Virus record (IMG/VR): IMGVR_UViG_3300020190_000004
Length of the DNA stretch: 64,000 bases
From: a virus
Taxonomy: Duplodnaviria > Caudoviricetes
Direction: 5' to 3' (one strand)
Shown in pieces: positions 1-64,000 of this stretch (positions are counted from its first letter, which is position 1; the number at the start of each line of letters is the position of its first letter). The notes under the pieces are model-generated. The model was not told the DNA's origin. It was given only the letters and a program-made list of their open reading frames with translations, and made no database searches. The position numbers and the translations under genes were made by a program.

Positions 1-122
1 CCGTAAAACAAGTAGTTTTGCTGTAGTTCACCGTTACCTATGCTTTTGCGGATCCTTTCAGGAAGGATCATTTGCTCCAACGTTTTGGGGCGGAATTTTT
101 CTGTGAATAGTTCTTGGATCAT
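1..122 (-). CDS. gp44: Clamp loader ATPase subunit (gp44/RFC-like), 5' part only; runs off window start
   Basis: Not in ORF track. Manual translation from ATG at 122: MIQELFTEKFRPKTLEQMILPERIRKSIGNGELQQNYLFYG, matching the EKxRPKTLxxxILP...LFYG N-terminus of RFC/gp44. Confidence 0.85.
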   Translation of the reverse strand, partial: MIQELFTEKFRPKTLEQMILPERIRKSIGNGELQQNYLFY

Positions 123-141
123 TTAATTTTAGATTTGATAG

Positions 142-150
142 TTATATTCA
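142..150 (-). promoter_or_regulatory. Putative middle-type promoter motif TGAATATAA
   Basis: About 20 nt upstream of the gp44 ATG; TGWATATAA recurs before other replication genes. Confidence 0.45.
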
Positions 151-168
151 AAAAGTATACTATAGTTT

Positions 169-384
169 TTACACGTCCCAAATAGATTTCTTTCTCTTAA
201 ACATTTTGCGCACGTCTAACCAAAGTGCAATCTTTCGTATAAGTCTTTTCATAGTTTGTGGTTTTTCTTTCTTCTTGGGAAACCTTCCGTGATTTCCCAT
301 GCTATCATAGTCTGTGCAATATGCCATCGGAGATGGAAGATCACTGTAATGGCAGTGCAGATCTTCTTTGTTTTCTATTTCCAT
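169..384 (-). CDS. Hypothetical protein
   Basis: 71 aa ORF tiling with neighbours on the coding strand. Confidence 0.5.
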   Translation of the reverse strand: MEIENKEDLHCHYSDLPSPMAYCTDYDSMGNHGRFPKKKEKPQTMKRLIRKIALWLDVRKMFKRKKSIWDV

Positions 385-839
385 ATTGTTGCCTTTTTGT
401 GTATAAATTCTGCTTTAAGCTTTAAGTAAAGACCATTGGTTCTTGCTTCTACCCAATAGTCGTAAAATAGTTTGGCCGACTTTGCTTTTTCGCTAGTAGC
501 CCAATCAATTTCTTGGGGGAGAATGCTTCCGTCAACGTCATACTTCTTTCCACTTTTGTGGTTGGCATATCTTCGTGCGCGAGTGAATCCCATGTGGAGG
601 TATTTCTTGCACATATCAGCACCTACAAAGTCACCGATTTCCAAGTAGCCTAAGAACTCTTGATAGATTTCTTTGCGTGAGATATCTGCTTCCCGAGTGG
701 TCTTAAATCTCCAGATAGGGTGTAGCCTAGACTTGTAGGGTTCACAGATAAGCACACCTTGCTGGCCTCGACCAATCTCGTAGAGGTGTGGGTTCTTTTC
801 GTAATCTGTTCCTGGCTTCCAAGCGTAGTCTTCCATCAT
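375..839 (-). CDS. DUF4385-like conserved protein
   Basis: Motifs GRGQQGVLxxEPYK, WRFKT, MGFTRARRYANH recognised from this family. Confidence 0.7.
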   Translation of the reverse strand: MMEDYAWKPGTDYEKNPHLYEIGRGQQGVLICEPYKSRLHPIWRFKTTREADISRKEIYQEFLGYLEIGDFVGADMCKKYLHMGFTRARRYANHKSGKKYDVDGSILPQEIDWATSEKAKSAKLFYDYWVEARTNGLYLKLKAEFIHKKATIWK

Positions 840-851
840 AGATCTTTAGGT

Positions 852-860
852 TTATATTCA
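852..860 (-). promoter_or_regulatory. Putative middle-type promoter motif TGAATATAA
   Basis: Intergenic, just upstream of 375..839. Confidence 0.45.
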
Positions 861-878
861 AATGTTGTATAACGGTTC

Positions 879-1463
879 TTACTTAAAGGGTGTACCTCCA
901 ACCCAAAATACCAAAGACTTTCTTACCCCAGCTGATACCTTTTCTACCATGTGAGGTATATAAGTCGGGTAAGCGATGAAAGAACCTAACGCTCTTGGAA
1001 CTGTGTGTATACCGCCAGCCATGAAATAGAGATTACCTCCGCGATAGTCATCACTTGAACTCAACTGAACTGATACGGCAATCTTTCTTCCGCTAAACGG
1101 CGGAGGTGACGCCATGTCAACGTGCCAATCGTAATGATCACCTTCATGGTACTCACAGTACATAATGTGCTCAACCATATCAATAGGATCAAACTGCCAC
1201 ATCTTATCATTGGAGACTTTAATTAAATCATAAAGTCTTCCGTACAACCATGCTGACTCGTCGTTGTAATCTATCCAACCGCCTCGACAAGAACGAACTT
1301 CTGGGTTATACTCACCGTCAACGGTAGCATCAATAAGTTCGATTTTGTTAGTAATCTCTAGTATGCGATTAATCTCTTCTTCTGAAAGAGCAGACTCAAT
1401 CACACCTGGTGAAACCAGTGAAACTTCTTTTTCTTCGTGAAGAGCTTGACCTATTGCTATCAT
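879..1463 (-). CDS. 2OG-Fe(II) oxygenase (PKHD/prolyl-hydroxylase-like)
   Basis: HxD (YDWHVD), RKIAVSVQLS..DY.GG, distal His (PHMV) and RKSLVFW 2OG-binding motif. Confidence 0.9.
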   Translation of the reverse strand: MIAIGQALHEEKEVSLVSPGVIESALSEEEINRILEITNKIELIDATVDGEYNPEVRSCRGGWIDYNDESAWLYGRLYDLIKVSNDKMWQFDPIDMVEHIMYCEYHEGDHYDWHVDMASPPPFSGRKIAVSVQLSSSDDYRGGNLYFMAGGIHTVPRALGSFIAYPTYIPHMVEKVSAGVRKSLVFWVGGTPFK

Positions 1464-1756
1464 GCGATTTCGTTAGATACAATTACGTGATATCCACGGT
1501 TATTCTTTGGTAGAATAGTCACCCACTTGTTAGTCTTGCAGTGCTCAACGATAGACTCGTATTGATTTTGCGTATAAACATTTCGACCGTGTCCGGGGTT
1601 TAAGCGTCGACCCATCGGAATATCTTTTAAGTACGGAAACTTTAAGATTTCTATCTCGCGGTAAAAGTGCCCCAGGGTAGGGTAATACTTTTTGGTTTGT
1701 AGCACATCTTTAAGTTGTGCAATTACATCTAGGGTTTTCTTTTGAAATTTTGCCAT
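1460..1756 (-). CDS. Hypothetical protein
   Basis: 98 aa ORF with 4-nt overlap to the next gene. Confidence 0.65.
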   Translation of the reverse strand: MAKFQKKTLDVIAQLKDVLQTKKYYPTLGHFYREIEILKFPYLKDIPMGRRLNPGHGRNVYTQNQYESIVEHCKTNKWVTILPKNNRGYHVIVSNEIA

Positions 1757-1767
1757 GTTTTTATGTT

Positions 1768-2067
1768 TTAGAAGTTGTTATTGTTTGGGTTAGTAGTTCT
1801 TGGGTACTTTTCAATGATAGAAAAAATGTCAGTTATTCTGCAAGCAAGATCCACGTCTACATGAGTGATTGCTGCAAGTTCATGCGAAAAGATTGCAACA
1901 TCAGAATAGTCATATCCGTCAAAAGCACCGTATAGCCAGTTTTCCATGATAGATGTGGAAACGGCAAGTGGGCAGTCATGCAAATCATTGATTACGTCAA
2001 GAATCATATGACGTGTTTTAGAATCCATGTTCTCGTGACGATTAAAGTAAGTTATCTGTTTTTCCAT
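1768..2067 (-). CDS. Hypothetical protein (likely early gene)
   Basis: 99 aa ORF directly downstream of the putative early promoter. Confidence 0.65.
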   Translation of the reverse strand: MEKQITYFNRHENMDSKTRHMILDVINDLHDCPLAVSTSIMENWLYGAFDGYDYSDVAIFSHELAAITHVDVDLACRITDIFSIIEKYPRTTNPNNNNF

Positions 2068-2078
2068 ATCGATTAATT

Positions 2079-2120
2079 AATTATAGTATAAAATTAACCA
2101 AAAGTTTTGTGATATGCAAA
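2079..2120 (-). promoter_or_regulatory. Putative host-RNAP early promoter TTTGCAT-N10-TTTTGGTTAATTTTATACTATAATT
   Basis: Near-identical copy with the same spacing at 28215..28256; TTTG-N20-TAATTTTA resembles the Bacteroidota -33/-7 consensus. Confidence 0.6.
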
Positions 2121-2153
2121 TTTTTATGAAACTTTTTTCATAAAGTTATTAAC

Positions 2154-2180
2154 AAAAAAACCAGGGGTCCGGGCCCCTGG
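2154..2180 (-). terminator. Rho-independent terminator after portal gene
   Basis: CCAGGGG/CCCCTGG stem (2161..2180) followed by T7 on the minus strand, about 40 nt past the portal stop. Confidence 0.8.
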
Positions 2181-2218
2181 AAAAAACTCAATTCTGGTAT
2201 AGAACTGAGAAGTGTTTT

Positions 2219-3835
2219 TTACATGCCCATTCCAGCATTCTGAATTTGTTGAGCAAGTTTCATATCCTCAAGATCTGTTTCCGCTTTATCTTTCATCATG
2301 CGTTCATTAGTAGCAATATCGTCTTGAGACATTTTTAAGTATTTCTCGACCACGAACTTAGGAGTAAAGTAAGGCACATCAACATCCATCCCAGTAGCAT
2401 CCTTCTTCTTATCCATGATTCCCATCATAGAGGTAACAAAGTCAACGCGTTTCTGCATGATATCCATATTCTTAAGTTCTTCAAAGACGTTATCCTTGTT
2501 AAATGTAACTGCTAGTGTAGACTTAAAAAGCTCGTCTTCAGCTAATTCGGGGTATATAATGCCCATTTGAATAAATAGCGGTTTAAGAAGAATTTCTTGG
2601 TAGATTGAACGAAGACGAGTAATGAATTTAAAGAAGCGTATTTCTTCTCGGTCAATTCCATCAGCAGCGGCAGCGTACTGACCACCACCGCCTCCACCCA
2701 TACCTTTATCAAATCTTGATGCCGGTATCTTAGAGTCTTCTATAAGTTTATCTTTAAAGTATTGGAGTGTTCCGGGGTCATTCATGTCAAAACCTTCTCC
2801 ACCCATCACCGATATATCTGGAGATTCACCATTCTTAGATGGGAATAAGTAGTTCTTGTAGAACTGCATTGAAGGAGAACCGTTGATTGATAGTTCACCT
2901 GAATCTTGGTCAAGGTTAATATCTTCTTTATAGATGTTAATCATTTCAGCAAGCGCCTCCTTTGCTTTTTGTGGAGACTTTGTACCAATCGGTACAACCA
3001 TCTTAAGACGATATGATGAGTTCATAATGTTCCAGATAACTTTAGAGTTCTCCATAATACGAAGAAGGTTAAAGGAACGAACCATTCTTTCCACATATGA
3101 TACACGACCGGTAAAGTTACCTTTTGCATAAGAGATGTAAATAATCTGCGAATCAAGAAGAACTCTTTTCATTGAAGGGACCTCTTCATATTGCACCCAA
3201 ATCTTTTTGTAAACTCCATCGCTAGATTTCTCAACGCCCGGTCTTAATGAGATAGGGTCAAGTTCCTTAAAACCTACAATGTTTTTACCGTCCGGGTCAA
3301 AGATGATTTCAAAGGCAATGAATCCGTCGATAAGTAATTGTCTGAAATAAGACCACCCATCATGCCCTTCACTAAAGTGAAAGTGGGAATAAATCTTTTT
3401 GAACTGTTGGTTAATTTCTACCACAACTTCTTTTTGTGTTTCAGGAGATAGTATCTCTCGTACTTTGCTGATATCCGGTGAACAGAAGTAGTTTGAGTCA
3501 TCATATACAATAGCTTCATCAGCGATAGTATCAACGACAAACTCAATTTCTGGGTTCATCGAAAATTTTCTTAAGTAATCTCTTCTAGCCTTGTAGTCTT
3601 TGTCAAAGAATGCAATAAACTTTTTCTGACCTACATCAGAAAGTGCTAGTGAATATAAAAATTCTTCAGGTAGATATCCCTGGTTACCAAATTCAGCTTC
3701 GGTTACACCGACTGCTCGTGATTGCTTAACCACCATATCGTCATAACGCATGCCAAGGTTTGCCAAGTTCTTAAGACTCTTGGAAATTTGCCCGAAAATT
3801 GGGTTTACGCCTATTCTATCAATGAACCCAGCCAT
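2219..3835 (-). CDS. gp20: Portal vertex protein (T4 gp20-like)
   Basis: PEIEFVVDTIADEAIV, LLIDGFIAFE, LRIMENS.VIW, YF..KL...SKIP.SRF, I.REEIRF.KFI.RLR motifs. Confidence 0.93.
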   Translation of the reverse strand: MAGFIDRIGVNPIFGQISKSLKNLANLGMRYDDMVVKQSRAVGVTEAEFGNQGYLPEEFLYSLALSDVGQKKFIAFFDKDYKARRDYLRKFSMNPEIEFVVDTIADEAIVYDDSNYFCSPDISKVREILSPETQKEVVVEINQQFKKIYSHFHFSEGHDGWSYFRQLLIDGFIAFEIIFDPDGKNIVGFKELDPISLRPGVEKSSDGVYKKIWVQYEEVPSMKRVLLDSQIIYISYAKGNFTGRVSYVERMVRSFNLLRIMENSKVIWNIMNSSYRLKMVVPIGTKSPQKAKEALAEMINIYKEDINLDQDSGELSINGSPSMQFYKNYLFPSKNGESPDISVMGGEGFDMNDPGTLQYFKDKLIEDSKIPASRFDKGMGGGGGGQYAAAADGIDREEIRFFKFITRLRSIYQEILLKPLFIQMGIIYPELAEDELFKSTLAVTFNKDNVFEELKNMDIMQKRVDFVTSMMGIMDKKKDATGMDVDVPYFTPKFVVEKYLKMSQDDIATNERMMKDKAETDLEDMKLAQQIQNAGMGM

Positions 3836-3857
3836 ATTTAGTTGTTATTTTGATTTT

Positions 3858-3866
3858 GTATATATC
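3858..3866 (-). promoter_or_regulatory. Putative late promoter GATATATAC
   Basis: About 22 nt upstream of the portal ATG; motif recurs before virion-type operons; analogous to T4 TATAAATA. Confidence 0.6.
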
Positions 3867-4045
3867 CACTTAAAACCGCCTGCTTAACTTCTTTCGCCCT
3901 CTAAAGACTTTATCAATATGCCTTATTCCTAGTCGTAGGTTTGCATTTAAGCTATTTTCTTATATTCTTTTTGTTTCAGGTGTATACCTTTTACCAATGT
4001 TTATATACATGAGTTCTTTATTAGTTTTGCCGGATAAATCCGTGT

Positions 4046-4777
4046 TTACATTCCTGGTTTAGTAAATCTCTTTTGTATTTTCTTTGCACCCTCTGGGTCT
4101 GGTTTTCTTGGGTTCTTTAATTGTTCTGATCTAAACTTGGTGTATTCAGTCCACACTTTAGCCGGCGGCATTCCTATAAACTCTTTGGGTATAAAGTACG
4201 GAAGCATTTCATAATCGCTAAATTCTATAAGAACTGGCTCCATTATTCTAGGAAGAAGGTAATTTCTAAATCCCCACTTATAGCCAATCTGCCCACCTCT
4301 GTCGAACATCTTGGAGATAAAGTCCCAATTCTGTAAATTTAGGATAGCATTTTTCATTAAGCCTACCTGGCCTTTAGAGACAAGTTCTTTAGCTTGATCC
4401 ATGTCTTTCTTAAATGCATCTTCATAAATTGACAGAAGCTGAAATCTTTGAGATTCGGGAAAGTAATTTAAGTTAAGACCCTGAACTATCAGATTTCCGT
4501 TAGCTGTTGTAGACTGGCCGTGAACTAGTACAAACGGTCTCTTGTCATAGTAAGGCAACTGCTTTGCGTACAAAGGATCATACTTAAATGTGTAAAAGCG
4601 CCCGGGTATAAAAAACTTAAGTTTCTTTGCTAACACACGTTCGCCTGGGTCGAAGAGTTCCTCTACTTTAAACGGCTGCTTAAAGTATTTCTTCTCTAGA
4701 TAAGGATATGCTTCTTTGCGAAGTTTGTCTTTATCTTTTGTGTTGTTGTATCTTGTAAACGCGTTATCTAACATCAC
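4046..4777 (-). CDS. gp2: DNA end protector protein (T4 gp2-like)
   Basis: PGRFYTFKYDP...LPYYD..P.VL...GLNLNY.P motif; adjacent to gp4. Confidence 0.7.
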   Translation of the reverse strand: MMLDNAFTRYNNTKDKDKLRKEAYPYLEKKYFKQPFKVEELFDPGERVLAKKLKFFIPGRFYTFKYDPLYAKQLPYYDKRPFVLVHGQSTTANGNLIVQGLNLNYFPESQRFQLLSIYEDAFKKDMDQAKELVSKGQVGLMKNAILNLQNWDFISKMFDRGGQIGYKWGFRNYLLPRIMEPVLIEFSDYEMLPYFIPKEFIGMPPAKVWTEYTKFRSEQLKNPRKPDPEGAKKIQKRFTKPGM

Positions 4778-5259
4778 TTTCTAAATAAGAAGTCTTCAGT
4801 TACTACAATGAATTTGTAACCTCTACCTTCTGCATATTGTTTAGCTGCAGCAAACTTAGCTCGATTAGTTAACCAAGTCGATAGTGCATAATTATAGTTT
4901 TTGAGTTTCTTAGTAGTCATGTTACCTTCAAGAATTGGCTGAACCAAAGAAGCTGCTGGTTTAACCTCAGCAATAAAATCTTCGAAGCAGTCATCGCGTT
5001 GAACACGCATATAAAAGTCTACATAATAAGTATGTTCTCTACCGTCGATGGGACTTGTGTATTTAATACCAAGAGGCTCTGAAGACCACTTTAAAACTTC
5101 TTCATTAAGATCACAATACCGGCAGAACCTAAACTCCCATGAAGAACGATAAATGATTTTACTTAAATCACCAATGTACTTATCAGGGTTTTCTAACTTG
5201 TAATATCCTTGTCTGTAACCGCCTCTGTGCGTAGGCTTGTTTGATTTTATATCACTCAT
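4774..5259 (-). CDS. gp4: Head completion nuclease (T4 gp4-like, TnsA N-terminal fold)
   Basis: YRSSWE..FC.YCD....V.KWSSEP, Y.VDFY, EVKP, K..AA..YA...G..F.V.TE. Start at the second ATG (5259) preferred; track gives 5280. Confidence 0.88.
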   Translation of the reverse strand: MSDIKSNKPTHRGGYRQGYYKLENPDKYIGDLSKIIYRSSWEFRFCRYCDLNEEVLKWSSEPLGIKYTSPIDGREHTYYVDFYMRVQRDDCFEDFIAEVKPAASLVQPILEGNMTTKKLKNYNYALSTWLTNRAKFAAAKQYAEGRGYKFIVVTEDFLFRK

Positions 5260-5307
5260 AATGAATACTTTATTAATCATTATGGCGCCATAATGATTAC
5301 TTTATTA
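5257..5307. promoter_or_regulatory. 26-bp perfect palindrome plus 19-bp direct repeat at the gp4 start
   Basis: TAATCATTATGGCGCCATAATGATTA (5274..5299) is self-complementary; CATAATGA(A/T)TACTTTATTA at 5257..5275 and 5289..5307. Confidence 0.6.
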
Positions 5308-5311
5308 TACA

Positions 5312-5656
5312 TTATAGACTATAGAGATTTTCGTTGCTTAAAGATACCTGGTCCGTTGAACTAAGAGGGTGAAGTTTTCTCCAGCCTTTAGCAAAGCCGT
5401 TCTTTATGATTTGTGTATAGTAAGCAAACGGATACTTTGACTTTTCAGGGTTGTAACTTCTCCAGTATTTCACAACATCCATTAGTGCAAAAGCAATACA
5501 ATCTTTACGATCTTCTTCATCTTTATATCTTAGCTTTTTAGAAGCACCTTCTGCCATAAGCATAAGCATTTCAATAGCTCTTGGTGTCAATTCATTTTTT
5601 TCTTTAGATAGAAGAATTTCTTTTCTAAACTCTTCAGGGTTTACATAATTTGCCAT
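5312..5656 (-). CDS. gp55: Late-transcription sigma factor (T4 gp55-like, short)
   Basis: NYVN..EF, D..DCI..A.....KY...YNPEKS..PFAY.TQI..N.F motifs. Confidence 0.85.
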   Translation of the reverse strand: MANYVNPEEFRKEILLSKEKNELTPRAIEMLMLMAEGASKKLRYKDEEDRKDCIAFALMDVVKYWRSYNPEKSKYPFAYYTQIIKNGFAKGWRKLHPLSSTDQVSLSNENLYSL

Positions 5657-5664
5657 AAATTTAA

Positions 5665-6294
5665 TTAGTTTGGGGTTCCGGAGGCTGATACTTCAGTTTC
5701 AACGTCAAGACTCTTTAAGTAAGCCGTTAGTTCAGAAACACAGATATCTAAAGAATCAAAGGAAAGTTCCGAGTTTTCCTCAACAGTTTTCTTTAGTTCA
5801 GCTATATCTGAAATGATGCCTTTAACCGAGTCAGACAATCCTGAAACAAATCCTGTTAGTTGGTCGGGTTTATTTTCACCAGTTTTAGGATTTGTTTGGG
5901 TATCGGTCTCAGAATTATATACACCATACTCAATTAGTTTTGGGATCTCAATGTATTTCTTAAGTACCTTGAATTTCTTTGACCCTCCCAGCATGATAGC
6001 AACCTCATCTTGGTCACCGCCGCTGGTGAATTCAACAGCTTTAACAAGGACTTCTTCCCCAGCGCCAGCGCCAGGGAAGTCCTTGGAAAGTTTTCCTTTT
6101 ACATATTCATCGGATTCTTTAAGGCCCACGGTGGCACCGTCGCCTTGAGTCGTTAATTCCAGATCATTGCCCGGTTGAGATTCAGATTTTCTCTTAACAA
6201 CCTTTATATCAGTAGGGATGACTATTTTAGTTGTTCCGTCTTCAAGCTCAATAGTTAAAGTTTTGTCGGCTTGATTAGCCCCTGTGACTATTGC
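5665..6294 (-). CDS. -1 frame continuation of the 6288..7871 gene (probable frameshift-derived C-terminal extension)
   Basis: Frame is open from 6294 to 5665 (209 codons) with no ATG/GTG/TTG before 6129, and is closed by TGA a few codons before the A9 run. Confidence 0.7.
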   Translation of the reverse strand, partial: AIVTGANQADKTLTIELEDGTTKIVIPTDIKVVKRKSESQPGNDLELTTQGDGATVGLKESDEYVKGKLSKDFPGAGAGEEVLVKAVEFTSGGDQDEVAIMLGGSKKFKVLKKYIEIPKLIEYGVYNSETDTQTNPKTGENKPDQLTGFVSGLSDSVKGIISDIAELKKTVEENSELSFDSLDICVSELTAYLKSLDVETEVSASGTPN

Positions 6295-7871
6295 TTTTTT
6301 TTTAAGTACTCGACTTCATCACCAACACCAGCACCTAATCCTTCAGTTACATGAGTAAGCTCAGAAACTTGTTTCTGAATTTTGTAATACTCATCTTTAA
6401 GATTGGAAATCTCTTCATCGATAGCAGAAACCAATTCTTTTATCTCATCGCTTTCACGAATTTCAGTATCAGCTATATTTTCGATTTGTTGCTTTCTTTC
6501 TTCAAGATGTTTGATAGCTGAAAGGTATTCTCCTTTCTCTTCATTTAGTTTGTTAATCTTTGCTTCTTCGTTAACGATAAAAGTATCAAAAGTTAAACCT
6601 AAATCAAAATTAGCAAATTCCAACACTAAGTTACGTGATTGAACCGCGTTACAGTCATTATAGAATTTGCTTTCTTTCATAGCAACATCTACTGTATTGA
6701 TGTATGTCTTATCGCCAAGAACAAAGATATCAGCTCGACGATTAGGATTGCTCTTAGGATAAACCGACTTAACAAAGTCAAGTTCAAAGATTGCGTCCCA
6801 GTTCTCAACGATTTTACCCACCGCTGTAATAACTTCCTTTTCATCAAAGCGGAAGATTCCAGAATTAAGGTATACCGCATGGAATTCATTGATAGTTACT
6901 TTTTTATTATTGATGTAGATTCCTAATCCTTCAGATTCTTCAACAAGTTCTACCTTTTTGTCTTTTGAAAAGATTTTCATGCGATTCTCAGAAACTTCAA
7001 CATTTGGTTGGCTCATGAATGCTGATAAGAAAGTAAAATAGTCAGGTAACTTTTTGTATTCTTCTTCAACAAGAGGGCGCATTTTTTCACCGCTCTTAAC
7101 ATAAGCTTTACCGTTCACAGCAAAGATTTCATCAGATTCGGTAACGATTACCGGAGAATAAACTTTTCCGATGTGAGCGTTATTTATGTTTCCTTTTAAT
7201 TGGAAAGATCTTTCAGATTCAACAACCACATTGTATAAAGATTTGATTGTTGGATCGTAAGCATGTTTGCTTAAACTTTCGATTAACTTAGAACGATTAG
7301 TAGAAGTTCTGCTGTTTAAGTAAGTATCGATGTCTTTTTCTAAACTTGACATGATAAAGTTAGATCTGCTATTCTTTGCTTCGTGAACAGCTTTGTAAAT
7401 CTTAATATCTTCTGCGTATTTCTCGCAGTTAGCTGTAAGAGTATTTAAGCTTTCTTTAATAGCCGGTTCAAAAGAATACGGTGAAAGAACGGAGATTAAA
7501 TTCTCAGCAACCAACCACTCAGGCTGATTTGCCATGCTGCCTAATTTCTCAAGCATGTATAATAAACTTGGGTGTTTAGACAAGTCAGAAGAAGCTGCTG
7601 CCTCTAATACTTTCTTAACTCCTAAGTTATTCATTCCATGAATTCTCTTCTCAATCTCGACGAATTCTCTTACTTCTGATTCTTGTATGTTCTCCAATGC
7701 AGAGATTAGAGATTCTGCTATAGCGTTCTCTGCTTTCGCCGCATCAGCAGGTGAAAGGTTAAGGTAAGAATACTCAGCATGTTTCTTAAGTGCTTCATTA
7801 CAAGCAGCGATAGCATCGGTTGATCCAGATTTAGATATGAATCCCTCAATTCTTGTTTTGATTTTTAACAT
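6288..7871 (-). CDS. Large helical/coiled-coil protein, probably virion-associated
   Basis: 527 aa ORF preceded by GATATATAC; ends in slippery TTA AAA AAA AAG CAA TAG. Confidence 0.75.
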   Translation of the reverse strand: MLKIKTRIEGFISKSGSTDAIAACNEALKKHAEYSYLNLSPADAAKAENAIAESLISALENIQESEVREFVEIEKRIHGMNNLGVKKVLEAAASSDLSKHPSLLYMLEKLGSMANQPEWLVAENLISVLSPYSFEPAIKESLNTLTANCEKYAEDIKIYKAVHEAKNSRSNFIMSSLEKDIDTYLNSRTSTNRSKLIESLSKHAYDPTIKSLYNVVVESERSFQLKGNINNAHIGKVYSPVIVTESDEIFAVNGKAYVKSGEKMRPLVEEEYKKLPDYFTFLSAFMSQPNVEVSENRMKIFSKDKKVELVEESEGLGIYINNKKVTINEFHAVYLNSGIFRFDEKEVITAVGKIVENWDAIFELDFVKSVYPKSNPNRRADIFVLGDKTYINTVDVAMKESKFYNDCNAVQSRNLVLEFANFDLGLTFDTFIVNEEAKINKLNEEKGEYLSAIKHLEERKQQIENIADTEIRESDEIKELVSAIDEEISNLKDEYYKIQKQVSELTHVTEGLGAGVGDEVEYLKKKQ

Positions 7872-7894
7872 TTTTCAAAGATTATTTTCTTGTA

Positions 7895-7903
7895 GTATAT
7901 ATC
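7895..7903 (-). promoter_or_regulatory. Putative late promoter GATATATAC
   Basis: Intergenic, about 23 nt upstream of the ATG at 7871. Confidence 0.6.
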
Positions 7904-7924
7904 TTGTTTTGTTCCGCATTTTTA

Positions 7925-9466
7925 TCATTGGATTTGAATTTTTCCAATGACAGGTTCTACTTCAATAAGCGTCCCTGTGTGTTGTCCAGTAACTATATTA
8001 TTTATCTCAATGTAATTTTGTCCAAAATCAAAGGAAACTATAACAGAACCGGCGGGTATGCCCAGTCCTGACACAACTTTACCCGTCAAGTCGCCATTTT
8101 GTAAAAGGGTGCCTAATGACGGAAACACATTAGTTATTCTCTTATTAGCAGGCGTTGGTAATGTATTGTCAACATCTCCGGTAAAAGTAACAGTATTTAG
8201 AAGATAGCCAAAAGTCAGTTCGGTATTTGCATCTTCTATCTTAATCTCAATTTCATTAAGAGGTGTTACCCAAAAGTCGGCACCTGAAAAAGTTATAGTT
8301 GCACCGGTAACGCTTCCACTTTGAACTACAGCCTGAATATCTGGCGGCGACGGCGGGTTTACTGGGTTTGGTACCGGTCCAATTACCGACATTTGTATTG
8401 AATCGCCGTTAGTGTATGAAAAGCCTTGGTTTAATATAACAACTGAGTCAACTGAACCAAATACATTTGTAATAGCTCTAATTTTTGCATCCCTGCCGGT
8501 GTCAGAAATAACTGCAAGTTTTTGCGGCTCGCTGTCTATCTCTATTCCGTTGATATCAAAGAATGGAATTTTCCAATCATACGCTCCGTTGTTATTAATG
8601 TTATTGGCAAACTTGACCCATGTAGAAGATCCAAAAAGTCTGTAGTATAGGTTAACTCTTTGTATAGGTCCAGTGTTTGTCCAGGTTATAGGAAGAATTC
8701 CATCTGAAAAGTATTTTTCATTTGCGTTAGGAGTTTCAATTGTAAATCTTGGTGCTACATATCTTTCAGAAGAAGTATCTTGTTGATTAAACCCTGACAC
8801 ACGGTTTGAGTTGCTTCTTTCTGTTGTTGAGTCAAAGACTGGGTAATAAGTTTCAACAGTTATACCAAACTTAACAGTTGTTCTTGCATTTGTCTGGTAA
8901 GTAAATTCAAAAGTTTTGTCTACTGTGTAGTCTTCAGAAAAGCTTGCTTGGCATGGTATTCTTAATCCTCTAAAGTTAACCGAGAATACTTGTACTTTAT
9001 AGAATGTTTCCATGACTGCTTGTTCAATCTTGAAAGCATCTAGGTTGGTGTCTACTTCTACCTCTACATCAAAGTTCATTGTGATAGGCAAAGAGTTTAA
9101 GTAAGCACTAAACGTTTGTAATTGACCGTTTACTTCTTTAACATAATTGCCTCTCACAAAACGGTGAGTCATTTTTGCTGTGTCGATGGTCTTTGCTGTC
9201 ATTGTTGCAATCCCTCTTGGTATTACATCATAGTTTCCGTCAGCGTGACGAGGGTTAATACAATCATTCCACTCTAAAAAGTAGTCTTGTAAGAATCTTT
9301 CATCGCCACCCATGTTATAGAAGAACGGAACGTATACCGTATCTATAGAAGTATCTGATAAGATGTTATCAAAGAAGATTTTGCTGTTAAGCAGGTTAAC
9401 AAACCCTACTATGACAGCTCGTGAATGGACGTTATCGGTGTTGTATTTATGTAAAAATTCTCCCAT
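7925..9466 (-). CDS. Tail sheath stabilizer/completion protein (gp15-like N-terminus) with C-terminal beta-rich Ig-like extension
   Basis: VP..Y....RFL, P.T.NF.V....D...DAFKI.Q.....F pattern in the N-half; TPN..E....G...ITW...G...RVNLYY...N.G.YDW.IP in the C-half. Confidence 0.6.
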   Translation of the reverse strand: MGEFLHKYNTDNVHSRAVIVGFVNLLNSKIFFDNILSDTSIDTVYVPFFYNMGGDERFLQDYFLEWNDCINPRHADGNYDVIPRGIATMTAKTIDTAKMTHRFVRGNYVKEVNGQLQTFSAYLNSLPITMNFDVEVEVDTNLDAFKIEQAVMETFYKVQVFSVNFRGLRIPCQASFSEDYTVDKTFEFTYQTNARTTVKFGITVETYYPVFDSTTERSNSNRVSGFNQQDTSSERYVAPRFTIETPNANEKYFSDGILPITWTNTGPIQRVNLYYRLFGSSTWVKFANNINNNGAYDWKIPFFDINGIEIDSEPQKLAVISDTGRDAKIRAITNVFGSVDSVVILNQGFSYTNGDSIQMSVIGPVPNPVNPPSPPDIQAVVQSGSVTGATITFSGADFWVTPLNEIEIKIEDANTELTFGYLLNTVTFTGDVDNTLPTPANKRITNVFPSLGTLLQNGDLTGKVVSGLGIPAGSVIVSFDFGQNYIEINNIVTGQHTGTLIEVEPVIGKIQIQ

Positions 9467-9470
9467 TTAC

Positions 9471-9479
9471 GTATATATC
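9471..9479 (-). promoter_or_regulatory. Putative late promoter GATATATAC
   Basis: Immediately upstream of the ATG at 9466, overlapping the gp46 stop. Confidence 0.5.
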
Positions 9480-11154
9480 ATTCAATCTTTTCTAGCTTGA
9501 CATTGGAAAAACCGTTATTCTTCGAGATTTCTAAACGATAATCAAATATCTCTGTGGGTAATTGACTGTGGTTTATCACAAAGATGTTTAAGTTAAGTTC
9601 TCTACAAGTCTTATGCAAAACTTTTAGAATATGGTAAATACCGTCGCTATCTATAGATGAAAAGATTTCATCGAGGAATATAAGGTTTACCCCAGCAAAT
9701 TTCATTTTCATCAATCGAATAAGAGCGAGCAAAGCTGTAAAGTCAATTTTCTTTCTCTCACCAGTACTTAATTGATCAGGAGATACGTTAAAGCCGAGAT
9801 GTTGTATACTAACTTCAAATTCTTCATTAAAAGAAACCCGGTAGTCCATGTTTAAGTCCTGTAATACTTTACGAATTTCTGAATTAAGCAAAGGCAAGAT
9901 TCTTTTTATAGCAGTTAACTTAACACCTTTATCCCCAAAGATGTCTTCAATGATTTTGTAAAAGTTTGCTTTCTTTTCTTCGATATCTTTGCGATGAATT
10001 GCTTCATCTTTCTTTGTCTTAGAGTCATCGATGATGTTATTAAGCGAAGCTGTTTGACTATCATCAATTACCGATGTGTCAATGTTTTTATGTTCTTGTG
10101 AGAGAGAAGATCTTTGAGTTGAAGCAACGATCTTATTCTTATTCATGGTATCATACATTTCTTGTAGCTTTGCTCTCTTTTCTGACACTTCTCTCTGTGC
10201 AGTGCGAATTTTTTCAATTTCTTCCTCTGCCTCGCGATTCTTTTTAATATATTCCTCAAGAAGAGACTTGTGGTAGTCTGATGTAAGATCGCTTTCGCAA
10301 GTAGGACACTGTCCACCTTCATATAGACTAATCTTTTTATGTCTATCTTTACATTCATACTCAAGGGATAACTTAAGAGAGTCCCAAGAATTAAGAGATT
10401 CTTGGAGCTCTTCATCTTTCTTATTGACATTCGTTAGATATTCAGATGCTTTTTGAATATAAGAATCTAACTTTCGTATCTTTTCTTCTAGTTCTGCTTT
10501 CTTTTCTTCGCCGTCTTCTTTAAGCTTTTCATTGAGATTCTTAAGCTCATTTTGGGAATTTTGTATCGTTCTTTCTAAGACAGAAAGTTCGGTTAAGATG
10601 CTTTCAGCTTGTTCTTTCAAAACCTTTATCTGATACCTTACTTTCCATTTAATAGAGCCCAATATCTCCAAACCAAAAAGTCTGTCTATGATCATACGTT
10701 TATCATGGACCCGCATAGATATAAAACTTTTGAAATCATTTATGGAAAGACTTATCATATTATTGAAAACATAGAACGGTATTCCTAGTATTTCATCTTC
10801 AAGAAATTCTTGCATGTTTTTCTTACCCGCTTGGTCGTATTCTATGCCGTTTACAAACAGCTTGAATACATTAGGTGCTATGCCTCTCTCGATAGTTACC
10901 AATGTAGTTGGATTCTTTTCAAGATTGATTCTACAAAAAGCATTTCCGTTAAAACGATTTGGTATGTCACGCAAATGTTTGTTATCAAGTTTGCCGTAAA
11001 GGCCAAACTTAATTACATCAGATATTGTGCTTTTACCTGCGCCATTAGAACCAACGATCAGATAAAAGTTACCCTGCTGATCGTCAAATGTTATCTTCTG
11101 GGTATTATTTCCATAAGATCCAAAGTTTCTCCATTCTATACTAGTTATTTTCAT
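9478..11154 (-). CDS. gp46: Recombination exonuclease ATPase subunit (gp46/SbcC/Rad50-like)
   Basis: Walker A GSNGAGKST, CPTC zinc hook, LSTGE signature, IFLDEIFSSID, H-loop INH. Confidence 0.95.
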   Translation of the reverse strand: MKITSIEWRNFGSYGNNTQKITFDDQQGNFYLIVGSNGAGKSTISDVIKFGLYGKLDNKHLRDIPNRFNGNAFCRINLEKNPTTLVTIERGIAPNVFKLFVNGIEYDQAGKKNMQEFLEDEILGIPFYVFNNMISLSINDFKSFISMRVHDKRMIIDRLFGLEILGSIKWKVRYQIKVLKEQAESILTELSVLERTIQNSQNELKNLNEKLKEDGEEKKAELEEKIRKLDSYIQKASEYLTNVNKKDEELQESLNSWDSLKLSLEYECKDRHKKISLYEGGQCPTCESDLTSDYHKSLLEEYIKKNREAEEEIEKIRTAQREVSEKRAKLQEMYDTMNKNKIVASTQRSSLSQEHKNIDTSVIDDSQTASLNNIIDDSKTKKDEAIHRKDIEEKKANFYKIIEDIFGDKGVKLTAIKRILPLLNSEIRKVLQDLNMDYRVSFNEEFEVSIQHLGFNVSPDQLSTGERKKIDFTALLALIRLMKMKFAGVNLIFLDEIFSSIDSDGIYHILKVLHKTCRELNLNIFVINHSQLPTEIFDYRLEISKNNGFSNVKLEKIE

Positions 11155-12247
11155 AGGATTTCTTTTCTTCCATTTCTATAAGAGCTTCATGATACAAGCG
11201 GTTGCTCACTTCTTTTAGCTTTTCTTTAATCTGTCCTGTGTAAGGCAAAACATCTACATAATTTTCTATCATTGTAAGTAGACTTATTTCTTGTGATAAG
11301 CCGTCATTGCCAATTTCTTCAACAGATTCAGATTCTTCATCTGTTATGATAACATGATTGATTCTTCTATAGCCTGTAAAGTTCTCAATAAATGATGAGA
11401 ACGGAAACTTAAGGGACCAATGAGGCGTGATTAAGATATCAACAAAGTTATTGTAAAAAAGCTCTTGTAACTCATCAATGCTTTTCTCCATGATCCATTC
11501 TAATCTGTACTTTAAAAACTTGGGGGAAACAACATTTTCCCAGCATTGTTCTTGGTCTGTCTCAAGATCATATAACCAAACTGCTTTAGTATTACCCATA
11601 TCTGAACGAGTAAGTTCATAGGGGGTTCCAAGCATTCTCAAGTTTTTAAGTTTTTGTGAAAAGTGAATGTGACCTGAATAAACCCTGTTGTAACCTACAA
11701 ATATCTCTACATCATTACCTTCTTCTATCTTAGTGTAACGATTAAATGATAAACCTTTCACGTCAGCGTGACAAAACATTACATCAGCAGAATTAGCAGG
11801 ATCTTTAACAATGTCAGATAAATCGTGGTGATCTTCAACCCAAGGTAAGAAAAACATTTTCTTACCGCTAAGCGTTTCAACCATAGTAGGTTCTTCAAAG
11901 ACGGTTATATTTGACATATGTTTGAATATCTTCATGGAGTTAATCTCGTTTGAGTATTTCATAAAGATATCGTGATTACCCACAATTGTGTAAACGGGCA
12001 TGATATTGGTTATGGCCTCCATGATATGAATTGCTTTATTCATTACATAAAGGTTGATTGACTGTCTTGAGTCAAATGTATCACCACAGTGTACTACGAT
12101 ATCGCCCGGTCGACCGTGCTCTTTAAGAAGTGGTATGAATTGATTCATAAAGAAGTTCTCCATGATATCCATCCACTCTCTTGAGTTAGACCTAACCCCA
12201 AAGTGAGTGTCAGACACTAACCATACTCTTTTTGCATCGATTACCAT
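11141..12247 (-). CDS. gp47: Recombination nuclease subunit (gp47/SbcD/Mre11-like)
   Basis: SDTHFG, GDTFD, GNHD, SGHIH metallophosphoesterase motifs. Confidence 0.95.
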   Translation of the reverse strand: MVIDAKRVWLVSDTHFGVRSNSREWMDIMENFFMNQFIPLLKEHGRPGDIVVHCGDTFDSRQSINLYVMNKAIHIMEAITNIMPVYTIVGNHDIFMKYSNEINSMKIFKHMSNITVFEEPTMVETLSGKKMFFLPWVEDHHDLSDIVKDPANSADVMFCHADVKGLSFNRYTKIEEGNDVEIFVGYNRVYSGHIHFSQKLKNLRMLGTPYELTRSDMGNTKAVWLYDLETDQEQCWENVVSPKFLKYRLEWIMEKSIDELQELFYNNFVDILITPHWSLKFPFSSFIENFTGYRRINHVIITDEESESVEEIGNDGLSQEISLLTMIENYVDVLPYTGQIKEKLKEVSNRLYHEALIEMEEKKSYENN

Positions 12248-12672
12248 TAGAATAGTCTTTTAATTTTTCGTTTGGAAAAGATATGATACTTGGTATCAAG
12301 TTCTCTTAGAATTCTTTCTTTATGAACAGGCGCTAATTCATTATAGAGAACCTCATAGGGAATGCTCATAAACTCGGCTATGTTAATGAATTTATCAATA
12401 GCCGATATGTCAGCGTTATCAGGAAGTCTTTCTTCAAAGTAATAGTAAATGTTGGCAGCCTCACTCTTGGAAACTTTCTTGCTCTTCGAGAACTCTTCGT
12501 AGTATACTGATGTTAAGAATATCTGATAGATATCTTCTTGCAGTTGATTTTCTACAAACTCGTCATGTGCGTCTTTAGAAATAAATTCTGACTTAGCACT
12601 TATCTTACCAAAGATTTCGTACTCAATCTCACCTGTGTTGAATTTGTTATTAAAGATTTTGTCTTCTTTCAT
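12247..12672 (-). CDS. Hypothetical protein, possibly gp33-like late coactivator
   Basis: C-terminal IDKFINIAEFMSIPYEVLYNELAPVHKERILRE loosely parallels the gp33 helical pattern; weak. Confidence 0.35.
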   Translation of the reverse strand: MKEDKIFNNKFNTGEIEYEIFGKISAKSEFISKDAHDEFVENQLQEDIYQIFLTSVYYEEFSKSKKVSKSEAANIYYYFEERLPDNADISAIDKFINIAEFMSIPYEVLYNELAPVHKERILRELDTKYHIFSKRKIKRLF

Positions 12673-13973
12673 TAGTCATTGATTATTTGTGAGTCCAGAT
12701 CTTCGATTATTCTCATTAGGTCATAATTAATTAAGAACTTTTTTCTACTGTTTTTGTAACCATCGTCACGGTTTGCGATTAGTTTTAATGTGTACTCGCG
12801 GTTTGCGTGCATTACTTCATCTTGTATGATACCAAACATAGCGTCCACTGTGTGACCGAGCGCAGAAGATTCTGAAATGTTTGTTGCATTTAAGTCAGTG
12901 CTTCCAAAACCGCTACGGTTAACCTGTGTGGCTGTAATGACTGCCCAATCATTTCTCATTGCCATAGCTCTTAAATCTTCAGCAATTTGTTTGATCTTCA
13001 TGTACATATTCTCAGTATTAGGATTTCTCCAGTTCTTAAGTATGTTTACATAATCAAGAACAATTACCTTAAACTTAAAGCCTTTTAACTCTTCCATTTT
13101 TTTAAGCCACATTTCAATATCGGGAACGCCTGCAGCTGAAGTTGGAAATTCTTTAACGTAAAGTTTGCCTGGGACCTGTAAGCTATCATATCCTACGTTG
13201 GTAAGTTTCTTTTTCATGCCCACAGAGTCCTCAGCATTTTTACCATACTCTCTCATTGTGATACCAAGTAAGTTTGCACCAAGACGTTTTACAACTTTTC
13301 TATCTCTCATTTCAAGGGACAAGACGGCAGTGTTGTAACCTAATCTTACGCTGTTAGCAGCCATGTTAGCAAGCCAGATTGACTTACCAATCTTCATTTC
13401 ACCGATAAAACAAAAAAGTGCTTTAGAGTAAAACCCACCGCCAAGTACAAGGTCAACATAAGGAAAACCGGAGCTAAATGTATCTGTAGTGGGCTGATTA
13501 TGAGAGTCAGGATTAAAGAAATCAAGGCCTTCATCAAAACCAAACTGTATGTTGTTTCTGTCATTAATTAGAGACTTGGCGGTTTGTACAACTTCTTTAA
13601 CATTTTCAGCGTTAATGCTAGTAGTCTTTAAGTATGAAATAAGATCATAAACCGATAGGTCAAGATTCTTATATTCTATCCAAGCTTCTGAAGATTCTCT
13701 TAGCCATTCTTCATCATATTCGCTTAGGTCATTTTCAAAAAGAAGATGAATTTTGGACTCAGTCAAGTCTTCTTGCAGCCCTCTTGTTTTAGTAATTTCA
13801 ACTACTTGATTTTTTGTTGGTGCTTTTCCGTACCTGCCAATAAATTCTACTGATAAGTCATATATCTTTTTAATGTCTTCTGACTCAAAGAAGCGAGGCT
13901 TTACAATGTTTGTAAGCTCTTTCTTGTCCATCAAGTAATGATAGAATAATTTTTCTAAATGTGTTGATACCAT
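12672..13973 (-). CDS. gp41: Replicative DnaB-like helicase (gp41)
   Basis: Walker A GEMKIGKS, LSLEM, YVKEFPT, IVLDY, TATQVNR, SES motifs. Confidence 0.93.
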   Translation of the reverse strand: MVSTHLEKLFYHYLMDKKELTNIVKPRFFESEDIKKIYDLSVEFIGRYGKAPTKNQVVEITKTRGLQEDLTESKIHLLFENDLSEYDEEWLRESSEAWIEYKNLDLSVYDLISYLKTTSINAENVKEVVQTAKSLINDRNNIQFGFDEGLDFFNPDSHNQPTTDTFSSGFPYVDLVLGGGFYSKALFCFIGEMKIGKSIWLANMAANSVRLGYNTAVLSLEMRDRKVVKRLGANLLGITMREYGKNAEDSVGMKKKLTNVGYDSLQVPGKLYVKEFPTSAAGVPDIEMWLKKMEELKGFKFKVIVLDYVNILKNWRNPNTENMYMKIKQIAEDLRAMAMRNDWAVITATQVNRSGFGSTDLNATNISESSALGHTVDAMFGIIQDEVMHANREYTLKLIANRDDGYKNSRKKFLINYDLMRIIEDLDSQIIND

Positions 13974-13980
13974 ATAGTTG

Positions 13981-13989
13981 TTATATACA
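13981..13989 (-). promoter_or_regulatory. Putative middle-type promoter motif TGTATATAA
   Basis: Intergenic, just upstream of the gp41 ATG. Confidence 0.45.
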
Positions 13990-14004
13990 TCTTGGATAAA
14001 TAGT

Positions 14005-14319
14005 TCATACCCAACGGTGGCTATTCAGCTTATATGAGTTTGCTGAAGATTTGATTAGGTCTACATTAAAGTCTGCGGTTTCTTTATCTTCGGAAAGGTA
14101 GTCGAGAAAACCTCTTAGGTCTTTAATAGTGCCTAACACAATCTTCATTCTTTTCCAAATGGATTCTGCTGTGAAATCTTTCTCCAGCATATCCTGGTCC
14201 TCTAGTGTACTCACCAAGATATACTCGAGATCCTGATGACTTGGGTAGCCTTTCAAATCTTGGTATATCTCAAGTGCGTACTTTACAGGAAGCTTTCTAT
14301 GATTAATCTTCTGAGCCAT
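14005..14319 (-). CDS. Hypothetical protein
   Basis: 104 aa ORF between uvsX and gp41. Confidence 0.65.
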   Translation of the reverse strand: MAQKINHRKLPVKYALEIYQDLKGYPSHQDLEYILVSTLEDQDMLEKDFTAESIWKRMKIVLGTIKDLRGFLDYLSEDKETADFNVDLIKSSANSYKLNSHRWV

Positions 14320-15565
14320 CGCCGATATCCATTATGTCATCAGATATTTCACTTAAGTCATCTATCGAAGTGATGTTCGGTAACATGAATGTTTTCTTAA
14401 TTATGTTCTCATCAAGATCTCTTAGCACTTCTTCAGTAATAACTTTTGAAGTAAAGAATTCGTTAGGTGAAACAGTACATCCAATGTGTCGAACTGCAAT
14501 CGTGCGAGCGGTTGGTTTATCTTCAAAAAATAGTACTTTTTCGTTACCCGCGGCATCTTTATGAACAAAGCGAGTTTTGTTGATTTCTGTTCTCTTTTCG
14601 TTATTTGGTTCATCAGGACCGTACCACTTATCGACTTCTTTTTCAGTTAATAGCTTACCTTTTTGAATGCCAGCAGTTTCCCAGTTAATGAACTGTTCTA
14701 AACCAACGTAAGGATTCATACCTTTATAGAAGCTAATATGAAACTTAACAGGAAGAGGGCGAGCAAAGCGATTCTTAGCTGGTTTAGAAGTTACTACGAT
14801 ACCAGTTTTCATAGCGAATCCGTTTGCACCAATAGCGCCTTCTTTAAGACCAGCTTTAGATAACTGAACAATGATTGAAGCATTGTAGATTGCACCACCT
14901 CCGCCAGAAATTGTTTGTCCTGGGATAAACGAACCTATGGAAGCATAAGTGTGGTTAGTGAATATGAAAGGTATCTTAAATTCAGCTAAGTCTGTAGTAA
15001 TTACACGGAAAAGAGAACGAAGATCTTGCTGCTTCGTCATATCTTTCTTTTCACTACCTGAAGCTGCATCAGCGCGTTCTTTGGTAGTTGCGAGGTTTCC
15101 CAGTGAATCCAAGACAAGCATGATCTTTGGAAGTTCGGTGCCTTTATCCTTTGCTTTCTTTAATTGGTCACACAAGTTTGTAACAAAGTGACGTACTTCA
15201 AGTGAAGTGCTTACGGGTTGGTAACGAACGCCTTCTGGGTCGATGCCAAAGTTTTTCATCGTGTCTTCGTCTACGGCAGCTTCGGAATCACAGTATATAA
15301 TATGATATCCCATCCTCTGAGCTTCACGGCAGGCATTCAGGGTTAAGAAAGTTTTTCCGGTTCCTGACTCCCCTGCGAAGCAAATAGATCTGCTGTTTGG
15401 GATACCACCAAAAAGTGACCCTGTTAATTGCGCGTTAAATAGATAGTTGCCTGTTGGAATGTATTCATCTACTTTGGAGAAAGTGTTGTGAGTGATGATA
15501 GAGCCTTTAGGATTGATCTTAGTAAGTGCTGCATCTAATTCTGCGAAAGAAATTTTTTTTGCCAT
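14303..15565 (-). CDS. uvsX: RecA-like recombinase (UvsX)
   Basis: GESGTGKT, YCDSEAA, LVLDSLG, FTNH, GGG...YNAS motifs. Confidence 0.93.
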   Translation of the reverse strand: MAKKISFAELDAALTKINPKGSIITHNTFSKVDEYIPTGNYLFNAQLTGSLFGGIPNSRSICFAGESGTGKTFLTLNACREAQRMGYHIIYCDSEAAVDEDTMKNFGIDPEGVRYQPVSTSLEVRHFVTNLCDQLKKAKDKGTELPKIMLVLDSLGNLATTKERADAASGSEKKDMTKQQDLRSLFRVITTDLAEFKIPFIFTNHTYASIGSFIPGQTISGGGGAIYNASIIVQLSKAGLKEGAIGANGFAMKTGIVVTSKPAKNRFARPLPVKFHISFYKGMNPYVGLEQFINWETAGIQKGKLLTEKEVDKWYGPDEPNNEKRTEINKTRFVHKDAAGNEKVLFFEDKPTARTIAVRHIGCTVSPNEFFTSKVITEEVLRDLDENIIKKTFMLPNITSIDDLSEISDDIMDIGDGSED

Positions 15566-15566
15566 G

Positions 15567-15731
15567 TTATTTGATTTTTTTAAGTTCTGTCAAAGTTAGT
15601 TCTAAATCAGTGATTACTGAGTGTAACGGGTTTGACGGTTTTTTTTCGTATTCAGCTTTTGCCAACAGAATAGCAGCCCGAATGTTGCCTTCTATTCCGT
15701 CTAAAAGATTTTCTTCTTTTTTCTTTGCCAT
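15567..15731 (-). CDS. Small hypothetical protein (54 aa), missed by ORF track
   Basis: Manual translation MAKKKEENLLDGIEGNIRAAILLAKAEYEKKPSNPLHSVITDLELTLTELKKIK; fills the gap and stops 1 nt before the uvsX ATG. Confidence 0.65.
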   Translation of the reverse strand: MAKKKEENLLDGIEGNIRAAILLAKAEYEKKPSNPLHSVITDLELTLTELKKIK

Positions 15732-15785
15732 GATATTTACATTTAAGAAAAGATTAGCCTAATAAACTTATAGTGCGTATTATTT

Positions 15786-16028
15786 TCATACTTCTTCTTT
15801 TAGTTTTTTAGAATTCTTTCTAACATGCTTGACCCATTCACCTGCTATATCTTCATCTACATCAACCAGTCTCTCGGAAGATTGGACTTTTATCCTCTTC
15901 ACCTTGGCAATCGTTTCACGAGTCGGCTTGTCTTGAAGCTTATTCATCTTGGTTATCATAATTAGATATCCTACCATGTAGAGTACAAAGATGATTGTAC
16001 CCACAATAAACATTCCTGTGTTTTCCAT
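15786..16028 (-). CDS. Hypothetical membrane protein
   Basis: One N-terminal hydrophobic helix followed by a charged tail. Confidence 0.6.
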   Translation of the reverse strand: MENTGMFIVGTIIFVLYMVGYLIMITKMNKLQDKPTRETIAKVKRIKVQSSERLVDVDEDIAGEWVKHVRKNSKKLKEEV

Positions 16029-16226
16029 TTATTTTCTTTTACGGTGATCGTTTCTACGTTGTCTGATGGCTATAGCAAAAGCCAGTATTGAAGGAACCCA
16101 AATTCCCACAAATATACCTTCTAGTTTCTGCCCACTGAACCAAAGGGAAACCGAGTAGAGAAAAGAAATGAAGGCAAGTACGACGGGGTAATAGAGCCCC
16201 CAGAATTCAATTAGTTTGTTTTTCAT
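16029..16226 (-). CDS. Small two-helix membrane protein
   Basis: Two hydrophobic segments, GIFVGIWVPSIL motif. Confidence 0.65.
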   Translation of the reverse strand: MKNKLIEFWGLYYPVVLAFISFLYSVSLWFSGQKLEGIFVGIWVPSILAFAIAIRQRRNDHRKRK

Positions 16227-16237
16227 AGTTTTTGTTT

Positions 16238-17416
16238 TTAGAATAGTTGTGTTTTGACGATTAGTTCCGGCGAAAGCGCTGGTAAGCCAGTTGCTGCAAT
16301 GAATCGGTTAATTGGGTCAATGATACATTTTGCAAATTGTATGTCATAGTTAATAGGTGGAGCAATTTCTATCGGGTAGTTTCCAGGTAAGTAAGCAAAT
16401 ACATTTTCACCACCTTCGTTGTTCTTTGCATAATAGTATCTTACCTTATCTCCGCTTTTAATTAGCTGATACTTCCCTTTCCATTTGCTGTTATTTAATA
16501 AGTAATTGTGGAATCCTGCTGCGCGAGCGTGCATGGGACAGTGGTCATTAATGATAAACCGTTTACGGTCTTCAGATATTGCTTTTTCATAATCATTAAC
16601 ACTGGCCGACATAGAGATATTTTCAATGTTATCAAGCATAAAGGCTTCTTTTTCTCGCTTCAGCAAATCAGCAAATTTTCTCATGTTGAGTTTGTTTCTT
16701 TCTCTGAAGATTATTTTCAAAAGTTCTTTAAGTTTGTTACGAGCAAATAGAGGAGTTGAAGATTGAACAATTTCAACTCCAACCGCTTTGATTTTGTGCA
16801 AAGAATCATAGTATATACCGTCACCTGTGCCGTCTTTCCAAGAAAGATCCAAACAGTACTTTTTCTTTTTTAACAAGATTGCGGAGTAAGAGATAGTTTC
16901 CATTTCCAAAACCTGAATGTTTTCGGTACCAGTTTTCTCAGCATAAGACTTGTAAGCTTTCTCGATGTATTCTTTTATACGATGCTTATAGATTAGTTTA
17001 AGTAACTGGCGAGGGTCGCCTTCCCAATCACAGCCTCTAACCACATCTTCAAAAGTAATGTAACAAGAGTCAGTATCACCGTAGATGGAAACTTCTTTGT
17101 TTATTTTATTAACTTGGTTAAGACCTATGATTTTATGAAGCTCTTTATCACGATGCCAAAATTCAAGGAAGTAACGGTTAAAGATCTGTGCGGCAAATGC
17201 TCTTACCTCTTGTCCTTGCAGCGTAATTGCTTCAGCTACTTTTACATTATACCCGATAAAGTATGGAGAAGCAGTTGCACCGTATACTGAGTTAATGAAA
17301 ATCTTAATTGCTTGTTCCTCATTTTTCTTGAGATTCATAAGAACTTCCAAACGATTTATCTCTGCAATTATTTCTTCCCGACTTGAGGTCTTAGGATCAA
17401 TTCTGCAGTTCTTCAT
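16238..17416 (-). CDS. gp43B: Family B DNA polymerase, C-terminal half (fingers-palm-thumb)
   Basis: KIFINSVYG (motif B), YGDTDS (motif C), KKKY, GVEIVQSSTP; lacks exonuclease and motif A. Confidence 0.93.
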   Translation of the reverse strand: MKNCRIDPKTSSREEIIAEINRLEVLMNLKKNEEQAIKIFINSVYGATASPYFIGYNVKVAEAITLQGQEVRAFAAQIFNRYFLEFWHRDKELHKIIGLNQVNKINKEVSIYGDTDSCYITFEDVVRGCDWEGDPRQLLKLIYKHRIKEYIEKAYKSYAEKTGTENIQVLEMETISYSAILLKKKKYCLDLSWKDGTGDGIYYDSLHKIKAVGVEIVQSSTPLFARNKLKELLKIIFRERNKLNMRKFADLLKREKEAFMLDNIENISMSASVNDYEKAISEDRKRFIINDHCPMHARAAGFHNYLLNNSKWKGKYQLIKSGDKVRYYYAKNNEGGENVFAYLPGNYPIEIAPPINYDIQFAKCIIDPINRFIAATGLPALSPELIVKTQLF

Positions 17417-18181
17417 CTAATCAGCTTTTCCTATAATCATTTTTGTTTCAGACTCAATAGAGTGGAATATAAGACGGTCTTCATTCATGTATACCATCAA
17501 GTCTTCTTTGTCAAGATATGCAAACTGAGATTTGTAAACAGATACGTTTACTTCGATATCTTTGTTTTCAACCGAAAGCAAGTGCTTGTTAAAGCTTTTT
17601 CCACTTGCAGCAACTTCGCCATCTTTAAGGTTAAATGAAAGCAATTTTTGATCAGAGTCAATACTTGATAGAGCATTTACTTGAGATTGCAATTCTTTTG
17701 TAAGAACGAAGTTTACTTCAGCAGAAGCAACATCACCGATACGATCCATCATTTCATCTGTAATGTGTGTGAATAAACGAAGAGTTGCACATTGAAAGTT
17801 AATTTTAAGTGAGTCATTTTTTAAGATGATATCAGTACCAACCGTTCCGTCTGCTGTTTTTTCTGTAAACAGATTAAAAGTAACTTCAGATCCTTCAAAG
17901 TGAGAGAAAGATTTGATAAGTTTGTCAAGTGAGTAAACACCTAAGATAACCGGAGAAGTTACATCTTCAGGATTTGAGAATACCCGGCTAAGTTCGATTT
18001 TTGAAGACTTGACTACACTTCTTTCAGGCGTGTGAGTTTTTGCTTTTAAGTATTCGCTGTCGATTTCGATTAGAAGACTTCCTGAGATTGATGAGAATCG
18101 CTTAAGAAAGTTAGTTAGTTCCGCTGTTGATGTTAACTTGAGTTCCAGCTTTTGTGCAGTTGTTTTTTCTAATGTTTCCAT
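17417..18181 (-). CDS. gp45: Sliding clamp (gp45-like)
   Basis: LKRFSSI..SLLI N-terminus and GVYSL.K.I..F pattern; 254 aa; adjacent to polymerase half. Confidence 0.7.
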   Translation of the reverse strand: METLEKTTAQKLELKLTSTAELTNFLKRFSSISGSLLIEIDSEYLKAKTHTPERSVVKSSKIELSRVFSNPEDVTSPVILGVYSLDKLIKSFSHFEGSEVTFNLFTEKTADGTVGTDIILKNDSLKINFQCATLRLFTHITDEMMDRIGDVASAEVNFVLTKELQSQVNALSSIDSDQKLLSFNLKDGEVAASGKSFNKHLLSVENKDIEVNVSVYKSQFAYLDKEDLMVYMNEDRLIFHSIESETKMIIGKAD

Positions 18182-18203
18182 TTTTTGATTGTTTATTTAA
18201 GGT

Positions 18204-18212
18204 TTATATTCA
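18204..18212 (-). promoter_or_regulatory. Putative middle-type promoter motif TGAATATAA
   Basis: Intergenic, about 22 nt upstream of the clamp ATG. Confidence 0.45.
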
Positions 18213-18229
18213 ATACTTAATAATTAGTT

Positions 18230-18862
18230 TTAGATGATTTGGTCAATTAACCCATACTTTAAGCAAGTCTTTGCATTCCACCAAATGTCTTTTGATAAGA
18301 TGTTATCCATTTCCTTTTCTGGTATTTTAGAGTTTTCTTTGTACCAATCTTTTATGGATTTCATAATGTTTGCGTTGTTGGACATTTCTTCTTTAAGTTC
18401 GGAGTATTTTCCCCACCCACCGTTTCTTAGCTCATGTACAAGCATGAAAGCATTCTTTCGCATTAAGCGTTTAGTTCCTGCAATAGAAGCAAAAGTGGCT
18501 CCTGACGCAGCGCAGCCTTCAACAATGGTTACGATTGGTACTATGGCGCTGATTCTTTGTATCGTATCAGCCATAGCAAAAGCTGAAAAGACTTCTCCGC
18601 CATAAGAATTAATGTGTAACCAAATAGGAGAGGGTTGACCAACTTCATGCATGCTTGAGAATGCTGTCGGCGCAAGACGCATTGATAGGTCTTGTAGTAT
18701 TGCATTTAATTTCAAGGCTGATGCAGGTGTGATAGGCGCATAAAACCAAATATGATCGCCAACTACTTTGATGTCATGATAGTTGTATAAATTTTCGCCG
18801 TCTTCGTCTTCATCACTTCTTTTAACAGGTATTCCTCTGTTATTCATCGGTGTCTTCTTCAT
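18230..18862 (-). CDS. clpP: ClpP-like serine protease (S14)
   Basis: INSYGGEV, AASGAT (Ser), MLVHE (His), KDIW...TCLKYGLID (Asp). Confidence 0.88.
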   Translation of the reverse strand: MKKTPMNNRGIPVKRSDEDEDGENLYNYHDIKVVGDHIWFYAPITPASALKLNAILQDLSMRLAPTAFSSMHEVGQPSPIWLHINSYGGEVFSAFAMADTIQRISAIVPIVTIVEGCAASGATFASIAGTKRLMRKNAFMLVHELRNGGWGKYSELKEEMSNNANIMKSIKDWYKENSKIPEKEMDNILSKDIWWNAKTCLKYGLIDQII

Positions 18863-20252
18863 CGTTATTTGTGTTTGAGAATACTTCTATTCCGTCGATT
18901 TCTTCTTCTTCGGAAAATAAGTCAGTTATTGAATTTGTTCTGTTTTGTGTAGCTCTTTTCATAGAAGTATCTTCCATAGATTCGTAAGCCTTAATTGCTT
19001 CTGTGAGTTCAATTCTTTGCTTTTCAATATCAGTGGTAAGTTCTATAATCTTATTATTGGTTCTTGTAAGTTCATCCTCGGAGAGGGATCTCAATAAGAT
19101 AGCATTTAATCGACGCCTGATAGTATCAGCGTTAGGAACACCTTTGGTTATTTTGTTAAGAAATTCATCGATTTCTTTTTCATTCCACATTTCTTTTTTC
19201 TTTTCAATCATGAATGTAAGATATTGTACTTTTCTCTTTAAGAATTCAAGTTCATCTGTGTTGATATTAAAGAAGTACGTTAGTCGCTTAACGCGCAAGT
19301 CTGCCAGCCGGTAACGATAGTCAGTAATGTAGTCTTCAACTCTTTCGTACTCAAGAACAAGACCGTCTTTTACAAACACTGGGGTTTCAGTTACCAGCAT
19401 TTTAACCGACTTGTTAACTGCGTCTAAGAAAGATTCCCACTCAGCAGTGTTGCCTGTAAACTTAAGTAATATGTCAATGTTAGTTGAAGAGTTGTTGGTT
19501 AAGCGAACGCTTGGGTAACTTGTAAGAACGCTATCTAGTTTCTTTAAGAAAGCACCGTATCTCATAAGAGGAGGCAATTCAGTAACTCTGATAGTCTTTT
19601 CTTTTTCGTTCTTTTCAAGTACACCTTCAATTAACCAAGTTTTGTTCATACCCTTAAAGCGAGTAATTTTACCAGTGAAACCTTTGAATTTGGGATGTAC
19701 TTCTTTAGCTTTGCCGTCTAGGAATTTTTGAATATCTTTAAGATCTCGCGGCAAGACTGTAGTTTTGTAACCAACCGCAATACCTACGATTGTGTTTGTA
19801 AGACCTATCGGTAAATCTACCCATAAAGGATTCCAAGATCCTTCTTCATTCTTGTGATTTAAGAAATCACTCTTTCTAATCATCTCAGATATCGCAGGGT
19901 TTATCTTAACAGAGGTATATCTTGCTGCAGATGCTTCCTGATTGATAGGGGTTCCAAAGAACCCGTCGCCTACCAGTAATTGCTCACTATTGCCAAATGG
20001 TCGAGCAAGTTTGTTTATCGCACCAGTTAGAGACTTGTCACCGTGATGGTAACCGTCACTGATACAAGATCCTACGAGTGATATGGTTTTGTTAAAGTTT
20101 GCAGGAGCATTTACCATTATGAAACGCTGTACGTTTGTTAGTCCATCGTAAAAGGATGGGATTCCTCGGTTTTCTAAAACATACAATGCGTAGTTTCGAA
20201 AGTTTGTATCTATTTGCCGGGAAATGTTTAGCGGATATGCTTTCTTCTTCAA
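18840..20252 (-). CDS. gp52: DNA topoisomerase II, GyrA/gp52-like subunit
   Basis: RGIP..YDGL..VQR, YHHGD.S, SAARYT active-site Tyr. TTG at 20252 chosen as likely start; track gives 20297. Confidence 0.9.
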   Translation of the reverse strand: MKKKAYPLNISRQIDTNFRNYALYVLENRGIPSFYDGLTNVQRFIMVNAPANFNKTISLVGSCISDGYHHGDKSLTGAINKLARPFGNSEQLLVGDGFFGTPINQEASAARYTSVKINPAISEMIRKSDFLNHKNEEGSWNPLWVDLPIGLTNTIVGIAVGYKTTVLPRDLKDIQKFLDGKAKEVHPKFKGFTGKITRFKGMNKTWLIEGVLEKNEKEKTIRVTELPPLMRYGAFLKKLDSVLTSYPSVRLTNNSSTNIDILLKFTGNTAEWESFLDAVNKSVKMLVTETPVFVKDGLVLEYERVEDYITDYRYRLADLRVKRLTYFFNINTDELEFLKRKVQYLTFMIEKKKEMWNEKEIDEFLNKITKGVPNADTIRRRLNAILLRSLSEDELTRTNNKIIELTTDIEKQRIELTEAIKAYESMEDTSMKRATQNRTNSITDLFSEEEEIDGIEVFSNTNNDEEDTDE

Positions 20253-20278
20253 GATACTTAGGGTTTTAATTTTGTGTT

Positions 20279-20287
20279 TTATATACA
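20279..20287 (-). promoter_or_regulatory. Putative middle-type promoter motif TGTATATAA
   Basis: Upstream of the probable gp52 start. Confidence 0.45.
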
Positions 20288-20305
20288 CAAAGGGCAACCA
20301 AGTTC

Positions 20306-20992
20306 TTATTCGTATCTAATTAGGTCGTACTTCCAAATAAGTTTAACAATGTATCTAGCAATTTCGCTATCAGACGGGAAATGAATACCCATCTTGACCC
20401 TGCTTTCTGCTATTCTTTCAGCAAGGTGTTCTAGTTCACCGCGATAAAGTGGGTATTTTCGGCTGTAGTATTCAGCAAGATTAAAAGATGACGTTGCATG
20501 CCCACTTGGGTAAGATGCGCTATTTGCATCTGTGTGTATAATTGGGAAAAGAGGTAAGCGATATGCTTTACCTAATTGATTAGGTCTAGGTCGATTAATT
20601 TCTTCCTTAAGATAAAAAAGAATAGCTTCAGTTTGTGAATCAACGCCTTTCAGTTCTCCCATAGTTTCTTTTATGCCTTTAGCCGCAAAAAAGTCTAAAA
20701 AGACTTGCTCATAAGATTCTTCTGCCTGTCTTGCAAAAACTATATCTTCTGGCGTTACAGTTTTCATCATTGACATAACGGTCTGTATGTCATTCTGAGT
20801 TATTTCGCTGTAATTGGTAGGTGCTTCTTTTATAATTTTTTCGGCAAGTCCTTTATCAACAAAAAACTTTTTAATATGATTATCTGCATCATTAGCTATT
20901 TTATACAATTCAAGGGTTGGATTGCCAAATTGAATTGCGTTGATTTCATCAGCAGGCAAACTGTCTTTATATTCTTCGTATAGTTTTATCAT
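20306..20992 (-). CDS. PAP2/haloperoxidase-family acid phosphatase
   Basis: K....RPRP, SYPSGH, SR...G.HFPSD motifs; likely start MIKLYEEY. Confidence 0.85.
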   Translation of the reverse strand: MIKLYEEYKDSLPADEINAIQFGNPTLELYKIANDADNHIKKFFVDKGLAEKIIKEAPTNYSEITQNDIQTVMSMMKTVTPEDIVFARQAEESYEQVFLDFFAAKGIKETMGELKGVDSQTEAILFYLKEEINRPRPNQLGKAYRLPLFPIIHTDANSASYPSGHATSSFNLAEYYSRKYPLYRGELEHLAERIAESRVKMGIHFPSDSEIARYIVKLIWKYDLIRYE

Positions 20993-22038
20993 AAGTATTT
21001 GTAGCCAAACATATTTGTACAAACATGCATTTCTGTTCTAAAAGTTGGCTCGTCTTTTGTGGTAAGGTACACAAAGTATGTACACAGTTGAATTAGTCTC
21101 TTAACTGCATATTCACTCATGATTCCGTAATAGTCTTCATAAATACATTTATAGATAAGAGGGACCATGTTTGAGAACAATCCCGGTGTAGAATTTGACT
21201 CAATGAAGAAGTGTTTGCCGTTTCTATCAATAGCAATGTCAAGCCCGGCGATGTTGAGAGTTGGGTTGATGTCGAAAATAACTTTTGCTATATGATAACA
21301 TTCTTTAACGCTTAAACCTTTAACATCTTGTGGTTCTACTTGCGTCCAAGAAAAGTTAGATTTTTCGCGGTTATCGAGTTTGTCTTCAGTCATTCCAGCT
21401 TCGTTTACTCTTAATGACTTGGCTTTATCATTAAGCGGGTCTCTACGAAAAACTGAAAGCATTCTGATACCCGTGTTCTTTCCTCTAAAGAAAACTATTC
21501 TAAACTCCTGATCAATTTGAATTTGCTCTTGGTAAATGTCAAAACCTTTAACCAATTTGTTTAATCCTGTTTTTGTAGAAACTTTTTCTACACCACGAGA
21601 TTGATATGTGTTTGATGCTTTAGCAATAATGGGAAACTTAAGTTCTTTCTTTGCTTCAGCTGGTGTAAAAACTGTTTTAGGCAGCCAAGGAAAATCAAGT
21701 TTCTTAAGTATTTTAAGAGTGTCAAGTTTACTAACTACAATCCCGTGTGGGGCGTTGTAAACTTTATCAGCTGTAAGCAAGTCATGACCTATAGTATCGC
21801 TTATTCCGTACTTTTCGATTAATGACTGTTTGTCCCACAGTAATACAGGAAGCGTTTGTTCAATAACATCACTTAAGTATGTATCAGGGCTGTCACAAAA
21901 TTGGAAGATCTTTGCGATATTCTTTTGAACATTTTGCTTTTGCTCCATGTCCATCGTGGAAAACATAACAACTTTACCAAACTCAACAGGTTCGGTGGCA
22001 GATGCTTTAACAAAGAGATCAAAAGGATCAACTCTCAT
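20989..22038 (-). CDS. ATP-grasp fold protein (RimK-like)
   Basis: FPIIAK......SRGV, YQE.I..D.EFRI, GLDIAID..G..FFIESNSTPG. Confidence 0.8.
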   Translation of the reverse strand: MRVDPFDLFVKASATEPVEFGKVVMFSTMDMEQKQNVQKNIAKIFQFCDSPDTYLSDVIEQTLPVLLWDKQSLIEKYGISDTIGHDLLTADKVYNAPHGIVVSKLDTLKILKKLDFPWLPKTVFTPAEAKKELKFPIIAKASNTYQSRGVEKVSTKTGLNKLVKGFDIYQEQIQIDQEFRIVFFRGKNTGIRMLSVFRRDPLNDKAKSLRVNEAGMTEDKLDNREKSNFSWTQVEPQDVKGLSVKECYHIAKVIFDINPTLNIAGLDIAIDRNGKHFFIESNSTPGLFSNMVPLIYKCIYEDYYGIMSEYAVKRLIQLCTYFVYLTTKDEPTFRTEMHVCTNMFGYKYL

Positions 22039-22050
22039 TTAGGAAGTTTC

Positions 22051-22410
22051 TTATTTAAGAGTAAGAAGGTACTTAAGTTTCATCAAGTCAGCCCTCGCTT
22101 CATCACGGATGTTTGCAATTTCGCTATCTTGTTCTGCAATGAACGCACCTGTCAAGAAATCATCCATAGTCTCAATAAAAGCTTCTATTTTAAGATTATC
22201 ATAGTCGGCAAAAGTAATTTGCTTGACCCCGCCAAACTTAGGACGTTGGTATTTACCGCTATAAACTTCTATTAATCTATCAAATCTTTCATTTAAGTCT
22301 TCGTAAATTAACCCAAAGGCGTTATGTTCTGCGTAAGATTCAGTTTGCCAGTGAAGAATTCTTAATTGACCCTGAATCTGTATTATGTTTGCTAACAATT
22401 CTTTTTCCAT
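22051..22410 (-). CDS. Ferritin/Dps-like four-helix protein (DUF5856-like)
   Basis: HWQT.SYAEH.A....YE.L....D.L.E..SG.Y pattern. Confidence 0.65.
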   Translation of the reverse strand: MEKELLANIIQIQGQLRILHWQTESYAEHNAFGLIYEDLNERFDRLIEVYSGKYQRPKFGGVKQITFADYDNLKIEAFIETMDDFLTGAFIAEQDSEIANIRDEARADLMKLKYLLTLK

Positions 22411-22429
22411 TTGTATGTTTATTGTTTTT

Positions 22430-22438
22430 GTATTTATC
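22430..22438 (-). promoter_or_regulatory. Late promoter variant GATAAATAC
   Basis: About 20 nt upstream of the ATG at 22410; one change from GATATATAC, close to T4 TATAAATA. Confidence 0.45.
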
Positions 22439-22464
22439 TTTTAGCGAATTATGTGTTTCATCTT

Positions 22465-22857
22465 TTACTTGTTATTTCGCGCCCAATCAATAAAAGCTTG
22501 TATTTTTTCTATGCAATACTTAGCTAACCAGCGACGATATTCAGCGCCTGTTCTAAACTGCTCAACACCATCTACTTGTGATTGCTTCCAAGCAGCTGAT
22601 TTGTCTTGTCCAAAAAGAGGCAATTCTCTTGCATCTTTCAAAAGAAGCTGTAATTCTTGGTCGTTTTTATCGTCAAGTGCTTTATTAAACTTGTTAAGAA
22701 GATTTTCATAAATCTCAATTCTTATAGTCTCACCTAACCAATTTTCAGCTTCTGGATCAGCATACACTTTAACTTTACCAGCTTCAAGTTCAATGCTGAT
22801 TGGAGTAGTTAAATCTCTACCACCTTCATTAAGCCAAGATTCGTAGGATTTGACCAT
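22465..22857 (-). CDS. Leader-bearing putative internal head protein
   Basis: Starts MVKSYESWLNE. Confidence 0.65.
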   Translation of the reverse strand: MVKSYESWLNEGGRDLTTPISIELEAGKVKVYADPEAENWLGETIRIEIYENLLNKFNKALDDKNDQELQLLLKDARELPLFGQDKSAAWKQSQVDGVEQFRTGAEYRRWLAKYCIEKIQAFIDWARNNK

Positions 22858-23397
22858 CTACTTCTTGGTATTTTCTAGGTATTTCTTAAACTCTGTGCAA
22901 GCTTTCATAACTTCACCTTGGTCGCTGAGGTCGCTGATTACATAGTCAAGTGAACCTTCGTCATCGCTGGCAAAAACACCGCCAATTACAAACTCTGAAC
23001 CGTTGTAAGCAAGTTCACTGTAGTCTAACATAGTTAAAAGGTTGTATTCAGTATCCGCAACCGGAATATACAACTCATTAGCAAAGTTAGAGCTGTCAAT
23101 AACAGTGTTATCCACGTCAAGCTCTATACCGCATCTTTTGAATGCATCAGCAACATACTTAAGAAAAGGTGGTACGTCTTTCTTAATAATTCCAGTAAGT
23201 GGAACAGGTTTAGCCTTCTTCATTGCCTCAACGGCAACAGCTTCTACTTCTTTCTCTTCCATTTCATCGGAGTTTTTGCCGGTTCCGTCTAACATATACG
23301 AGCCTACTTCCCATAAGTCAGCGTCTACGCCCTCATTGTAGTTAATACCTTCACTGATGTTTGAGAAGTATTCGTTAATGCTTTTTATGTGTTTCAT
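22858..23397 (-). CDS. Leader-bearing putative internal head protein
   Basis: Starts MKHIKSINEYFSNISE. Confidence 0.65.
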   Translation of the reverse strand: MKHIKSINEYFSNISEGINYNEGVDADLWEVGSYMLDGTGKNSDEMEEKEVEAVAVEAMKKAKPVPLTGIIKKDVPPFLKYVADAFKRCGIELDVDNTVIDSSNFANELYIPVADTEYNLLTMLDYSELAYNGSEFVIGGVFASDDEGSLDYVISDLSDQGEVMKACTEFKKYLENTKK

Positions 23398-23398
23398 C

Positions 23399-23911
23399 TT
23401 AGATGATTATGTTTTTAAGATTAAACATTTGAGCGCTATCCCAGTTTCCACGAGGATTGTCCATTACCTGATAACTGCAGCCGTACATAACGGATACTTT
23501 TAAGTATAATTTTTTTCCAGCAGAATCTTCTACTTCAAATATCTTAAAAGCGTTAGCGCTATCACCAAAACCGACAACTGTAAAAGTTTCTGGCCGGGTT
23601 TGGAACGTGCCTTCAAATTTAGCACCGTCAGATATTTTGTTAATGAGTTTTTTGCCATTCATCTCCATTTGCATAGGGGTGATGACTCCTTCATTTAACA
23701 AAGACTCATTTGAAGACTTGTACATATTTTCAATAAAAGTCTCAAATTCTTTTCCAGACTTTTTGTCCTTTACGGTCATTTTGTCTCCACTAATCTTCTT
23801 TACCTCAAAGTTGAATCCCTGTACCGCATTACCTACAGTATCACCAACTTTAATGTCTTGGTTGGCTTTGCCTTCGTTCAAGAAGCTTTCAAATGTGTGT
23901 ATGTGTTTCAT
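23399..23911 (-). CDS. Leader-bearing putative internal head protein, two small beta domains
   Basis: Starts MKHIHTFESFLNE; internal SNESLLNEG. Confidence 0.7.
   Translation of the reverse strand: MKHIHTFESFLNEGKANQDIKVGDTVGNAVQGFNFEVKKISGDKMTVKDKKSGKEFETFIENMYKSSNESLLNEGVITPMQMEMNGKKLINKISDGAKFEGTFQTRPETFTVVGFGDSANAFKIFEVEDSAGKKLYLKVSVMYGCSYQVMDNPRGNWDSAQMFNLKNIII
23880..23911. repeat. 32-bp leader repeat copy 1
   Basis: AAGAAGCTTTCAAATGTGTGTATGTGTTTCAT, identical at 39184, 39570 and 39874; one mismatch at 34858. Confidence 0.95.
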
Positions 23912-23925
23912 AATAGATGTTTTTG

Positions 23926-24444
23926 TTATGCTTTTCTGTCATCTAGTCTAAAAGAAGATGTGTACATTCTCTGAGATGGCATATCCAGGTTTGTACCTGC
24001 CATGTCAAAGAACTTGGCAAAATCTGCATTATCTTCTAAAGAGCTGTAGTCAAATCCTAATCGGTCTTTTGGGTCATTTAGATTAGCAAAGATAAAGAAA
24101 GCATTTCCCTTCTCAGAAAAGCCTAATGTGTCAAGGTCGAATTTGCCAGGACAGCAGTCTTCAAGAATCTTTGGAAGAGCGTCAAGTGCTTTTTGTGCAA
24201 AGGCGTATATTTTTGTTTTACGATCGTAGATGGCTTTTGCATTTTCTTGTGCCCAGTCTACTGTATAGTACTTGTCTTTAGCAGCCTCGTTAAGGTCTTC
24301 GCCTTCTTCAAGTGCATCTTCTTTTATAGTGTATTTCTTTCCCTGAAATTCAAACTCTTTTAGACCTTGCTTCTTTGCATTTGCCAAAGCAGCATGAAAT
24401 GCATTCTCGTTTAAGAAATTTTCAAATGATGATATGTGTTTCAT
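23926..24444 (-). CDS. Leader-bearing putative internal head protein
   Basis: Starts MKHISSFENFLNE; internal EDLNE. Confidence 0.7.
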   Translation of the reverse strand: MKHISSFENFLNENAFHAALANAKKQGLKEFEFQGKKYTIKEDALEEGEDLNEAAKDKYYTVDWAQENAKAIYDRKTKIYAFAQKALDALPKILEDCCPGKFDLDTLGFSEKGNAFFIFANLNDPKDRLGFDYSSLEDNADFAKFFDMAGTNLDMPSQRMYTSSFRLDDRKA

Positions 24445-24469
24445 AGTCTCTGATTTTTTTTTGACCAGA

Positions 24470-24478
24470 GTATATATC
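24470..24478 (-). promoter_or_regulatory. Putative late promoter GATATATAC
   Basis: About 25 nt upstream of the ATG at 24444; heads the 20306..24444 island. Confidence 0.6.
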
Positions 24479-24483
24479 AGGGA

Positions 24484-26286
24484 TTAGATCCTCCCTTCTA
24501 ACCAACGTTTTCTCTTGTCAGCAGAATTTCCAAAGGCAATTTCCATGTATTTGCCAGCTGAACGATCTATGCGAATCTTAAACATCTTGCGTTCTGCCAT
24601 AACCATTTCCCAGTCTTGTATACTCAATGAACCTAACCCTTTAAGATAACGAACATTTTTGTAAGGAGTTCCGCTTTTCTCAAACTCGCCCCACTCATGA
24701 AGAGAATAGAAGTATTGTCTTTTGTTCTTAACTTCAGCAGAAACAAGCGGAGTAATTAAGATATGAAGTTTGCCAGTTTCAATCACTTGTGGAAACCACT
24801 TATAGAACAAGTTAATCACCAACGAAGCGATGTGACCTATTCCATCAGGGTCCCAATCGGTAGAGATGACAACGTTTGAGAATGCACATTTACTTCCGTC
24901 TCGTGGTTCAAGGTTAAGAATGTTCATCAAGTCAATGATTTCATTATTAGAACTCAAGTCACTTAAGTTTCTTGCGTTCTTAATCTTGCCCTTTAACGAA
25001 TACACTGCATCAATCCGCGGATCTCGTTTCTGTAAGATTGAACCCATAGCTGAAGAACCTTCAACTATGAAAAGAGATCCTTTGCTTTGTGAAGGCGGAA
25101 AGTACTTATCGCTTATGCGTTTGCTTGCAGCTTTCTTCTTGTTCTTGATGTTTTTAAGATCTTGTGTTTGAGTTCTTTCATCAATCAGTTTACGAACAGT
25201 TTCGTAAAACTTAGTTTTCTTGAGAGACTGATTAATCTTTTTGTTAAAGTCAGTCAGTAAGTGCTGTATTTCCCAACGACCTGCCGCGTACTTGGTTTTG
25301 TTTTGGTCAGCAAAACGAACCAGCTTAGGTGGAAAGTTAAGAATAAGAAGAGTCTCGTAAAAGTGATGAGCTAATGTATAGTCAAAGATGTCATTCACCC
25401 AGTCAGTAAAAATCTTTTGGTGAATACCCGTACATATAGCGCCGTTTACGAATGAAGCAGATGTTGCATTTTCGTATCGATTCCATATCACAAACATTCC
25501 CATCTTGCCCTTAAACACAATCGCGTCTTCTGGCAAGAATGACTGGTTAAGTTCAAGTTTTGTGTTGTCAAAGAAGAACTCAATCTCCAAGTTACTGATA
25601 ACAGGGTCTTGATTCTTTAAGAACTCCCGAAAGATGAACATGGTGTGTAAGTATTCTTTATCCCAAGTACATCCTTTGAAAATGTCAGTGCGTGGAATGT
25701 ATCTTACAGTAGTACCCGTTTGTGAATTGCGTTTTTTCTTGTCAGTGGTTTCTCGTTTTTTCTCAAAGCGGTTCCACTGAATGTTGTACTCTATTTCATT
25801 GTTAATTGTGGTAATAACAAATTCTTCCGAAAGCATGTTCACAAGAGCAGCACCCACTCCATTAGTACCAATTAAAGAATCATTTGAGTTTTCATTATAG
25901 AAGTTTGAACCAGCTCTTAACATTGACATTGCTGTCTCAACGTTGGATTGCCCTGTCTTTGTGTTTGCCTTTTCAGCGTTAATGAATCCGCCACCAGTGT
26001 CGGTTACTTCTACTTCATTATTTTTTGAATTAATCTTAACGATGATTTTAGGCATTACGCCCTTCATTCTCTTTGCTTCATCAAAAGCATTGTCAACGAT
26101 TTCATTAAACATCTTATAGAATCCTACAGATATGATCTTGTTCTTTGCAACAAGTTTTCCATTCTCCACGATCTGTACGCTTTCTTCAGATTTCTCAACC
26201 GAACCAATATACATGGTTGGTCTGTGTGTCACATGTTCAAAATCTGATAGTGCTACAATTTCTTTGTTAGATTTTTGTTTTGTCAT
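24484..26286 (-). CDS. gp39: DNA topoisomerase II, GyrB-like subunit (ATPase + TOPRIM; T4 gp39+gp60 equivalent)
   Basis: EIVDNAFDE, DTGGG, GTNGVG, VEGSSA, LKGK, TDWDPDG, YLKGLGS. Confidence 0.93.
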   Translation of the reverse strand: MTKQKSNKEIVALSDFEHVTHRPTMYIGSVEKSEESVQIVENGKLVAKNKIISVGFYKMFNEIVDNAFDEAKRMKGVMPKIIVKINSKNNEVEVTDTGGGFINAEKANTKTGQSNVETAMSMLRAGSNFYNENSNDSLIGTNGVGAALVNMLSEEFVITTINNEIEYNIQWNRFEKKRETTDKKKRNSQTGTTVRYIPRTDIFKGCTWDKEYLHTMFIFREFLKNQDPVISNLEIEFFFDNTKLELNQSFLPEDAIVFKGKMGMFVIWNRYENATSASFVNGAICTGIHQKIFTDWVNDIFDYTLAHHFYETLLILNFPPKLVRFADQNKTKYAAGRWEIQHLLTDFNKKINQSLKKTKFYETVRKLIDERTQTQDLKNIKNKKKAASKRISDKYFPPSQSKGSLFIVEGSSAMGSILQKRDPRIDAVYSLKGKIKNARNLSDLSSNNEIIDLMNILNLEPRDGSKCAFSNVVISTDWDPDGIGHIASLVINLFYKWFPQVIETGKLHILITPLVSAEVKNKRQYFYSLHEWGEFEKSGTPYKNVRYLKGLGSLSIQDWEMVMAERKMFKIRIDRSAGKYMEIAFGNSADKRKRWLEGRI

Positions 26287-26379
26287 TATTTTCTTTTAGA
26301 TGTCTTTAAGTTTTAATTGTATAGATTATATTACAGTAAAGATTAAAGTTCTTAGAATGTCATTAGCTTAACTATTCTT

Positions 26380-28206
26380 TTATATTTCGCTGTATAAAAG
26401 AACTTTAACACCTTTGGATTGAGCAGTTCTCATTTTAGAACTTGTTGATCCTAAATCATCGGTAAACAATACTTTAGCTTCATTTAAACTTGTGTGATGA
26501 TAGCCTTTGGACTTAGCGTAAATTAGGAATTCTTCTTTGGTCTTGAATCCAGCTGACTTCGGTGAACCTGTGAATTCACAGCCTATCGAGTCAACAGCAA
26601 TCCTTTCAGGAAGAGTTATCTTGATGTAAGGGGACAAGCTCTCAACCATCATGTTATATTCTTGGCGGCGTTTACCTCCTAATTCAAATCCCGCGATTAC
26701 ATCTTTCTGTAAACCGGAGAAACTGTAATCAATACCCGCGAGGTAGTTGCCAATTTGCTTTGCTGTAGTCCAACCCATACCGTCAACTCCCATAAGCATA
26801 ACAAGATCTCGCGGTTTGAGTTCAGAACATTTCTCAATTTCTTTGAATAGGTTATCTAGTGTTTTTCCTGCCTTAAAGAATCCTGAACCTATAAGCGTTT
26901 CTTTGCTCATCTTGGTTGGGTTTAGCAAGTCAGCAGGATTCTTAATACCTGCTTTCCAGATTAGCTTTGTCATAGCACCACCAACACCGTCAAGACCTAA
27001 AACATTAACACCGTTATGAAACTTATACCAGGATTTGATTTCACAATTCTCATTTTCACACATTAGGTGGATTCCTTTTACTACAAGTTTGCTTCCGCAC
27101 TTACAAGATTCTGGGTGTTGAAAACCTGCGGTATCTCCAGCAACTACTACTCGAGTAATCTGCGGTATGATATCACCAGATTTTGCGATAGCAACCACAG
27201 CACCAGGAACGGCGCCTTTTTCTTTAAGATAGCCTAAGTTAAATAGAGCAGCGCGAGAAACCGTAGAACCATCAAGATCAACAGGTTCCATTACAGCTAC
27301 TGGAGTAACCTCTCCAGTCTTTCCGTATTGCCAAGATATGCTCTTGATTTTTGTGATTGCTTCTTTAGGAGGAAACTTGATGGCAACCGCCCAGTTAGGA
27401 TCGTGAGAGTTTTCACCCCAAGCAGATCGCAAGCCTTCAGGCGCTTTGATTACAAAACCGTCAAGTTGGTAATCCGAGTTTTTGCGATACTCAACCATAT
27501 CATCATATGCTGATTGAAAGTTTTCAATTCCGCAGTAAAAAGTATGAGCAGTATGTTTGAACCCTGAAATTCTCGGGGCAATATAGCGAATCTCTTCATC
27601 AATATGTTGCCTTACCTCAAGAGGGATAAAGTCAAGATCCGCAAGTATTGACGGCGAATTGTCATCGCGATTAAGAACACCAGCAACATAGTTACGAGGA
27701 TTCTTAAAAGTTGCGTATTTCTCATTGAATGTAGATACTTTAATTACCACTTCACCGCGTACTTCAACGATTCCTTTAAGATCTATAGTCTCCGGTATGT
27801 TATGTTTTACCTTGTCAGTAATATCGCGCCCTTTAGTTCCGTTACCGCGAGACAGTACTTGTAGAAGTTTACCGTCTTGATAGATTGCGTTACCTGCATT
27901 TCCATCATATTTAGGTGTTACCTCAAAGGAAGTAGCGCCAAACTTGTTCATCCAGTTTGTAGCAGATTCTACTGGTGCTGCACCTGATAAACTTGCTTGA
28001 TACTTAGCAAGAGATAACATTGGTGATGGGTGAGAATACTTTGCTTTGCGATCCTCAGCACCCACGATATGTGGAGCATCAGAACCCATACTGATTAGTT
28101 CTTGTTCAAGAGAGTCAAATTCATCATCAGATAAAACAGATTCACCAGAATAGTATGCCTCTTTGGCTTGAAAATAAAGTTGTTCTAACTCGAAGCGATT
28201 ACTCAT
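26380..28206 (-). CDS. ligA: NAD-dependent DNA ligase
   Basis: Y..G....SD..FD.L, PMLSL.K, KYDG, RG.G..G.D, EVRGE, NPRN, DG.VIK, AVA.KF, G.TG..TP, GDIIP, Zn finger, BRCT-like tail. Confidence 0.95.
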   Translation of the reverse strand: MSNRFELEQLYFQAKEAYYSGESVLSDDEFDSLEQELISMGSDAPHIVGAEDRKAKYSHPSPMLSLAKYQASLSGAAPVESATNWMNKFGATSFEVTPKYDGNAGNAIYQDGKLLQVLSRGNGTKGRDITDKVKHNIPETIDLKGIVEVRGEVVIKVSTFNEKYATFKNPRNYVAGVLNRDDNSPSILADLDFIPLEVRQHIDEEIRYIAPRISGFKHTAHTFYCGIENFQSAYDDMVEYRKNSDYQLDGFVIKAPEGLRSAWGENSHDPNWAVAIKFPPKEAITKIKSISWQYGKTGEVTPVAVMEPVDLDGSTVSRAALFNLGYLKEKGAVPGAVVAIAKSGDIIPQITRVVVAGDTAGFQHPESCKCGSKLVVKGIHLMCENENCEIKSWYKFHNGVNVLGLDGVGGAMTKLIWKAGIKNPADLLNPTKMSKETLIGSGFFKAGKTLDNLFKEIEKCSELKPRDLVMLMGVDGMGWTTAKQIGNYLAGIDYSFSGLQKDVIAGFELGGKRRQEYNMMVESLSPYIKITLPERIAVDSIGCEFTGSPKSAGFKTKEEFLIYAKSKGYHHTSLNEAKVLFTDDLGSTSSKMRTAQSKGVKVLLYSEI

Positions 28207-28214
28207 TGATTTTT

Positions 28215-28256
28215 AATTATAGAATAAAATTAACCAAAATAATCATATAATGCAAA
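28215..28256 (-). promoter_or_regulatory. Putative host-RNAP early promoter, second copy
   Basis: TTTGCAT-N10-TTTTGGTTAATTTTATTCTATAATT, same architecture as 2079..2120; upstream of ligA. Confidence 0.6.
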
Positions 28257-28274
28257 CTTTTAAGCAACTTTTTT

Positions 28275-28754
28275 CTAAAAGTTATTAACAATTCTTTCTA
28301 GGTTTTCTGATCGCGTAAGTATTCGCCACGTCATATCATACAGCTGCTCTACAGTCGCAACAAATTCTATCCCGGGTTTATTCCACTCGTGTGGAGCAAT
28401 AAGAGACAAGAAAAGAGTGTTATCATCACGTGTATACAGATGATATACTTCACCGGCATCTGGTTTAAAGTTAAACTTTGCACGATACACCAAGAGGGAG
28501 ACTAATCTTCTTTCTTCTAGTTCTGTGTATTGCTTTTTAAGAAGTTCAACTTGCTCCAAAATTTGTTTCTTTTGCATCTCAACTTGCTCGTTCATGGCGG
28601 CAGCTGACTTGCTCAAGATAACACCCATTTCAGTAGGTCTGAATGCAGGTGCACTTATGTTATGCCCATAAGGAAGTAAGCCGGGATATACCGGCATCAT
28701 GTTCTCGTCCTTTTGCGTAGGATCTTTTTCCATCTTATTTAATTTGATGGTCAT
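28275..28754 (-). CDS. DUF2452-like protein
   Basis: LPYG....APAF, A...F.P..G..YHLY, FLSLI.P.EW motifs. Confidence 0.7.
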   Translation of the reverse strand: MTIKLNKMEKDPTQKDENMMPVYPGLLPYGHNISAPAFRPTEMGVILSKSAAAMNEQVEMQKKQILEQVELLKKQYTELEERRLVSLLVYRAKFNFKPDAGEVYHLYTRDDNTLFLSLIAPHEWNKPGIEFVATVEQLYDMTWRILTRSENLERIVNNF

Positions 28755-28882
28755 CTACAGCCATCGCATGTTTGCTTTTCATTATACCAGCAATTTCCTC
28801 AAAAGAATAAATTTGCCATGTAGTTTATATACAACAAAGGCTCTGGAGTTCCCAGAGCCATGTTGCGTTTGTGTTGTTTGAA

Positions 28883-29536
28883 TTATTCTAGAACTTTTTT
28901 AAGGACGGCACATTTTTCATATTCCTCGGTTTCAAGAAAGTATGTTATCATTTGATTTACGATAGTTTCACGATCTTGTTGAGATTCAACTCTTACAGTA
29001 ACACTTTCTTCATCGATGATTATATTCTTCTTGAAAGAATCAGGATCTTTGCTAATAAAGTTATATACCTGTCTATAGAAATCCTTTATGTTATCATCAA
29101 AATTTTCATCATCAGGTTTGTATACCCATTCTTCTTTAGGAAGATAGCGTTCAAATGTTTCAAGAGGGTCTCTTGTATTACCAAAAACTCGGTTATACAT
29201 GAGTGCATTCTGTAAAGAAATTAAAACTCCGGTGTCTATTTCATCAGATGTGAATTTATAGTCATCGGGGTCTGTTACTTCCCAGTCAGAAGGGAGTTGC
29301 TGCGAAGGCACTACCAACACTGTTCCGTACATAGCAACCTGAAAGAAAAAAGAAGCTATGGTATTTAGCGGTTCACCTTTTTTCTTTGCTTTTTCGTCGT
29401 ACATAACCCAAACAGGTCCGATCTTAAAAGGTTCAATGAAACCGTCCACTGTATCATTAAGATCCTGTAGGTTAAACTTTCTACCTTCAGGTCTCATGAT
29501 TTTTACTACATTGTCTAAACCGATTTTTAGTGCCAT
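28883..29536 (-). CDS. Hypothetical protein with DUF3846-like N-terminus and UVR-like C-terminus
   Basis: L.DL...V.G.IE...N..AS...GTVLV pattern; ends ETEEYEKCAVLKK. Confidence 0.55.
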   Translation of the reverse strand: MALKIGLDNVVKIMRPEGRKFNLQDLNDTVDGFIEPFKIGPVWVMYDEKAKKKGEPLNTIASFFFQVAMYGTVLVVPSQQLPSDWEVTDPDDYKFTSDEIDTGVLISLQNALMYNRVFGNTRDPLETFERYLPKEEWVYKPDDENFDDNIKDFYRQVYNFISKDPDSFKKNIIIDEESVTVRVESQQDRETIVNQMITYFLETEEYEKCAVLKKVLE

Positions 29537-29542
29537 ACTTTA

Positions 29543-31399
29543 TTAAACTATTTCACAAGCTCCACCAGCACACGCTGCTTCACTTTTAAGATCAGTAGCG
29601 TCCTCTAATTCTATCACGTTCTTTAGATTTATATCTTTAATGTGATAAGACAATTCATCAAACTGTTCTTTTGTGATATCTTCAAACGGTGCTTGTGTAT
29701 AAGTACCACCGTCATAAGGTAAAACTGAAAGTCCGTTATAGCAGTGTTTGTTTTTCCACATCCAGTCTCCTATAGTATCCCATTCATCAGACTTAACGCT
29801 AATCGTGGCAGATATATTATGCGTATTGTTACCGGTCCTGTGACCAGGTTTTATCCAGTCAAGGTAAACACGTTTAACACGCTCAAGCAAGTCCATGGAA
29901 GATTCTGTTCTCAAGATTGCTCCTTCAGGTGCTTTAATTGGAATTTCAATTACTGCGGTAGTTGTAGGAGAGAAAAACTCATCTTTAACAAGTTCTGGGT
30001 GATTAATAGCCAAGAACGAATACATTGCTTCATTTTTTCCTACTCGCATACGACGAACGTAATAGTCGTTATGCCAAGCATGAATTCCTGAAGAACAGCC
30101 TAGAACAAGAGATGAAGTGCCAGACGGTTTAACGGTTGTAGTACGAGCTGCTCTGTTAATTCCGATAGTAGAAGCAATTCTAGCGTTTTCTTCTTTAACT
30201 GCTTCAGCGGCAGCTTTCATATCAAGATTAAGAACGCGGCCAGAACCAATTCCTGTCATACCCACACCAATAAGTGCATCTTTCTCAGTGTTACGTTTCC
30301 ATACTGGACGCAAGTAGTGGAAGTCAGTATAACCTGCTTGAAGAGTTCCAACGAAAGCAGCAGCTTTACATCTTGCCTCGTATTCTTCTTGAGAATCTAC
30401 ATCATCTACATTAACTTCTGTTAAATTACAGAATTGAAATGGACGAAGAGCAATTTCACAGCAAGGATTAGTGCCCCAGTCTTTATCGTTATTAAAGTAA
30501 ATTCCCGGTTCGCCTGAACCACTTGCTTCAATCTTTTTCCATAAATCAACAAAATCTTCTTTCTCAATTTTGTTGCGAAGAATCACAGCGCTGTTGTTTG
30601 CTCTTCCACGTTGTGGGTTAAGTTCCCACCAGTTTCCAAACTTACAAGTACGCATATCTTCATCATCAAACGAGAATAAAGAGATAAGAGCAGCTCTGCG
30701 AATACCACCAGCAAGAACTGCATCGGCAATGTGACAAACGATGTCATGAACTTCAATCGGAGATAGCATCTCGCCGTCTTCTTTTCTTTCAAGAATTAGT
30801 TCTATGTTCATAAGACATCTCTTTAAAGGCTCAGGACCCGGCGCCTTACCACCAGAGGTAACAAGTCTTGCACCTTTGTGGCGTATATCTGAAAAGTCAA
30901 ATGCTGGTTTATATCCTCCATAAAAATATGATTTCATCAAGTACTTAACTGCATCAGCCCATCCTTCAATAGAATCACTGATTAAATATCTGCGAGATTT
31001 TCGCGGTTTGCTAATCTCTGGTAATTTTTCGATGTGGTGACATTGTACACTATAACCAACACCCGTCCCTCCTAATAGAAGAAACATAACTTCTCCAAAA
31101 GCTCTCCAATCATCGATTGGTAAATAAGCACAGTTGTAAACTCTGTTTGGTGAAATTTCAATAGGCTTACCTCCAAATTGAAGGGATCTCATTGAAGGAA
31201 GAATCTTTTTGTTTTTTACGAAGTTTTCGTAAACGTTTTCAATCTCATCTGCGAGCTGTGGGTATTTTTTCTTGTGCATATCTTTGTTGCGGTCAACGAT
31301 CTCTGCCCACGATTCTCGTCTTTCTTTCCCCGGTAAATACTTAGCGTACTTAGTGAATACCGTTATTTCACTAAGGACCTCAATCGACTTGTCTTTCAT
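29543..31399 (-). CDS. nrdJ: Class II (adenosylcobalamin-dependent) monomeric ribonucleotide reductase
   Basis: VYNC, GG.RRAA, GEPG, TNPCCEI, TVKPSGT, C-terminal CAGGACEIV; no beta-subunit gene in window. Confidence 0.9.
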   Translation of the reverse strand: MKDKSIEVLSEITVFTKYAKYLPGKERRESWAEIVDRNKDMHKKKYPQLADEIENVYENFVKNKKILPSMRSLQFGGKPIEISPNRVYNCAYLPIDDWRAFGEVMFLLLGGTGVGYSVQCHHIEKLPEISKPRKSRRYLISDSIEGWADAVKYLMKSYFYGGYKPAFDFSDIRHKGARLVTSGGKAPGPEPLKRCLMNIELILERKEDGEMLSPIEVHDIVCHIADAVLAGGIRRAALISLFSFDDEDMRTCKFGNWWELNPQRGRANNSAVILRNKIEKEDFVDLWKKIEASGSGEPGIYFNNDKDWGTNPCCEIALRPFQFCNLTEVNVDDVDSQEEYEARCKAAAFVGTLQAGYTDFHYLRPVWKRNTEKDALIGVGMTGIGSGRVLNLDMKAAAEAVKEENARIASTIGINRAARTTTVKPSGTSSLVLGCSSGIHAWHNDYYVRRMRVGKNEAMYSFLAINHPELVKDEFFSPTTTAVIEIPIKAPEGAILRTESSMDLLERVKRVYLDWIKPGHRTGNNTHNISATISVKSDEWDTIGDWMWKNKHCYNGLSVLPYDGGTYTQAPFEDITKEQFDELSYHIKDINLKNVIELEDATDLKSEAACAGGACEIV

Positions 31400-31405
31400 T
31401 GCTTT

Positions 31406-31723
31406 TTAATCTTTTTTGGGTGTTTGTTTGTAATACTTTAGAATTAGTCCACTGAGAGGTTTCACGTGCTTTCTCCATTCTTCGTTAAGAATAAGTTCTA
31501 ACATAATCATTGGCCGGAACGTTTCTGAATCAATCCAGGTGTGGATCCTAAAGTCTTCATAATTGCCTGCGTATTTCTTTAAATAATCAGCAATTTCCCT
31601 CAGGCGGTCTGGGTTGTCCTGTAAGTCTTCCATTGTGAAGTGAAAGTGCTTATAAATTGACGGCCGGTCAACGCTTTGCTGTAAGCGCTCAATAATTTGA
31701 TTGTGTATATTCATGGGTTTCAT
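31406..31723 (-). CDS. Hypothetical protein
   Basis: 105 aa ORF with 4-nt overlap to the polymerase N-half stop. Confidence 0.6.
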   Translation of the reverse strand: MKPMNIHNQIIERLQQSVDRPSIYKHFHFTMEDLQDNPDRLREIADYLKKYAGNYEDFRIHTWIDSETFRPMIMLELILNEEWRKHVKPLSGLILKYYKQTPKKD

Positions 31724-33096
31724 TGTATATATTTTTTAAGTTGCTCAATTTCTTCTTCTATTTGCATGTAGTTTTTCTTGGCAACTTTGCGTTTTCCGTA
31801 GTATTCTGACAGAATTGTTCTAAAAGCACTGTCGGTATCTTTTTGAAAAACTGCGCCAGACGAGCACACAATTTCAGTGTTAAGATTTACCTCGGATTCT
31901 TTGGTAACATTTTTAACATATGATTCAGGTGATATGTTCCACTGTCTCATGATAGACGGATATAGTGATGCGAAGTCAAAAGAAACCACCCATTCATAAA
32001 GCCCCGTTTTTGGTTCTACGACAAATGCGCCTTCGTACTTTTCTCTTTTCTTAGTCTGTTTTTCCATTTTAGGAAAAACTCGTCCTCTTGTTTGAAACTC
32101 ACGAGCCATGGCTGCTTCTGCCATCCATATTGGACTGTATGCGCGGTTTGCTTCAACGCGTGTTATGTTACCCAGTGTTAAGAAAGTTTGAAGAGTATTG
32201 AGCTTTTTGTCTATCATTTCAACCAGTTTAGTGTCAACTGCGTTGTAGAATATATAAGACTCAAAGTCATTTTCATAAAGGTCTTGAAGAGTCCCGTTGT
32301 ATTTTACTTTAGGTATTCCTAAAGCAGTCTTTCCTACGAAATCAAGCGTGTTGTTTTCTTTGATGTCAATGACACGGTCCCATTTCTTATATACATCAAG
32401 GTAGTCAACAACAAGACGATGCTGTGGTAGTTTCATGTCGCCGCTAAGTTTGTGTGATGGCGAGCAGGGGGATGGATCTATATTAAGACGTTTACATCTG
32501 TTCATTAAGTATAGCCAGTCGAAGGCTATGAAGTTCCAGCCTGTAAGAAGAGGCATTTTCTGAACTGCTTTGTAAAAGAAACTTACAAGCATATCGTATT
32601 CACTCTTAAAGTAAAGATAGTTATACTCAACATCTTCTTTTAGGTGTTCAGTAATTCTTTTCTTAATGTTTAAGATTTGCGCAGATGTTAGAGGACGCGT
32701 GCCCATTGATATTAAACGATTCCCATTACAGAAAGTTATTGCAGTAACTGGAAACTTTGCTGTTTCAGGTTTAGGCCACTCGTCGCCAACTTCGGTTTCA
32801 ATATCAAGAAAGAATTTTTTAGGAACATTTGATGAATATATGTTTCGGGTTCTCTCTTCAGGTAGGGAATTTAAGTAATCTTCAATTCTCCACTTACTTA
32901 GAAATCTTGCTCGTTTTTTGCGAACAGGCTTCCCATCCCAAGAAAACATACCAGGCTCTGCTTTTTCTCCTGGGTTAACGTATTCCCATTCATACATCTG
33001 ATCCGACGGAATATCAAAAGTATCAATGGCAATATCGCCGTTTTCATCAAAATATGAAATTCTTAATCTACCGTCTTGTTGTTCGATGTCTATCAT
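31720..33096 (-). CDS. gp43A: Family B DNA polymerase, N-terminal half (3'-5' exonuclease + motif A)
   Basis: ExoI FLDIETE, ExoII TGWN...FD, ExoIII YNAVD, YEGAFV.EP, SFDFASLYPS; ends in the first fingers helix. Confidence 0.93.
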   Translation of the reverse strand: MIDIEQQDGRLRISYFDENGDIAIDTFDIPSDQMYEWEYVNPGEKAEPGMFSWDGKPVRKKRARFLSKWRIEDYLNSLPEERTRNIYSSNVPKKFFLDIETEVGDEWPKPETAKFPVTAITFCNGNRLISMGTRPLTSAQILNIKKRITEHLKEDVEYNYLYFKSEYDMLVSFFYKAVQKMPLLTGWNFIAFDWLYLMNRCKRLNIDPSPCSPSHKLSGDMKLPQHRLVVDYLDVYKKWDRVIDIKENNTLDFVGKTALGIPKVKYNGTLQDLYENDFESYIFYNAVDTKLVEMIDKKLNTLQTFLTLGNITRVEANRAYSPIWMAEAAMAREFQTRGRVFPKMEKQTKKREKYEGAFVVEPKTGLYEWVVSFDFASLYPSIMRQWNISPESYVKNVTKESEVNLNTEIVCSSGAVFQKDTDSAFRTILSEYYGKRKVAKKNYMQIEEEIEQLKKYIQ

Positions 33097-33584
33097 ATAA
33101 TTCCTGTTGAACCGAATCCGCCTTCACCGCGTTCCGTAGTATTTGTATACAGTTCTTCAAGTGTAGTTTCCTCTGGGTTTGAATAATTGATTGGAAGTAG
33201 AATAAATTGAACTAATTTATCGCCAGGGTTAATGGTTACATGTCCTGAGTTAGTTGCGTAATGACCGTCCATGTCCCAAACCTCTGACGGGTGATTTGTG
33301 TTAATCATGTTAATGTGAACCTCTCCTTGGTAATCTTCATCAACCACGCAAGCACCGACCATCAATCCTGTTTTGGATGCAATACCGCTTTTGTTAAAAG
33401 CAATAAGTGCATAACCGCTTGGAACGTTAACCTTAATTCCGCTAGGAATAAGTACTCGACCGCCTGGCGGTATTGAGTAAGGTTCTCCGTCATTCCAAGT
33501 ATCAGGAATAAAAAAGTCAATACCCGCAGATTGAGAAGTGCCTCGAGATGGAGACTTAACATCTTTAATTTTTGTGTATTTCAT
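33093..33584 (-). CDS. dut: Trimeric dUTPase
   Basis: SAGIDF, KSG, VVDEDYQGE, GDKLVQ, RGEGGFGSTG. Confidence 0.95.
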   Translation of the reverse strand: MKYTKIKDVKSPSRGTSQSAGIDFFIPDTWNDGEPYSIPPGGRVLIPSGIKVNVPSGYALIAFNKSGIASKTGLMVGACVVDEDYQGEVHINMINTNHPSEVWDMDGHYATNSGHVTINPGDKLVQFILLPINYSNPEETTLEELYTNTTERGEGGFGSTGII

Positions 33585-33707
33585 AATGTAAAGGATATTT
33601 AGTAGTTTTATTCATAAACCTTTATATAGTTTTCTTAGGATTTAAGAACTTTCTAAAAAAACTGAATAAAACTATCAACGGAGTTTGGGTGGGAGTCTAC
33701 CTATATA

Positions 33708-33741
33708 GTTGACAATTTGTCAACAAGATAAGACATCTTGT
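33708..33741. promoter_or_regulatory. Two adjacent inverted repeats upstream of hsp20
   Basis: GTTGACAA-T-TTGTCAAC (33708..33724) and ACAAGAT-AAGAC-ATCTTGT (33723..33741). Confidence 0.5.
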
Positions 33742-33826
33742 GACAAACTTACAGGGTAATACCACATTTTATGATCTGGCATACATTTTGGGTATATTTA
33801 ATTGTAAACTCAAAAACAAATTACAT

Positions 33827-34168
33827 ATGTACAAAACATTTTTAGATGAAGCCTTCGACATTGCGATTGGCAAACACAAACCTCAAAGATGGGGACTTAA
33901 AGAAACTGAAACCGGTTATGACATCAGTGTGTTACTTCCTGGTTTTACGAAAGAAGAAGTAGCTGTCACGGTTGAAAATGATTTCATCAAGGTTAATGCT
34001 GAAACTGATAGAGAACTGCCGGGTTTTATAAGCAAGAAAGAAAATTTAACCTTTAAGGCAACAGATGTTGATTCTGAGAGTATTTCTGCTAAATTAGAAA
34101 ACGGCCTGTTAATTTTATCAGTAGCCAAGAAAGTTGAAAAGCAAAAGAAAACTATCTTAGTTATCTGA
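33827..34168 (+). CDS. hsp20: Small heat-shock protein (Hsp20/alpha-crystallin)
   Basis: LPGF.KEEV.V.VEN..I.V, ISAKLENGLL.LSV.K. Start at MYKTF (33827) preferred over TTG/GTG 33740. Confidence 0.9.
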   Translation: MYKTFLDEAFDIAIGKHKPQRWGLKETETGYDISVLLPGFTKEEVAVTVENDFIKVNAETDRELPGFISKKENLTFKATDVDSESISAKLENGLLILSVAKKVEKQKKTILVI

Positions 34169-34171
34169 TTC

Positions 34172-34200
34172 AGAAGGGTTGTTATCATCCTCTTTTTTCT
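34172..34200 (+). terminator. Possible intrinsic terminator after hsp20
   Basis: Imperfect AGA(A)GGGT/ATCCTCT stem followed by a T-run. Confidence 0.35.
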
Positions 34201-34290
34201 TATCTCTTCTACTATGAATTTCGTACACTATTACCGGTGATATACCAGTAATAATTAGAATTATTATGAAAATAATTGGAAGATATTCTA

Positions 34291-34533
34291 TCACTTCTTA
34301 TCACCGTACAATTCGTGATAAGATTTTGTATGTTTAGATGCTTTTAGCATTTTCTTACCTTTAGTATCACCAGGCAGCTCTTTGTATGCATCGGGATCGT
34401 CATCGGGCATATCTGCTTGCTTTGCCATTTGAGACTTTTTCTTATCAATGGTACCTTTGCCAATCCCTTTAAAGTAAGGAGCGTCTTTTTCTGCCTCAGT
34501 TAAGAAGGTCTCAAATGTGCTTATGTGTTTCAT
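34291..34533 (-). CDS. Leader-bearing putative internal head protein
   Basis: Starts MKHISTFETFLTE. Confidence 0.7.
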   Translation of the reverse strand: MKHISTFETFLTEAEKDAPYFKGIGKGTIDKKKSQMAKQADMPDDDPDAYKELPGDTKGKKMLKASKHTKSYHELYGDKK

Positions 34534-34538
34534 ATCCA

Positions 34539-34889
34539 TTATTTCTTTTTAGGATTGAAACCGGCCTTTCGGGCTTCTTTTGCCAAGTCGGTATCAGCTT
34601 TACCCCATGTGCCTTCACCGCCAGTCAAGAAGCTGTTTACGCGAGCATATGCCCATTGCTCTTGGCCTGCACCAGGGCGGTGACCAGACTTCCAAGCAGC
34701 CATGCCTCGACGGAATACTGCACGGATAATTCCTATTGGACAGCCAGACTCTTCTGCCTTGTTCTTAACACCAGTCTCTAATTCTTCGCTGTCAAGTGGG
34801 CCGCGGTCAGTTGATTGCTTGTCATCGTCTTCAGCTTCAAGTAAATAGCTTTCGTATAAGAAGCTTTCAAATGTGTGTATGCGTTTCAT
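34539..34889 (-). CDS. Leader-bearing protein with GHRPG...WAYARVNSF motif (DUF5824-like)
   Basis: Starts MKRIHTFESFLYESYLLE; payload motif recalled from other viral proteins. Confidence 0.7.
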   Translation of the reverse strand: MKRIHTFESFLYESYLLEAEDDDKQSTDRGPLDSEELETGVKNKAEESGCPIGIIRAVFRRGMAAWKSGHRPGAGQEQWAYARVNSFLTGGEGTWGKADTDLAKEARKAGFNPKKK

Positions 34890-34910
34890 ATATTATGTAT
34901 GTTTAATTTC

Positions 34911-34919
34911 TTATATATC
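34911..34919 (-). promoter_or_regulatory. Putative late promoter GATATATAA
   Basis: About 21 nt upstream of the ATG at 34889. Confidence 0.55.
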
Positions 34920-34925
34920 TTTTTT

Positions 34926-35546
34926 TCATGGTTTTGCTATTAAGTACCCTGAAAGTTGATTGGCAAAATCAACGAAATCATTAACTAGGTTTTTGCTTAT
35001 TCTTTCGTCCGAAGTTCCGATGTTATGACAGCTAATAAAACCAATCAGATCTCCCTTAAGACCGCGAATAGGAATTACAACATTTTGAACGATTCCTTGG
35101 TTTATCATTTCACGAGCCATAACAGGATACTCATCACAGCAATGAGCATCAACTATAACCATATCTTCTTCAAAAAGAATGTTAAACAGTTTTGGAAATT
35201 CTGATACGAGCAGATTTTGGTATTCTCTTTTGATGCGAGCAATTCCAGGCGCAGTGGCTTCATATGTCATAGAGAATTTTTTCATACTTCTGCCGTTAAA
35301 GAATTTACCACCATTATGAAATTGTGATATTGCTACACGATCGAACTCATATTCTTCGCGAATCTTTTCAATGAATTCTGCTATATGGACCATTTCACCA
35401 ACGTCCGCGTGCTTGATTGCTTCTTCAGCATGTTGTTTCCTAATAGCTGCACGAGTATCTAGCCAATTCTTAACGACAACTGTTATGATAGCAATCATTA
35501 TCGAGGTAAAACCGGATATCAAAGATATTGTAACTGATTCGCTCAT
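34926..35546 (-). CDS. N-terminal TM + GAF-like domain protein (T4 holin T-like architecture)
   Basis: Hydrophobic helix at residues ~6-26, then a GAF-like pattern ending QNVVIPIRGLKGDLIGFISC. Confidence 0.55.
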   Translation of the reverse strand: MSESVTISLISGFTSIMIAIITVVVKNWLDTRAAIRKQHAEEAIKHADVGEMVHIAEFIEKIREEYEFDRVAISQFHNGGKFFNGRSMKKFSMTYEATAPGIARIKREYQNLLVSEFPKLFNILFEEDMVIVDAHCCDEYPVMAREMINQGIVQNVVIPIRGLKGDLIGFISCHNIGTSDERISKNLVNDFVDFANQLSGYLIAKP

Positions 35547-35686
35547 CTTCCTTGCCCCCTATAAGACTTTTTGTAGTTTTTTGAACTCTTAAGCTTAGAT
35601 GCTCTCTTTTTTGAATGAATTCCTGGTCTTTTTACTTTTTGCCTTTTTACAAAAGACTTTACTTCTGACGTTTTTGATCTTGCCAT
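35543..35686 (-). CDS. Small highly basic protein (47 aa) ending YRGQGR, missed by ORF track
   Basis: Manual translation MARSKTSEVKSFVKRQKVKRPGIHSKKRASKLKSSKNYKKSYRGQGR; its TGA overlaps the next ATG (ATGA). Confidence 0.75.
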   Translation of the reverse strand: MARSKTSEVKSFVKRQKVKRPGIHSKKRASKLKSSKNYKKSYRGQGR

Positions 35687-36228
35687 GTCTTAACCCATTT
35701 TTTGTAATCGTCGAAGCTCATAATTCCAATGCGTGTGTTGACGTCATCTTCGTCATCTTCTCCAAATTTATCACCAGAACCCACGTTTCCGTTAGCTGGT
35801 GGTGAAACATTACCCATGCCAGGTGTGTTAGGAGGTTGCGCAACCCCGGGAGGGACAGTAGCCGCAACTGCTTCATTCTTTTTTTTCTCGTCGTCTTCTT
35901 TCTTATCAGATATAAAGTCAATAAATGATTGAATAAGTGGATCTTGCTTGTCTCTTGTAGCTAATATATGACTAGCTCCAATGTTTGCCGAGTATTTACT
36001 ATATCTTACCAAGGGGCCGGTACTTAGGAATCCGGATATACTCCCTTCCTCTATGTGTTTAGGTAGCCCTTCGTGTTTAGTTTCTGCAAAATCCTTTAGC
36101 TGATCAAGGGTCATGCTGTCAGCTAAATCTTGTACCTCTCTGCTAGCTTTCGTGGGTTTCATATCACCTTTTTTAAGAGCGTATGCCATACCCATTAGCT
36201 TTTGCTGTGCTTGAGATACCGCAGGCAT
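35659..36228 (-). CDS. DUF3008-like N-terminal domain with Pro/Gly-rich linker
   Basis: MPA.SQAQQ..MG.A.A.K.G...S.....M...QL.DFA.TK..GLP motif. Confidence 0.65.
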   Translation of the reverse strand: MPAVSQAQQKLMGMAYALKKGDMKPTKASREVQDLADSMTLDQLKDFAETKHEGLPKHIEEGSISGFLSTGPLVRYSKYSANIGASHILATRDKQDPLIQSFIDFISDKKEDDEKKKNEAVAATVPPGVAQPPNTPGMGNVSPPANGNVGSGDKFGEDDEDDVNTRIGIMSFDDYKKWVKTWQDQKRQK

Positions 36229-36230
36229 GA

Positions 36231-36578
36231 TTAAGTAGTTTTTTGTTTCATTATTGCCTCGTGAACTCTTTCTCCCATTTTAGATAAAGTGTAGTACTTG
36301 GTGTTATTCTTTTCAACAACATTAAAGTAACGAGTATTTTTGTTAACCCATTTACGACTAGTGTTTCCGCCAGTTTCTTCGTTAACACTGTTGATGAATT
36401 CCATCAACTGTGTATGAGTCACTTTTTTCTTTTCTTTAACGAAAGATAGGATTCTTTCACGAATAGGAGCATTATCTGAAACCGCAGATTCTGGATGTTT
36501 CTCGGTGTATTTTCTCTTGATAACAACACGCCCTTCATTTATCATGAAGTCAGTAAAGTTATTTACGTATTTGTTCAT
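36231..36578 (-). CDS. Leader-bearing protein, possible winged-helix payload
   Basis: Starts MNKYVNNFTDFMINE; helix-turn-helix/wing-like C-half. Confidence 0.65.
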   Translation of the reverse strand: MNKYVNNFTDFMINEGRVVIKRKYTEKHPESAVSDNAPIRERILSFVKEKKKVTHTQLMEFINSVNEETGGNTSRKWVNKNTRYFNVVEKNNTKYYTLSKMGERVHEAIMKQKTT

Positions 36579-36600
36579 TTCCTGTCCTTATTTTAGTTTT

Positions 36601-36609
36601 GTATATATC
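36601..36609 (-). promoter_or_regulatory. Putative late promoter GATATATAC
   Basis: About 22 nt upstream of the ATG at 36578. Confidence 0.6.
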
Positions 36610-38376
36610 TTATGTAGTGTAAGGTAGACGGATAAAGTCATAATAAACATGCTTGTCATATGCTGACTTTATCTCAGTCCAGAAGCGCTGAACGCACTCC
36701 GGAACTTCCTTACAAAACTCATGATATGAATCTTTCTCAACAGCTTGGATAAACTTCTTAAAAGATTTTGAAGATGCATATGTAATATCAATATCCGGGA
36801 CATCATCACCAAACATTGCTCGCATAGCATTTTGTTCCAACTCAACAAATTTCTTATCTCTCTCAAAGTAAGTAATTGTGCAAGGGTTAAAATCTTGAGA
36901 CAGAACTTTATATATGTTGGATATTAGAGGATGAGTTGATATCTTGTAGCCGATAAATAAGTCGTGATAATCTTCAATAAACTTTGACAAGATCTTGCGA
37001 ATTGTTGGCAATTCCAAAACAAAATCACGATTAGCACTAAATACATCATGTATTAAAAAGCAACGATGTTTGTTAAGTTTCATTAATCTTTCTGCTTCAA
37101 GAATAACCGAGTTATTGAGTTTTGAACAATCAACAACTATAACGTTAACGTCTTCCTTGCCTTTAGGATTTTTCCTCGGGGAACCAAAGAAAGACTGCAG
37201 CAACAGAACTGCTTTTTCATAATCAACTTCCTTCTTGGGTTTTTCACTGTCATCAGCTTCGCGCAAGATAGTGTTAAATTCCAAAAAGCTGTAATCATCA
37301 GATATGATAGAATTAATTTCTTCTATCTTGGAGTTAAACTCATTAACTACCATTTCGCTTAGCAGTCCGCTAGGATACTTTGGTTTCCTGAGATTCGTTA
37401 AAAATACGGTAAACAGATATTCATATTTGCCGTTAGATTCAATGATTGCTCGTGTCTTTGGATTCTTAACCCATTTACCGTTGAACAATCCACTCTTATC
37501 CAGGAATTTAGGTCTCTCTAAGTCAGACTCTAGAAAGTCACGCCCTCTTCTGTCAACAAATTCGTTAAACACCTCAGAAACCAGCTCGATGTATGCTTCA
37601 TCGGGGTGGTGAGCAACCGGCTTGTGTTCATCAAGTCTCATTGAGTTTATGTGCTCGCAGATGTCGAGCAATAAGATGTCAAAAAGATGACTGCGTTTCT
37701 CAACTCGTCTTTCTTCTTCTATAACATCAGCGATCTTAAACAGTTCAGAGCCTGATTCTATTACAAGAGCTTCAATGTTATTGCTTTGTGTATTGAGTTT
37801 ACCGCTTGTGTAAACACTTGATTCATTAAGAGAAACCAATTCATATTCATGCTTAGCCATTCTAACTAAACTATCAATCGTTTCACTATCAAGTCTTCCT
37901 TCAAAGACAGGCATGTTTGACTCAACTCCAAAGATTCCGCCCCAGCGTTCAAAGATCTTGTTGTCTTTAACTTCATTGGTAACATCCCATTGACGATTGC
38001 GAACAGTAATGTCTGTAAGCATTAACCCATTCTTTGGGCGACGATCATACTCGGTGTTAAGAGGTTTTTTATTGGGAAACCAAGAGAAACCAAACCTGTG
38101 GCGAGGTGGTATTGCTTTCTTAATGTCAGCAGGCAGATTCTCAATATAAGAGATTGCTTGCTCGTATAGATCATTGACTGTGCGATCTATTTTTGATAAA
38201 GGTGCTTTGCCGTTCTTACCGTAGAAGTAGATTTTGTAATCATGTGGGTTCTTTTCAAAAGCGAATCGATACGCGTCGAACTTTTCTGTTACTCTAATCT
38301 CTCCTTCCAGTACCTCACGGAGACCTTTTTCTCCGACCTTTTTGTAGAGGTCCCGAATGTTTTTTATTCCGGCCAT
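36610..38376 (-). CDS. RNA-ligase-like nucleotidyltransferase domain protein with degenerate C-terminal Rossmann-like domain
   Basis: VTEKFDA resembles ligase motif I (KxDG); later PVFEG.L and IEALVI resemble motifs III/IV; no leader. Confidence 0.5.
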   Translation of the reverse strand: MAGIKNIRDLYKKVGEKGLREVLEGEIRVTEKFDAYRFAFEKNPHDYKIYFYGKNGKAPLSKIDRTVNDLYEQAISYIENLPADIKKAIPPRHRFGFSWFPNKKPLNTEYDRRPKNGLMLTDITVRNRQWDVTNEVKDNKIFERWGGIFGVESNMPVFEGRLDSETIDSLVRMAKHEYELVSLNESSVYTSGKLNTQSNNIEALVIESGSELFKIADVIEEERRVEKRSHLFDILLLDICEHINSMRLDEHKPVAHHPDEAYIELVSEVFNEFVDRRGRDFLESDLERPKFLDKSGLFNGKWVKNPKTRAIIESNGKYEYLFTVFLTNLRKPKYPSGLLSEMVVNEFNSKIEEINSIISDDYSFLEFNTILREADDSEKPKKEVDYEKAVLLLQSFFGSPRKNPKGKEDVNVIVVDCSKLNNSVILEAERLMKLNKHRCFLIHDVFSANRDFVLELPTIRKILSKFIEDYHDLFIGYKISTHPLISNIYKVLSQDFNPCTITYFERDKKFVELEQNAMRAMFGDDVPDIDITYASSKSFKKFIQAVEKDSYHEFCKEVPECVQRFWTEIKSAYDKHVYYDFIRLPYTT

Positions 38377-38393
38377 TTATGTTTGTTTTATAG

Positions 38394-38765
38394 TTATATT
38401 TTTCCTGTTAAGCGTATTCTTTTTTCGTCATCATCAACTAAATGATGTCCTACAACATCTTCAATTACTTCTGCCATTTTCTTAGTCTTATCACCAGCTG
38501 GTGGTGTCTGAATTTCCACAGAACCGTTATAGTAAGTTGGAAGTTTTTTTGCCTTTGCATCAAATCCTGCAGAGTTCAAGGCTTTTGCTATTTCCTCAGC
38601 TTCGTCAAACATAATTGTTCCTATCTCTAAGTGGTCGCGATAGTTTAACAGAGTTATAGTAGAAACTTCATGACCGTTTACTACTTCTCCGAGTTCAATA
38701 CGACTCATGTCTACAAGCTTCTTGCCTTCATTTAAGAAACTTTCAAATGTGTGTAGATGTTTCAT
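38394..38765 (-). CDS. Leader-bearing putative internal head protein
   Basis: Starts MKHLHTFESFLNE. Confidence 0.7.
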   Translation of the reverse strand: MKHLHTFESFLNEGKKLVDMSRIELGEVVNGHEVSTITLLNYRDHLEIGTIMFDEAEEIAKALNSAGFDAKAKKLPTYYNGSVEIQTPPAGDKTKKMAEVIEDVVGHHLVDDDEKRIRLTGKI

Positions 38766-38777
38766 AGCTTACTTGTT

Positions 38778-39215
38778 TTATTCAACTGCAATCTCAACGC
38801 CACCGCTTCCTGTAGAATAAGCGGTAATGCTTATTCGAGAACCGTCTGATAACATTATTCTTACATAAGAATTTTGTCCATCTTCGTCTTCAAGAATAGC
38901 TTTAATCTTCTTTCCTATATGATCCTTTAATGAAGGGTCGGTAGTTCTTGCATCTTCATTAAGCTCATCTTCGTTCAAGCTCTCTTTTACTAGAACCGAT
39001 TGCATACCAAATCTTTCTTTAGCCAATTGTATAGCCATTCTACTTTTTGGCGTATCGTCTAACTCAAAAACTGTAGGCCTTACCTGGTCATATTGGATCT
39101 TATTGCCATCAAGGTCCTTTTTGAACGATGAAACTGCTTTGGAGGCTAGACTAACTGACAGTTTCTTTCCTGAGTTTTCATTTAAGAAGCTTTCAAATGT
39201 GTGTATGTGTTTCAT
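38778..39215 (-). CDS. Leader-bearing putative internal head protein, two domains
   Basis: Starts MKHIHTFESFLNE; internal ESLNEDELNE. Confidence 0.7.
   Translation of the reverse strand: MKHIHTFESFLNENSGKKLSVSLASKAVSSFKKDLDGNKIQYDQVRPTVFELDDTPKSRMAIQLAKERFGMQSVLVKESLNEDELNEDARTTDPSLKDHIGKKIKAILEDEDGQNSYVRIMLSDGSRISITAYSTGSGGVEIAVE
39184..39215. repeat. 32-bp leader repeat copy 2
   Basis: Identical to 23880..23911. Confidence 0.95.
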
Positions 39216-39229
39216 ACTAATTCTATTTT

Positions 39230-39601
39230 TTATTTTTTGCCAAACATATCGGTTTCTCTACTACTTGGTCGTTTTGTTTTGCCAGCTTGTATAATTGATT
39301 CCAATTCATCGTATAGATCTTCGGCTTTTGTTATATCTTTTTTGTCTACTCTAAAGTAACCTTTATTAGTATTCATAAAATAATGGTCATCTTTGTTAGC
39401 AACAAAGAAAGTAGACGCTGGAGAAAAAGCAAAAGCTAAATTGACTGCTCTCACCTGGCCATTAGTAATTTCTATGGTAGAAGAACCACCTTTTAAGAGT
39501 TTTGCAAGTTTATCTAGTATTGCATCACCTGTGTTTTTTGCTCCTTCTAAATAAACAATCTTTTCATTTAAGAAGCTTTCAAATGTGTGTATGTGTTTCA
39601 T
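39230..39601 (-). CDS. Leader-bearing putative internal head protein
   Basis: Internal ATG at 39601 begins MKHIHTFESFLNE; track start 39622. Confidence 0.7.
   Translation of the reverse strand: MKHIHTFESFLNEKIVYLEGAKNTGDAILDKLAKLLKGGSSTIEITNGQVRAVNLAFAFSPASTFFVANKDDHYFMNTNKGYFRVDKKDITKAEDLYDELESIIQAGKTKRPSSRETDMFGKK
39570..39601. repeat. 32-bp leader repeat copy 3
   Basis: Identical to 23880..23911. Confidence 0.95.
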
Positions 39602-39608
39602 TGTAATA

Positions 39609-39905
39609 CTATATTTTTGCAATTGAAGTTACTTTCTTGCCTTTTTTCTCCGCATCATTAGGGTCTGCGTAGTAGAGAAGGTTGGCCTGAATCAGCCTAT
39701 TGAAAATCTCGTCTTTTACAATCTCAAAGTCAATGCTATCAGAAGAGTTTTCCCATGTTTCAGCAACATACTCTGGGTCAATCCATCCATACCCTGCCTT
39801 AATGTTCTTTACCATGTTGGCAAAGTCCAGCTCAAAAGTTTTAACCGCACCTTCATTAAGAGTGGCTTCATTCAAGAAGCTTTCAAATGTGTGTATGTGT
39901 TTCAT
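39609..39905 (-). CDS. Leader-bearing putative internal head protein
   Basis: ATG at 39905 begins MKHIHTFESFLNEATLNE. Confidence 0.7.
   Translation of the reverse strand: MKHIHTFESFLNEATLNEGAVKTFELDFANMVKNIKAGYGWIDPEYVAETWENSSDSIDFEIVKDEIFNRLIQANLLYYADPNDAEKKGKKVTSIAKI
39874..39905. repeat. 32-bp leader repeat copy 4
   Basis: Identical to 23880..23911. Confidence 0.95.
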
Positions 39906-40192
39906 TTTAGATTCCATGTTCTTTTGTCATCCATATCAAGTATTTCAATGCCTAATTGCTTAACAGTATTTTCTAAATTAGATTGTTCTTCCTGATCTCC
40001 GCTTTTTATGTATTCAATAACATCTCTGAATGATTGAAAAAAATGCTTTTCTCGCATCTGTGTTTTTATCTTATCCCAATTGTAATAAATTGCATGAAGC
40101 AGACCGCTAACACCAGCGGAAGTTAGCGCTAATTCATTTATTTCTTGTTCATTCAAGAAGTTTTCGAATGTGCTTATGTGTTTCATGTCCAT
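39902..40192 (-). CDS. Leader-bearing putative internal head protein
   Basis: Starts MDMKHISTFENFLNEQEINE. Confidence 0.7.
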   Translation of the reverse strand: MDMKHISTFENFLNEQEINELALTSAGVSGLLHAIYYNWDKIKTQMREKHFFQSFRDVIEYIKSGDQEEQSNLENTVKQLGIEILDMDDKRTWNLK

Positions 40193-40195
40193 GTA

Positions 40196-40204
40196 GTATA
40201 TATT
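40196..40204 (-). promoter_or_regulatory. Late promoter variant AATATATAC
   Basis: Immediately upstream of the ATG at 40192. Confidence 0.4.
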
Positions 40205-41091
40205 TATGCCAGGTCAGACGGAAAAGGAAGCTTGGCGTCTGTCAGCTTTTGCTTAAACTCCGTCATGATATCTTCCCGCTTATCAGGGAACTTAAAGTCT
40301 CCGCCGTCAATCAGACCACGCAAACTTTCATAGGTCATGATCTCAGAAACCTTGTGACCACCGTTAAAGAGTAGTTCCACTATCTCCTGCGGAACCCGCG
40401 TAATATCTTTGTCAAACGCTCGAAGAAGGTCTGCATTTTTTTTCAGCCCGCGTGCACCTTCAAAGGTTTTGCGTACTTGTACAACTCCCTGATTCATACG
40501 TATCACATATGCCTTGTACTCAGCAGTTTCACCTTTGCCGGTTTGCTTGGTGATCTCGTAAAAGCAATTTCCAATTGCGGCCATCAGCAATATGTTTCTG
40601 TAAGCACCTTTGTACTGTGATTCGCCTGCTCGAAAGTCTGGCGAGTGGTAGATAAACTTACTCCATTCCAGGTCAATCGACATCATTAAATCTACTTGGC
40701 CAATTCCGTTTGCTGAATCCCCGGCAACAGGAACGCCAATGCTTACTTGCTGTAACCCTTTTTGCATTAAGGTGGAATATCCTAAAGACATTAACTTTTC
40801 ATCTAATGCCATCAATGAATTTTCCAAAGAGACTCCTAAGAAACCAGCAATCTTGTCAGCCGAGACCGCGATATCTATATCTCCGGAAGTAGCTTCCGGT
40901 AATTTCTTACCCGCACTTCCAATTACTGCAGCATCATCACCAATTCCTACCAATCCGATTTGAGGAAAAATGTTCTTTACAATCCAATCCACAGTAGGCT
41001 GAACTTGGTTCTGTTGAAAAGGTACAGCATTCTCAATAGAGTTGCCACTTTCAAGAATGAATTGTTCAAACAACTTGACGTACTGCCTCAC
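40204..41091 (-). CDS. Leader-bearing Pol-beta-superfamily nucleotidyltransferase
   Basis: GTG start (M)RQYVKLFEQFILE; hG-S motif VIGSAG, SGDIDIAV, third Asp in QVDLM. Confidence 0.75.
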   Translation of the reverse strand: MRQYVKLFEQFILESGNSIENAVPFQQNQVQPTVDWIVKNIFPQIGLVGIGDDAAVIGSAGKKLPEATSGDIDIAVSADKIAGFLGVSLENSLMALDEKLMSLGYSTLMQKGLQQVSIGVPVAGDSANGIGQVDLMMSIDLEWSKFIYHSPDFRAGESQYKGAYRNILLMAAIGNCFYEITKQTGKGETAEYKAYVIRMNQGVVQVRKTFEGARGLKKNADLLRAFDKDITRVPQEIVELLFNGGHKVSEIMTYESLRGLIDGGDFKFPDKREDIMTEFKQKLTDAKLPFPSDLA

Positions 41092-41624
41092 TAGAATCCT
41101 GCCTTTTGTGCCTCTTTGCGGTCTAACCACTTTGCGTTAACTACGTCGTACCAGATGTTTGAATCACTTGACCCAGGAAGAATAAAGTTAGTCCCGTTAG
41201 AACCTCCGCTTGTGTGCGTGTAAGAGTAGTTTAGGTTTGTCCAAATGCATGGTTCAAACTCAAAGTCTGAACCATCTTCAGCGGTAGCTTTTGAAATCTT
41301 TGGAAAGCTTCCGCCGCCAAAGAAGGAAAGATATACCTCTTTGAACCCATACTGCATGATGCCCAATGCATCACCTGTCACAGGCTTAGATACCAATTTG
41401 ATACGGTTACCCGCGTCTTCAATAGCAAAGTCAGTTGGCCAGTCCACGCCTTTATCCTTAAGGAAAGTTGCTAACGCTGGTCCTGCATTTTCCAGGATAT
41501 CAGCCTTAAGCGTAGCCTCGTCTTTGAATTTGTCATCACTAACGTACTTTACGTTTTCGTTAAGGTCAGCAGCTTCATTCACACCTTTGTTGATGTAAGT
41601 TTCAAAAGTTTTTAAGTGTTTCAT
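41091..41624 (-). CDS. Leader-bearing putative internal head protein
   Basis: Starts MKHLKTFETYINKGVNEAADLNE. Confidence 0.7.
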   Translation of the reverse strand: MKHLKTFETYINKGVNEAADLNENVKYVSDDKFKDEATLKADILENAGPALATFLKDKGVDWPTDFAIEDAGNRIKLVSKPVTGDALGIMQYGFKEVYLSFFGGGSFPKISKATAEDGSDFEFEPCIWTNLNYSYTHTSGGSNGTNFILPGSSDSNIWYDVVNAKWLDRKEAQKAGF

Positions 41625-41883
41625 TGTATTTTGTTATTTTGACTATTAAATCAGTGGTGCCGGGTATCACGCGATGGATAACGCCGGCAGGTATTTTAAT
41701 CACTGTATATATCTTTTCTGGTAGTTGGTTATCAAACTGAAATTGCCAATCATTTTCGTTAAGAGGTTCAACGATTCTGTCCTCTTCATCCCAATGCCAT
41801 TTATATTCTGACCAGTCAGTATTTACAAAAAAAGTCCGTATGACTACGGACTCATTGATTTTTTCTTCTTTATAAGGTTTCAT
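41602..41883 (-). CDS. Small cupin-like protein
   Basis: WHWDEEDR.V...W.FQFD..LP...IP.G..HRV pattern; start at 41883 coupled to the holin stop (TAATG). Confidence 0.6.
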   Translation of the reverse strand: MKPYKEEKINESVVIRTFFVNTDWSEYKWHWDEEDRIVEPLNENDWQFQFDNQLPEKIYTVIKIPAGVIHRVIPGTTDLIVKITKYNETLKNF

Positions 41884-42050
41884 TAAGCTTTGTCTACGAT
41901 TGACCAAATTGTACCAGTTAATGTGATAACACCACCGATGATTTCAGTCACAGTTGTTTCGTCAGTTAAGCCTTTCATTACCACGATACCACCTACGAAT
42001 GTAAGAGTATGACGGATGATACCTAGAATCTGTTCTTTTGTTAGTTTCAT
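41883..42050 (-). CDS. Putative small holin (55 aa, two TM), missed by ORF track
   Basis: Manual translation MKLTKEQILGIIRHTLTFVGGIVVMKGLTDETTVTEIIGGVITLTGTIWSIVDKA; resembles Pam3 gp28-type putative holins. Confidence 0.75.
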   Translation of the reverse strand: MKLTKEQILGIIRHTLTFVGGIVVMKGLTDETTVTEIIGGVITLTGTIWSIVDKA

Positions 42051-42071
42051 TTTTTCTATTTTATTTTTTTT

Positions 42072-42080
42072 GTATATATC
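42072..42080 (-). promoter_or_regulatory. Putative late promoter GATATATAC
   Basis: About 21 nt upstream of the holin ATG at 42050. Confidence 0.6.
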
Positions 42081-42619
42081 TACCAGGGTGCATCGGACTG
42101 AAGTCCTAACTGCTTATTAAAGAGCGTGCTGGCGTAACAAGCCCAGAACCCCGCGGTAGTAGGGTCCATCTTTTTTTGTAAATCGCACTGTTGGCGTGCC
42201 CAGAAAGATGCAGAAGCCACAGGATCGTCATTCTTGATGGAAAGACCCGTGGTGTCTCCCCATTGAATTTGCATTGCCAAGATATTTCCATCTTCATCTT
42301 CTTTCCCGCTGTTGTGATACACCGTAAACTTTTTATCTCCACCACGAAATGGTGTGTCGAGTTCTACGTCAATCATTTTGCCGTCAGGTGTTTCAAACTT
42401 TGCCTTTTTACCCACTTCCAGATTCTTGGCCATCCAAGCAGCTTTATCGGAGAGTATGATGTTATCTTCGTCCCAGTATTTCTTTGTCTCTTCAAAAAGA
42501 TCTTTATAGGCTTGACTGCCTAAACGGTAGACAGAATTGGTTATGTCCAACCCATTTTCCATGTGGTAGCGGAATCCTTCGGAGACCTGGAAGTCTTCAA
42601 ATGTCTTTACGTATTTCAT
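42080..42619 (-). CDS. Leader-bearing protein with conserved phage domain (DUF6321-like)
   Basis: Starts MKYVKTFEDFQVSE; payload KKF.VY...GD..GLSIK.DDP...SF.AR..CD...TAGFW.C. Confidence 0.7.
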   Translation of the reverse strand: MKYVKTFEDFQVSEGFRYHMENGLDITNSVYRLGSQAYKDLFEETKKYWDEDNIILSDKAAWMAKNLEVGKKAKFETPDGKMIDVELDTPFRGGDKKFTVYHNSGKEDEDGNILAMQIQWGDTTGLSIKNDDPVASASFWARQQCDLQKKMDPTTAGFWACYASTLFNKQLGLQSDAPW

Positions 42620-43320
42620 ATCTTAATGCTAAAATGTTCTTTAACTGCTTCTTCAATTCCTAATGCATAGGACCAGATATCTTCGGAAATCTTTTTTTCG
42701 CCAGCTTTATTGAAAGTAATCAGCGGCCAGTAAATAGTATTTTTTGTGATAGCTGCACTCGGGAAAGTCATTTCATAGTACTGTCCGCCCTTTTCACCAA
42801 ACGCATGAACTACTAAGCACTCTCCATAGTACTTACCTATTTCATCTTTTTGCATACAGATACCACCAATGGCTTTTCCTCCAGTTTCTTCTGACCATCT
42901 TGCTGCATTACCAAAGCACTGATTCCTTGTACCACCTGCTTCAATCCATTCTGCTTCAACACTCTTAACCAGTTCATCTAAAATTGCTACAATTACTGCT
43001 TGAATACTGATGAAATTTGAAGATGATATCTTGCCTTCTGCGTCAACTGTGAAATCTTTGAACCATCCTGGTCTTTTAGCCGGATCTTGAGCATTCCAGT
43101 GATTTGCAGATTCTTCAGCGTTCGTCAGAGCCGTTTTTCCCGCAGCTGTGTTTTTCCACTTGCCTGACTTTAGCATTGAGAGCGTTTTTGATCTTATTGA
43201 TGAATCACCCTTTGATGCATAAAATACATTGCCACCTAAGCCTGTGCTATAGACAGTTTCATTCAGATACTGAAATCCTTCAGAGACTTGAAAGTCTTCA
43301 AATGTTTTGACGTATTTCAT
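42616..43320 (-). CDS. Leader-bearing putative internal head protein
   Basis: Starts MKYVKTFEDFQVSEGFQYLNE; first 16 aa identical to the neighbour. Confidence 0.7.
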   Translation of the reverse strand: MKYVKTFEDFQVSEGFQYLNETVYSTGLGGNVFYASKGDSSIRSKTLSMLKSGKWKNTAAGKTALTNAEESANHWNAQDPAKRPGWFKDFTVDAEGKISSSNFISIQAVIVAILDELVKSVEAEWIEAGGTRNQCFGNAARWSEETGGKAIGGICMQKDEIGKYYGECLVVHAFGEKGGQYYEMTFPSAAITKNTIYWPLITFNKAGEKKISEDIWSYALGIEEAVKEHFSIKI

Positions 43321-43742
43321 TTGAACATACTTTTATTGTAGATAACTAATCCTAAGTAAGGATTGTTATTTTTACCTTCTGTTGGATCATAAACGCCATC
43401 AGCCTTCTTTTCTTTTGCCATTTGCATAATTTTTTGCCCACCATATTTTTGCGCGTCGGGGACTAATAAAATTTTAGCATCATTAGAAAGTTCATATTCA
43501 TCCGAACCAGCATAATAATCATCAGATTCATAATGGGCCGAACTGTCTGCAGTAACTGAAAAGTAGCTTCCTTTCCCTAAGACCGAACCCATAGTATCCA
43601 TATCTTCATCTCCGCTTTCATACTCAAAAAAAGCCTTTTCTAACTTACCAGAATCCGTAGTTAGGTATTTCTTTTTGAATTCAGCACCTGTAATTAGTTC
43701 TGATTCATTCATAAAACTTTCGTATGTCTTTACGTATTTCAT
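43317..43742 (-). CDS. Leader-bearing protein, possible ADP-ribosyltransferase-like fold
   Basis: Starts MKYVKTYESFMNE; GKGSYFS....SAHY, L...AKIL, ADGV...LVIYN pattern. Confidence 0.55.
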   Translation of the reverse strand: MKYVKTYESFMNESELITGAEFKKKYLTTDSGKLEKAFFEYESGDEDMDTMGSVLGKGSYFSVTADSSAHYESDDYYAGSDEYELSNDAKILLVPDAQKYGGQKIMQMAKEKKADGVYDPTEGKNNNPYLGLVIYNKSMFK

Positions 43743-43748
43743 TCTAAT

Positions 43749-44117
43749 TTATTTATTCATCTCTTGAGTCTTCTTCTTTAACTCTTCGAGAAAGTTTGTC
43801 CATATCACATTAGCAGCTTTCAGGTTTTTCTTCTTTTCCGGGTCCTTGGTCCTTTCAATAGCAACCTTTCCACGCTGCTGCATCACCAAGGCAGCTTGCA
43901 CCTTGTGCGCATGCTCTCGGTCAATGCCTTTAATAATCTCAATGCCTTTTTCCGCCGTCTCAGCGTCTTTGAAGCCCAAGCCATGAATTGTGCCTTCTGG
44001 ATCCTCGTCAGTGTACAAATCCGAGTGCTTGCTTGAACCGGCTGGTTGACCTGGTTTTCTAGGGGTTCTTTTATCAGCTTCCGCAATCCAAGATTCGTAT
44101 GTCTTTACGTATTTCAT
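43749..44117 (-). CDS. Leader-bearing conserved phage protein
   Basis: Starts MKYVKTYESWIAE; HSDLYTDEDP.GTI.GLGFKD motif. Confidence 0.7.
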   Translation of the reverse strand: MKYVKTYESWIAEADKRTPRKPGQPAGSSKHSDLYTDEDPEGTIHGLGFKDAETAEKGIEIIKGIDREHAHKVQAALVMQQRGKVAIERTKDPEKKKNLKAANVIWTNFLEELKKKTQEMNK

Positions 44118-44154
44118 TTTTGGTTAGCGCGCTTTGTATTTTTTGTCATTCACT

Positions 44155-44658
44155 TTAAGAAAGCAATTTAATAGCTTTCGGTGGTATCTTGCCCAGATAT
44201 ACAATTTCATCCGATTGCTTGTAGTAATCATCTCTTGATATCTTTTTATCAGCTTTTACATCAATCATTAGTTTAGGTGGTATCTCAATTCCTATTGAAA
44301 ATAAATTGGGATCTAGTTGTGTACCGTCTATCTGCAACAATACTCCATCATACTCGTATCTACGCGGTAAGTAATGAAAACTCACAATATCTGATACATT
44401 GTCCAAAGATGACAGCCAAACTCCTTCGAACAATTCACCTTTCAATCCTCCTCCGTGAGTACCAGCTTTTGGGCGAGAGGGTATCAATCCTTCCTTTTCT
44501 ACCTTATCATAGTAAGCTTGACGCATCACTAAATGGTATAAAGGCTGTTTTGTGTTAAAAGGTTCATCAGATTGGATAGATTGCAAATAATCTAACCCAA
44601 CTCGCATATCTTTATTGCCTTCATCCAAGAAGCTCTCGTATGTCTTTACCCACTTCAT
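44155..44658 (-). CDS. Leader-bearing ADP-ribosyltransferase/Tpt1-like fold protein
   Basis: Starts MKWVKTYESFLDE; LYH...EGL.P, GVWLSS, VLLQID, EIVY.G.IPP..I. Confidence 0.6.
   Translation of the reverse strand: MKWVKTYESFLDEGNKDMRVGLDYLQSIQSDEPFNTKQPLYHLVMRQAYYDKVEKEGLIPSRPKAGTHGGGLKGELFEGVWLSSLDNVSDIVSFHYLPRRYEYDGVLLQIDGTQLDPNLFSIGIEIPPKLMIDVKADKKISRDDYYKQSDEIVYLGKIPPKAIKLLS
44626..44658. repeat. 33-bp leader repeat, second subfamily, copy 1
   Basis: CAAGAAGCTCTCGTATGTCTTTACCCACTTCAT, identical at 45997..46029. Confidence 0.95.
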
Positions 44659-44951
44659 CTCTTGCTGATCTTGTTACTTGAAATGGCTCTTTGCCTGCTA
44701 CACTTAAACCTGGCTATCTCTTCGTCTCTCTTGTGTAGGTGTTTCTGACTTACACCGCTGTTAACACGCTCCCTCCAAAGATTAAAACTTTTTCTCTTTA
44801 ATTCAGCACGCATCAACTTAATAGTTTCAGATTCGCTGAGACCAAACTGAGCCTTGATTGCCTCAAAAGGTGTTCTGTCCTCCCACGCCATTTCTATGAT
44901 GCGATCTACATTCTCACTTGATATGCTCTTGTATGTCTTTACGCATTTCAT
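44655..44951 (-). CDS. TIGR03643/DUF2805-like protein with degenerate leader
   Basis: DRIIEMAWEDRTPFEAI..QFGL.E...I.LMR..LK..SF.LWR.RV; preceded by MKCVKTYKSISSE. Confidence 0.8.
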   Translation of the reverse strand: MKCVKTYKSISSENVDRIIEMAWEDRTPFEAIKAQFGLSESETIKLMRAELKRKSFNLWRERVNSGVSQKHLHKRDEEIARFKCSRQRAISSNKISKR

Positions 44952-45253
44952 TAGTCTTGCTTATCTTGTTGATATTGCCAAAGTTCTTCATAAGAAGTCA
45001 TCCATCCGTTTTCTTTGGCAATTCTTTCAGTATTACTGTTTGCTTGCAATAGAAAAGAAATTACTGCATCAAAAGCTTTTTTGAAGTCAGCTTCTTTAAC
45101 GCGATCCCAATAACCAACACCTATGTAGTCTTTAATCACATAGAATGGATATGCCGGGTCTTTTACGCTTTTGGTTCTGCGAGTTTGCAAATGAACAGAC
45201 TTTGGATCCGCATTTTCATTCAAAAAACTCTCGTATGTCTTTACGTAATTCAT
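44951..45253 (-). CDS. Leader-bearing putative internal head protein
   Basis: Starts MNYVKTYESFLNE. Confidence 0.7.
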   Translation of the reverse strand: MNYVKTYESFLNENADPKSVHLQTRRTKSVKDPAYPFYVIKDYIGVGYWDRVKEADFKKAFDAVISFLLQANSNTERIAKENGWMTSYEELWQYQQDKQD

Positions 45254-45258
45254 ATTTC

Positions 45259-46029
45259 TTAAAATTCATTCCAAAATTTAGCTATACGGTCATACACACG
45301 TTTTTGGTCTTCTTTAGATATCATTTTTAACCATGTCCATTCTTCTGGATAGATTTCATTCAATATAAAGTAAATGAAATCGTTGAGGTTATCAAAATGT
45401 TTTGTAGGGTCGCCGTAATCATTGTAAACTCGATTTAGCGCGGTATTTAGGTGTGTATTGATTTCAGCATTTAGTTGGTGATACTTTTCTTGCGGCAATT
45501 TTCCGTTTTCGTCAGCAAACTTTTTAACAAAATCGTCCAGTTGTCGATTCATAGCCTCGCGGTATTTATCGCCATACTCAGTTGCATCAAATAAGTGATG
45601 TACTTCATGATTGATGGCTCTTACAAATTCTCCGCTCCAGATTCTTTCTGGTGCTTTCATCATAGTCTCAATCAAATCTTGCAATTCCTTTACATAGTCT
45701 TTGTCAAAATCTCCGTCGTTGTAAGCAAGCTCAACAAGATTGTATCGGTACTTTGGTTTTCTAAAGTAATGAGCAAGTCCTAACGTTATGTCCAGTGTAT
45801 CATAATTTATTGATGCCGCGTCATGCCTATCTGGATCTATGGTAACATTAAATTCAACGCCGTCTATCGAAAATATGTAGTCGTCCTCAAATTTAACCAG
45901 CTGTGCTGCAATAGCAGCTGCTTTGCTTTTTAGCGTTGATAAAACTTTGTCAACCATTTTGTTCGCTTTATCAAACCTCTGAACAAAACTTTCATTCAAG
46001 AAGCTCTCGTATGTCTTTACCCACTTCAT
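45259..46029 (-). CDS. Leader-bearing zincin-like (HExxH) protein
   Basis: Starts MKWVKTYESFLNE; AINHEVHHLFD followed by a downstream AE. Confidence 0.65.
   Translation of the reverse strand: MKWVKTYESFLNESFVQRFDKANKMVDKVLSTLKSKAAAIAAQLVKFEDDYIFSIDGVEFNVTIDPDRHDAASINYDTLDITLGLAHYFRKPKYRYNLVELAYNDGDFDKDYVKELQDLIETMMKAPERIWSGEFVRAINHEVHHLFDATEYGDKYREAMNRQLDDFVKKFADENGKLPQEKYHQLNAEINTHLNTALNRVYNDYGDPTKHFDNLNDFIYFILNEIYPEEWTWLKMISKEDQKRVYDRIAKFWNEF
45997..46029. repeat. 33-bp leader repeat, second subfamily, copy 2
   Basis: Identical to 44626..44658. Confidence 0.95.
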
Positions 46030-46703
46030 AATTGTATAAATCTTCCAGGAGAGTCACTGCTTAACTTTCCGTTCTTTATGACAAACCGGTCTTTTTGTAT
46101 CTCAGCAGTCCAGTCGCCAGGAAGCCTGTGTCCTTGTTTCTTTATATATTCCAGGTAGAGTCTTCCACGCTTTGACTGCGCAACAGGAACTCCTTCTTCA
46201 ATGTCTTCCAATTTAGGTGCTATGTGTATCTCTTCCAGTTTTACCCATTTCCACTCGGATATATCTTTGACCGTGCTGGCAATAATATCTGTCACTGTGG
46301 AAATTACACGAAACTGTTCACCGTAATTAGTAATGGCTTCTCGATCCGTACCAATTTTACTATTTACAGTATCAAAGGCTATACCTATCACCAAGTTGTA
46401 ATCTTGTGGTGTTCGACCGGGACGTTTACCCCCAAAACTAATGTGTATATAGCGTGTAAACTCACCAACGATCTTTACTACGTATGTAGCCTTATCACTC
46501 TTAAACTCATAAGTAATCTCCGGTAGTTTATCCCATTTGCCTGGAACCATTTCACCCTTGTCTAGGTTGGATATCGTAGTCATCCAACCACGATCTACAG
46601 ACACAGAACCAGTGCGTTTCCAAGGAAACGGTGATGTGCCTTCGCCAATCTCGTTAAGCTGCTGTTCCAGTAAAAAGTATTCAAATGTGTTTAAGTGCTT
46701 CAT
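46026..46703 (-). CDS. Leader-bearing putative internal head protein
   Basis: ATG at 46703 begins MKHLNTFEYFLLEQQLNE. Confidence 0.7.
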   Translation of the reverse strand: MKHLNTFEYFLLEQQLNEIGEGTSPFPWKRTGSVSVDRGWMTTISNLDKGEMVPGKWDKLPEITYEFKSDKATYVVKIVGEFTRYIHISFGGKRPGRTPQDYNLVIGIAFDTVNSKIGTDREAITNYGEQFRVISTVTDIIASTVKDISEWKWVKLEEIHIAPKLEDIEEGVPVAQSKRGRLYLEYIKKQGHRLPGDWTAEIQKDRFVIKNGKLSSDSPGRFIQL

Positions 46704-46704
46704 C

Positions 46705-47106
46705 TTAATCCATAGAATCCGAAAGTCTCCACAAATCATGTAAGAACAAATCCGCGTCTTTCATGTTTTTAATCTCTGGAAACTCTTGTTTTGCTTTCTT
46801 AATAAATTCTTCCACGGTTTTGGATTCTTGACGAAGAATGTCCAATTCGCTCATGTAACCTTCAAATAAGTAACTTTCAAAAGACTCTGTAATCGCACCA
46901 AATTCGTTGAACATATTCAAGTTAATCATTACAGGACTACCGCTTTTAGGTTTTGCGGTAATCGTAGTCTTATTGTTTGCGGTAACAGTCATTCGTGTGC
47001 CGCGGTATACAATCTCTGAATCTACGGGAATCTTCTCAAAGTCTTCCAGTGTCATCTTTTGTCCATAGTTCTTTATGAATCCTTCAAATGTTTGTAAGTG
47101 TTTCAT
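46705..47106 (-). CDS. Leader-bearing two-module protein
   Basis: Starts MKHLQTFEGFI; internal second leader-like ITESFESYLFEG. Confidence 0.7.
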   Translation of the reverse strand: MKHLQTFEGFIKNYGQKMTLEDFEKIPVDSEIVYRGTRMTVTANNKTTITAKPKSGSPVMINLNMFNEFGAITESFESYLFEGYMSELDILRQESKTVEEFIKKAKQEFPEIKNMKDADLFLHDLWRLSDSMD

Positions 47107-47702
47107 TACTTGATGTATTTTGTTAGTTCACTCCAGTATTTCCACAATTCTTTGGGCATCATTTGCTGAAATGCTTTTTCGTCTCCAGCTTTAATAGCCT
47201 CTCGAACTTTAGTACCACTTGCACCGTCAGCATCACGAGCATCAACCATTTTAACAGCAAAAGCAGGATCAACGGCGACGTCGGTTTTAGGACTTGTGAC
47301 GTATGCAACTTGACGAGTATAGTCAGTAAAACGATCACTTCCACAGCCAAGTCCTTGCGGTTCGTATCCTTGTTCTCGTAAGAATTTAACCATTAGTGGA
47401 ATAACCGTCTTGTCTCCTTTTGGGTATATGAAGTAGTCCGCAATAAACGCATTTGCTTTTACTACATCTGCTCCCATCTTTTGCAAAATATCATCAGGAA
47501 ACGGCGATTCTTCGCGAGCAGAAAGTATCTGTAACGGAATTACAGGCAGTCCAAATTCTTTTGAAGCACGCTCAAGTGCCGCTAAATGCCCGTTATGAAA
47601 AGGCTGAAACCTTCCGGGAAAAAAGATTACTTTCTTCCCGTCTGTGATTTCAGATATGATCGCTTCATACAGAAAACTCTCAAATGTTTTTACGTGGTTC
47701 AT
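47106..47702 (-). CDS. Leader-bearing cytidylyltransferase-family (HIGH) nucleotidyltransferase
   Basis: Starts MNHVKTFESFLYE; PGRFQPFHNGH, GCGSDR, SGTKVRE. Confidence 0.85.
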   Translation of the reverse strand: MNHVKTFESFLYEAIISEITDGKKVIFFPGRFQPFHNGHLAALERASKEFGLPVIPLQILSAREESPFPDDILQKMGADVVKANAFIADYFIYPKGDKTVIPLMVKFLREQGYEPQGLGCGSDRFTDYTRQVAYVTSPKTDVAVDPAFAVKMVDARDADGASGTKVREAIKAGDEKAFQQMMPKELWKYWSELTKYIK

Positions 47703-47710
47703 TGTAGCTA

Positions 47711-48229
47711 TTATTGTTCATTCGTTGTTATTTCTCCTTTAGCTTCTAAAAACACACGTCTTACATTGGCGGGTTGTGCAATTTTCCATGCAGTTCTTCG
47801 CGCCTGATAAAGTCGGCTTTTTGCTATTCTTGAAACACTTACAGAATTGTTTTGGTTTCCACCTAATACATGGTAATACTTATCATCTTCACCGACGTAT
47901 ATTCCTACGTGGCCTCCGCCGTTTCTCTTAAAAGTAAGAATATCTCCTAACATCGGAGTTTCTACGAGATTTCCGTACTTAGCCCAGTTTAGAGCCCATA
48001 GTGGTCTTTCAACCACTTGAACATTCGCAACATAGGCGCAATGAGCAATAAAAAGACCGCACCAAGGAATTTCATCTTCGGTATAAACTTTTTGAATACC
48101 AAGTTCTTTTGCCCACCCCAGTATCGTAGGGTTGTGATTCTTTCCGACTATTTCTTTAACACCAAGATTCTTAACAGCTTCTACAAGTATCTTTGGAGAT
48201 TTCTCATTTTGTAACCATTCGTAAGCCAT
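47711..48229 (-). CDS. CHAP/NlpC-P60-like peptidoglycan hydrolase (TIGR02594-like)
   Basis: DEIPWCGLF, ALNW, GD...F.R.GGGHVG, LGGNQ.N.V; no leader. Confidence 0.85.
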   Translation of the reverse strand: MAYEWLQNEKSPKILVEAVKNLGVKEIVGKNHNPTILGWAKELGIQKVYTEDEIPWCGLFIAHCAYVANVQVVERPLWALNWAKYGNLVETPMLGDILTFKRNGGGHVGIYVGEDDKYYHVLGGNQNNSVSVSRIAKSRLYQARRTAWKIAQPANVRRVFLEAKGEITTNEQ

Positions 48230-48246
48230 AATCTTTTTTATTTAAT

Positions 48247-48858
48247 TTATGTAGTTATATCAGTTGATTCAATTAGTGTGTAGGAAAACGCGTTGCCGTG
48301 TATCTTAGCGGCCTTGCGACAGATTGCCATGAACGCGTCAAAGTCTTTTACTCTCTTAAATACTTGACACCCTTCACTCCAGTTTTCAACCCAAGTTGAA
48401 TCTTGCCCAGCTTTGTGAATGTTGATTCCAAACATTCCTGTGTCAGTTACGCTTTCGTTAAAAGTTAAGTTTTTGTCAGCATCGCGGTAGACGGTTACGT
48501 TTCCGTTTCGCTGACAGAGCGCGCTGTATTTTCCCTGGTGTAAGTCTATCTTCCACACTCCACGGTACTGTCCTGGCACGAGTCGAGCCACGCCCTTCCT
48601 GTTGTGAAACTGCTGAACGCCTTTTTTACCTGGGTCCGTCGTCGCGTTCCAGCAGTAAAACTGCTCAACGCCTTTTTCGTCCTTGTATGAAATTGTTAAG
48701 CAATCATCAAAGACGTTAGTCACTTTGTCTGCGATTGAAGGAGCGTTGTTACGAACTCCTACGATATTGACATCGTAAGTTTTGTTTGCGGTGTCTTCAA
48801 ACCACTTGTAACCTTTAGCTACCACAGCAGTTTTTATTTGTTCTCTTGTGTAGCACAT
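48247..48858 (-). CDS. L,D-transpeptidase-like (YkuD-fold) putative endolysin
   Basis: NIVGVR, FDD, TTDPG, L.PGQY, INIH.AG....WSEGCQV (His/Cys catalytic motif); no leader. Confidence 0.7.
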   Translation of the reverse strand: MCYTREQIKTAVVAKGYKWFEDTANKTYDVNIVGVRNNAPSIADKVTNVFDDCLTISYKDEKGVEQFYCWNATTDPGKKGVQQFHNRKGVARLVPGQYRGVWKIDLHQGKYSALCQRNGNVTVYRDADKNLTFNESVTDTGMFGINIHKAGQDSTWVENWSEGCQVFKRVKDFDAFMAICRKAAKIHGNAFSYTLIESTDITT

Positions 48859-48869
48859 ATTCTTTGTTT

Positions 48870-50177
48870 TTATTTTTTGTATGCAAGTATTGAACGGATC
48901 TGATGTAGAGGGGCAAAGATTCCTGTGTACTTGTAGAGCTTTCCTTTGAAAACAAATGTAATACCTTCAGTAGGAACAATGCTTTCTAAACCACCAGCAG
49001 CTGCAACCCGGTTAAGTTCCACCTCCAATTTAGCAACATCTTTTTCGTCGCCGTTTGTTTTAACGGATGCAATTGTGCTGTCTATTTCTCGTCGCATTGC
49101 TGCGGCAGCATCAGTTGGATTAGCGCTTAAGAATGCACTAATGTTTTTCATCATTTCTGTACCAATCTCCAAGAATAGACTTTCAAGCGGAGCATAAACA
49201 GCTCTCTTTAATTCTTTTTCTTTTGACTTTTCTAAATCAGTATACCATGTAACAACTTCTGGCGCAAGATCCTTCTTCATCATTGCAGCGGTGTATGATT
49301 TATCAATACCAGCAATTCGTCGAGCAAGACCGTCTAAAAACTGCGGGGGTATAGCAATACCTGCAGATTTTGCTTCTTCTTCTAATATCTTCTTACCCAT
49401 CCCCAAAGCATAATCTCCAACCGTAGAAGACGGTGTTGATCCGCTTTCTTTCATGATAGTATCAAGCTTGCCGTTGTAGTAAGAAGCGCGCGCTTTGGTA
49501 TTTGGAAATGGCACCGATGCAATATCTTGTGGGCCACGAACGTAGAATTTCTTTTGAGCGGCAGCGTTTGCGTCAGCAATAAGTTTTCCTAAATCACGGC
49601 CAGCTTGTTTATCTTCACCTACTGCATTTCCACCTTCATCATGTTCAACTACTCCGTGAAAGACAAGCATGTCTTGACCGTAAGGAACGGTGTTTTGTGT
49701 AATAGGTGTAATCACTTCTACGCTAGCAAACTTCTTGCCTTCGTCAAAGAATTTCTTTTTGTCTGCATCGCTAAGAGCACCGATAGCACCAGAGAGATCC
49801 GCCATTGCAGCGTTGTACGCAGTTTCTATATCACCGCGGCCAGCAAAAAGAGCAGCAAGACCCGCAGAATCTAGAGCAGCTTCACCAGCGTTCTTTAAAT
49901 GAATCTTGTTTCTTGCGGCAATAAGTTTACCGTTTTTCCAGGAAATCATAATGTTTTGTCCGTCAGTCTTCTCCTGAACAAAGTTGTCAGGCGTAAAAGC
50001 ACCTTCAACGGTTGCATTAATCATTTCTCGCAGATCTCCCATCGTTAAACCCACGTCTTCAAATGGATGGCTAATGTGTCCATACGCGCCTCCTTCATTA
50101 AGAACACTCTCTAACACCCAAGAAGTGTTAAACGTGCGTTCCTCGTTTAGAAATTGTGTATATGACTTTAGACTCAT
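48870..50177 (-). CDS. Leader-bearing ligase-like nucleotidyltransferase
   Basis: Starts MSLKSYTQFLNE...VLNE; GH.SHPFED, QEKTDGQN (motif I), EG.TF...G..YK.TG.F. Confidence 0.65.
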   Translation of the reverse strand: MSLKSYTQFLNEERTFNTSWVLESVLNEGGAYGHISHPFEDVGLTMGDLREMINATVEGAFTPDNFVQEKTDGQNIMISWKNGKLIAARNKIHLKNAGEAALDSAGLAALFAGRGDIETAYNAAMADLSGAIGALSDADKKKFFDEGKKFASVEVITPITQNTVPYGQDMLVFHGVVEHDEGGNAVGEDKQAGRDLGKLIADANAAAQKKFYVRGPQDIASVPFPNTKARASYYNGKLDTIMKESGSTPSSTVGDYALGMGKKILEEEAKSAGIAIPPQFLDGLARRIAGIDKSYTAAMMKKDLAPEVVTWYTDLEKSKEKELKRAVYAPLESLFLEIGTEMMKNISAFLSANPTDAAAAMRREIDSTIASVKTNGDEKDVAKLEVELNRVAAAGGLESIVPTEGITFVFKGKLYKYTGIFAPLHQIRSILAYKK

Positions 50178-50178
50178 T

Positions 50179-50622
50179 TTAATAATCGCTATTTCCTAGA
50201 TACATAAACTCTTTTTCAAAATCACTGGAACTACGATACCCTCGATATTCACTAAGTTTTCTATCTATTAGTGACATAGGTTGTCCTACTAATTGTTCTA
50301 AAGCCCGAACCCAATGTCCACCTGGATAGCTAGAATCATCGGTGTTATCATTGGCAGACTCAGCATTTGCTGCTAGTGCAATACGTAAAAGTTCTTCTGT
50401 GTCAAGATTTTCTAATTCTTCTGCTATTGTTTTTTCAACTTTCTTAACATTAGCATCGGAAGATATCTTTCTGATATTGACACCGCTTTGTGAGTAACTT
50501 AAATCAGCAATTTCACTTAGAGTAAATTCCATCCAAGCAAAAGCTAAAATTGCTGCGTCTCCTCCTTCTGAGTAATCTGATAACTCGTTTAGGAAACTTT
50601 CAAATGTTTTTACGTGTTTCAT
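50179..50622 (-). CDS. Leader-bearing putative internal head protein
   Basis: ATG at 50622 begins MKHVKTFESFLNE. Confidence 0.7.
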   Translation of the reverse strand: MKHVKTFESFLNELSDYSEGGDAAILAFAWMEFTLSEIADLSYSQSGVNIRKISSDANVKKVEKTIAEELENLDTEELLRIALAANAESANDNTDDSSYPGGHWVRALEQLVGQPMSLIDRKLSEYRGYRSSSDFEKEFMYLGNSDY

Positions 50623-50659
50623 AGTATTATAGTTCTTTAACTTCATTATGCTAAGATTT

Positions 50660-50881
50660 TTACTTTGAATCCAGTAGTGGTTTCACTGTGTTAACGAATG
50701 TTCTCAATGCAGACTGTGCAAGACGGTCATTGTAAATGAGTTTACCCAACTCAGTGTTTTTCATACCTGCCCACTCAGCAATTCCTGAAACAATAGAGTC
50801 TTCAATACCTTCTGGTGTATGGTCCAACTTACTGCCTTCGTTAGCGTTGGAAAAACTTTCAAATGAATGTATCGGTTTCAT
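50660..50881 (-). CDS. Leader-bearing small protein
   Basis: Starts MKPIHSFESFSNANE. Confidence 0.65.
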   Translation of the reverse strand: MKPIHSFESFSNANEGSKLDHTPEGIEDSIVSGIAEWAGMKNTELGKLIYNDRLAQSALRTFVNTVKPLLDSK

Positions 50882-50888
50882 ATTACTG

Positions 50889-51173
50889 TTATTTTTCTAC
50901 CATTGGTGTGCCATCGGGTTTTTTCCCAGTCATTAAGGCGTAAGCAATGATGTCGTAAGTTTCAAAACCCGGTCTTGGAGCTACTCCACCGTTATAGTCT
51001 TTTTCCCACTGCGCAAGAGATGTTTTATTCTCTGGATCAAATTTACCTTCTTCGTAATCTTTGATAGCATTCATAGCAAACATTGTATCCCAAGACTTGG
51101 GCTTTTGCATTTCATTTATAGGTCTGTCAACTTTTTGATTAGAAAAGCTTTCGAATGTGTGTAAGTGTTTCAT
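50889..51173 (-). CDS. Leader-bearing small protein
   Basis: Starts MKHLHTFESFSNQ...PINE. Confidence 0.65.
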   Translation of the reverse strand: MKHLHTFESFSNQKVDRPINEMQKPKSWDTMFAMNAIKDYEEGKFDPENKTSLAQWEKDYNGGVAPRPGFETYDIIAYALMTGKKPDGTPMVEK

Positions 51174-51176
51174 TTG

Positions 51177-51389
51177 TTAAAATGTATTTTCCATTATGAT
51201 AGTCTGAACAGCATCTTTAATTGCATTAATGTTGGCACCAGGTTTTAACATTCCTGAAGATTCCAACTTGTCAACAATTACCATTGCAAGTATCTTTGCG
51301 CCTGATGGTTTTTTATCGCCAGCAACTTGCACCATTGCTTCTTCAACTTTCTCGTTAGAGAAGTCTTCAAATGTTTTGATGCTTTTCAT
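51177..51389 (-). CDS. Leader-bearing small protein
   Basis: Starts MKSIKTFEDFSNE. Confidence 0.65.
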   Translation of the reverse strand: MKSIKTFEDFSNEKVEEAMVQVAGDKKPSGAKILAMVIVDKLESSGMLKPGANINAIKDAVQTIIMENTF

Positions 51390-51390
51390 A

Positions 51391-51723
51391 TTACTTAGTA
51401 AGATCTTTCATCTTGTCAGCAGCAGATCCGTCTAGATCAGCTACATCTTTAGAAGGCTCTTCCTTCTCTTTTTCTTCAGCTTTCTTTTCTTCTGCTTCTA
51501 CTTCTTTTTTAACAGAATCTTTCACGCCTTTTCCCTTCTCCCACTCCTTGGTGATTTCATTAAAGAATTCTTTCTTCTTTTCATCATCAAGTTCAGCAGG
51601 TGACTCAACACCAAACTTAGAAAGTTTTGCTTTAAAGTAATCTTGATAAGATTTTTGAAGCTCTGATGCTTCATTCATTTGAGCTTGACGTACTGCGTCT
51701 ACCCATTCGTTGAACTTTTTCAT
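51391..51723 (-). CDS. Leader-bearing acidic helical protein, possible prohead core component
   Basis: Starts MKKFNEW...QMNE; YQ.YF...L.KFGV.SPAEL..EKKKEFF motif recalled from T4-like head-core-associated proteins. Confidence 0.55.
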   Translation of the reverse strand: MKKFNEWVDAVRQAQMNEASELQKSYQDYFKAKLSKFGVESPAELDDEKKKEFFNEITKEWEKGKGVKDSVKKEVEAEEKKAEEKEKEEPSKDVADLDGSAADKMKDLTK

Positions 51724-51738
51724 TTTTTCTTATTTATT

Positions 51739-52122
51739 TTAAGTCATTCCATAGTGGTTCATCTGACCTCCGTAAAAATCATCGGTCATCTTGGTAATAT
51801 CTTTAACTATTTTGCTCTTGTCTTCACCAACTTCTTTAGCAAGTAGCTCAATAATATCACCGTCAATTCGCAATTTCTTATCAAGACAGTACACATATGT
51901 AGATATTGCCTTGTTAATGTTTGCGCGTTTTTCTCCGTCTTCTGAATCAACCGACTTGTAATACTTGTCAAGAAGTTGTCTTCTTAAAGTCTCAAGAGTT
52001 TCATCAGCAAAGTTTATAGTCGTCTTAATGATATGCTTGTTATCTGAACGAATGACTGTTCCAGCGTTAGTCAATCCTTTCTTTCCCTCAACAAGAAATT
52101 CAGAAAAAGTCAATATCCTCAT
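51739..52122 (-). CDS. Leader-bearing protein, first gene of the largest late operon
   Basis: Starts MRILTFSEFLVE. Confidence 0.65.
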   Translation of the reverse strand: MRILTFSEFLVEGKKGLTNAGTVIRSDNKHIIKTTINFADETLETLRRQLLDKYYKSVDSEDGEKRANINKAISTYVYCLDKKLRIDGDIIELLAKEVGEDKSKIVKDITKMTDDFYGGQMNHYGMT

Positions 52123-52144
52123 TTGTATACTTAAACTATTTGGT

Positions 52145-52153
52145 GTATATATC
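52145..52153 (-). promoter_or_regulatory. Putative late promoter GATATATAC
   Basis: About 22 nt upstream of the ATG at 52122; heads the ~10-kb 42080..52122 cluster. Confidence 0.6.
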
Positions 52154-52170
52154 CTTTTCTGTTAGGCCGG

Positions 52171-53694
52171 TTAGAACTTAACCATGTACTTCTTATGAGG
52201 GAATCCTTGCTCGCGATAAATCCTTGCTCGTTCTTCACCGTGCTTTAATAAGTAGTTCTTGCTAGCCTTGGTTAAAGAAAAGTCATCAACGAAGTCAATG
52301 ATATTTACTCGGTCTTTACCATATTTAAGACGCATACCTCGTCCTATAGATTGACGAACAATCTTTTCACTCTTGTATGATTCTACAAAGAATACATTAT
52401 GAATGTTGTTTATGGAAATACCAGTGGAGAAAGTACCAAAAGATGCTACAAGTATCTTGTCTTCACCTTCCTCCATTCTTGCAATGTAATCTTCTCGTTG
52501 ATCAGGGGAGGTACTTCCGTCTACATAAAAGACGACTTTATCTTGTGTCTTTTCTCGTATGTAGTCGTATATTCTACGGCCGTAACCGTCCTTAACATTC
52601 TGAAAGAGAACAAGTGAGTTTTTAGTTGTCTTACAGATAAAATCGCAAACGAATAAGAATCTTGAACGATTCTCTACAACGATTCTCTTTTCGAGGTCAA
52701 GTAATTTGCCTCCGTCTATTTCAGATTTTCTACATCGGAGTTCTTCAAGCTTCTCACGAGCCTCTTCCTCAAGATAACTCATGCTTACGATCTTAACAAA
52801 GATCGGAGTTGCATAATTGTTAGAAGTTAAAAAGTTAGCACTAATGTTATTCACAAGAGGGCCTAGATAAGCTTGTATGGTTAAAGCTTCGGTACTACCA
52901 TTTTGCATAAGAGTACCAGATACGCCAAAAGCGTATCTTGCATTCATACAGTTTACAAGTATCTTTTTGATTGACGAGGCTTGCGTACCATGAGCTTCAT
53001 CAACGGCAACTACATCAATATCATCAAAGTACCCTTCTTCTCTCTTGACAAGAGTCTGATACGTGCCTATGCAGAAATCAACGTTTTGTTTGGTCTTATC
53101 AGTGCCGCCGTGAAGCATTTGTGTAAGATATCTCAACTTTTCGTTATTGTAAGTTTCAAAATCTTCAATGGTTTGAATGATTAAGTTTGTGTTAGGCACA
53201 ATCATCAAGAACTTTCCACTCTTCTTACGATCATACATATATGCAAATACCATAAAAATAATGAGTGTCTTGCCGGCTGATGTTGCAATTTCACTAATGC
53301 TTCTTCTGTACTTTAAGATAGGAATACATGCGTCAATTTGATAGTCACGTGGTTTAATCTTTGGGTGATCACTAAAGAAGTTATCTACCCACTCACGAAA
53401 ATCTTCTTCATCAAATTCATAATCAATTACTCGGTCCATGCCTTCAACGTTTAACTTAAAGCCGTACTTTTGGCAAGTTTCGTTGAGCTCATTCCATAAA
53501 CCTACTGGTATTCTTTGGTATTTATCAATAAACGAGATGTAACCATCCCATATTCGCTTTTTGACTAGCGGATGAAATCTCCAGTTAGATATTCTTTTCT
53601 TAAATGAGAATCTTATTTGATCCAGTTCAAGCTCGGAGTATTCTACTAACTGTAAGAAACGGTTGTCAGGTGTTATTCTTGCCTTCACTTCCAT
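52171..53694 (-). CDS. uvsW: UvsW-like SF2 helicase
   Basis: PRDYQ, ATSAGKT, IVP, VDEAH, SGT, SFGTFSTGISI, RQSIGRG.R. Start MEVKAR (53694) preferred. Confidence 0.93.
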   Translation of the reverse strand: MEVKARITPDNRFLQLVEYSELELDQIRFSFKKRISNWRFHPLVKKRIWDGYISFIDKYQRIPVGLWNELNETCQKYGFKLNVEGMDRVIDYEFDEEDFREWVDNFFSDHPKIKPRDYQIDACIPILKYRRSISEIATSAGKTLIIFMVFAYMYDRKKSGKFLMIVPNTNLIIQTIEDFETYNNEKLRYLTQMLHGGTDKTKQNVDFCIGTYQTLVKREEGYFDDIDVVAVDEAHGTQASSIKKILVNCMNARYAFGVSGTLMQNGSTEALTIQAYLGPLVNNISANFLTSNNYATPIFVKIVSMSYLEEEAREKLEELRCRKSEIDGGKLLDLEKRIVVENRSRFLFVCDFICKTTKNSLVLFQNVKDGYGRRIYDYIREKTQDKVVFYVDGSTSPDQREDYIARMEEGEDKILVASFGTFSTGISINNIHNVFFVESYKSEKIVRQSIGRGMRLKYGKDRVNIIDFVDDFSLTKASKNYLLKHGEERARIYREQGFPHKKYMVKF

Positions 53695-54484
53695 CGACAG
53701 TATTTTTAATGCTGCTATGGTATTTCTCAATGATTTGTTTAACGTCCCATTTTCTATGAAAGTCGCTTAATATGTCAAGAAATTCTTCTTTCTTTTTAAT
53801 CATTTCATCTTTTTCTAATAGTACTTCTTGTACTCCAAGAGGGTGAGATATCCACAATTCAGCGTGATGCACCTTTTTCTTATATATTTCTTCAAAACTG
53901 ATAGTGTACGCGGCTAACTGCAACAAGTACTTATGAACAGTCTCATCATCTTTAATTGCGTTAGCACTCTTAAAGTCTGTAATAGTTAATAAGTTTGACA
54001 GGTTCAGAAAACCAAAGTCGGTTGTTCCTGCGAATTTATTCTTAAGAGAATATAAAAACTGTTCAGTAAACAGGACTCTTCTTACGCGGCTAAGATACCC
54101 TTCATACAATAAGTTATAGAACAAGTCTCGCCCTTGCTTGATGCTGTCTTCGGACAAACCTTGGCGCATCAAGTCAATTGGCGTTTTCTTTTGAGTATAC
54201 AACAAGCAATCATCTGGAGTTTTACCTTGCTTCATGCAGATAAAATAATTCTCTAGAAACTGGTGCATAGCAGTTCCACGTCTTGCCGCCTTTTCTCCAA
54301 TCTTAGCAAGTTCTTCTTTTCCAATTTCTCCTTCAAGTTTCTTTAGTTTCGCTGAACCTACTGAACCCAAAACAGTTGTGACAGAAGGCATCAAAACAAA
54401 TCCCCCTTTTTGAAAAGTTGCGTTCTTATCATATGTGTATATGTAAAAACGACCATCCGGTGTATCAAGTCTGCTTAAACTCAT
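53666..54484 (-). CDS. PD-(D/E)xK exonuclease (lambda-exo-like phage family)
   Basis: PSVTTVL, RGT.MH..LE, E..L......FAGT.D, .DFKS, Y.LQL.AY. Confidence 0.85.
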   Translation of the reverse strand: MSLSRLDTPDGRFYIYTYDKNATFQKGGFVLMPSVTTVLGSVGSAKLKKLEGEIGKEELAKIGEKAARRGTAMHQFLENYFICMKQGKTPDDCLLYTQKKTPIDLMRQGLSEDSIKQGRDLFYNLLYEGYLSRVRRVLFTEQFLYSLKNKFAGTTDFGFLNLSNLLTITDFKSANAIKDDETVHKYLLQLAAYTISFEEIYKKKVHHAELWISHPLGVQEVLLEKDEMIKKKEEFLDILSDFHRKWDVKQIIEKYHSSIKNTVDGSEGKNNT

Positions 54485-54948
54485 CCTCTTCTGTATTCTT
54501 CAAGACTCATTCGATGTTTTATACCAAAGCATAAAGTATCTATGGTTCTTACGGTTTCTCTAAAATAATCTAGGTGATTTTGCAATAGCTCTCGTCTTTC
54601 AACGATATCAGCTAGATCAACGTTTATTAAATCATTCTTAGGATCTTTGTCCAAACGAATGTCATGGTGCCGCGTGTAGTGATCATACCGTTCAACGCGA
54701 CGTTCACGGTAGATTCTATTTATCTTTGTAAGATGTGTCATCAAAGTGTGCGTGTATTCTACGGCAATTTGACGGCTGGAATAAATTTCAGTCATAAGAT
54801 CGCTTAAGTGATGTATGTCTTTCATACGATTTGACATATCAGTAACTCTGTCCATCCAGTCTTCACGTTCTTTGCGAAATCTTGCAACGATAACTTCGTT
54901 GCTGTTAGAAGAGCTTTGCTGTGCCGGTATTTCCACGCTGTTTTCCAT
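54481..54948 (-). CDS. uvsY: Recombination mediator (UvsY-like)
   Basis: Helical 155 aa; D.DL.......EL....LDY.......I....F.IK..M..E pattern; near uvsW. Confidence 0.6.
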   Translation of the reverse strand: MENSVEIPAQQSSSNSNEVIVARFRKEREDWMDRVTDMSNRMKDIHHLSDLMTEIYSSRQIAVEYTHTLMTHLTKINRIYRERRVERYDHYTRHHDIRLDKDPKNDLINVDLADIVERRELLQNHLDYFRETVRTIDTLCFGIKHRMSLEEYRRG

Positions 54949-55090
54949 TTCTTACGATAGTTTCAAGTTTCTTTTTTCTAAGAGGAGTCCCAATCTCTAT
55001 AGTTACATTTGGTATTTCCTGTTTTATATCAAATCTAATTAACCCTCTTAGTTTTTCAAATTCACAAAGACCTATTTCATCAGATGTCAT
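54905..55090 (-). CDS. Possible small hypothetical protein
   Basis: Fills the gap between primase and uvsY on the coding strand; no recognisable motif. Confidence 0.3.
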   Translation of the reverse strand: MTSDEIGLCEFEKLRGLIRFDIKQEIPNVTIEIGTPLRKKKLETIVRNGKQRGNTGTAKLF

Positions 55091-56225
55091 AAATATCATA
55101 GCGATTATTTGAAAAGTAATTTCCCAATCTGGGCGGTCTTATACCTTTTCTCTTGCAGTAAACCAAGAAATCGGTTAAGTCCATTTTATTTATAGTTTGT
55201 ATACCTGTGTCAGTAAGTAGTTTTCTCCATAAGAAAACGGGAGTACCTTTTTGTAATTTTTCCATAGCAGCTGTCTTACCAGCTTTATCACAGTCATACA
55301 TATATCGCAAAGTCCCAAGCTCGATAGGGAAATCTATGTTTGATGAACAAGTTGCTGCAGCGTTCTTAAACAAGAATGAATCTAGCGGACCTTCGAAGAC
55401 AGTGACTGGTTTTGAAAAATCTAATGTTAAGATTCCAAATACCGTCGATATGTCGTCGATCTCATGAACTTCTTCAGGGACTTCTAAATTAAAGTCTTCA
55501 TATATCTTAGAGAGTTTCCAAGTCATATACTTGGGTTGATACTTAAAGTTTCTTATTTGATATCCTAACACTTTTGTTGTATTAGGAATTAAATGAAATA
55601 TGTAGAGCTGTTGTTTTTCTTCGCACCAAGAAAACTTAGTCATATCAGGTTGTAACCTCTTTTGCAGATATATGTATATCTTACTGCGGTCAAGTGGGAC
55701 TAACTTATACTTTTTCTCGATATCTTCTCTTTCAATAGCATACTTAACAAGATTTGTGTGGTCAAGAAATACCATTGGGTCTACGTTGCGAATCATTGCC
55801 GGTGCGTTCTTTTGTAATTCCTTAGCTAGAACTATCTCATCAGCTGAAACTTCAACCTTAAAGTCTCTTAAGAAGCCCAAGATACTGCGATACTTACCAC
55901 AGTTATAGCACTTAAAGTAAAACCCTTTATCTGTATAGATGTTTCCGCGTTTCTTATGAACGTCATGATAAGAATCTCCACAATAAGGGCAAGCAAAATT
56001 TAATCGCCCGTGTTTAGGGTCGATAGTCCGCTTTTCATAATGGTCAAAACGGTTGTTTAAGATGTTCTGTAGAGACATCTTGACTTTCTGCCCAAGCTCA
56101 TCAGTCGTAACTGTTTTGCTTTTATCAGAAAAAGAAAACGAGAGGTTATCCCTCTCGTTTTCATTAGTGCCCGTATTAGAGGGATGCGTATAACTCATCG
56201 TCAAAGCTTGAATCATTAAAGTCAT
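55080..56225 (-). CDS. gp61: DNA primase (gp61-like)
   Basis: Zn finger CPYCGDS...CYNC, TOPRIM VFEGPLDS and YMYDCD, KMDLTD. True start probably downstream of 56225. Confidence 0.88.
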   Translation of the reverse strand: MTLMIQALTMSYTHPSNTGTNENERDNLSFSFSDKSKTVTTDELGQKVKMSLQNILNNRFDHYEKRTIDPKHGRLNFACPYCGDSYHDVHKKRGNIYTDKGFYFKCYNCGKYRSILGFLRDFKVEVSADEIVLAKELQKNAPAMIRNVDPMVFLDHTNLVKYAIEREDIEKKYKLVPLDRSKIYIYLQKRLQPDMTKFSWCEEKQQLYIFHLIPNTTKVLGYQIRNFKYQPKYMTWKLSKIYEDFNLEVPEEVHEIDDISTVFGILTLDFSKPVTVFEGPLDSFLFKNAAATCSSNIDFPIELGTLRYMYDCDKAGKTAAMEKLQKGTPVFLWRKLLTDTGIQTINKMDLTDFLVYCKRKGIRPPRLGNYFSNNRYDIYDI

Positions 56226-57114
56226 CCATGTTTAACCCACCAATTTCTGATGATAGGTCAGGGAGAGGAGATTCAGCTTTCTGTGGAGCAACTGCAGTTT
56301 CTTCAGTTACGGAAGAAACCGGAGCAGGAGCTGCCTTACGGTTAGTCTCTTCGATTTTTCCTACCATTCTTCCACCAGGGACAGTATTGGTAATTACACC
56401 GTTGACGAAGTCTTGCGTAAGTTGATCCCATTCTTGGTAGTCATAAGAGTCAAGATTAGGAGAAGTCTCCAAGAAAGCTTTAATTTTTGTTAAATCTTCT
56501 GGAGTTTTTTGCATTTGATCTCCGTCGATTGTGATTGGAAGTTTTTCATCCAAGAAACGGCAGTTATCATAGTTATTAAAGCCTGCTACCATTGTGACAT
56601 GAACAAAGAATGGCTTTCCTTCGAACAAGTCAAAGGGAATATGTGGCTTTCCAAATTCAGGTTTCATTTCAGCCTGCAGCTTGTTATAGATTTTTGTGCC
56701 AAAAGGCCATGCCATGATTTTTCCTACATTTTCAGGTGCGTTATCGTCCTTGATGATTTGCACAAGAGAGGCAAAACGTTGACGACGGGAAAAGTTTTCG
56801 GATAGTTTCTGTTCAGCAACGCTGTCAGATTTCTTAAACTTCCAAAATAAATCTTGTAGGACAGATTTTTGGCCGATTGTTGATGGGCAGTCAACCATCT
56901 TTGATTCGTTAGTGGCAGTGTTTGTTAACCAGCAAGACCACTTTTTCATTACAGACTTTTTAACGTCTTTGTGCCAAGGTAAGAAGCGCACAACTGCTTT
57001 ATAGATACCATCTTTACCGGACTTAGCCTCTGGTTTAAAGATGTTGCTTGATTTTTTCTCCGGTTCTTTAAAGTCATCGAGAGAAAGATTGAAGATGTCA
57101 TTTAGATTTTCCAT
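56176..57114 (-). CDS. gp32: Single-stranded DNA-binding protein (gp32-like)
   Basis: G...AVVRFLP, CP.TIG, V.IIKD...PE..GK......G.KI..K, FDLFEG..F, F.NYD...F; acidic C-terminal tail. Confidence 0.9.
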   Translation of the reverse strand: MENLNDIFNLSLDDFKEPEKKSSNIFKPEAKSGKDGIYKAVVRFLPWHKDVKKSVMKKWSCWLTNTATNESKMVDCPSTIGQKSVLQDLFWKFKKSDSVAEQKLSENFSRRQRFASLVQIIKDDNAPENVGKIMAWPFGTKIYNKLQAEMKPEFGKPHIPFDLFEGKPFFVHVTMVAGFNNYDNCRFLDEKLPITIDGDQMQKTPEDLTKIKAFLETSPNLDSYDYQEWDQLTQDFVNGVITNTVPGGRMVGKIEETNRKAAPAPVSSVTEETAVAPQKAESPLPDLSSEIGGLNMDDFNDSSFDDELYASL

Positions 57115-57338
57115 TTTTCTTTTAGGTTTTTAAGTTATTCTTTAATTATATGAGGTACTTTAACTGAGTTATGACTTTGTAAAAACGATCTTTAGTTTAA
57201 CATTAGTTCTTTTCAGCTTTACTTTGTGTTAACTTGTACCAAAGTTTACACTTATCTTTAGGTTCTGTTAGTATTATTAGTATCAGTATATTTATTCATT
57301 AACCATTAAATAGTTCTTGCATATTCTTATACATTTTT

Positions 57339-58166
57339 CTAGAAATGTATATTTTCTCTTTCTCTAAACCACAGGTTAATTGCATATTTTTGTCCCTTTT
57401 TAACGGGAAGACCAGCGTGCAGTGTTTGTGGGTTTGTTTGATTGCTGTTCTTTAAGCAATTTCCGAAAACAAGAAGTTTACCCGTCTCGGGCGTGATTGT
57501 TAAGTTAAGCAACTTAAAGTGAGTTTCTCCGCCTTCTTCTACATCATTAAGATATACCATTGTAGTAAAGATTCTTTGGCCACCGTCTTGTAAGTTAATA
57601 GCATCTAAGGAAAAAGAATCTGTGTGATAATTAAAGTACTCTTCTTCATCATACAGAATTACTTGAAGCTTTTCTGCTGTATTTGATGAAGCATTTACTA
57701 TTTGAGAAATCCTTTTAACTATATTGGCAACAACTTCATCATGATTGTGTAAAAAGTAACAAGCCTTGCATTTACGATGATTACTAACTTCATTTGTTTG
57801 ATTACTCTCGTTGTATATAGTGGCTGCTTGTAGATGTTCTTGTGATATTTCTATTATGTGATCGCACTCTTCTTTACTTAAAAAATTATCTTTTGAAAAA
57901 ATAATTGGGTAGTTGCTATGTATGTAAAAGTCTTCTTCTGGGGAATTTTCTATTTCAGATTCTACATTTTGCATAAAGTTTTCAAAGTCCTTTAGTAAAT
58001 TACTAAAGGACTCTTCGGCGTCTTTTCTTTTTTCATCTAACAATCCTATATCAGTTTCTATATCAGTTAAAGACTCATATATCACTTTTAGCAATTCTTC
58101 TTTGGGTGTGTCTTCTATAACAGCTTTTTGAATTGCATCCCAGTGATGTTTGACGCATTCTTTCAT
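57339..58166 (-). CDS. Prolyl 4-hydroxylase-like 2OG-Fe(II) oxygenase with helical N-extension
   Basis: FL..EEC..II, YHTD, QR..T.MVYLNDV.EGGET.F, HAG.PV..G.K...N.W.RE. Confidence 0.9.
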   Translation of the reverse strand: MKECVKHHWDAIQKAVIEDTPKEELLKVIYESLTDIETDIGLLDEKRKDAEESFSNLLKDFENFMQNVESEIENSPEEDFYIHSNYPIIFSKDNFLSKEECDHIIEISQEHLQAATIYNESNQTNEVSNHRKCKACYFLHNHDEVVANIVKRISQIVNASSNTAEKLQVILYDEEEYFNYHTDSFSLDAINLQDGGQRIFTTMVYLNDVEEGGETHFKLLNLTITPETGKLLVFGNCLKNSNQTNPQTLHAGLPVKKGQKYAINLWFRERENIHF

Positions 58167-58447
58167 ATTTCGCCGTTTAAGATTTTATTGGCCGCGAAAT
58201 TTTGTAAAGTTTTTATATCGCGGTCATACTTAATCGCCATTTCCTCAAAAAGCGTCGTTTCTTCAGCTTTAACTTTTTCAGCTTCAGCTATCACCCGCGC
58301 AAGTTCTTTTTCAGCGATCTCGATTGATTTTTGTACACTGATCGCTTCTTTGCTGATTCTTTGATAGTCAAGAGTTAAAGACTTAATCTTGTCGGTTTCT
58401 TCTACAGAAAAGTTTATTTCTGCATTTTGGGTTTCATTTAATGACAT
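58163..58447 (-). CDS. Hypothetical coiled-coil protein
   Basis: 94 aa ORF with 4-nt overlap; TGTATATAA at 58489..58497 upstream. Confidence 0.65.
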   Translation of the reverse strand: MSLNETQNAEINFSVEETDKIKSLTLDYQRISKEAISVQKSIEIAEKELARVIAEAEKVKAEETTLFEEMAIKYDRDIKTLQNFAANKILNGEI

Positions 58448-58508
58448 TAGATGAACTTTTTAATTTGTAATATAGTTATCCTTATTACTTATATACAACA
58501 TACATCTA

Positions 58509-59168
58509 TTAGTTTTGGGTTGTATTCATATGTCTCTCAAGAGTTCTTAGAATCCAGTAACTATCGATGAGGTCATCTATAGGTTTTAACCAAGAACCTT
58601 TCTTGTTTTGAAAAGCAGTAGGATTAGATGTAAGATTTTTCCAGAAAAGGTGATCGCGCAAGTCTGAATCTTCTTCGGCTAAAAAAGCATCTATCATTTG
58701 TTCTTTCTTGAAGTTTCCTTTACCTGCGGTTGCTTTAACCGTCATTGGAGCAAACACCCACATATCATCTGCATTCAGCCCAAAGGTCAATGATAGGTCG
58801 TGACGAAGCAACCACTGATAACCACTTAACTGCGCTAGTCGGTTTCCCGTTGAGCCGAAAGAAAAACCTTCTATTCCCCAAGATTCAATACATTCATCTT
58901 TACAACTCTTAATCGCCTTTGTGATTGCTGACACCTCCATCCAGCTGTCGTTTAGTGATGATCTCTCACGTTCAGTTAAGATTGCTGTTTTAGGGACGGA
59001 CGGTTCTTTTTGTAATTTTGTGACAAGAACTTTGCACGATTTTAAAGTGATCTCCAAGTCTTCTTTAATTACATCAGTCCGTGGGAAAGATAAAAATTCA
59101 AGAGACCCGTCTGTATATCTTATACAAACAGCCGGAGACTTAATTGAAAAGTCTACTCCAAATATCAT
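58509..59168 (-). CDS. ruvC: RuvC-like Holliday junction resolvase
   Basis: GVDFS (first Asp), IEGFSFGS, P.TVK......GN..KEQM, DD..DSY.I. Confidence 0.8.
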   Translation of the reverse strand: MIFGVDFSIKSPAVCIRYTDGSLEFLSFPRTDVIKEDLEITLKSCKVLVTKLQKEPSVPKTAILTERERSSLNDSWMEVSAITKAIKSCKDECIESWGIEGFSFGSTGNRLAQLSGYQWLLRHDLSLTFGLNADDMWVFAPMTVKATAGKGNFKKEQMIDAFLAEEDSDLRDHLFWKNLTSNPTAFQNKKGSWLKPIDDLIDSYWILRTLERHMNTTQN

Positions 59169-59497
59169 TATGTTAGGTTTCGCGCGATGCTTGCACCAAG
59201 AGCAGCTGATACCAATCTTGATGTAAACATATCATAGAGAATTCCGCGTTCCACACCCAAAGCATTTGCGATGATTTTACCAACAGCTGGCCCAATCACA
59301 AATCCTGCTAAACCACCAACGATAGTACCAAGAAGCCCTTCATCAATTCCTTCAAAGCCATGTTTCTTGATGTGTTCAGACAATTCTTTGTAAACTCGCT
59401 CTGCTTCTTTAACCTCTGATTCTGTGAGATGCTCTATTTCATAGCTCTCAAAGATAGGCTTGAGAGATGGGTCCTTAAATTCTCTAAATGATTGCAT
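59168..59497 (-). CDS. Protein with weak leader and glycine-zipper hydrophobic segments
   Basis: Starts MQSFREF; GLLGTIVGGLAGFVIGPAVG and LVSAALGASIA. Confidence 0.6.
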   Translation of the reverse strand: MQSFREFKDPSLKPIFESYEIEHLTESEVKEAERVYKELSEHIKKHGFEGIDEGLLGTIVGGLAGFVIGPAVGKIIANALGVERGILYDMFTSRLVSAALGASIARNLT

Positions 59498-59514
59498 TGT
59501 TAAAAATTATTTTT

Positions 59515-59523
59515 CTATATATC
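59515..59523 (-). promoter_or_regulatory. Putative late promoter GATATATAG
   Basis: About 17 nt upstream of the ATG at 59497. Confidence 0.5.
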
Positions 59524-59524
59524 A

Positions 59525-60070
59525 CTACTGCAACCTCTTTGCAATCTTGATGTAGTTAAACTTAAAGTTCATGTTAAAGTTTTTGAACTCAGCAGTATTA
59601 GAGGAATAGTTAAGTTCAAGCTCTGATATTGATGTCATTAGGATTTGATGTAATTCAACAGCTATAAATTCAAAGCCAGTTTGGTCAAGAAATGATATTG
59701 TCACGTCGGGTAAAAACTTTTCTTTGTTATCTAAGTCATAAAATGCTCTAAACATATCAAACATAACCCAATAATTAATGTAACCTTCATACAACTTAAA
59801 TGTCAAGTTAAACTCACGTGTTAAGTAACGTTCAAGTCTTAAGCCTCCTTTAGAAGTATAGTTATCCTCATAAAGAATCTGTTCAACAGATTCGGCCGCA
59901 AGCGCCGGAAAGGTACACGCTTGTATGCTTGCTGTCATATAATCGTGTAGATTCTGGTAAGGTATAGGTAATCTTTTAAGATACGTCTCATACCTCTCTA
60001 CTATTGAAGGGTAGAAGAACCCACGATTAAATCTTACTATAAAGTTATTGCTCTTAGAAGTAAGAATCAT
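59525..60070 (-). CDS. Tail tube-like protein (gp19/gp54 fold)
   Basis: CTFP.L, F.LTF.L.E...NY, D..I..LD..G, EL.Y.S....F..F...F.FN pattern. Confidence 0.6.
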   Translation of the reverse strand: MILTSKSNNFIVRFNRGFFYPSIVERYETYLKRLPIPYQNLHDYMTASIQACTFPALAAESVEQILYEDNYTSKGGLRLERYLTREFNLTFKLYEGYINYWVMFDMFRAFYDLDNKEKFLPDVTISFLDQTGFEFIAVELHQILMTSISELELNYSSNTAEFKNFNMNFKFNYIKIAKRLQ

Positions 60071-62202
60071 AGTTTAAGATCAATTTTTTCTAAAGCAGAA
60101 GAAGATATACTTTGCGCTGTAACTTCTGTACTGGGTTCTGATGGCTTAACTACATTAGGAGTAATTGCATTGTTAATGTTACTGCTTAAGTTTTGCATAA
60201 CACCAGGTATGTCCACCAGATTAAGATCTCTGCCACCATTAGCACTTGATGCTGCTTGATTAAGTGCACTAGTAACACCGGCAGAAGACGAAGAAGCGTA
60301 CGTTAGACCTTGCTGTGCTTGGGATATTTGGCTTGCTTGTGAAGATGCAAGAGTTTCATTTGCCACGGTGCCTTGTGTTGTAGCAGCTGCTGCAGCAGAA
60401 ACCGTGCTAACCAATGTATTGCTTGTGTTAGAAAGAGAATTTACTTGCTGCTGCATTGAAGATAGCATAGAAGATGTTTGGTCTCTAGTTATCATATCTC
60501 TATCTGCTTGGTTAGCAAATTTACCTGAATATATCAAAACTTCATCACCTTTATCATTCTTATTTATTATGTAGTATTCTCTTTGGGTGCCATTCAAAAG
60601 CTTTGTTGAAATGCTATCATCAATCCTAAACATTACTTCACCTGCTCCTGCATCGACAGCTTGTGGTTCTTGCGATGGGTCAATGTAAATCTTGCTGTTG
60701 TCGTCTAGTATAAACGCAAGCTTAACATTCATACCGTTTGAAGACAAGTTAAGTGAAACGGTTTGTTTCTTGTCCGGAGACAAAGTGTAAATCTTAAACT
60801 TTACGTAATTGTCAAATTTGTTTATGAAAATGATATTTTTGCCTTGAGGAAAGATTCTTTGCCCACCCCCGCCCGGTATACTGCCAATATCAGTGGTACT
60901 ATCAACACTTATGAAATTTACATCATAGTATGAATTAACATATACATTTTGAGTCATGATTGTTGGAGTGCCAATATATTGAACACTCGTTTCAACATCC
61001 GCTTCAGAAATTTTAACAATCTTGTTGTAAACTTTAACAGGTCTGAACCCTTCAAGAACGTTTATCTTTTGAATTTGAGCACCATATTTTTTAGGCTCAT
61101 TTGAAGTGAATGTAGCTTTTCTAACGATTTCCTGTCCGTTTGCTTTGTTTAACAGGCGCATTGTGTACTCAACGGTAAATGTAATTGCAAGAGAAGCATT
61201 ACGTATGATTGGCCTAAAAGCTACCGGTACATTAAGCGCAGTAGTCTGAAGTGAAGTCATGCTGAATGTATTCAGGAACGCAGGTCCTAATTGTTCATAC
61301 ACTTCTATCTGATTCACAACGGCCCAATCACCCCCAGATTCATTTAACAAGTTTATGTAATCTTCCATAAATTCTCCATTCCAGGTAGGAAAGTATTCTA
61401 TGTAATCATACTCAGGATTTTCTCTAACCACCGCAGATATGTAAGAATACACATCAGCCTGATTAAAAGAAGATTCATAATAGTTCCCGGTTATAAAGTA
61501 TCGGTTGCCTTTTTCTACTTGTGTAGTGGTAATTTCATATAAGCAAACATTAATCTGTCCTCCTTGTAAGAACCCGGTATAGTCAAATGTATATTGGTAG
61601 CCAAAGGTATTTGGTGCAACCGGTGAATTCCAAAAATCAAAGTTAACTTCTGCTAAAGAAGGTATCTTAAACTCAATGTATCTGTCGTATAAACGATCAC
61701 CCAAGAAAAACGGAACAAGACTAAGTTTTACTTGTGGGTCTCCTTTGAGATATGTTTGTGCAGCTGCTGTAAACGGAGTTCCTGCGGCTCCACTTGGTGT
61801 CCATTGATTCCACTTAAGTGCTAAGATAACGCCGTCAATCCCTTGAAAATCATAGCCCGATAAAAAGTGAAGCTTTACTTTATCATATTTAAGATTGGGA
61901 ACTAGACTCGTTGTTATGTCAGAAACTGTAATGTTTGGGTCTATAGAAATGATAGGACTTACGCTGTCAACATCAAGATAACCCCATTTGTTGCTCTCTT
62001 TGCTGACCATCACAGCACTATAGTCAAGGACGTTTCCTGTTAATGCTGTAGCTTGCGCGTTATTCAAAAACTGATACTCGCGAGTATAGTTATTGTACAG
62101 CCTTAACGCTTTTGCCTGCGTTGTGCTGATTGTCTCTGATGAGTATGTGTACTCAAGGAGTGCATATTCCGATACCTGAATATATGTTGAAGTTCCTGGC
62201 AT
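60067..62202 (-). CDS. Large putative virion structural protein with Ser/Ala/Gln-rich C-terminal region
   Basis: 711 aa, beta-rich composition, in a structural gene run. Confidence 0.55.
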   Translation of the reverse strand: MPGTSTYIQVSEYALLEYTYSSETISTTQAKALRLYNNYTREYQFLNNAQATALTGNVLDYSAVMVSKESNKWGYLDVDSVSPIISIDPNITVSDITTSLVPNLKYDKVKLHFLSGYDFQGIDGVILALKWNQWTPSGAAGTPFTAAAQTYLKGDPQVKLSLVPFFLGDRLYDRYIEFKIPSLAEVNFDFWNSPVAPNTFGYQYTFDYTGFLQGGQINVCLYEITTTQVEKGNRYFITGNYYESSFNQADVYSYISAVVRENPEYDYIEYFPTWNGEFMEDYINLLNESGGDWAVVNQIEVYEQLGPAFLNTFSMTSLQTTALNVPVAFRPIIRNASLAITFTVEYTMRLLNKANGQEIVRKATFTSNEPKKYGAQIQKINVLEGFRPVKVYNKIVKISEADVETSVQYIGTPTIMTQNVYVNSYYDVNFISVDSTTDIGSIPGGGGQRIFPQGKNIIFINKFDNYVKFKIYTLSPDKKQTVSLNLSSNGMNVKLAFILDDNSKIYIDPSQEPQAVDAGAGEVMFRIDDSISTKLLNGTQREYYIINKNDKGDEVLIYSGKFANQADRDMITRDQTSSMLSSMQQQVNSLSNTSNTLVSTVSAAAAATTQGTVANETLASSQASQISQAQQGLTYASSSSAGVTSALNQAASSANGGRDLNLVDIPGVMQNLSSNINNAITPNVVKPSEPSTEVTAQSISSSALEKIDLKL

Positions 62203-62212
62203 TTTAGGATTC

Positions 62213-62707
62213 TTATTTGAATATCAACGCAATGATTAAACCAATTACACCCACAGAAGATATACTTCCGCCGAGTATTGAGTTAAGTTTAACTCTTTTA
62301 ATTTCGTCTTTGTGTAATCTTATTTCTTCATCTTTCTTTTTAAGCTCACGCTCAAAAGATTCACCCTTTTCTTCTTTAAGAGTAATCTCTCTTTGTAGTT
62401 TAACAATCTGCTCATCTTTGTTGTTTAAAGACTCGCGAAGTTTTTTGATCTCAAGATCTTGTACGGCAATTACTGCGTCTTTTTGCCCGATAACTCTTAG
62501 ACACACTTCATCATATTTGCCAAGCTCTCCATCAAGTTTTTCAAATAACAAAAGCAGGTCTGTGTTGTTGTCAAGTTCCTGCGCTTGTTCAACTGTCATA
62601 ATAACTATTGCTTGTCCCAGAGAATCTACCTCCAATCTTGGGTATTCTATTTGAGCTGATATGGCACAAGATAGAAACATAAAAAATGCTAGTAAGTATG
62701 TTTTCAT
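62213..62707 (-). CDS. Putative spanin-like protein: signal/lipobox-like N-terminus, coiled coil, C-terminal TM
   Basis: MKTYLLAFFMFLSC, heptad-rich middle, hydrophobic C-terminus. Confidence 0.5.
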   Translation of the reverse strand: MKTYLLAFFMFLSCAISAQIEYPRLEVDSLGQAIVIMTVEQAQELDNNTDLLLLFEKLDGELGKYDEVCLRVIGQKDAVIAVQDLEIKKLRESLNNKDEQIVKLQREITLKEEKGESFERELKKKDEEIRLHKDEIKRVKLNSILGGSISSVGVIGLIIALIFK

Positions 62708-63120
62708 TGTGTTTTAAGTTTAAGTGACTTTAATAAATCATTCCCTTTTCTGTTTGGCGGTTGATTCTTTAATTGTTGTATCTTTTTACGAGTTTCGGAT
62801 AAAGCCGTTCTTGTAGTATTGAGCTCTTCTTGTGAACGATTAGCTTCTTCTTTTGCTAAAAGAACTTCGCTCTCAAGACGAGCAACTTCATTTGCCAATT
62901 CTTCTTCTCGAACTTTTAAAGTAGCAAGTTCAATTTGTATTTTTGAAATTGCCAGGTCAAGCGAGTCTCGTAATGCGTGTTCTCTGTCATATTCTTGCTG
63001 CAGCTGTTCTAACTTATACTTGTAAAGGCTGTCTTTCTTAAAGAAAGTTGTAGCACCAAAGATCAGTACAAGTACGACTAATACAAGAATTGCGATATTT
63101 TTAGGGTCTCTATATTTCAT
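62704..63120 (-). CDS. Putative i-spanin (Rz-like)
   Basis: N-terminal TM IAILVLVVLVLIFG followed by a long coiled coil; start MKYRD (63120) preferred. Confidence 0.55.
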   Translation of the reverse strand: MKYRDPKNIAILVLVVLVLIFGATTFFKKDSLYKYKLEQLQQEYDREHALRDSLDLAISKIQIELATLKVREEELANEVARLESEVLLAKEEANRSQEELNTTRTALSETRKKIQQLKNQPPNRKGNDLLKSLKLKTQ

Positions 63121-63121
63121 A

Positions 63122-64000
63122 TTATTTTTTGGTATAGTCGGTTTCTCCATACTGAATTATTCCTTGACCGCTTAGTGTCAGATATTTGTATGGGTTTGTA
63201 ACACCAAAGTTTTTGCTATCAAATTTATGTGAAACGTGCATAATTGGTTCGTTAAACATAATCTCTAGTTCAAAGGCGTTGTTTGTGAGATTGCCCGCCG
63301 AAGCAGTGGTTTCTTGCCATCTTGTGGGGCGCATTCTCCATGAAAAATTCTTAGTTCTGCTCATCGTTTGAACACCCCATGCACCAACATAAGCTGGTAA
63401 GTGATACATAAATCCCAAAGCAGCAGCACCAGTAGCCCCTGTTGAAATTAGGCCAAACAGATCTTTACTTATCTTTGCATTAATTACATTTCTGTTTGAG
63501 CCGTGGTGTATAAAACTTTGCGCTGGTGCAGGTGTTACACCAAACTCATCTATGTTTGTGAATGCATAGTTTGAACTTGAATAAAATTCAGAAGATGTGC
63601 CGTTTGGGCTCCAGTCAAAAGTTGCTGCTCCTAATATGTTTCCGCTCCATGAAAAAGGATTAGCTCTAAAGGATGGCGCATCTATTGCGCTGTCTCCAGG
63701 TAGCCCTGGAACTGATGTGCTAGTATTTAGCGTATCTTCATTTATGTCGCCGCCCACAACAGCAGATCCTGGAAGCCAGTTCCTGTATCCGCTCCACATA
63801 TGAAACCAAGGTCCGTTCCCATATTCATCTTGAGTAAAATCGTTTCGTGATTCATCAAAGTCTGGGTTGTATATAAAACTTAGTGATTGCGTCATTCTTG
63901 GTACTCCAAAATCTAGGTATGCATCTAGGTCAGAAAATCTTATATATGCTCCACTTGGACTATCAAATTGCGGATTGTCTACCTCAACAGTTATATTAAA
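63122..64000 (-). CDS. Putative structural protein, 3' part only; gene starts beyond window end
   Basis: Frame is open from 64000 (FNITVEVDNPQFDSPSGAYIRFSDLDAYLDFGVPR) straight into the ATG at 63895. Confidence 0.65.
   Translation of the reverse strand, partial: FNITVEVDNPQFDSPSGAYIRFSDLDAYLDFGVPRMTQSLSFIYNPDFDESRNDFTQDEYGNGPWFHMWSGYRNWLPGSAVVGGDINEDTLNTSTSVPGLPGDSAIDAPSFRANPFSWSGNILGAATFDWSPNGTSSEFYSSSNYAFTNIDEFGVTPAPAQSFIHHGSNRNVINAKISKDLFGLISTGATGAAALGFMYHLPAYVGAWGVQTMSRTKNFSWRMRPTRWQETTASAGNLTNNAFELEIMFNEPIMHVSHKFDSKNFGVTNPYKYLTLSGQGIIQYGETDYTKK

What the first reader, a model, noticed from the sequence alone, without database searches (positions are those of the whole stretch)
36610..50177. 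Three classes of nucleotidyl-transfer enzymes among the tagged cargo
Seen: a Pol-beta-type NTase (40204..41091; GS, DxD, D), a HIGH-type cytidylyltransferase (47106..47702; FHNGH) and a KxDG ligase-like protein (48870..50177) all carry the leader. An untagged paralog-like ligase protein (36610..38376, TEKFDA) has a degenerate Rossmann-like C-terminus. Known: T4 Rnl1/Pnk repair tRNAs cut by host anticodon nucleases; phage NAD-reconstitution pathways use HIGH-family adenylyltransferases; Pol-beta NTases make CBASS signals or nucleotidylate proteins. Inference: a pre-packaged kit for RNA repair, NAD or nucleotide-signal manipulation, or protein NMPylation at the moment of infection. The substrate cannot be read from sequence.
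Basis: partly seen in the sequence, partly recalled or inferred. Interest (0 to 1): 0.65.

Follow-up and report, generated by a model that had tools for sequence, protein, structure and literature searches.

The report
Capsid-tagged split phage RNA-repair enzyme module
Three tagged enzymes of an uncultured T4-related giant phage are the separated parts of one widespread, unstudied phage module: an NAD-synthase-like adenylyltransferase, a new kind of RNA-ligase-like enzyme and an end-adding polymerase-beta-type enzyme, which probably mends broken RNA and probably travels inside the virus head.

Summary

- **Pol-beta gene (40204-41091):** the fold is confirmed (VIA Z 8.9 to Pol beta) and GS/DxD/D is invariant in 37 homologues.
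- **HIGH gene (47106-47702):** its closest solved relatives are archaeal/NadM NMN adenylyltransferases (profile E 1e-10), not cytidylyltransferases.
- **KxDG gene (48870-50177):** the model is confident (pLDDT 88.7) and its best matches are RNA ligases (Trl1, Rnl5, T4 Rnl1; Z 8.2-9.2). Motifs I, III, IIIa, IV and V are conserved. It has no Pfam family.
- **Untagged 588-aa protein:** a ligase-like N-terminal half plus a copy of the same HIGH domain that has lost HxGH.

The new result is that the three enzymes are not independent. Of 150 cluster representatives carrying the ligase domain, 100 also carry the HIGH domain in the same polypeptide. Two carry all three enzymes. Others add a P-loop kinase, an HD domain and a class II CCA-adding enzyme, which together look like a tRNA heal-and-seal set.

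These fusion proteins have their own N-terminal leader ending in LxE. In the three records checked they sit next to terminase and portal, and all eight related records tested encode a T4-type prohead protease. A homologous HIGH protein was found by mass spectrometry in cyanophage S-SZBM1 virions.

Substrate and packaging are still inferred. Other windows of this genome were already noted in this scan for the shared tag.

The parts
48870..50177 (-). Rnl-type ligase-like covalent nucleotidyltransferase (435 aa) of a family with no Pfam model. Leader 50142-50177. GGAYGHxxHPFE motif 50058-50093. Motif I EKTDGQ 49956-49973. Motif III SVEVI 49710-49724. Motif IIIa LVFHG 49653-49667. Motifs IV-V PTEGITFVFKGKLYKYTG 48921-48974. 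A helical insert of about 180 residues lies between motifs IIIa and IV.
   Evidence: AF2 pLDDT 88.7, pTM 0.84. All of the top 25 Foldseek PDB hits are ligases, nearly all RNA ligases. VIA Z 9.2 Trl1-LIG, 8.6 NgrRnl, 8.2 T4 Rnl1. Motif conservation. 1613 clusters at 50% identity. An intein sits inside motif I in P0339.
47106..47702 (-). NMNAT-like HIGH-superfamily adenylyltransferase (198 aa). Leader 47664-47702. GRFQPFHNGH 47586-47615. ESPFPDD 47490-47510. SGTKVR 47202-47219.
   Evidence: Pfam CTP_transf_like 3.8e-8. The family profile A5 against PDB gives NMN adenylyltransferases as the top 11 hits, led by 1f9a at E 1e-10. The domain is fused to the ligase domain in 100 of 150 representatives.
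40204..41091 (-). Pol-beta-superfamily nucleotidyltransferase (295 aa, GTG start). Leader 41050-41091. GSAGKK 40903-40920. GDIDIAVS 40861-40884. GQVDLMM 40681-40701.
   Evidence: Alignment A1. AF2 pLDDT 74, above 85 over residues 20-140. Foldseek hits Pol lambda/beta and Cid1 at E about 2e-4. VIA Z 8.9 Pol beta, 8.1 ASFV Pol X. Fused with the HIGH and ligase domains in P0472 and P0478.
36610..38376 (-). Untagged 588-aa protein. The N-terminal half is ligase-like (TEKFDAYRF 38263-38289). The C-terminal half is a degenerate copy of the HIGH domain: the HxGH site reads VDCSKLNNSV (37105-37134) and the SxTxxR site reads ASSKSFKK (36754-36777).
   Evidence: Distant full-length homologues have EEKLDGSRF and HSGH. 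They give sub-threshold Pfam RNA_ligase and DNA_ligase_A_M hits, and CTP_transf_like at 22.5 bits, above its cut-off. A profile of those homologues hits the tagged HIGH protein at E 1.4e-10. 20 of 30 ESM feature hits are RNA_ligase clusters.
43749..44117 (-). Tagged 122-aa protein, apparently the same domain that Pfam calls DUF5661 in the fusion proteins. In other phages it forms the N-terminal domain of the HIGH-ligase polyproteins.
   Evidence: phmmer finds it in 4 fusion proteins and jackhmmer in 14. Pfam DUF5661 occurs in 5 of 44 fusion proteins. The window protein itself gets no Pfam hit, so the DUF5661 label is inferred from where the matches lie.

Best explanation
The three tagged genes are the separated parts of one conserved phage module. 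Its constant core is an NMNAT-like HIGH adenylyltransferase paired with an RNA-ligase-type enzyme that forms a covalent lysyl-NMP intermediate. A Pol-beta-type enzyme that adds nucleotides to 3' ends is an optional third part.

Proposed mechanism (inferred):
- The module heals and seals broken RNA, most likely tRNA cut by host ribonucleases.
- The Pol-beta enzyme restores nucleotides lost from a 3' end, as RlaP or the CCA-adding enzyme does.
- The ligase takes AMP on Lys70 and joins a 5'-phosphate end to a 3'-OH end.
- The role of the NMNAT-like partner is unresolved. It either makes the dinucleotide cofactor (NAD+) or adenylylates a phosphomonoester end.

Each protein carries a T4-type capsid-targeting leader ending in (L/I)xE. 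The set is therefore probably loaded into the prohead, trimmed by the gp21-type protease and delivered with the DNA. It would then be present even if host defences block translation before the phage can express genes.

The untagged 588-aa protein is a second ligase-HIGH pair in fused form. Its catalytic motifs have decayed and it is probably not an enzyme.

Shown: folds, motifs, domain fusions, synteny, protease presence in relatives. Inferred: RNA as substrate, packaging, cleavage.
For: Folds and active sites: Pol-beta; HIGH, NMNAT-like; ligase, closest to RNA ligases.

Functional linkage:
- Of the 150 best cluster representatives, 87 are HIGH-ligase, 8 are ligase-HIGH, 1 is HIGH-ligase-HIGH and 1 is HIGH-ligase-ligase. 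P0472 is HIGH-PolB-ligase, P0478 is HIGH-ligase-PolB, and one more carries two ligase matches without HIGH.
- In close relatives L002-L012 the ligase, HIGH, Pol-beta and 588-aa genes lie within about 8 kb of each other. The HIGH and Pol-beta genes carry clear leaders; the ligase leader is weaker or obscured by the ORF call in some loci.

RNA context:
- Among 44 fusion proteins Pfam finds the class II CCA-adding head domain (best E 1.6e-64) with its RNA-binding domain, AAA_33/Zeta/KTI12-type P-loop kinases and HD.
- P0483 (1930 aa) reads HIGH, DUF5661, kinase, HD, CCA-adding enzyme, ligase.
- Pol-beta enzymes that act with RNA ligases in tRNA repair have a precedent in RlaP (PMC12776372, PMC7824862).
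- An intein sits exactly after the motif I lysine in P0339.

Packaging:
- The leader is shared by about 23 ORFs.
- Fusion proteins in other phages have their own conserved N-terminus ending in LxE. They lie next to terminase and portal in L032 and L044, and terminase and protease in Mel-JY01.
- Peptidase_S77 (T4 gp21 type) is present in 8 of 8 related records tested.
- The T4 capsid-targeting sequence is about 10 residues, and residues 8 and 10 govern its processing (PMC9026906).
- S-SZBM1_140 belongs to the same HIGH family (E 2e-17, N-terminus MRFRQFIIE). It was detected by LC-MS in CsCl-purified virions (PMC9146016).
Against: - No activity, substrate or virion data exist for this phage or its close relatives.
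- The structural Z-scores (8-9) lie in a range where fold is secure but specificity is not. Family X DNA polymerases top the Pol-beta list.
- No kinase, HD or other end-healing gene was detected in the window.
- Known ATP-dependent RNA ligases need no NMNAT partner, so the most constant feature of the module has no role in the repair model.
- No Tpt1/KptA was found in 5 related records.
- The tagged genes lie among replication genes here, not in the head module.
- The ligase-like neighbour of the S-SZBM1 virion protein was not among the virion proteins that paper lists.
Confidence: 0.45

Rival explanations
1. A DNA repair kit for the incoming genome. The Pol-beta protein fills gaps as a minimal family X DNA polymerase, the ligase seals nicks or joins genome ends, and the NMNAT-like enzyme supplies NAD+, including for the phage's own NAD-dependent DNA ligase.
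For: - The best structural matches of the Pol-beta protein are Pol beta (Z 8.9, 165 residues aligned) and ASFV Pol X (Z 8.1, 144 aligned), and these cover palm and thumb.
- DNA ligases also match the ligase model (Z 5.5-7.2).
- The window encodes a LigA-type NAD-dependent DNA ligase at 26380-28206.
- From general knowledge, ASFV pairs Pol X with a ligase.
Against: - RNA ligases outrank DNA ligases in both structure searches.
- The ligase has no OB domain.
- The domains fused to it are a tRNA-specific CCA-adding enzyme with its RNA-binding domain, and KTI12/AAA_33-type kinases.
- The scores of Pol X and the RNA uridylyltransferases differ by about one Z unit, which is within the method's error.
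Confidence: 0.15
2. The module serves NAD+ or nucleotide metabolism rather than nucleic-acid repair. The HIGH enzyme rebuilds NAD+ against NAD-depleting defences, and the ligase-like domain adenylylates a small molecule or a protein.
For: - The HIGH domain is closest to NMNATs: 1f9a E 1e-10, and the NadM enzymes 2qjt and 2qjo.
- Some fusion proteins place a P-loop kinase beside the HIGH domain, as NadR does.
- Phage NAD salvage through HIGH adenylyltransferases is established (PMC9503650, PMC7824862).
Against: - NadV/NAMPT was found in only 1 of 5 related records.
- The constant partner of the HIGH domain is a ligase-fold domain, and its motifs and nearest structures are nucleic-acid ligases.
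- CCA-adding domains occur in the same polypeptides.
Confidence: 0.12
3. The enzymes are what the folds say, but the shared N-terminus is not a packaging signal. The proteins act in the cytoplasm after ordinary expression, and the leader reflects shared translation-initiation or recombination cassettes.
For: - No virion data exist for this phage.
- The tagged genes lie among replication genes.
- An earlier first-reader note of this scan (e1-5367273) reports that leader subtypes are near-identical in DNA and clustered by position. I did not check this.
Against: - The leader matches the T4 capsid-targeting sequence in position, length and terminal (L/I)xE.
- A T4-type prohead protease is present in all 8 related records.
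- The fusion homologues have a different sequence with the same design, and lie beside terminase and portal.
- A family member is a measured virion protein (PMC9146016).
Confidence: 0.25
4. One reading: three unrelated activities that merely share a tag, for example manipulation of CBASS signals or NMPylation of host proteins.
For: - CD-NTases and the MenT toxin appear among the Pol-beta fold matches (Z 5.8-7.5).
- Pol-beta NTases are listed among the predicted protein-modifying domains of polyvalent phage proteins (PMC5512222).
Against: - All three domains occur in one polypeptide in two different domain orders.
- 100 of 150 representatives fuse the HIGH and ligase domains.
- Synteny is conserved in close relatives.
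Confidence: 0.05

Closest known systems
Phage T4 tRNA repair (Pnkp plus Rnl1) and fungal Trl1 (ligase, kinase and cyclic phosphodiesterase in one polypeptide)
   Same: The nucleotidyltransferase fold has motif I KxDG and motifs III, IIIa, IV and V. The best structural matches are Trl1-LIG and T4 Rnl1. Relatives fuse the ligase to a P-loop kinase and a phosphohydrolase, as Trl1 does.
   Different: There is no Pfam RNA-ligase match. A helical insert of about 180 residues lies between motifs IIIa and IV, so IV and V sit at the extreme C-terminus. A conserved GGAYGHxxHPFE motif lies upstream of motif I. The constant partner is an NMNAT-like domain, which no known RNA repair system has. The proteins carry a capsid tag.
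RlaP (PF10127), the RNA-ligase-associated Pol-beta nucleotidyltransferase, and class II CCA-adding enzymes
   Same: A Pol-beta-fold enzyme genetically coupled to an RNA ligase. RlaP adds one or two NMPs to damaged RNA 3' ends before ligation (PMC12776372). CCA-adding domains occupy the same position in some fusion proteins.
   Different: The window protein matches neither PF10127 nor PF01743. Its closest structures are family X polymerases and terminal uridylyltransferases.
Archaeal and NadM-type NMN adenylyltransferases (MJ0541, PDB 1f9a; Francisella and Synechocystis NadM)
   Same: GRFQPFHxGH, an (S/N)PF...E(K/R) motif and SGTxxR. These are the best PDB profile hits (E 1e-10 to 2e-6).
   Different: Scores are far below the NCBIfam equivalog cut-offs (26-31 bits against 127-181). 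There is no Nudix or ribosylnicotinamide kinase partner, and NadV is mostly absent. The domain is fused or linked to a ligase.
T4 capsid targeting sequence on the internal proteins IPI-III and Alt, removed by the gp21 prohead protease
   Same: A 10-14 residue N-terminal peptide ending in (L/I)xE, placed on otherwise unrelated proteins. Relatives encode a gp21-type protease.
   Different: The cargo here would be nucleic-acid enzymes, and the tagged set is far larger. Nothing has been measured.
Ligase-like plus 'cytitidyltransferase' gene pair of T4-like cyanophages (P-HM1 PHM1_161/162; S-SZBM1_141/140)
   Same: A KxDG protein lies next to a HIGH protein of the same family (E 2e-14 to 2e-17). 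The order, ligase then HIGH, is the same as in the 588-aa protein. The HIGH protein is a measured virion component in S-SZBM1.
   Different: The cyanophage ligase-like protein is too distant for profiles A2 or A3 to detect. Its function is also unknown, and it is annotated as hypothetical.

Membership tests
Covalent nucleotidyltransferase superfamily (ligases and capping enzymes): 435-aa protein | Motif I KxDG with the nucleotide-accepting lysine | tested here: met
   EKTDGQ at residues 69-74. D72 and G73 are invariant and K70 is at least 90% conserved. An intein is inserted directly after this lysine in P0339.
Covalent nucleotidyltransferase superfamily (ligases and capping enzymes): 435-aa protein | Motifs III, IIIa, IV and V in order, on the nucleotidyltransferase fold | tested here: met
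   E154, H174, E404-G405 and K416 are invariant. The fold matches RNA ligases at Z 7.2-9.2 with about 200 residues aligned, and nearly all of the top 25 Foldseek hits are RNA ligases. I assigned residues to motifs by pattern, not from a residue-level superposition.
Rnl1 and Rnl2 RNA ligase families as defined by Pfam | Sequence match to the family model | tested here: not met
   The window protein has no Pfam family at E up to 0.1. One of 32 relatives gives RNA_ligase at E 0.0064. PDB profile search finds nothing significant.
RNA ligase activity (functional class) | ATP-dependent (or other NTP-dependent) joining of RNA 5'-phosphate and 3'-OH ends | not testable with these tools
   Needs enzyme assays.
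HIGH-superfamily (CTP_transf_like) nucleotidyltransferases: 198-aa protein | HxGH and ISxTxxR signatures on a Rossmann-like fold | tested here: met
   H36-N-G-H39 and S162-G-T-K-V-R167. Pfam PF01467 scores 34 bits against a cut-off of 21. G30, R31, F32, P34, H39 and R167 are invariant in 31 sequences.
NMN adenylyltransferase (archaeal and NadM type) | Specific sequence membership | tested here: inconclusive
   The top 11 PDB profile hits are NMNATs, from E 1e-10 to 2e-6. The strong stretch, however, covers only 55-65 residues, and NCBIfam equivalog scores are far below their cut-offs.
Pol-beta nucleotidyltransferase superfamily: 295-aa protein | hG[GS], DxD and a third acidic residue on the minimal Pol-beta fold | tested here: met
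   G58-S59, D71/D73 and D134 are invariant. Every one of the top structural matches is a superfamily member.
RlaP (PF10127) and class II CCA-adding enzymes (PF01743) | Sequence match to the family model | tested here: not met
   No Pfam or NCBIfam hit for the window protein. PF01743 is present in other fusion proteins of the module.
T4-type capsid targeting sequence | N-terminal peptide of about 10-14 residues ending in (L/I)xE, on unrelated proteins | tested here: met
   The leader ends in FILE, FLYE and FLNE in the three genes.
T4-type capsid targeting sequence | A gp21-type (Peptidase_S77) prohead protease in the same phage | tested here: inconclusive
   No genome is held for the window and no protease lies in the window. 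It is present in 3 of 3 close relatives and 5 of 5 phages carrying the fusion.
T4-type capsid targeting sequence | Incorporation into the head and removal of the leader | not testable with these tools
   The only evidence is indirect: the homologous HIGH protein S-SZBM1_140 was found in purified virions (PMC9146016).
Ligase superfamily: 588-aa protein | Motif I and the ligase fold | tested here: inconclusive
   The window protein has KFDA where distant homologues have KLDG. Pfam hits are sub-threshold. 20 of 30 ESM feature hits are RNA_ligase clusters at a score of about 0.9. PDB profile searches find nothing.

The most novel reading that the evidence does not exclude
The NMNAT-like domain and the ligase domain form one catalytic unit of a kind not yet described. 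One form would be an RNA ligase that takes its AMP from NAD+, with the fused NMNAT rebuilding NAD+ from the released NMN and ATP. That would be the first NAD+-dependent RNA ligase. Another form would have the HIGH domain adenylylate or NAD-cap an RNA 5'-phosphate end, which the ligase domain then processes. In either form the unit would be delivered ready-made from the capsid, so that it works in cells whose translation or NAD+ pool a defence system has already shut down.
Probability: 0.12. Interest if true: 0.85.

Novelty: new variant of a known kind. Interest (0 to 1): 0.68.

Why it matters
RNA repair by phages (T4 Pnkp/Rnl1, RlaP, CCA-adding enzymes) is a known answer to tRNA-cleaving host defences. 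Three things here go beyond that.

1. **A new ligase family.** This RNA-ligase-like family has no Pfam model and I found no literature on it. It has at least 1,613 clusters at 50% identity and at least 556 stretches in IMG/VR, yet it appears in only three GenBank phage records.
2. **An unexplained partner.** The family is almost always joined to an NMNAT-like adenylyltransferase. No described repair pathway contains such a partner, so a step of RNA-end chemistry or cofactor supply may be unknown.
3. **Possible delivery in the capsid.** Leaders, gene position and one virion proteome suggest the enzymes ride in the head. That would be the first case of repair enzymes delivered with the genome, and it would make sense against defences that stop translation before the phage can make anything.

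A distant version of the ligase-HIGH pair is present in 469 phage records, mostly T4-like cyanophages, where it is annotated as hypothetical or 'cytitidyltransferase'. The question therefore touches abundant ocean viruses and can be tested with cultured phages.

Tried and rejected
**Searches that found nothing**
- Near-identical DNA in GenBank phages: no match.
- Single-sequence PDB searches for the ligase, Pol-beta and 588-aa proteins.
- PDB profile searches for A1, A2, A3 and A6.
- PHROGs, NCBIfam and Pfam for the ligase, Pol-beta and 588-aa proteins.
- Literature searches for DUF6267, Mel-JY01 and an NMNAT-RNA-ligase fusion. Burroughs and Aravind 2016 is not held.

**Leads that failed on testing**
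- DUF6267: the ESM Atlas suggested it for 23-24% of members of the neighbouring clusters. It matched none of the 32 family members in the Pfam copy at hand.
- 588-aa protein as a paralogue of the 435-aa ligase: rejected at sequence level. BLASTP found nothing. hhalign aligned only motif I, at E 0.14.
- BLASTP of the 588-aa C-terminus against the HIGH protein found nothing. The homology appeared only with a profile of distant members.
- Canonical NAD salvage: NadV is in 1 of 5 related records.
- A Trl1-style 2'-phosphate route needing a phage Tpt1: 0 of 5 records.
Not pursued.
- Kinase or HD homologues among the window's ORFs: none found by phmmer or jackhmmer against the fusion proteins.

- No genome is held for the window.

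Full report
**Setting.** The window is AT-rich and every gene lies on the - strand. It comes from a large phage with no close DNA relative in GenBank.
- It encodes a portal, SbcCD, a DnaB-type helicase, UvsX, topoisomerase II, an NAD-dependent DNA ligase, ribonucleotide reductase and a family B DNA polymerase split into two genes.
- No whole genome is held for it.
- Between about 23.4 and 51.2 kb, about 23 otherwise unrelated ORFs begin with the same peptide, of the type MKH(V/I)KTFESFLNE. A strict pattern finds 19 of them, all on the coding strand and all at ORF starts.

**Observation.**
- The Pol-beta gene starts at the GTG at 41091, which overlaps the upstream stop by one base. Its homologues are 294-295 aa.
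- G58-S59, D71-x-D73 and D134 are invariant in 37 sequences of 57-78% identity, as is the ESGN that follows the leader.
- The HIGH gene has GRFQPFHNGH and SGTKVR, and passes the Pfam CTP_transf_like threshold.
- The 435-aa gene has EKTDGQ. The 588-aa gene has TEKFDAYRF and no leader.

**Pol-beta protein.**
- The AF2 model has mean pLDDT 74, and above 85 over residues 20-140, which hold the motifs.
- Foldseek returns only Pol-beta-superfamily members: Pol lambda, Pol beta and Cid1 at E about 2e-4.
- An exhaustive VIA search gives Pol beta Z 8.9 (165 residues aligned), ASFV Pol X Z 8.1, terminal uridylyltransferases Z 7-8, MenT1 Z 7.5 and CdnE Z 7.0.
- The fold is secure. The substrate class is not, because these scores are effectively tied.
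- The protein matches neither RlaP nor the CCA-adding family by sequence.

**HIGH protein.**
- Single-sequence searches gave weak, mixed hits to PPAT, MJ0951 and MJ0541.
- A profile of 31 family members (A5) gave NMN adenylyltransferases as the top 11 PDB hits: MJ0541 at 1e-10, the Methanobacterium enzyme at 3e-9, and the NadM enzymes at 3.5e-7 and 2.3e-6. PPAT and NadD came behind them.
- Three motifs line up with NMNAT: GRFQPFHxGH, xSPFxxxE(K/R) and GY...P...SGTxxR.
- It is NMNAT-like, not a cytidylyltransferase. It falls far short of the NCBIfam equivalog cut-offs, so its real acceptor is open.

**Ligase-like protein.**
- It has no family in Pfam, PHROGs or NCBIfam.
- An exhaustive HMMER search of 1.84 billion cluster representatives found 1,613 relatives, 467 of them below 1e-30.
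- With an alignment of 32 standalone members (A3), AF2 gave pLDDT 88.7 and pTM 0.84.
- All of the top 25 Foldseek PDB hits are ligases, nearly all RNA ligases: Trl1-LIG, Rnl3, T4 Rnl1 and T4 Rnl2, at E about 1e-3 to 1e-2.
- VIA gives Trl1-LIG Z 9.2 (207 aligned), NgrRnl 8.6, T4 Rnl1 8.2, T4 Rnl2 7.9 and Rnl3 7.8. DNA ligases follow at 5.5-7.2 and capping enzymes at 5.3.
- The conserved residues fit the ligase motifs in order: K70-x-D72-G73 (I), E154 (III), H174 (IIIa), E404-G405 (IV) and K416 (V).
- A helical insert of about 180 residues lies between IIIa and IV. An extra conserved GGAYGHxxHPFE motif lies upstream of motif I.
- In the relative P0339 an intein is inserted exactly between the motif I lysine and TDG. 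This is typical of catalytic sites.

**The three enzymes are one module.** This is the main result.
- *Fusion of HIGH and ligase.* Most relatives of the ligase domain are long multidomain proteins. Scanning the 150 listed representatives with profiles of the window's own proteins gave 87 HIGH-ligase, 8 ligase-HIGH, 1 HIGH-ligase-HIGH, 1 HIGH-ligase-ligase, 1 with two ligase matches and no HIGH, and 50 with the ligase domain alone. Pfam independently finds CTP_transf_like in 31 of 44 fusion proteins.
- *All three in one chain.* P0472 reads HIGH, Pol-beta, ligase (1071 aa). P0478 reads HIGH, ligase, Pol-beta (912 aa). Two different domain orders make a chance join unlikely.
- *A cultured example.* Microcystis phage Mel-JY01 encodes a 639-aa HIGH-ligase fusion annotated 'cytidylyltransferase like protein'.
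- *Synteny.* In close relatives (L002-L012, 64-79% identity in the ligase) the ligase, HIGH, Pol-beta and 588-aa genes lie within about 8 kb. The HIGH and Pol-beta genes carry clear leaders.
- *A fourth part.* The tagged 122-aa protein at 43749-44117 forms the N-terminal domain of 14 fusion proteins. It appears to be the domain Pfam calls DUF5661 there.

**What the module does.** The extra domains in the fusion proteins point to RNA, and to tRNA in particular.
- They include the class II CCA-adding head domain (best E 1.6e-64) with its RNA-binding domain, AAA_33/Zeta/KTI12-type P-loop kinases, and HD.
- P0483 (1930 aa) reads leader, HIGH, DUF5661, kinase, HD, CCA-adding enzyme, ligase. That is a complete set for healing ends, rebuilding the 3' end and sealing.
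- The window's Pol-beta domain occupies the position that CCA-adding domains hold elsewhere.
- Coupling of an RNA ligase to a Pol-beta enzyme that restores lost 3' nucleotides is established for RlaP (PMC12776372), and is described as common in jumbo phages (PMC7824862).

The NMNAT-like partner has no place in any known repair scheme.
- It is not part of standard phage NAD salvage: NadV is in 1 of 5 related records.
- No phage Tpt1 accompanies it: 0 of 5 records.
- All members of this superfamily join an NMP to a phosphomonoester. It could therefore make NAD+ or adenylylate an RNA phosphate end. I cannot decide between these.

**The 588-aa protein.**
- Its family (97 hits) includes distant members with canonical EEKLDGSRF. 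These give sub-threshold RNA_ligase and DNA_ligase_A_M hits at the N-terminus. Two of them give CTP_transf_like above threshold at residues 475-521, with an HSGH motif.
- A profile of those distant members hits the window's tagged HIGH protein at E 1.4e-10 over its whole domain.
- In the window's clade motif I reads KFDA. One relative has M in place of K, and others vary the D. The HxGH site reads LNNS and the SxTxxR site reads SSKSFK.
- It is therefore a fused ligase-HIGH pair with decayed active sites, and probably not an enzyme. The ligase fold of its N-terminal half is likely but not shown.

**Packaging.**
- The leader has the position, length and terminal (L/I)xE of the T4 capsid targeting sequence. 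That sequence is about 10 residues, and residues 8 and 10 govern its processing (PMC9026906).
- The window holds no protease. Three close relatives each encode a Peptidase_S77 (T4 gp21-type) domain in an ORF of about 640 aa.
- Fusion proteins in unrelated phages begin with their own conserved peptide, for example MNKLTEWLTKPFLEE or MSDLSKFLVESILLGE.
- In L032 and L044 the fusion gene lies just upstream of terminase and portal. In Mel-JY01 it lies just upstream of terminase, with the prohead protease a few kb further on. All five such records tested encode Peptidase_S77.

**Link to T4-like cyanophages.**
- BFVD structure hits include a 591-aa 'cytidyltransferase-like' protein of Synechococcus phage S-PM2.
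- P-HM1 has a KxDG protein (PHM1_161) directly upstream of a HIGH protein (PHM1_162, profile E 2e-14).
- PHM1_161 has relatives in 469 phage records.
- In S-SZBM1 the HIGH protein SSZBM1_140 (E 2e-17, N-terminus MRFRQFIIE) was detected by LC-MS in CsCl-purified virions (PMC9146016).
- This is the only experimental support for packaging, and it concerns a distant family member.

**Verdict.**
- The three enzymes are one linked module, not three independent tools (confidence about 0.9).
- The module most likely repairs RNA (about 0.5).
- It is probably packaged in the capsid (about 0.6).
- The constant NMNAT-like partner is the unexplained part, and the most interesting one.

Earlier notes of this scan had already recorded the shared tag in other windows of this genome, and a protease-scaffold fusion. 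I treated both as leads. I tested the protease point only through relatives.

Noticed in passing
window 47711-48229 and 48247-48858: Two untagged genes separate the HIGH and ligase genes. One is a CHAP/NlpC-P60 peptidase that matches the C-terminus of the baseplate-hub/tail-lysozyme family phrog_1259 (E 4.7e-29). The other is a phrog_3000 endolysin-like protein (E 2.3e-32). Cell-wall hydrolases are an odd insertion into the split module.
   Followed up: no
window 44655-44951, 46705-47106 and 45259-46029: Other tagged cargo. One is a DUF2805 protein (E 9e-34). One gives a DUF5891 match (E 1.2e-6) that covers only its first 35 residues, so it may reflect the leader. One is a 256-aa protein with an HEVHH (HExxH, zincin-like) motif.
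   Followed up: no
P0339 (relative of 48870-50177); also P0119: An intein is inserted exactly between the motif I lysine and TDG of the ligase domain. P0440 looks like an ORF that begins inside such an intein.
   Followed up: partly
L085 (Prochlorococcus phage P-HM1) 2823-5916; L087 (Synechococcus phage S-SZBM1) 6989-10671: T4-like cyanophages conserve a KxDG ligase-like gene next to a HIGH 'cytitidyltransferase' gene, followed by a third gene of about 440 aa. The ligase-like gene has relatives in 469 phage records. In S-SZBM1 the HIGH protein and the third protein were found in virions.
   Followed up: partly
L052 17436-18719; L055 14483-14932: In phages that carry the fusion, a second ORF downstream of the portal has a similar N-terminal peptide (...IAEIEQE). 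It may be a scaffold or internal protein that uses the same signal.
   Followed up: no
G001 (contig behind L005) 79550-80371: One close relative of the window phage encodes a NadV-like nicotinamide phosphoribosyltransferase (E 2.2e-33). Four other related records do not.
   Followed up: no
By eye it has a YH...GL.PSR...GVWLS pattern that recalls Tpt1/KptA. No relatives were found in IMG/VR and no Pfam family matched, so I could not test it.
   Followed up: partly
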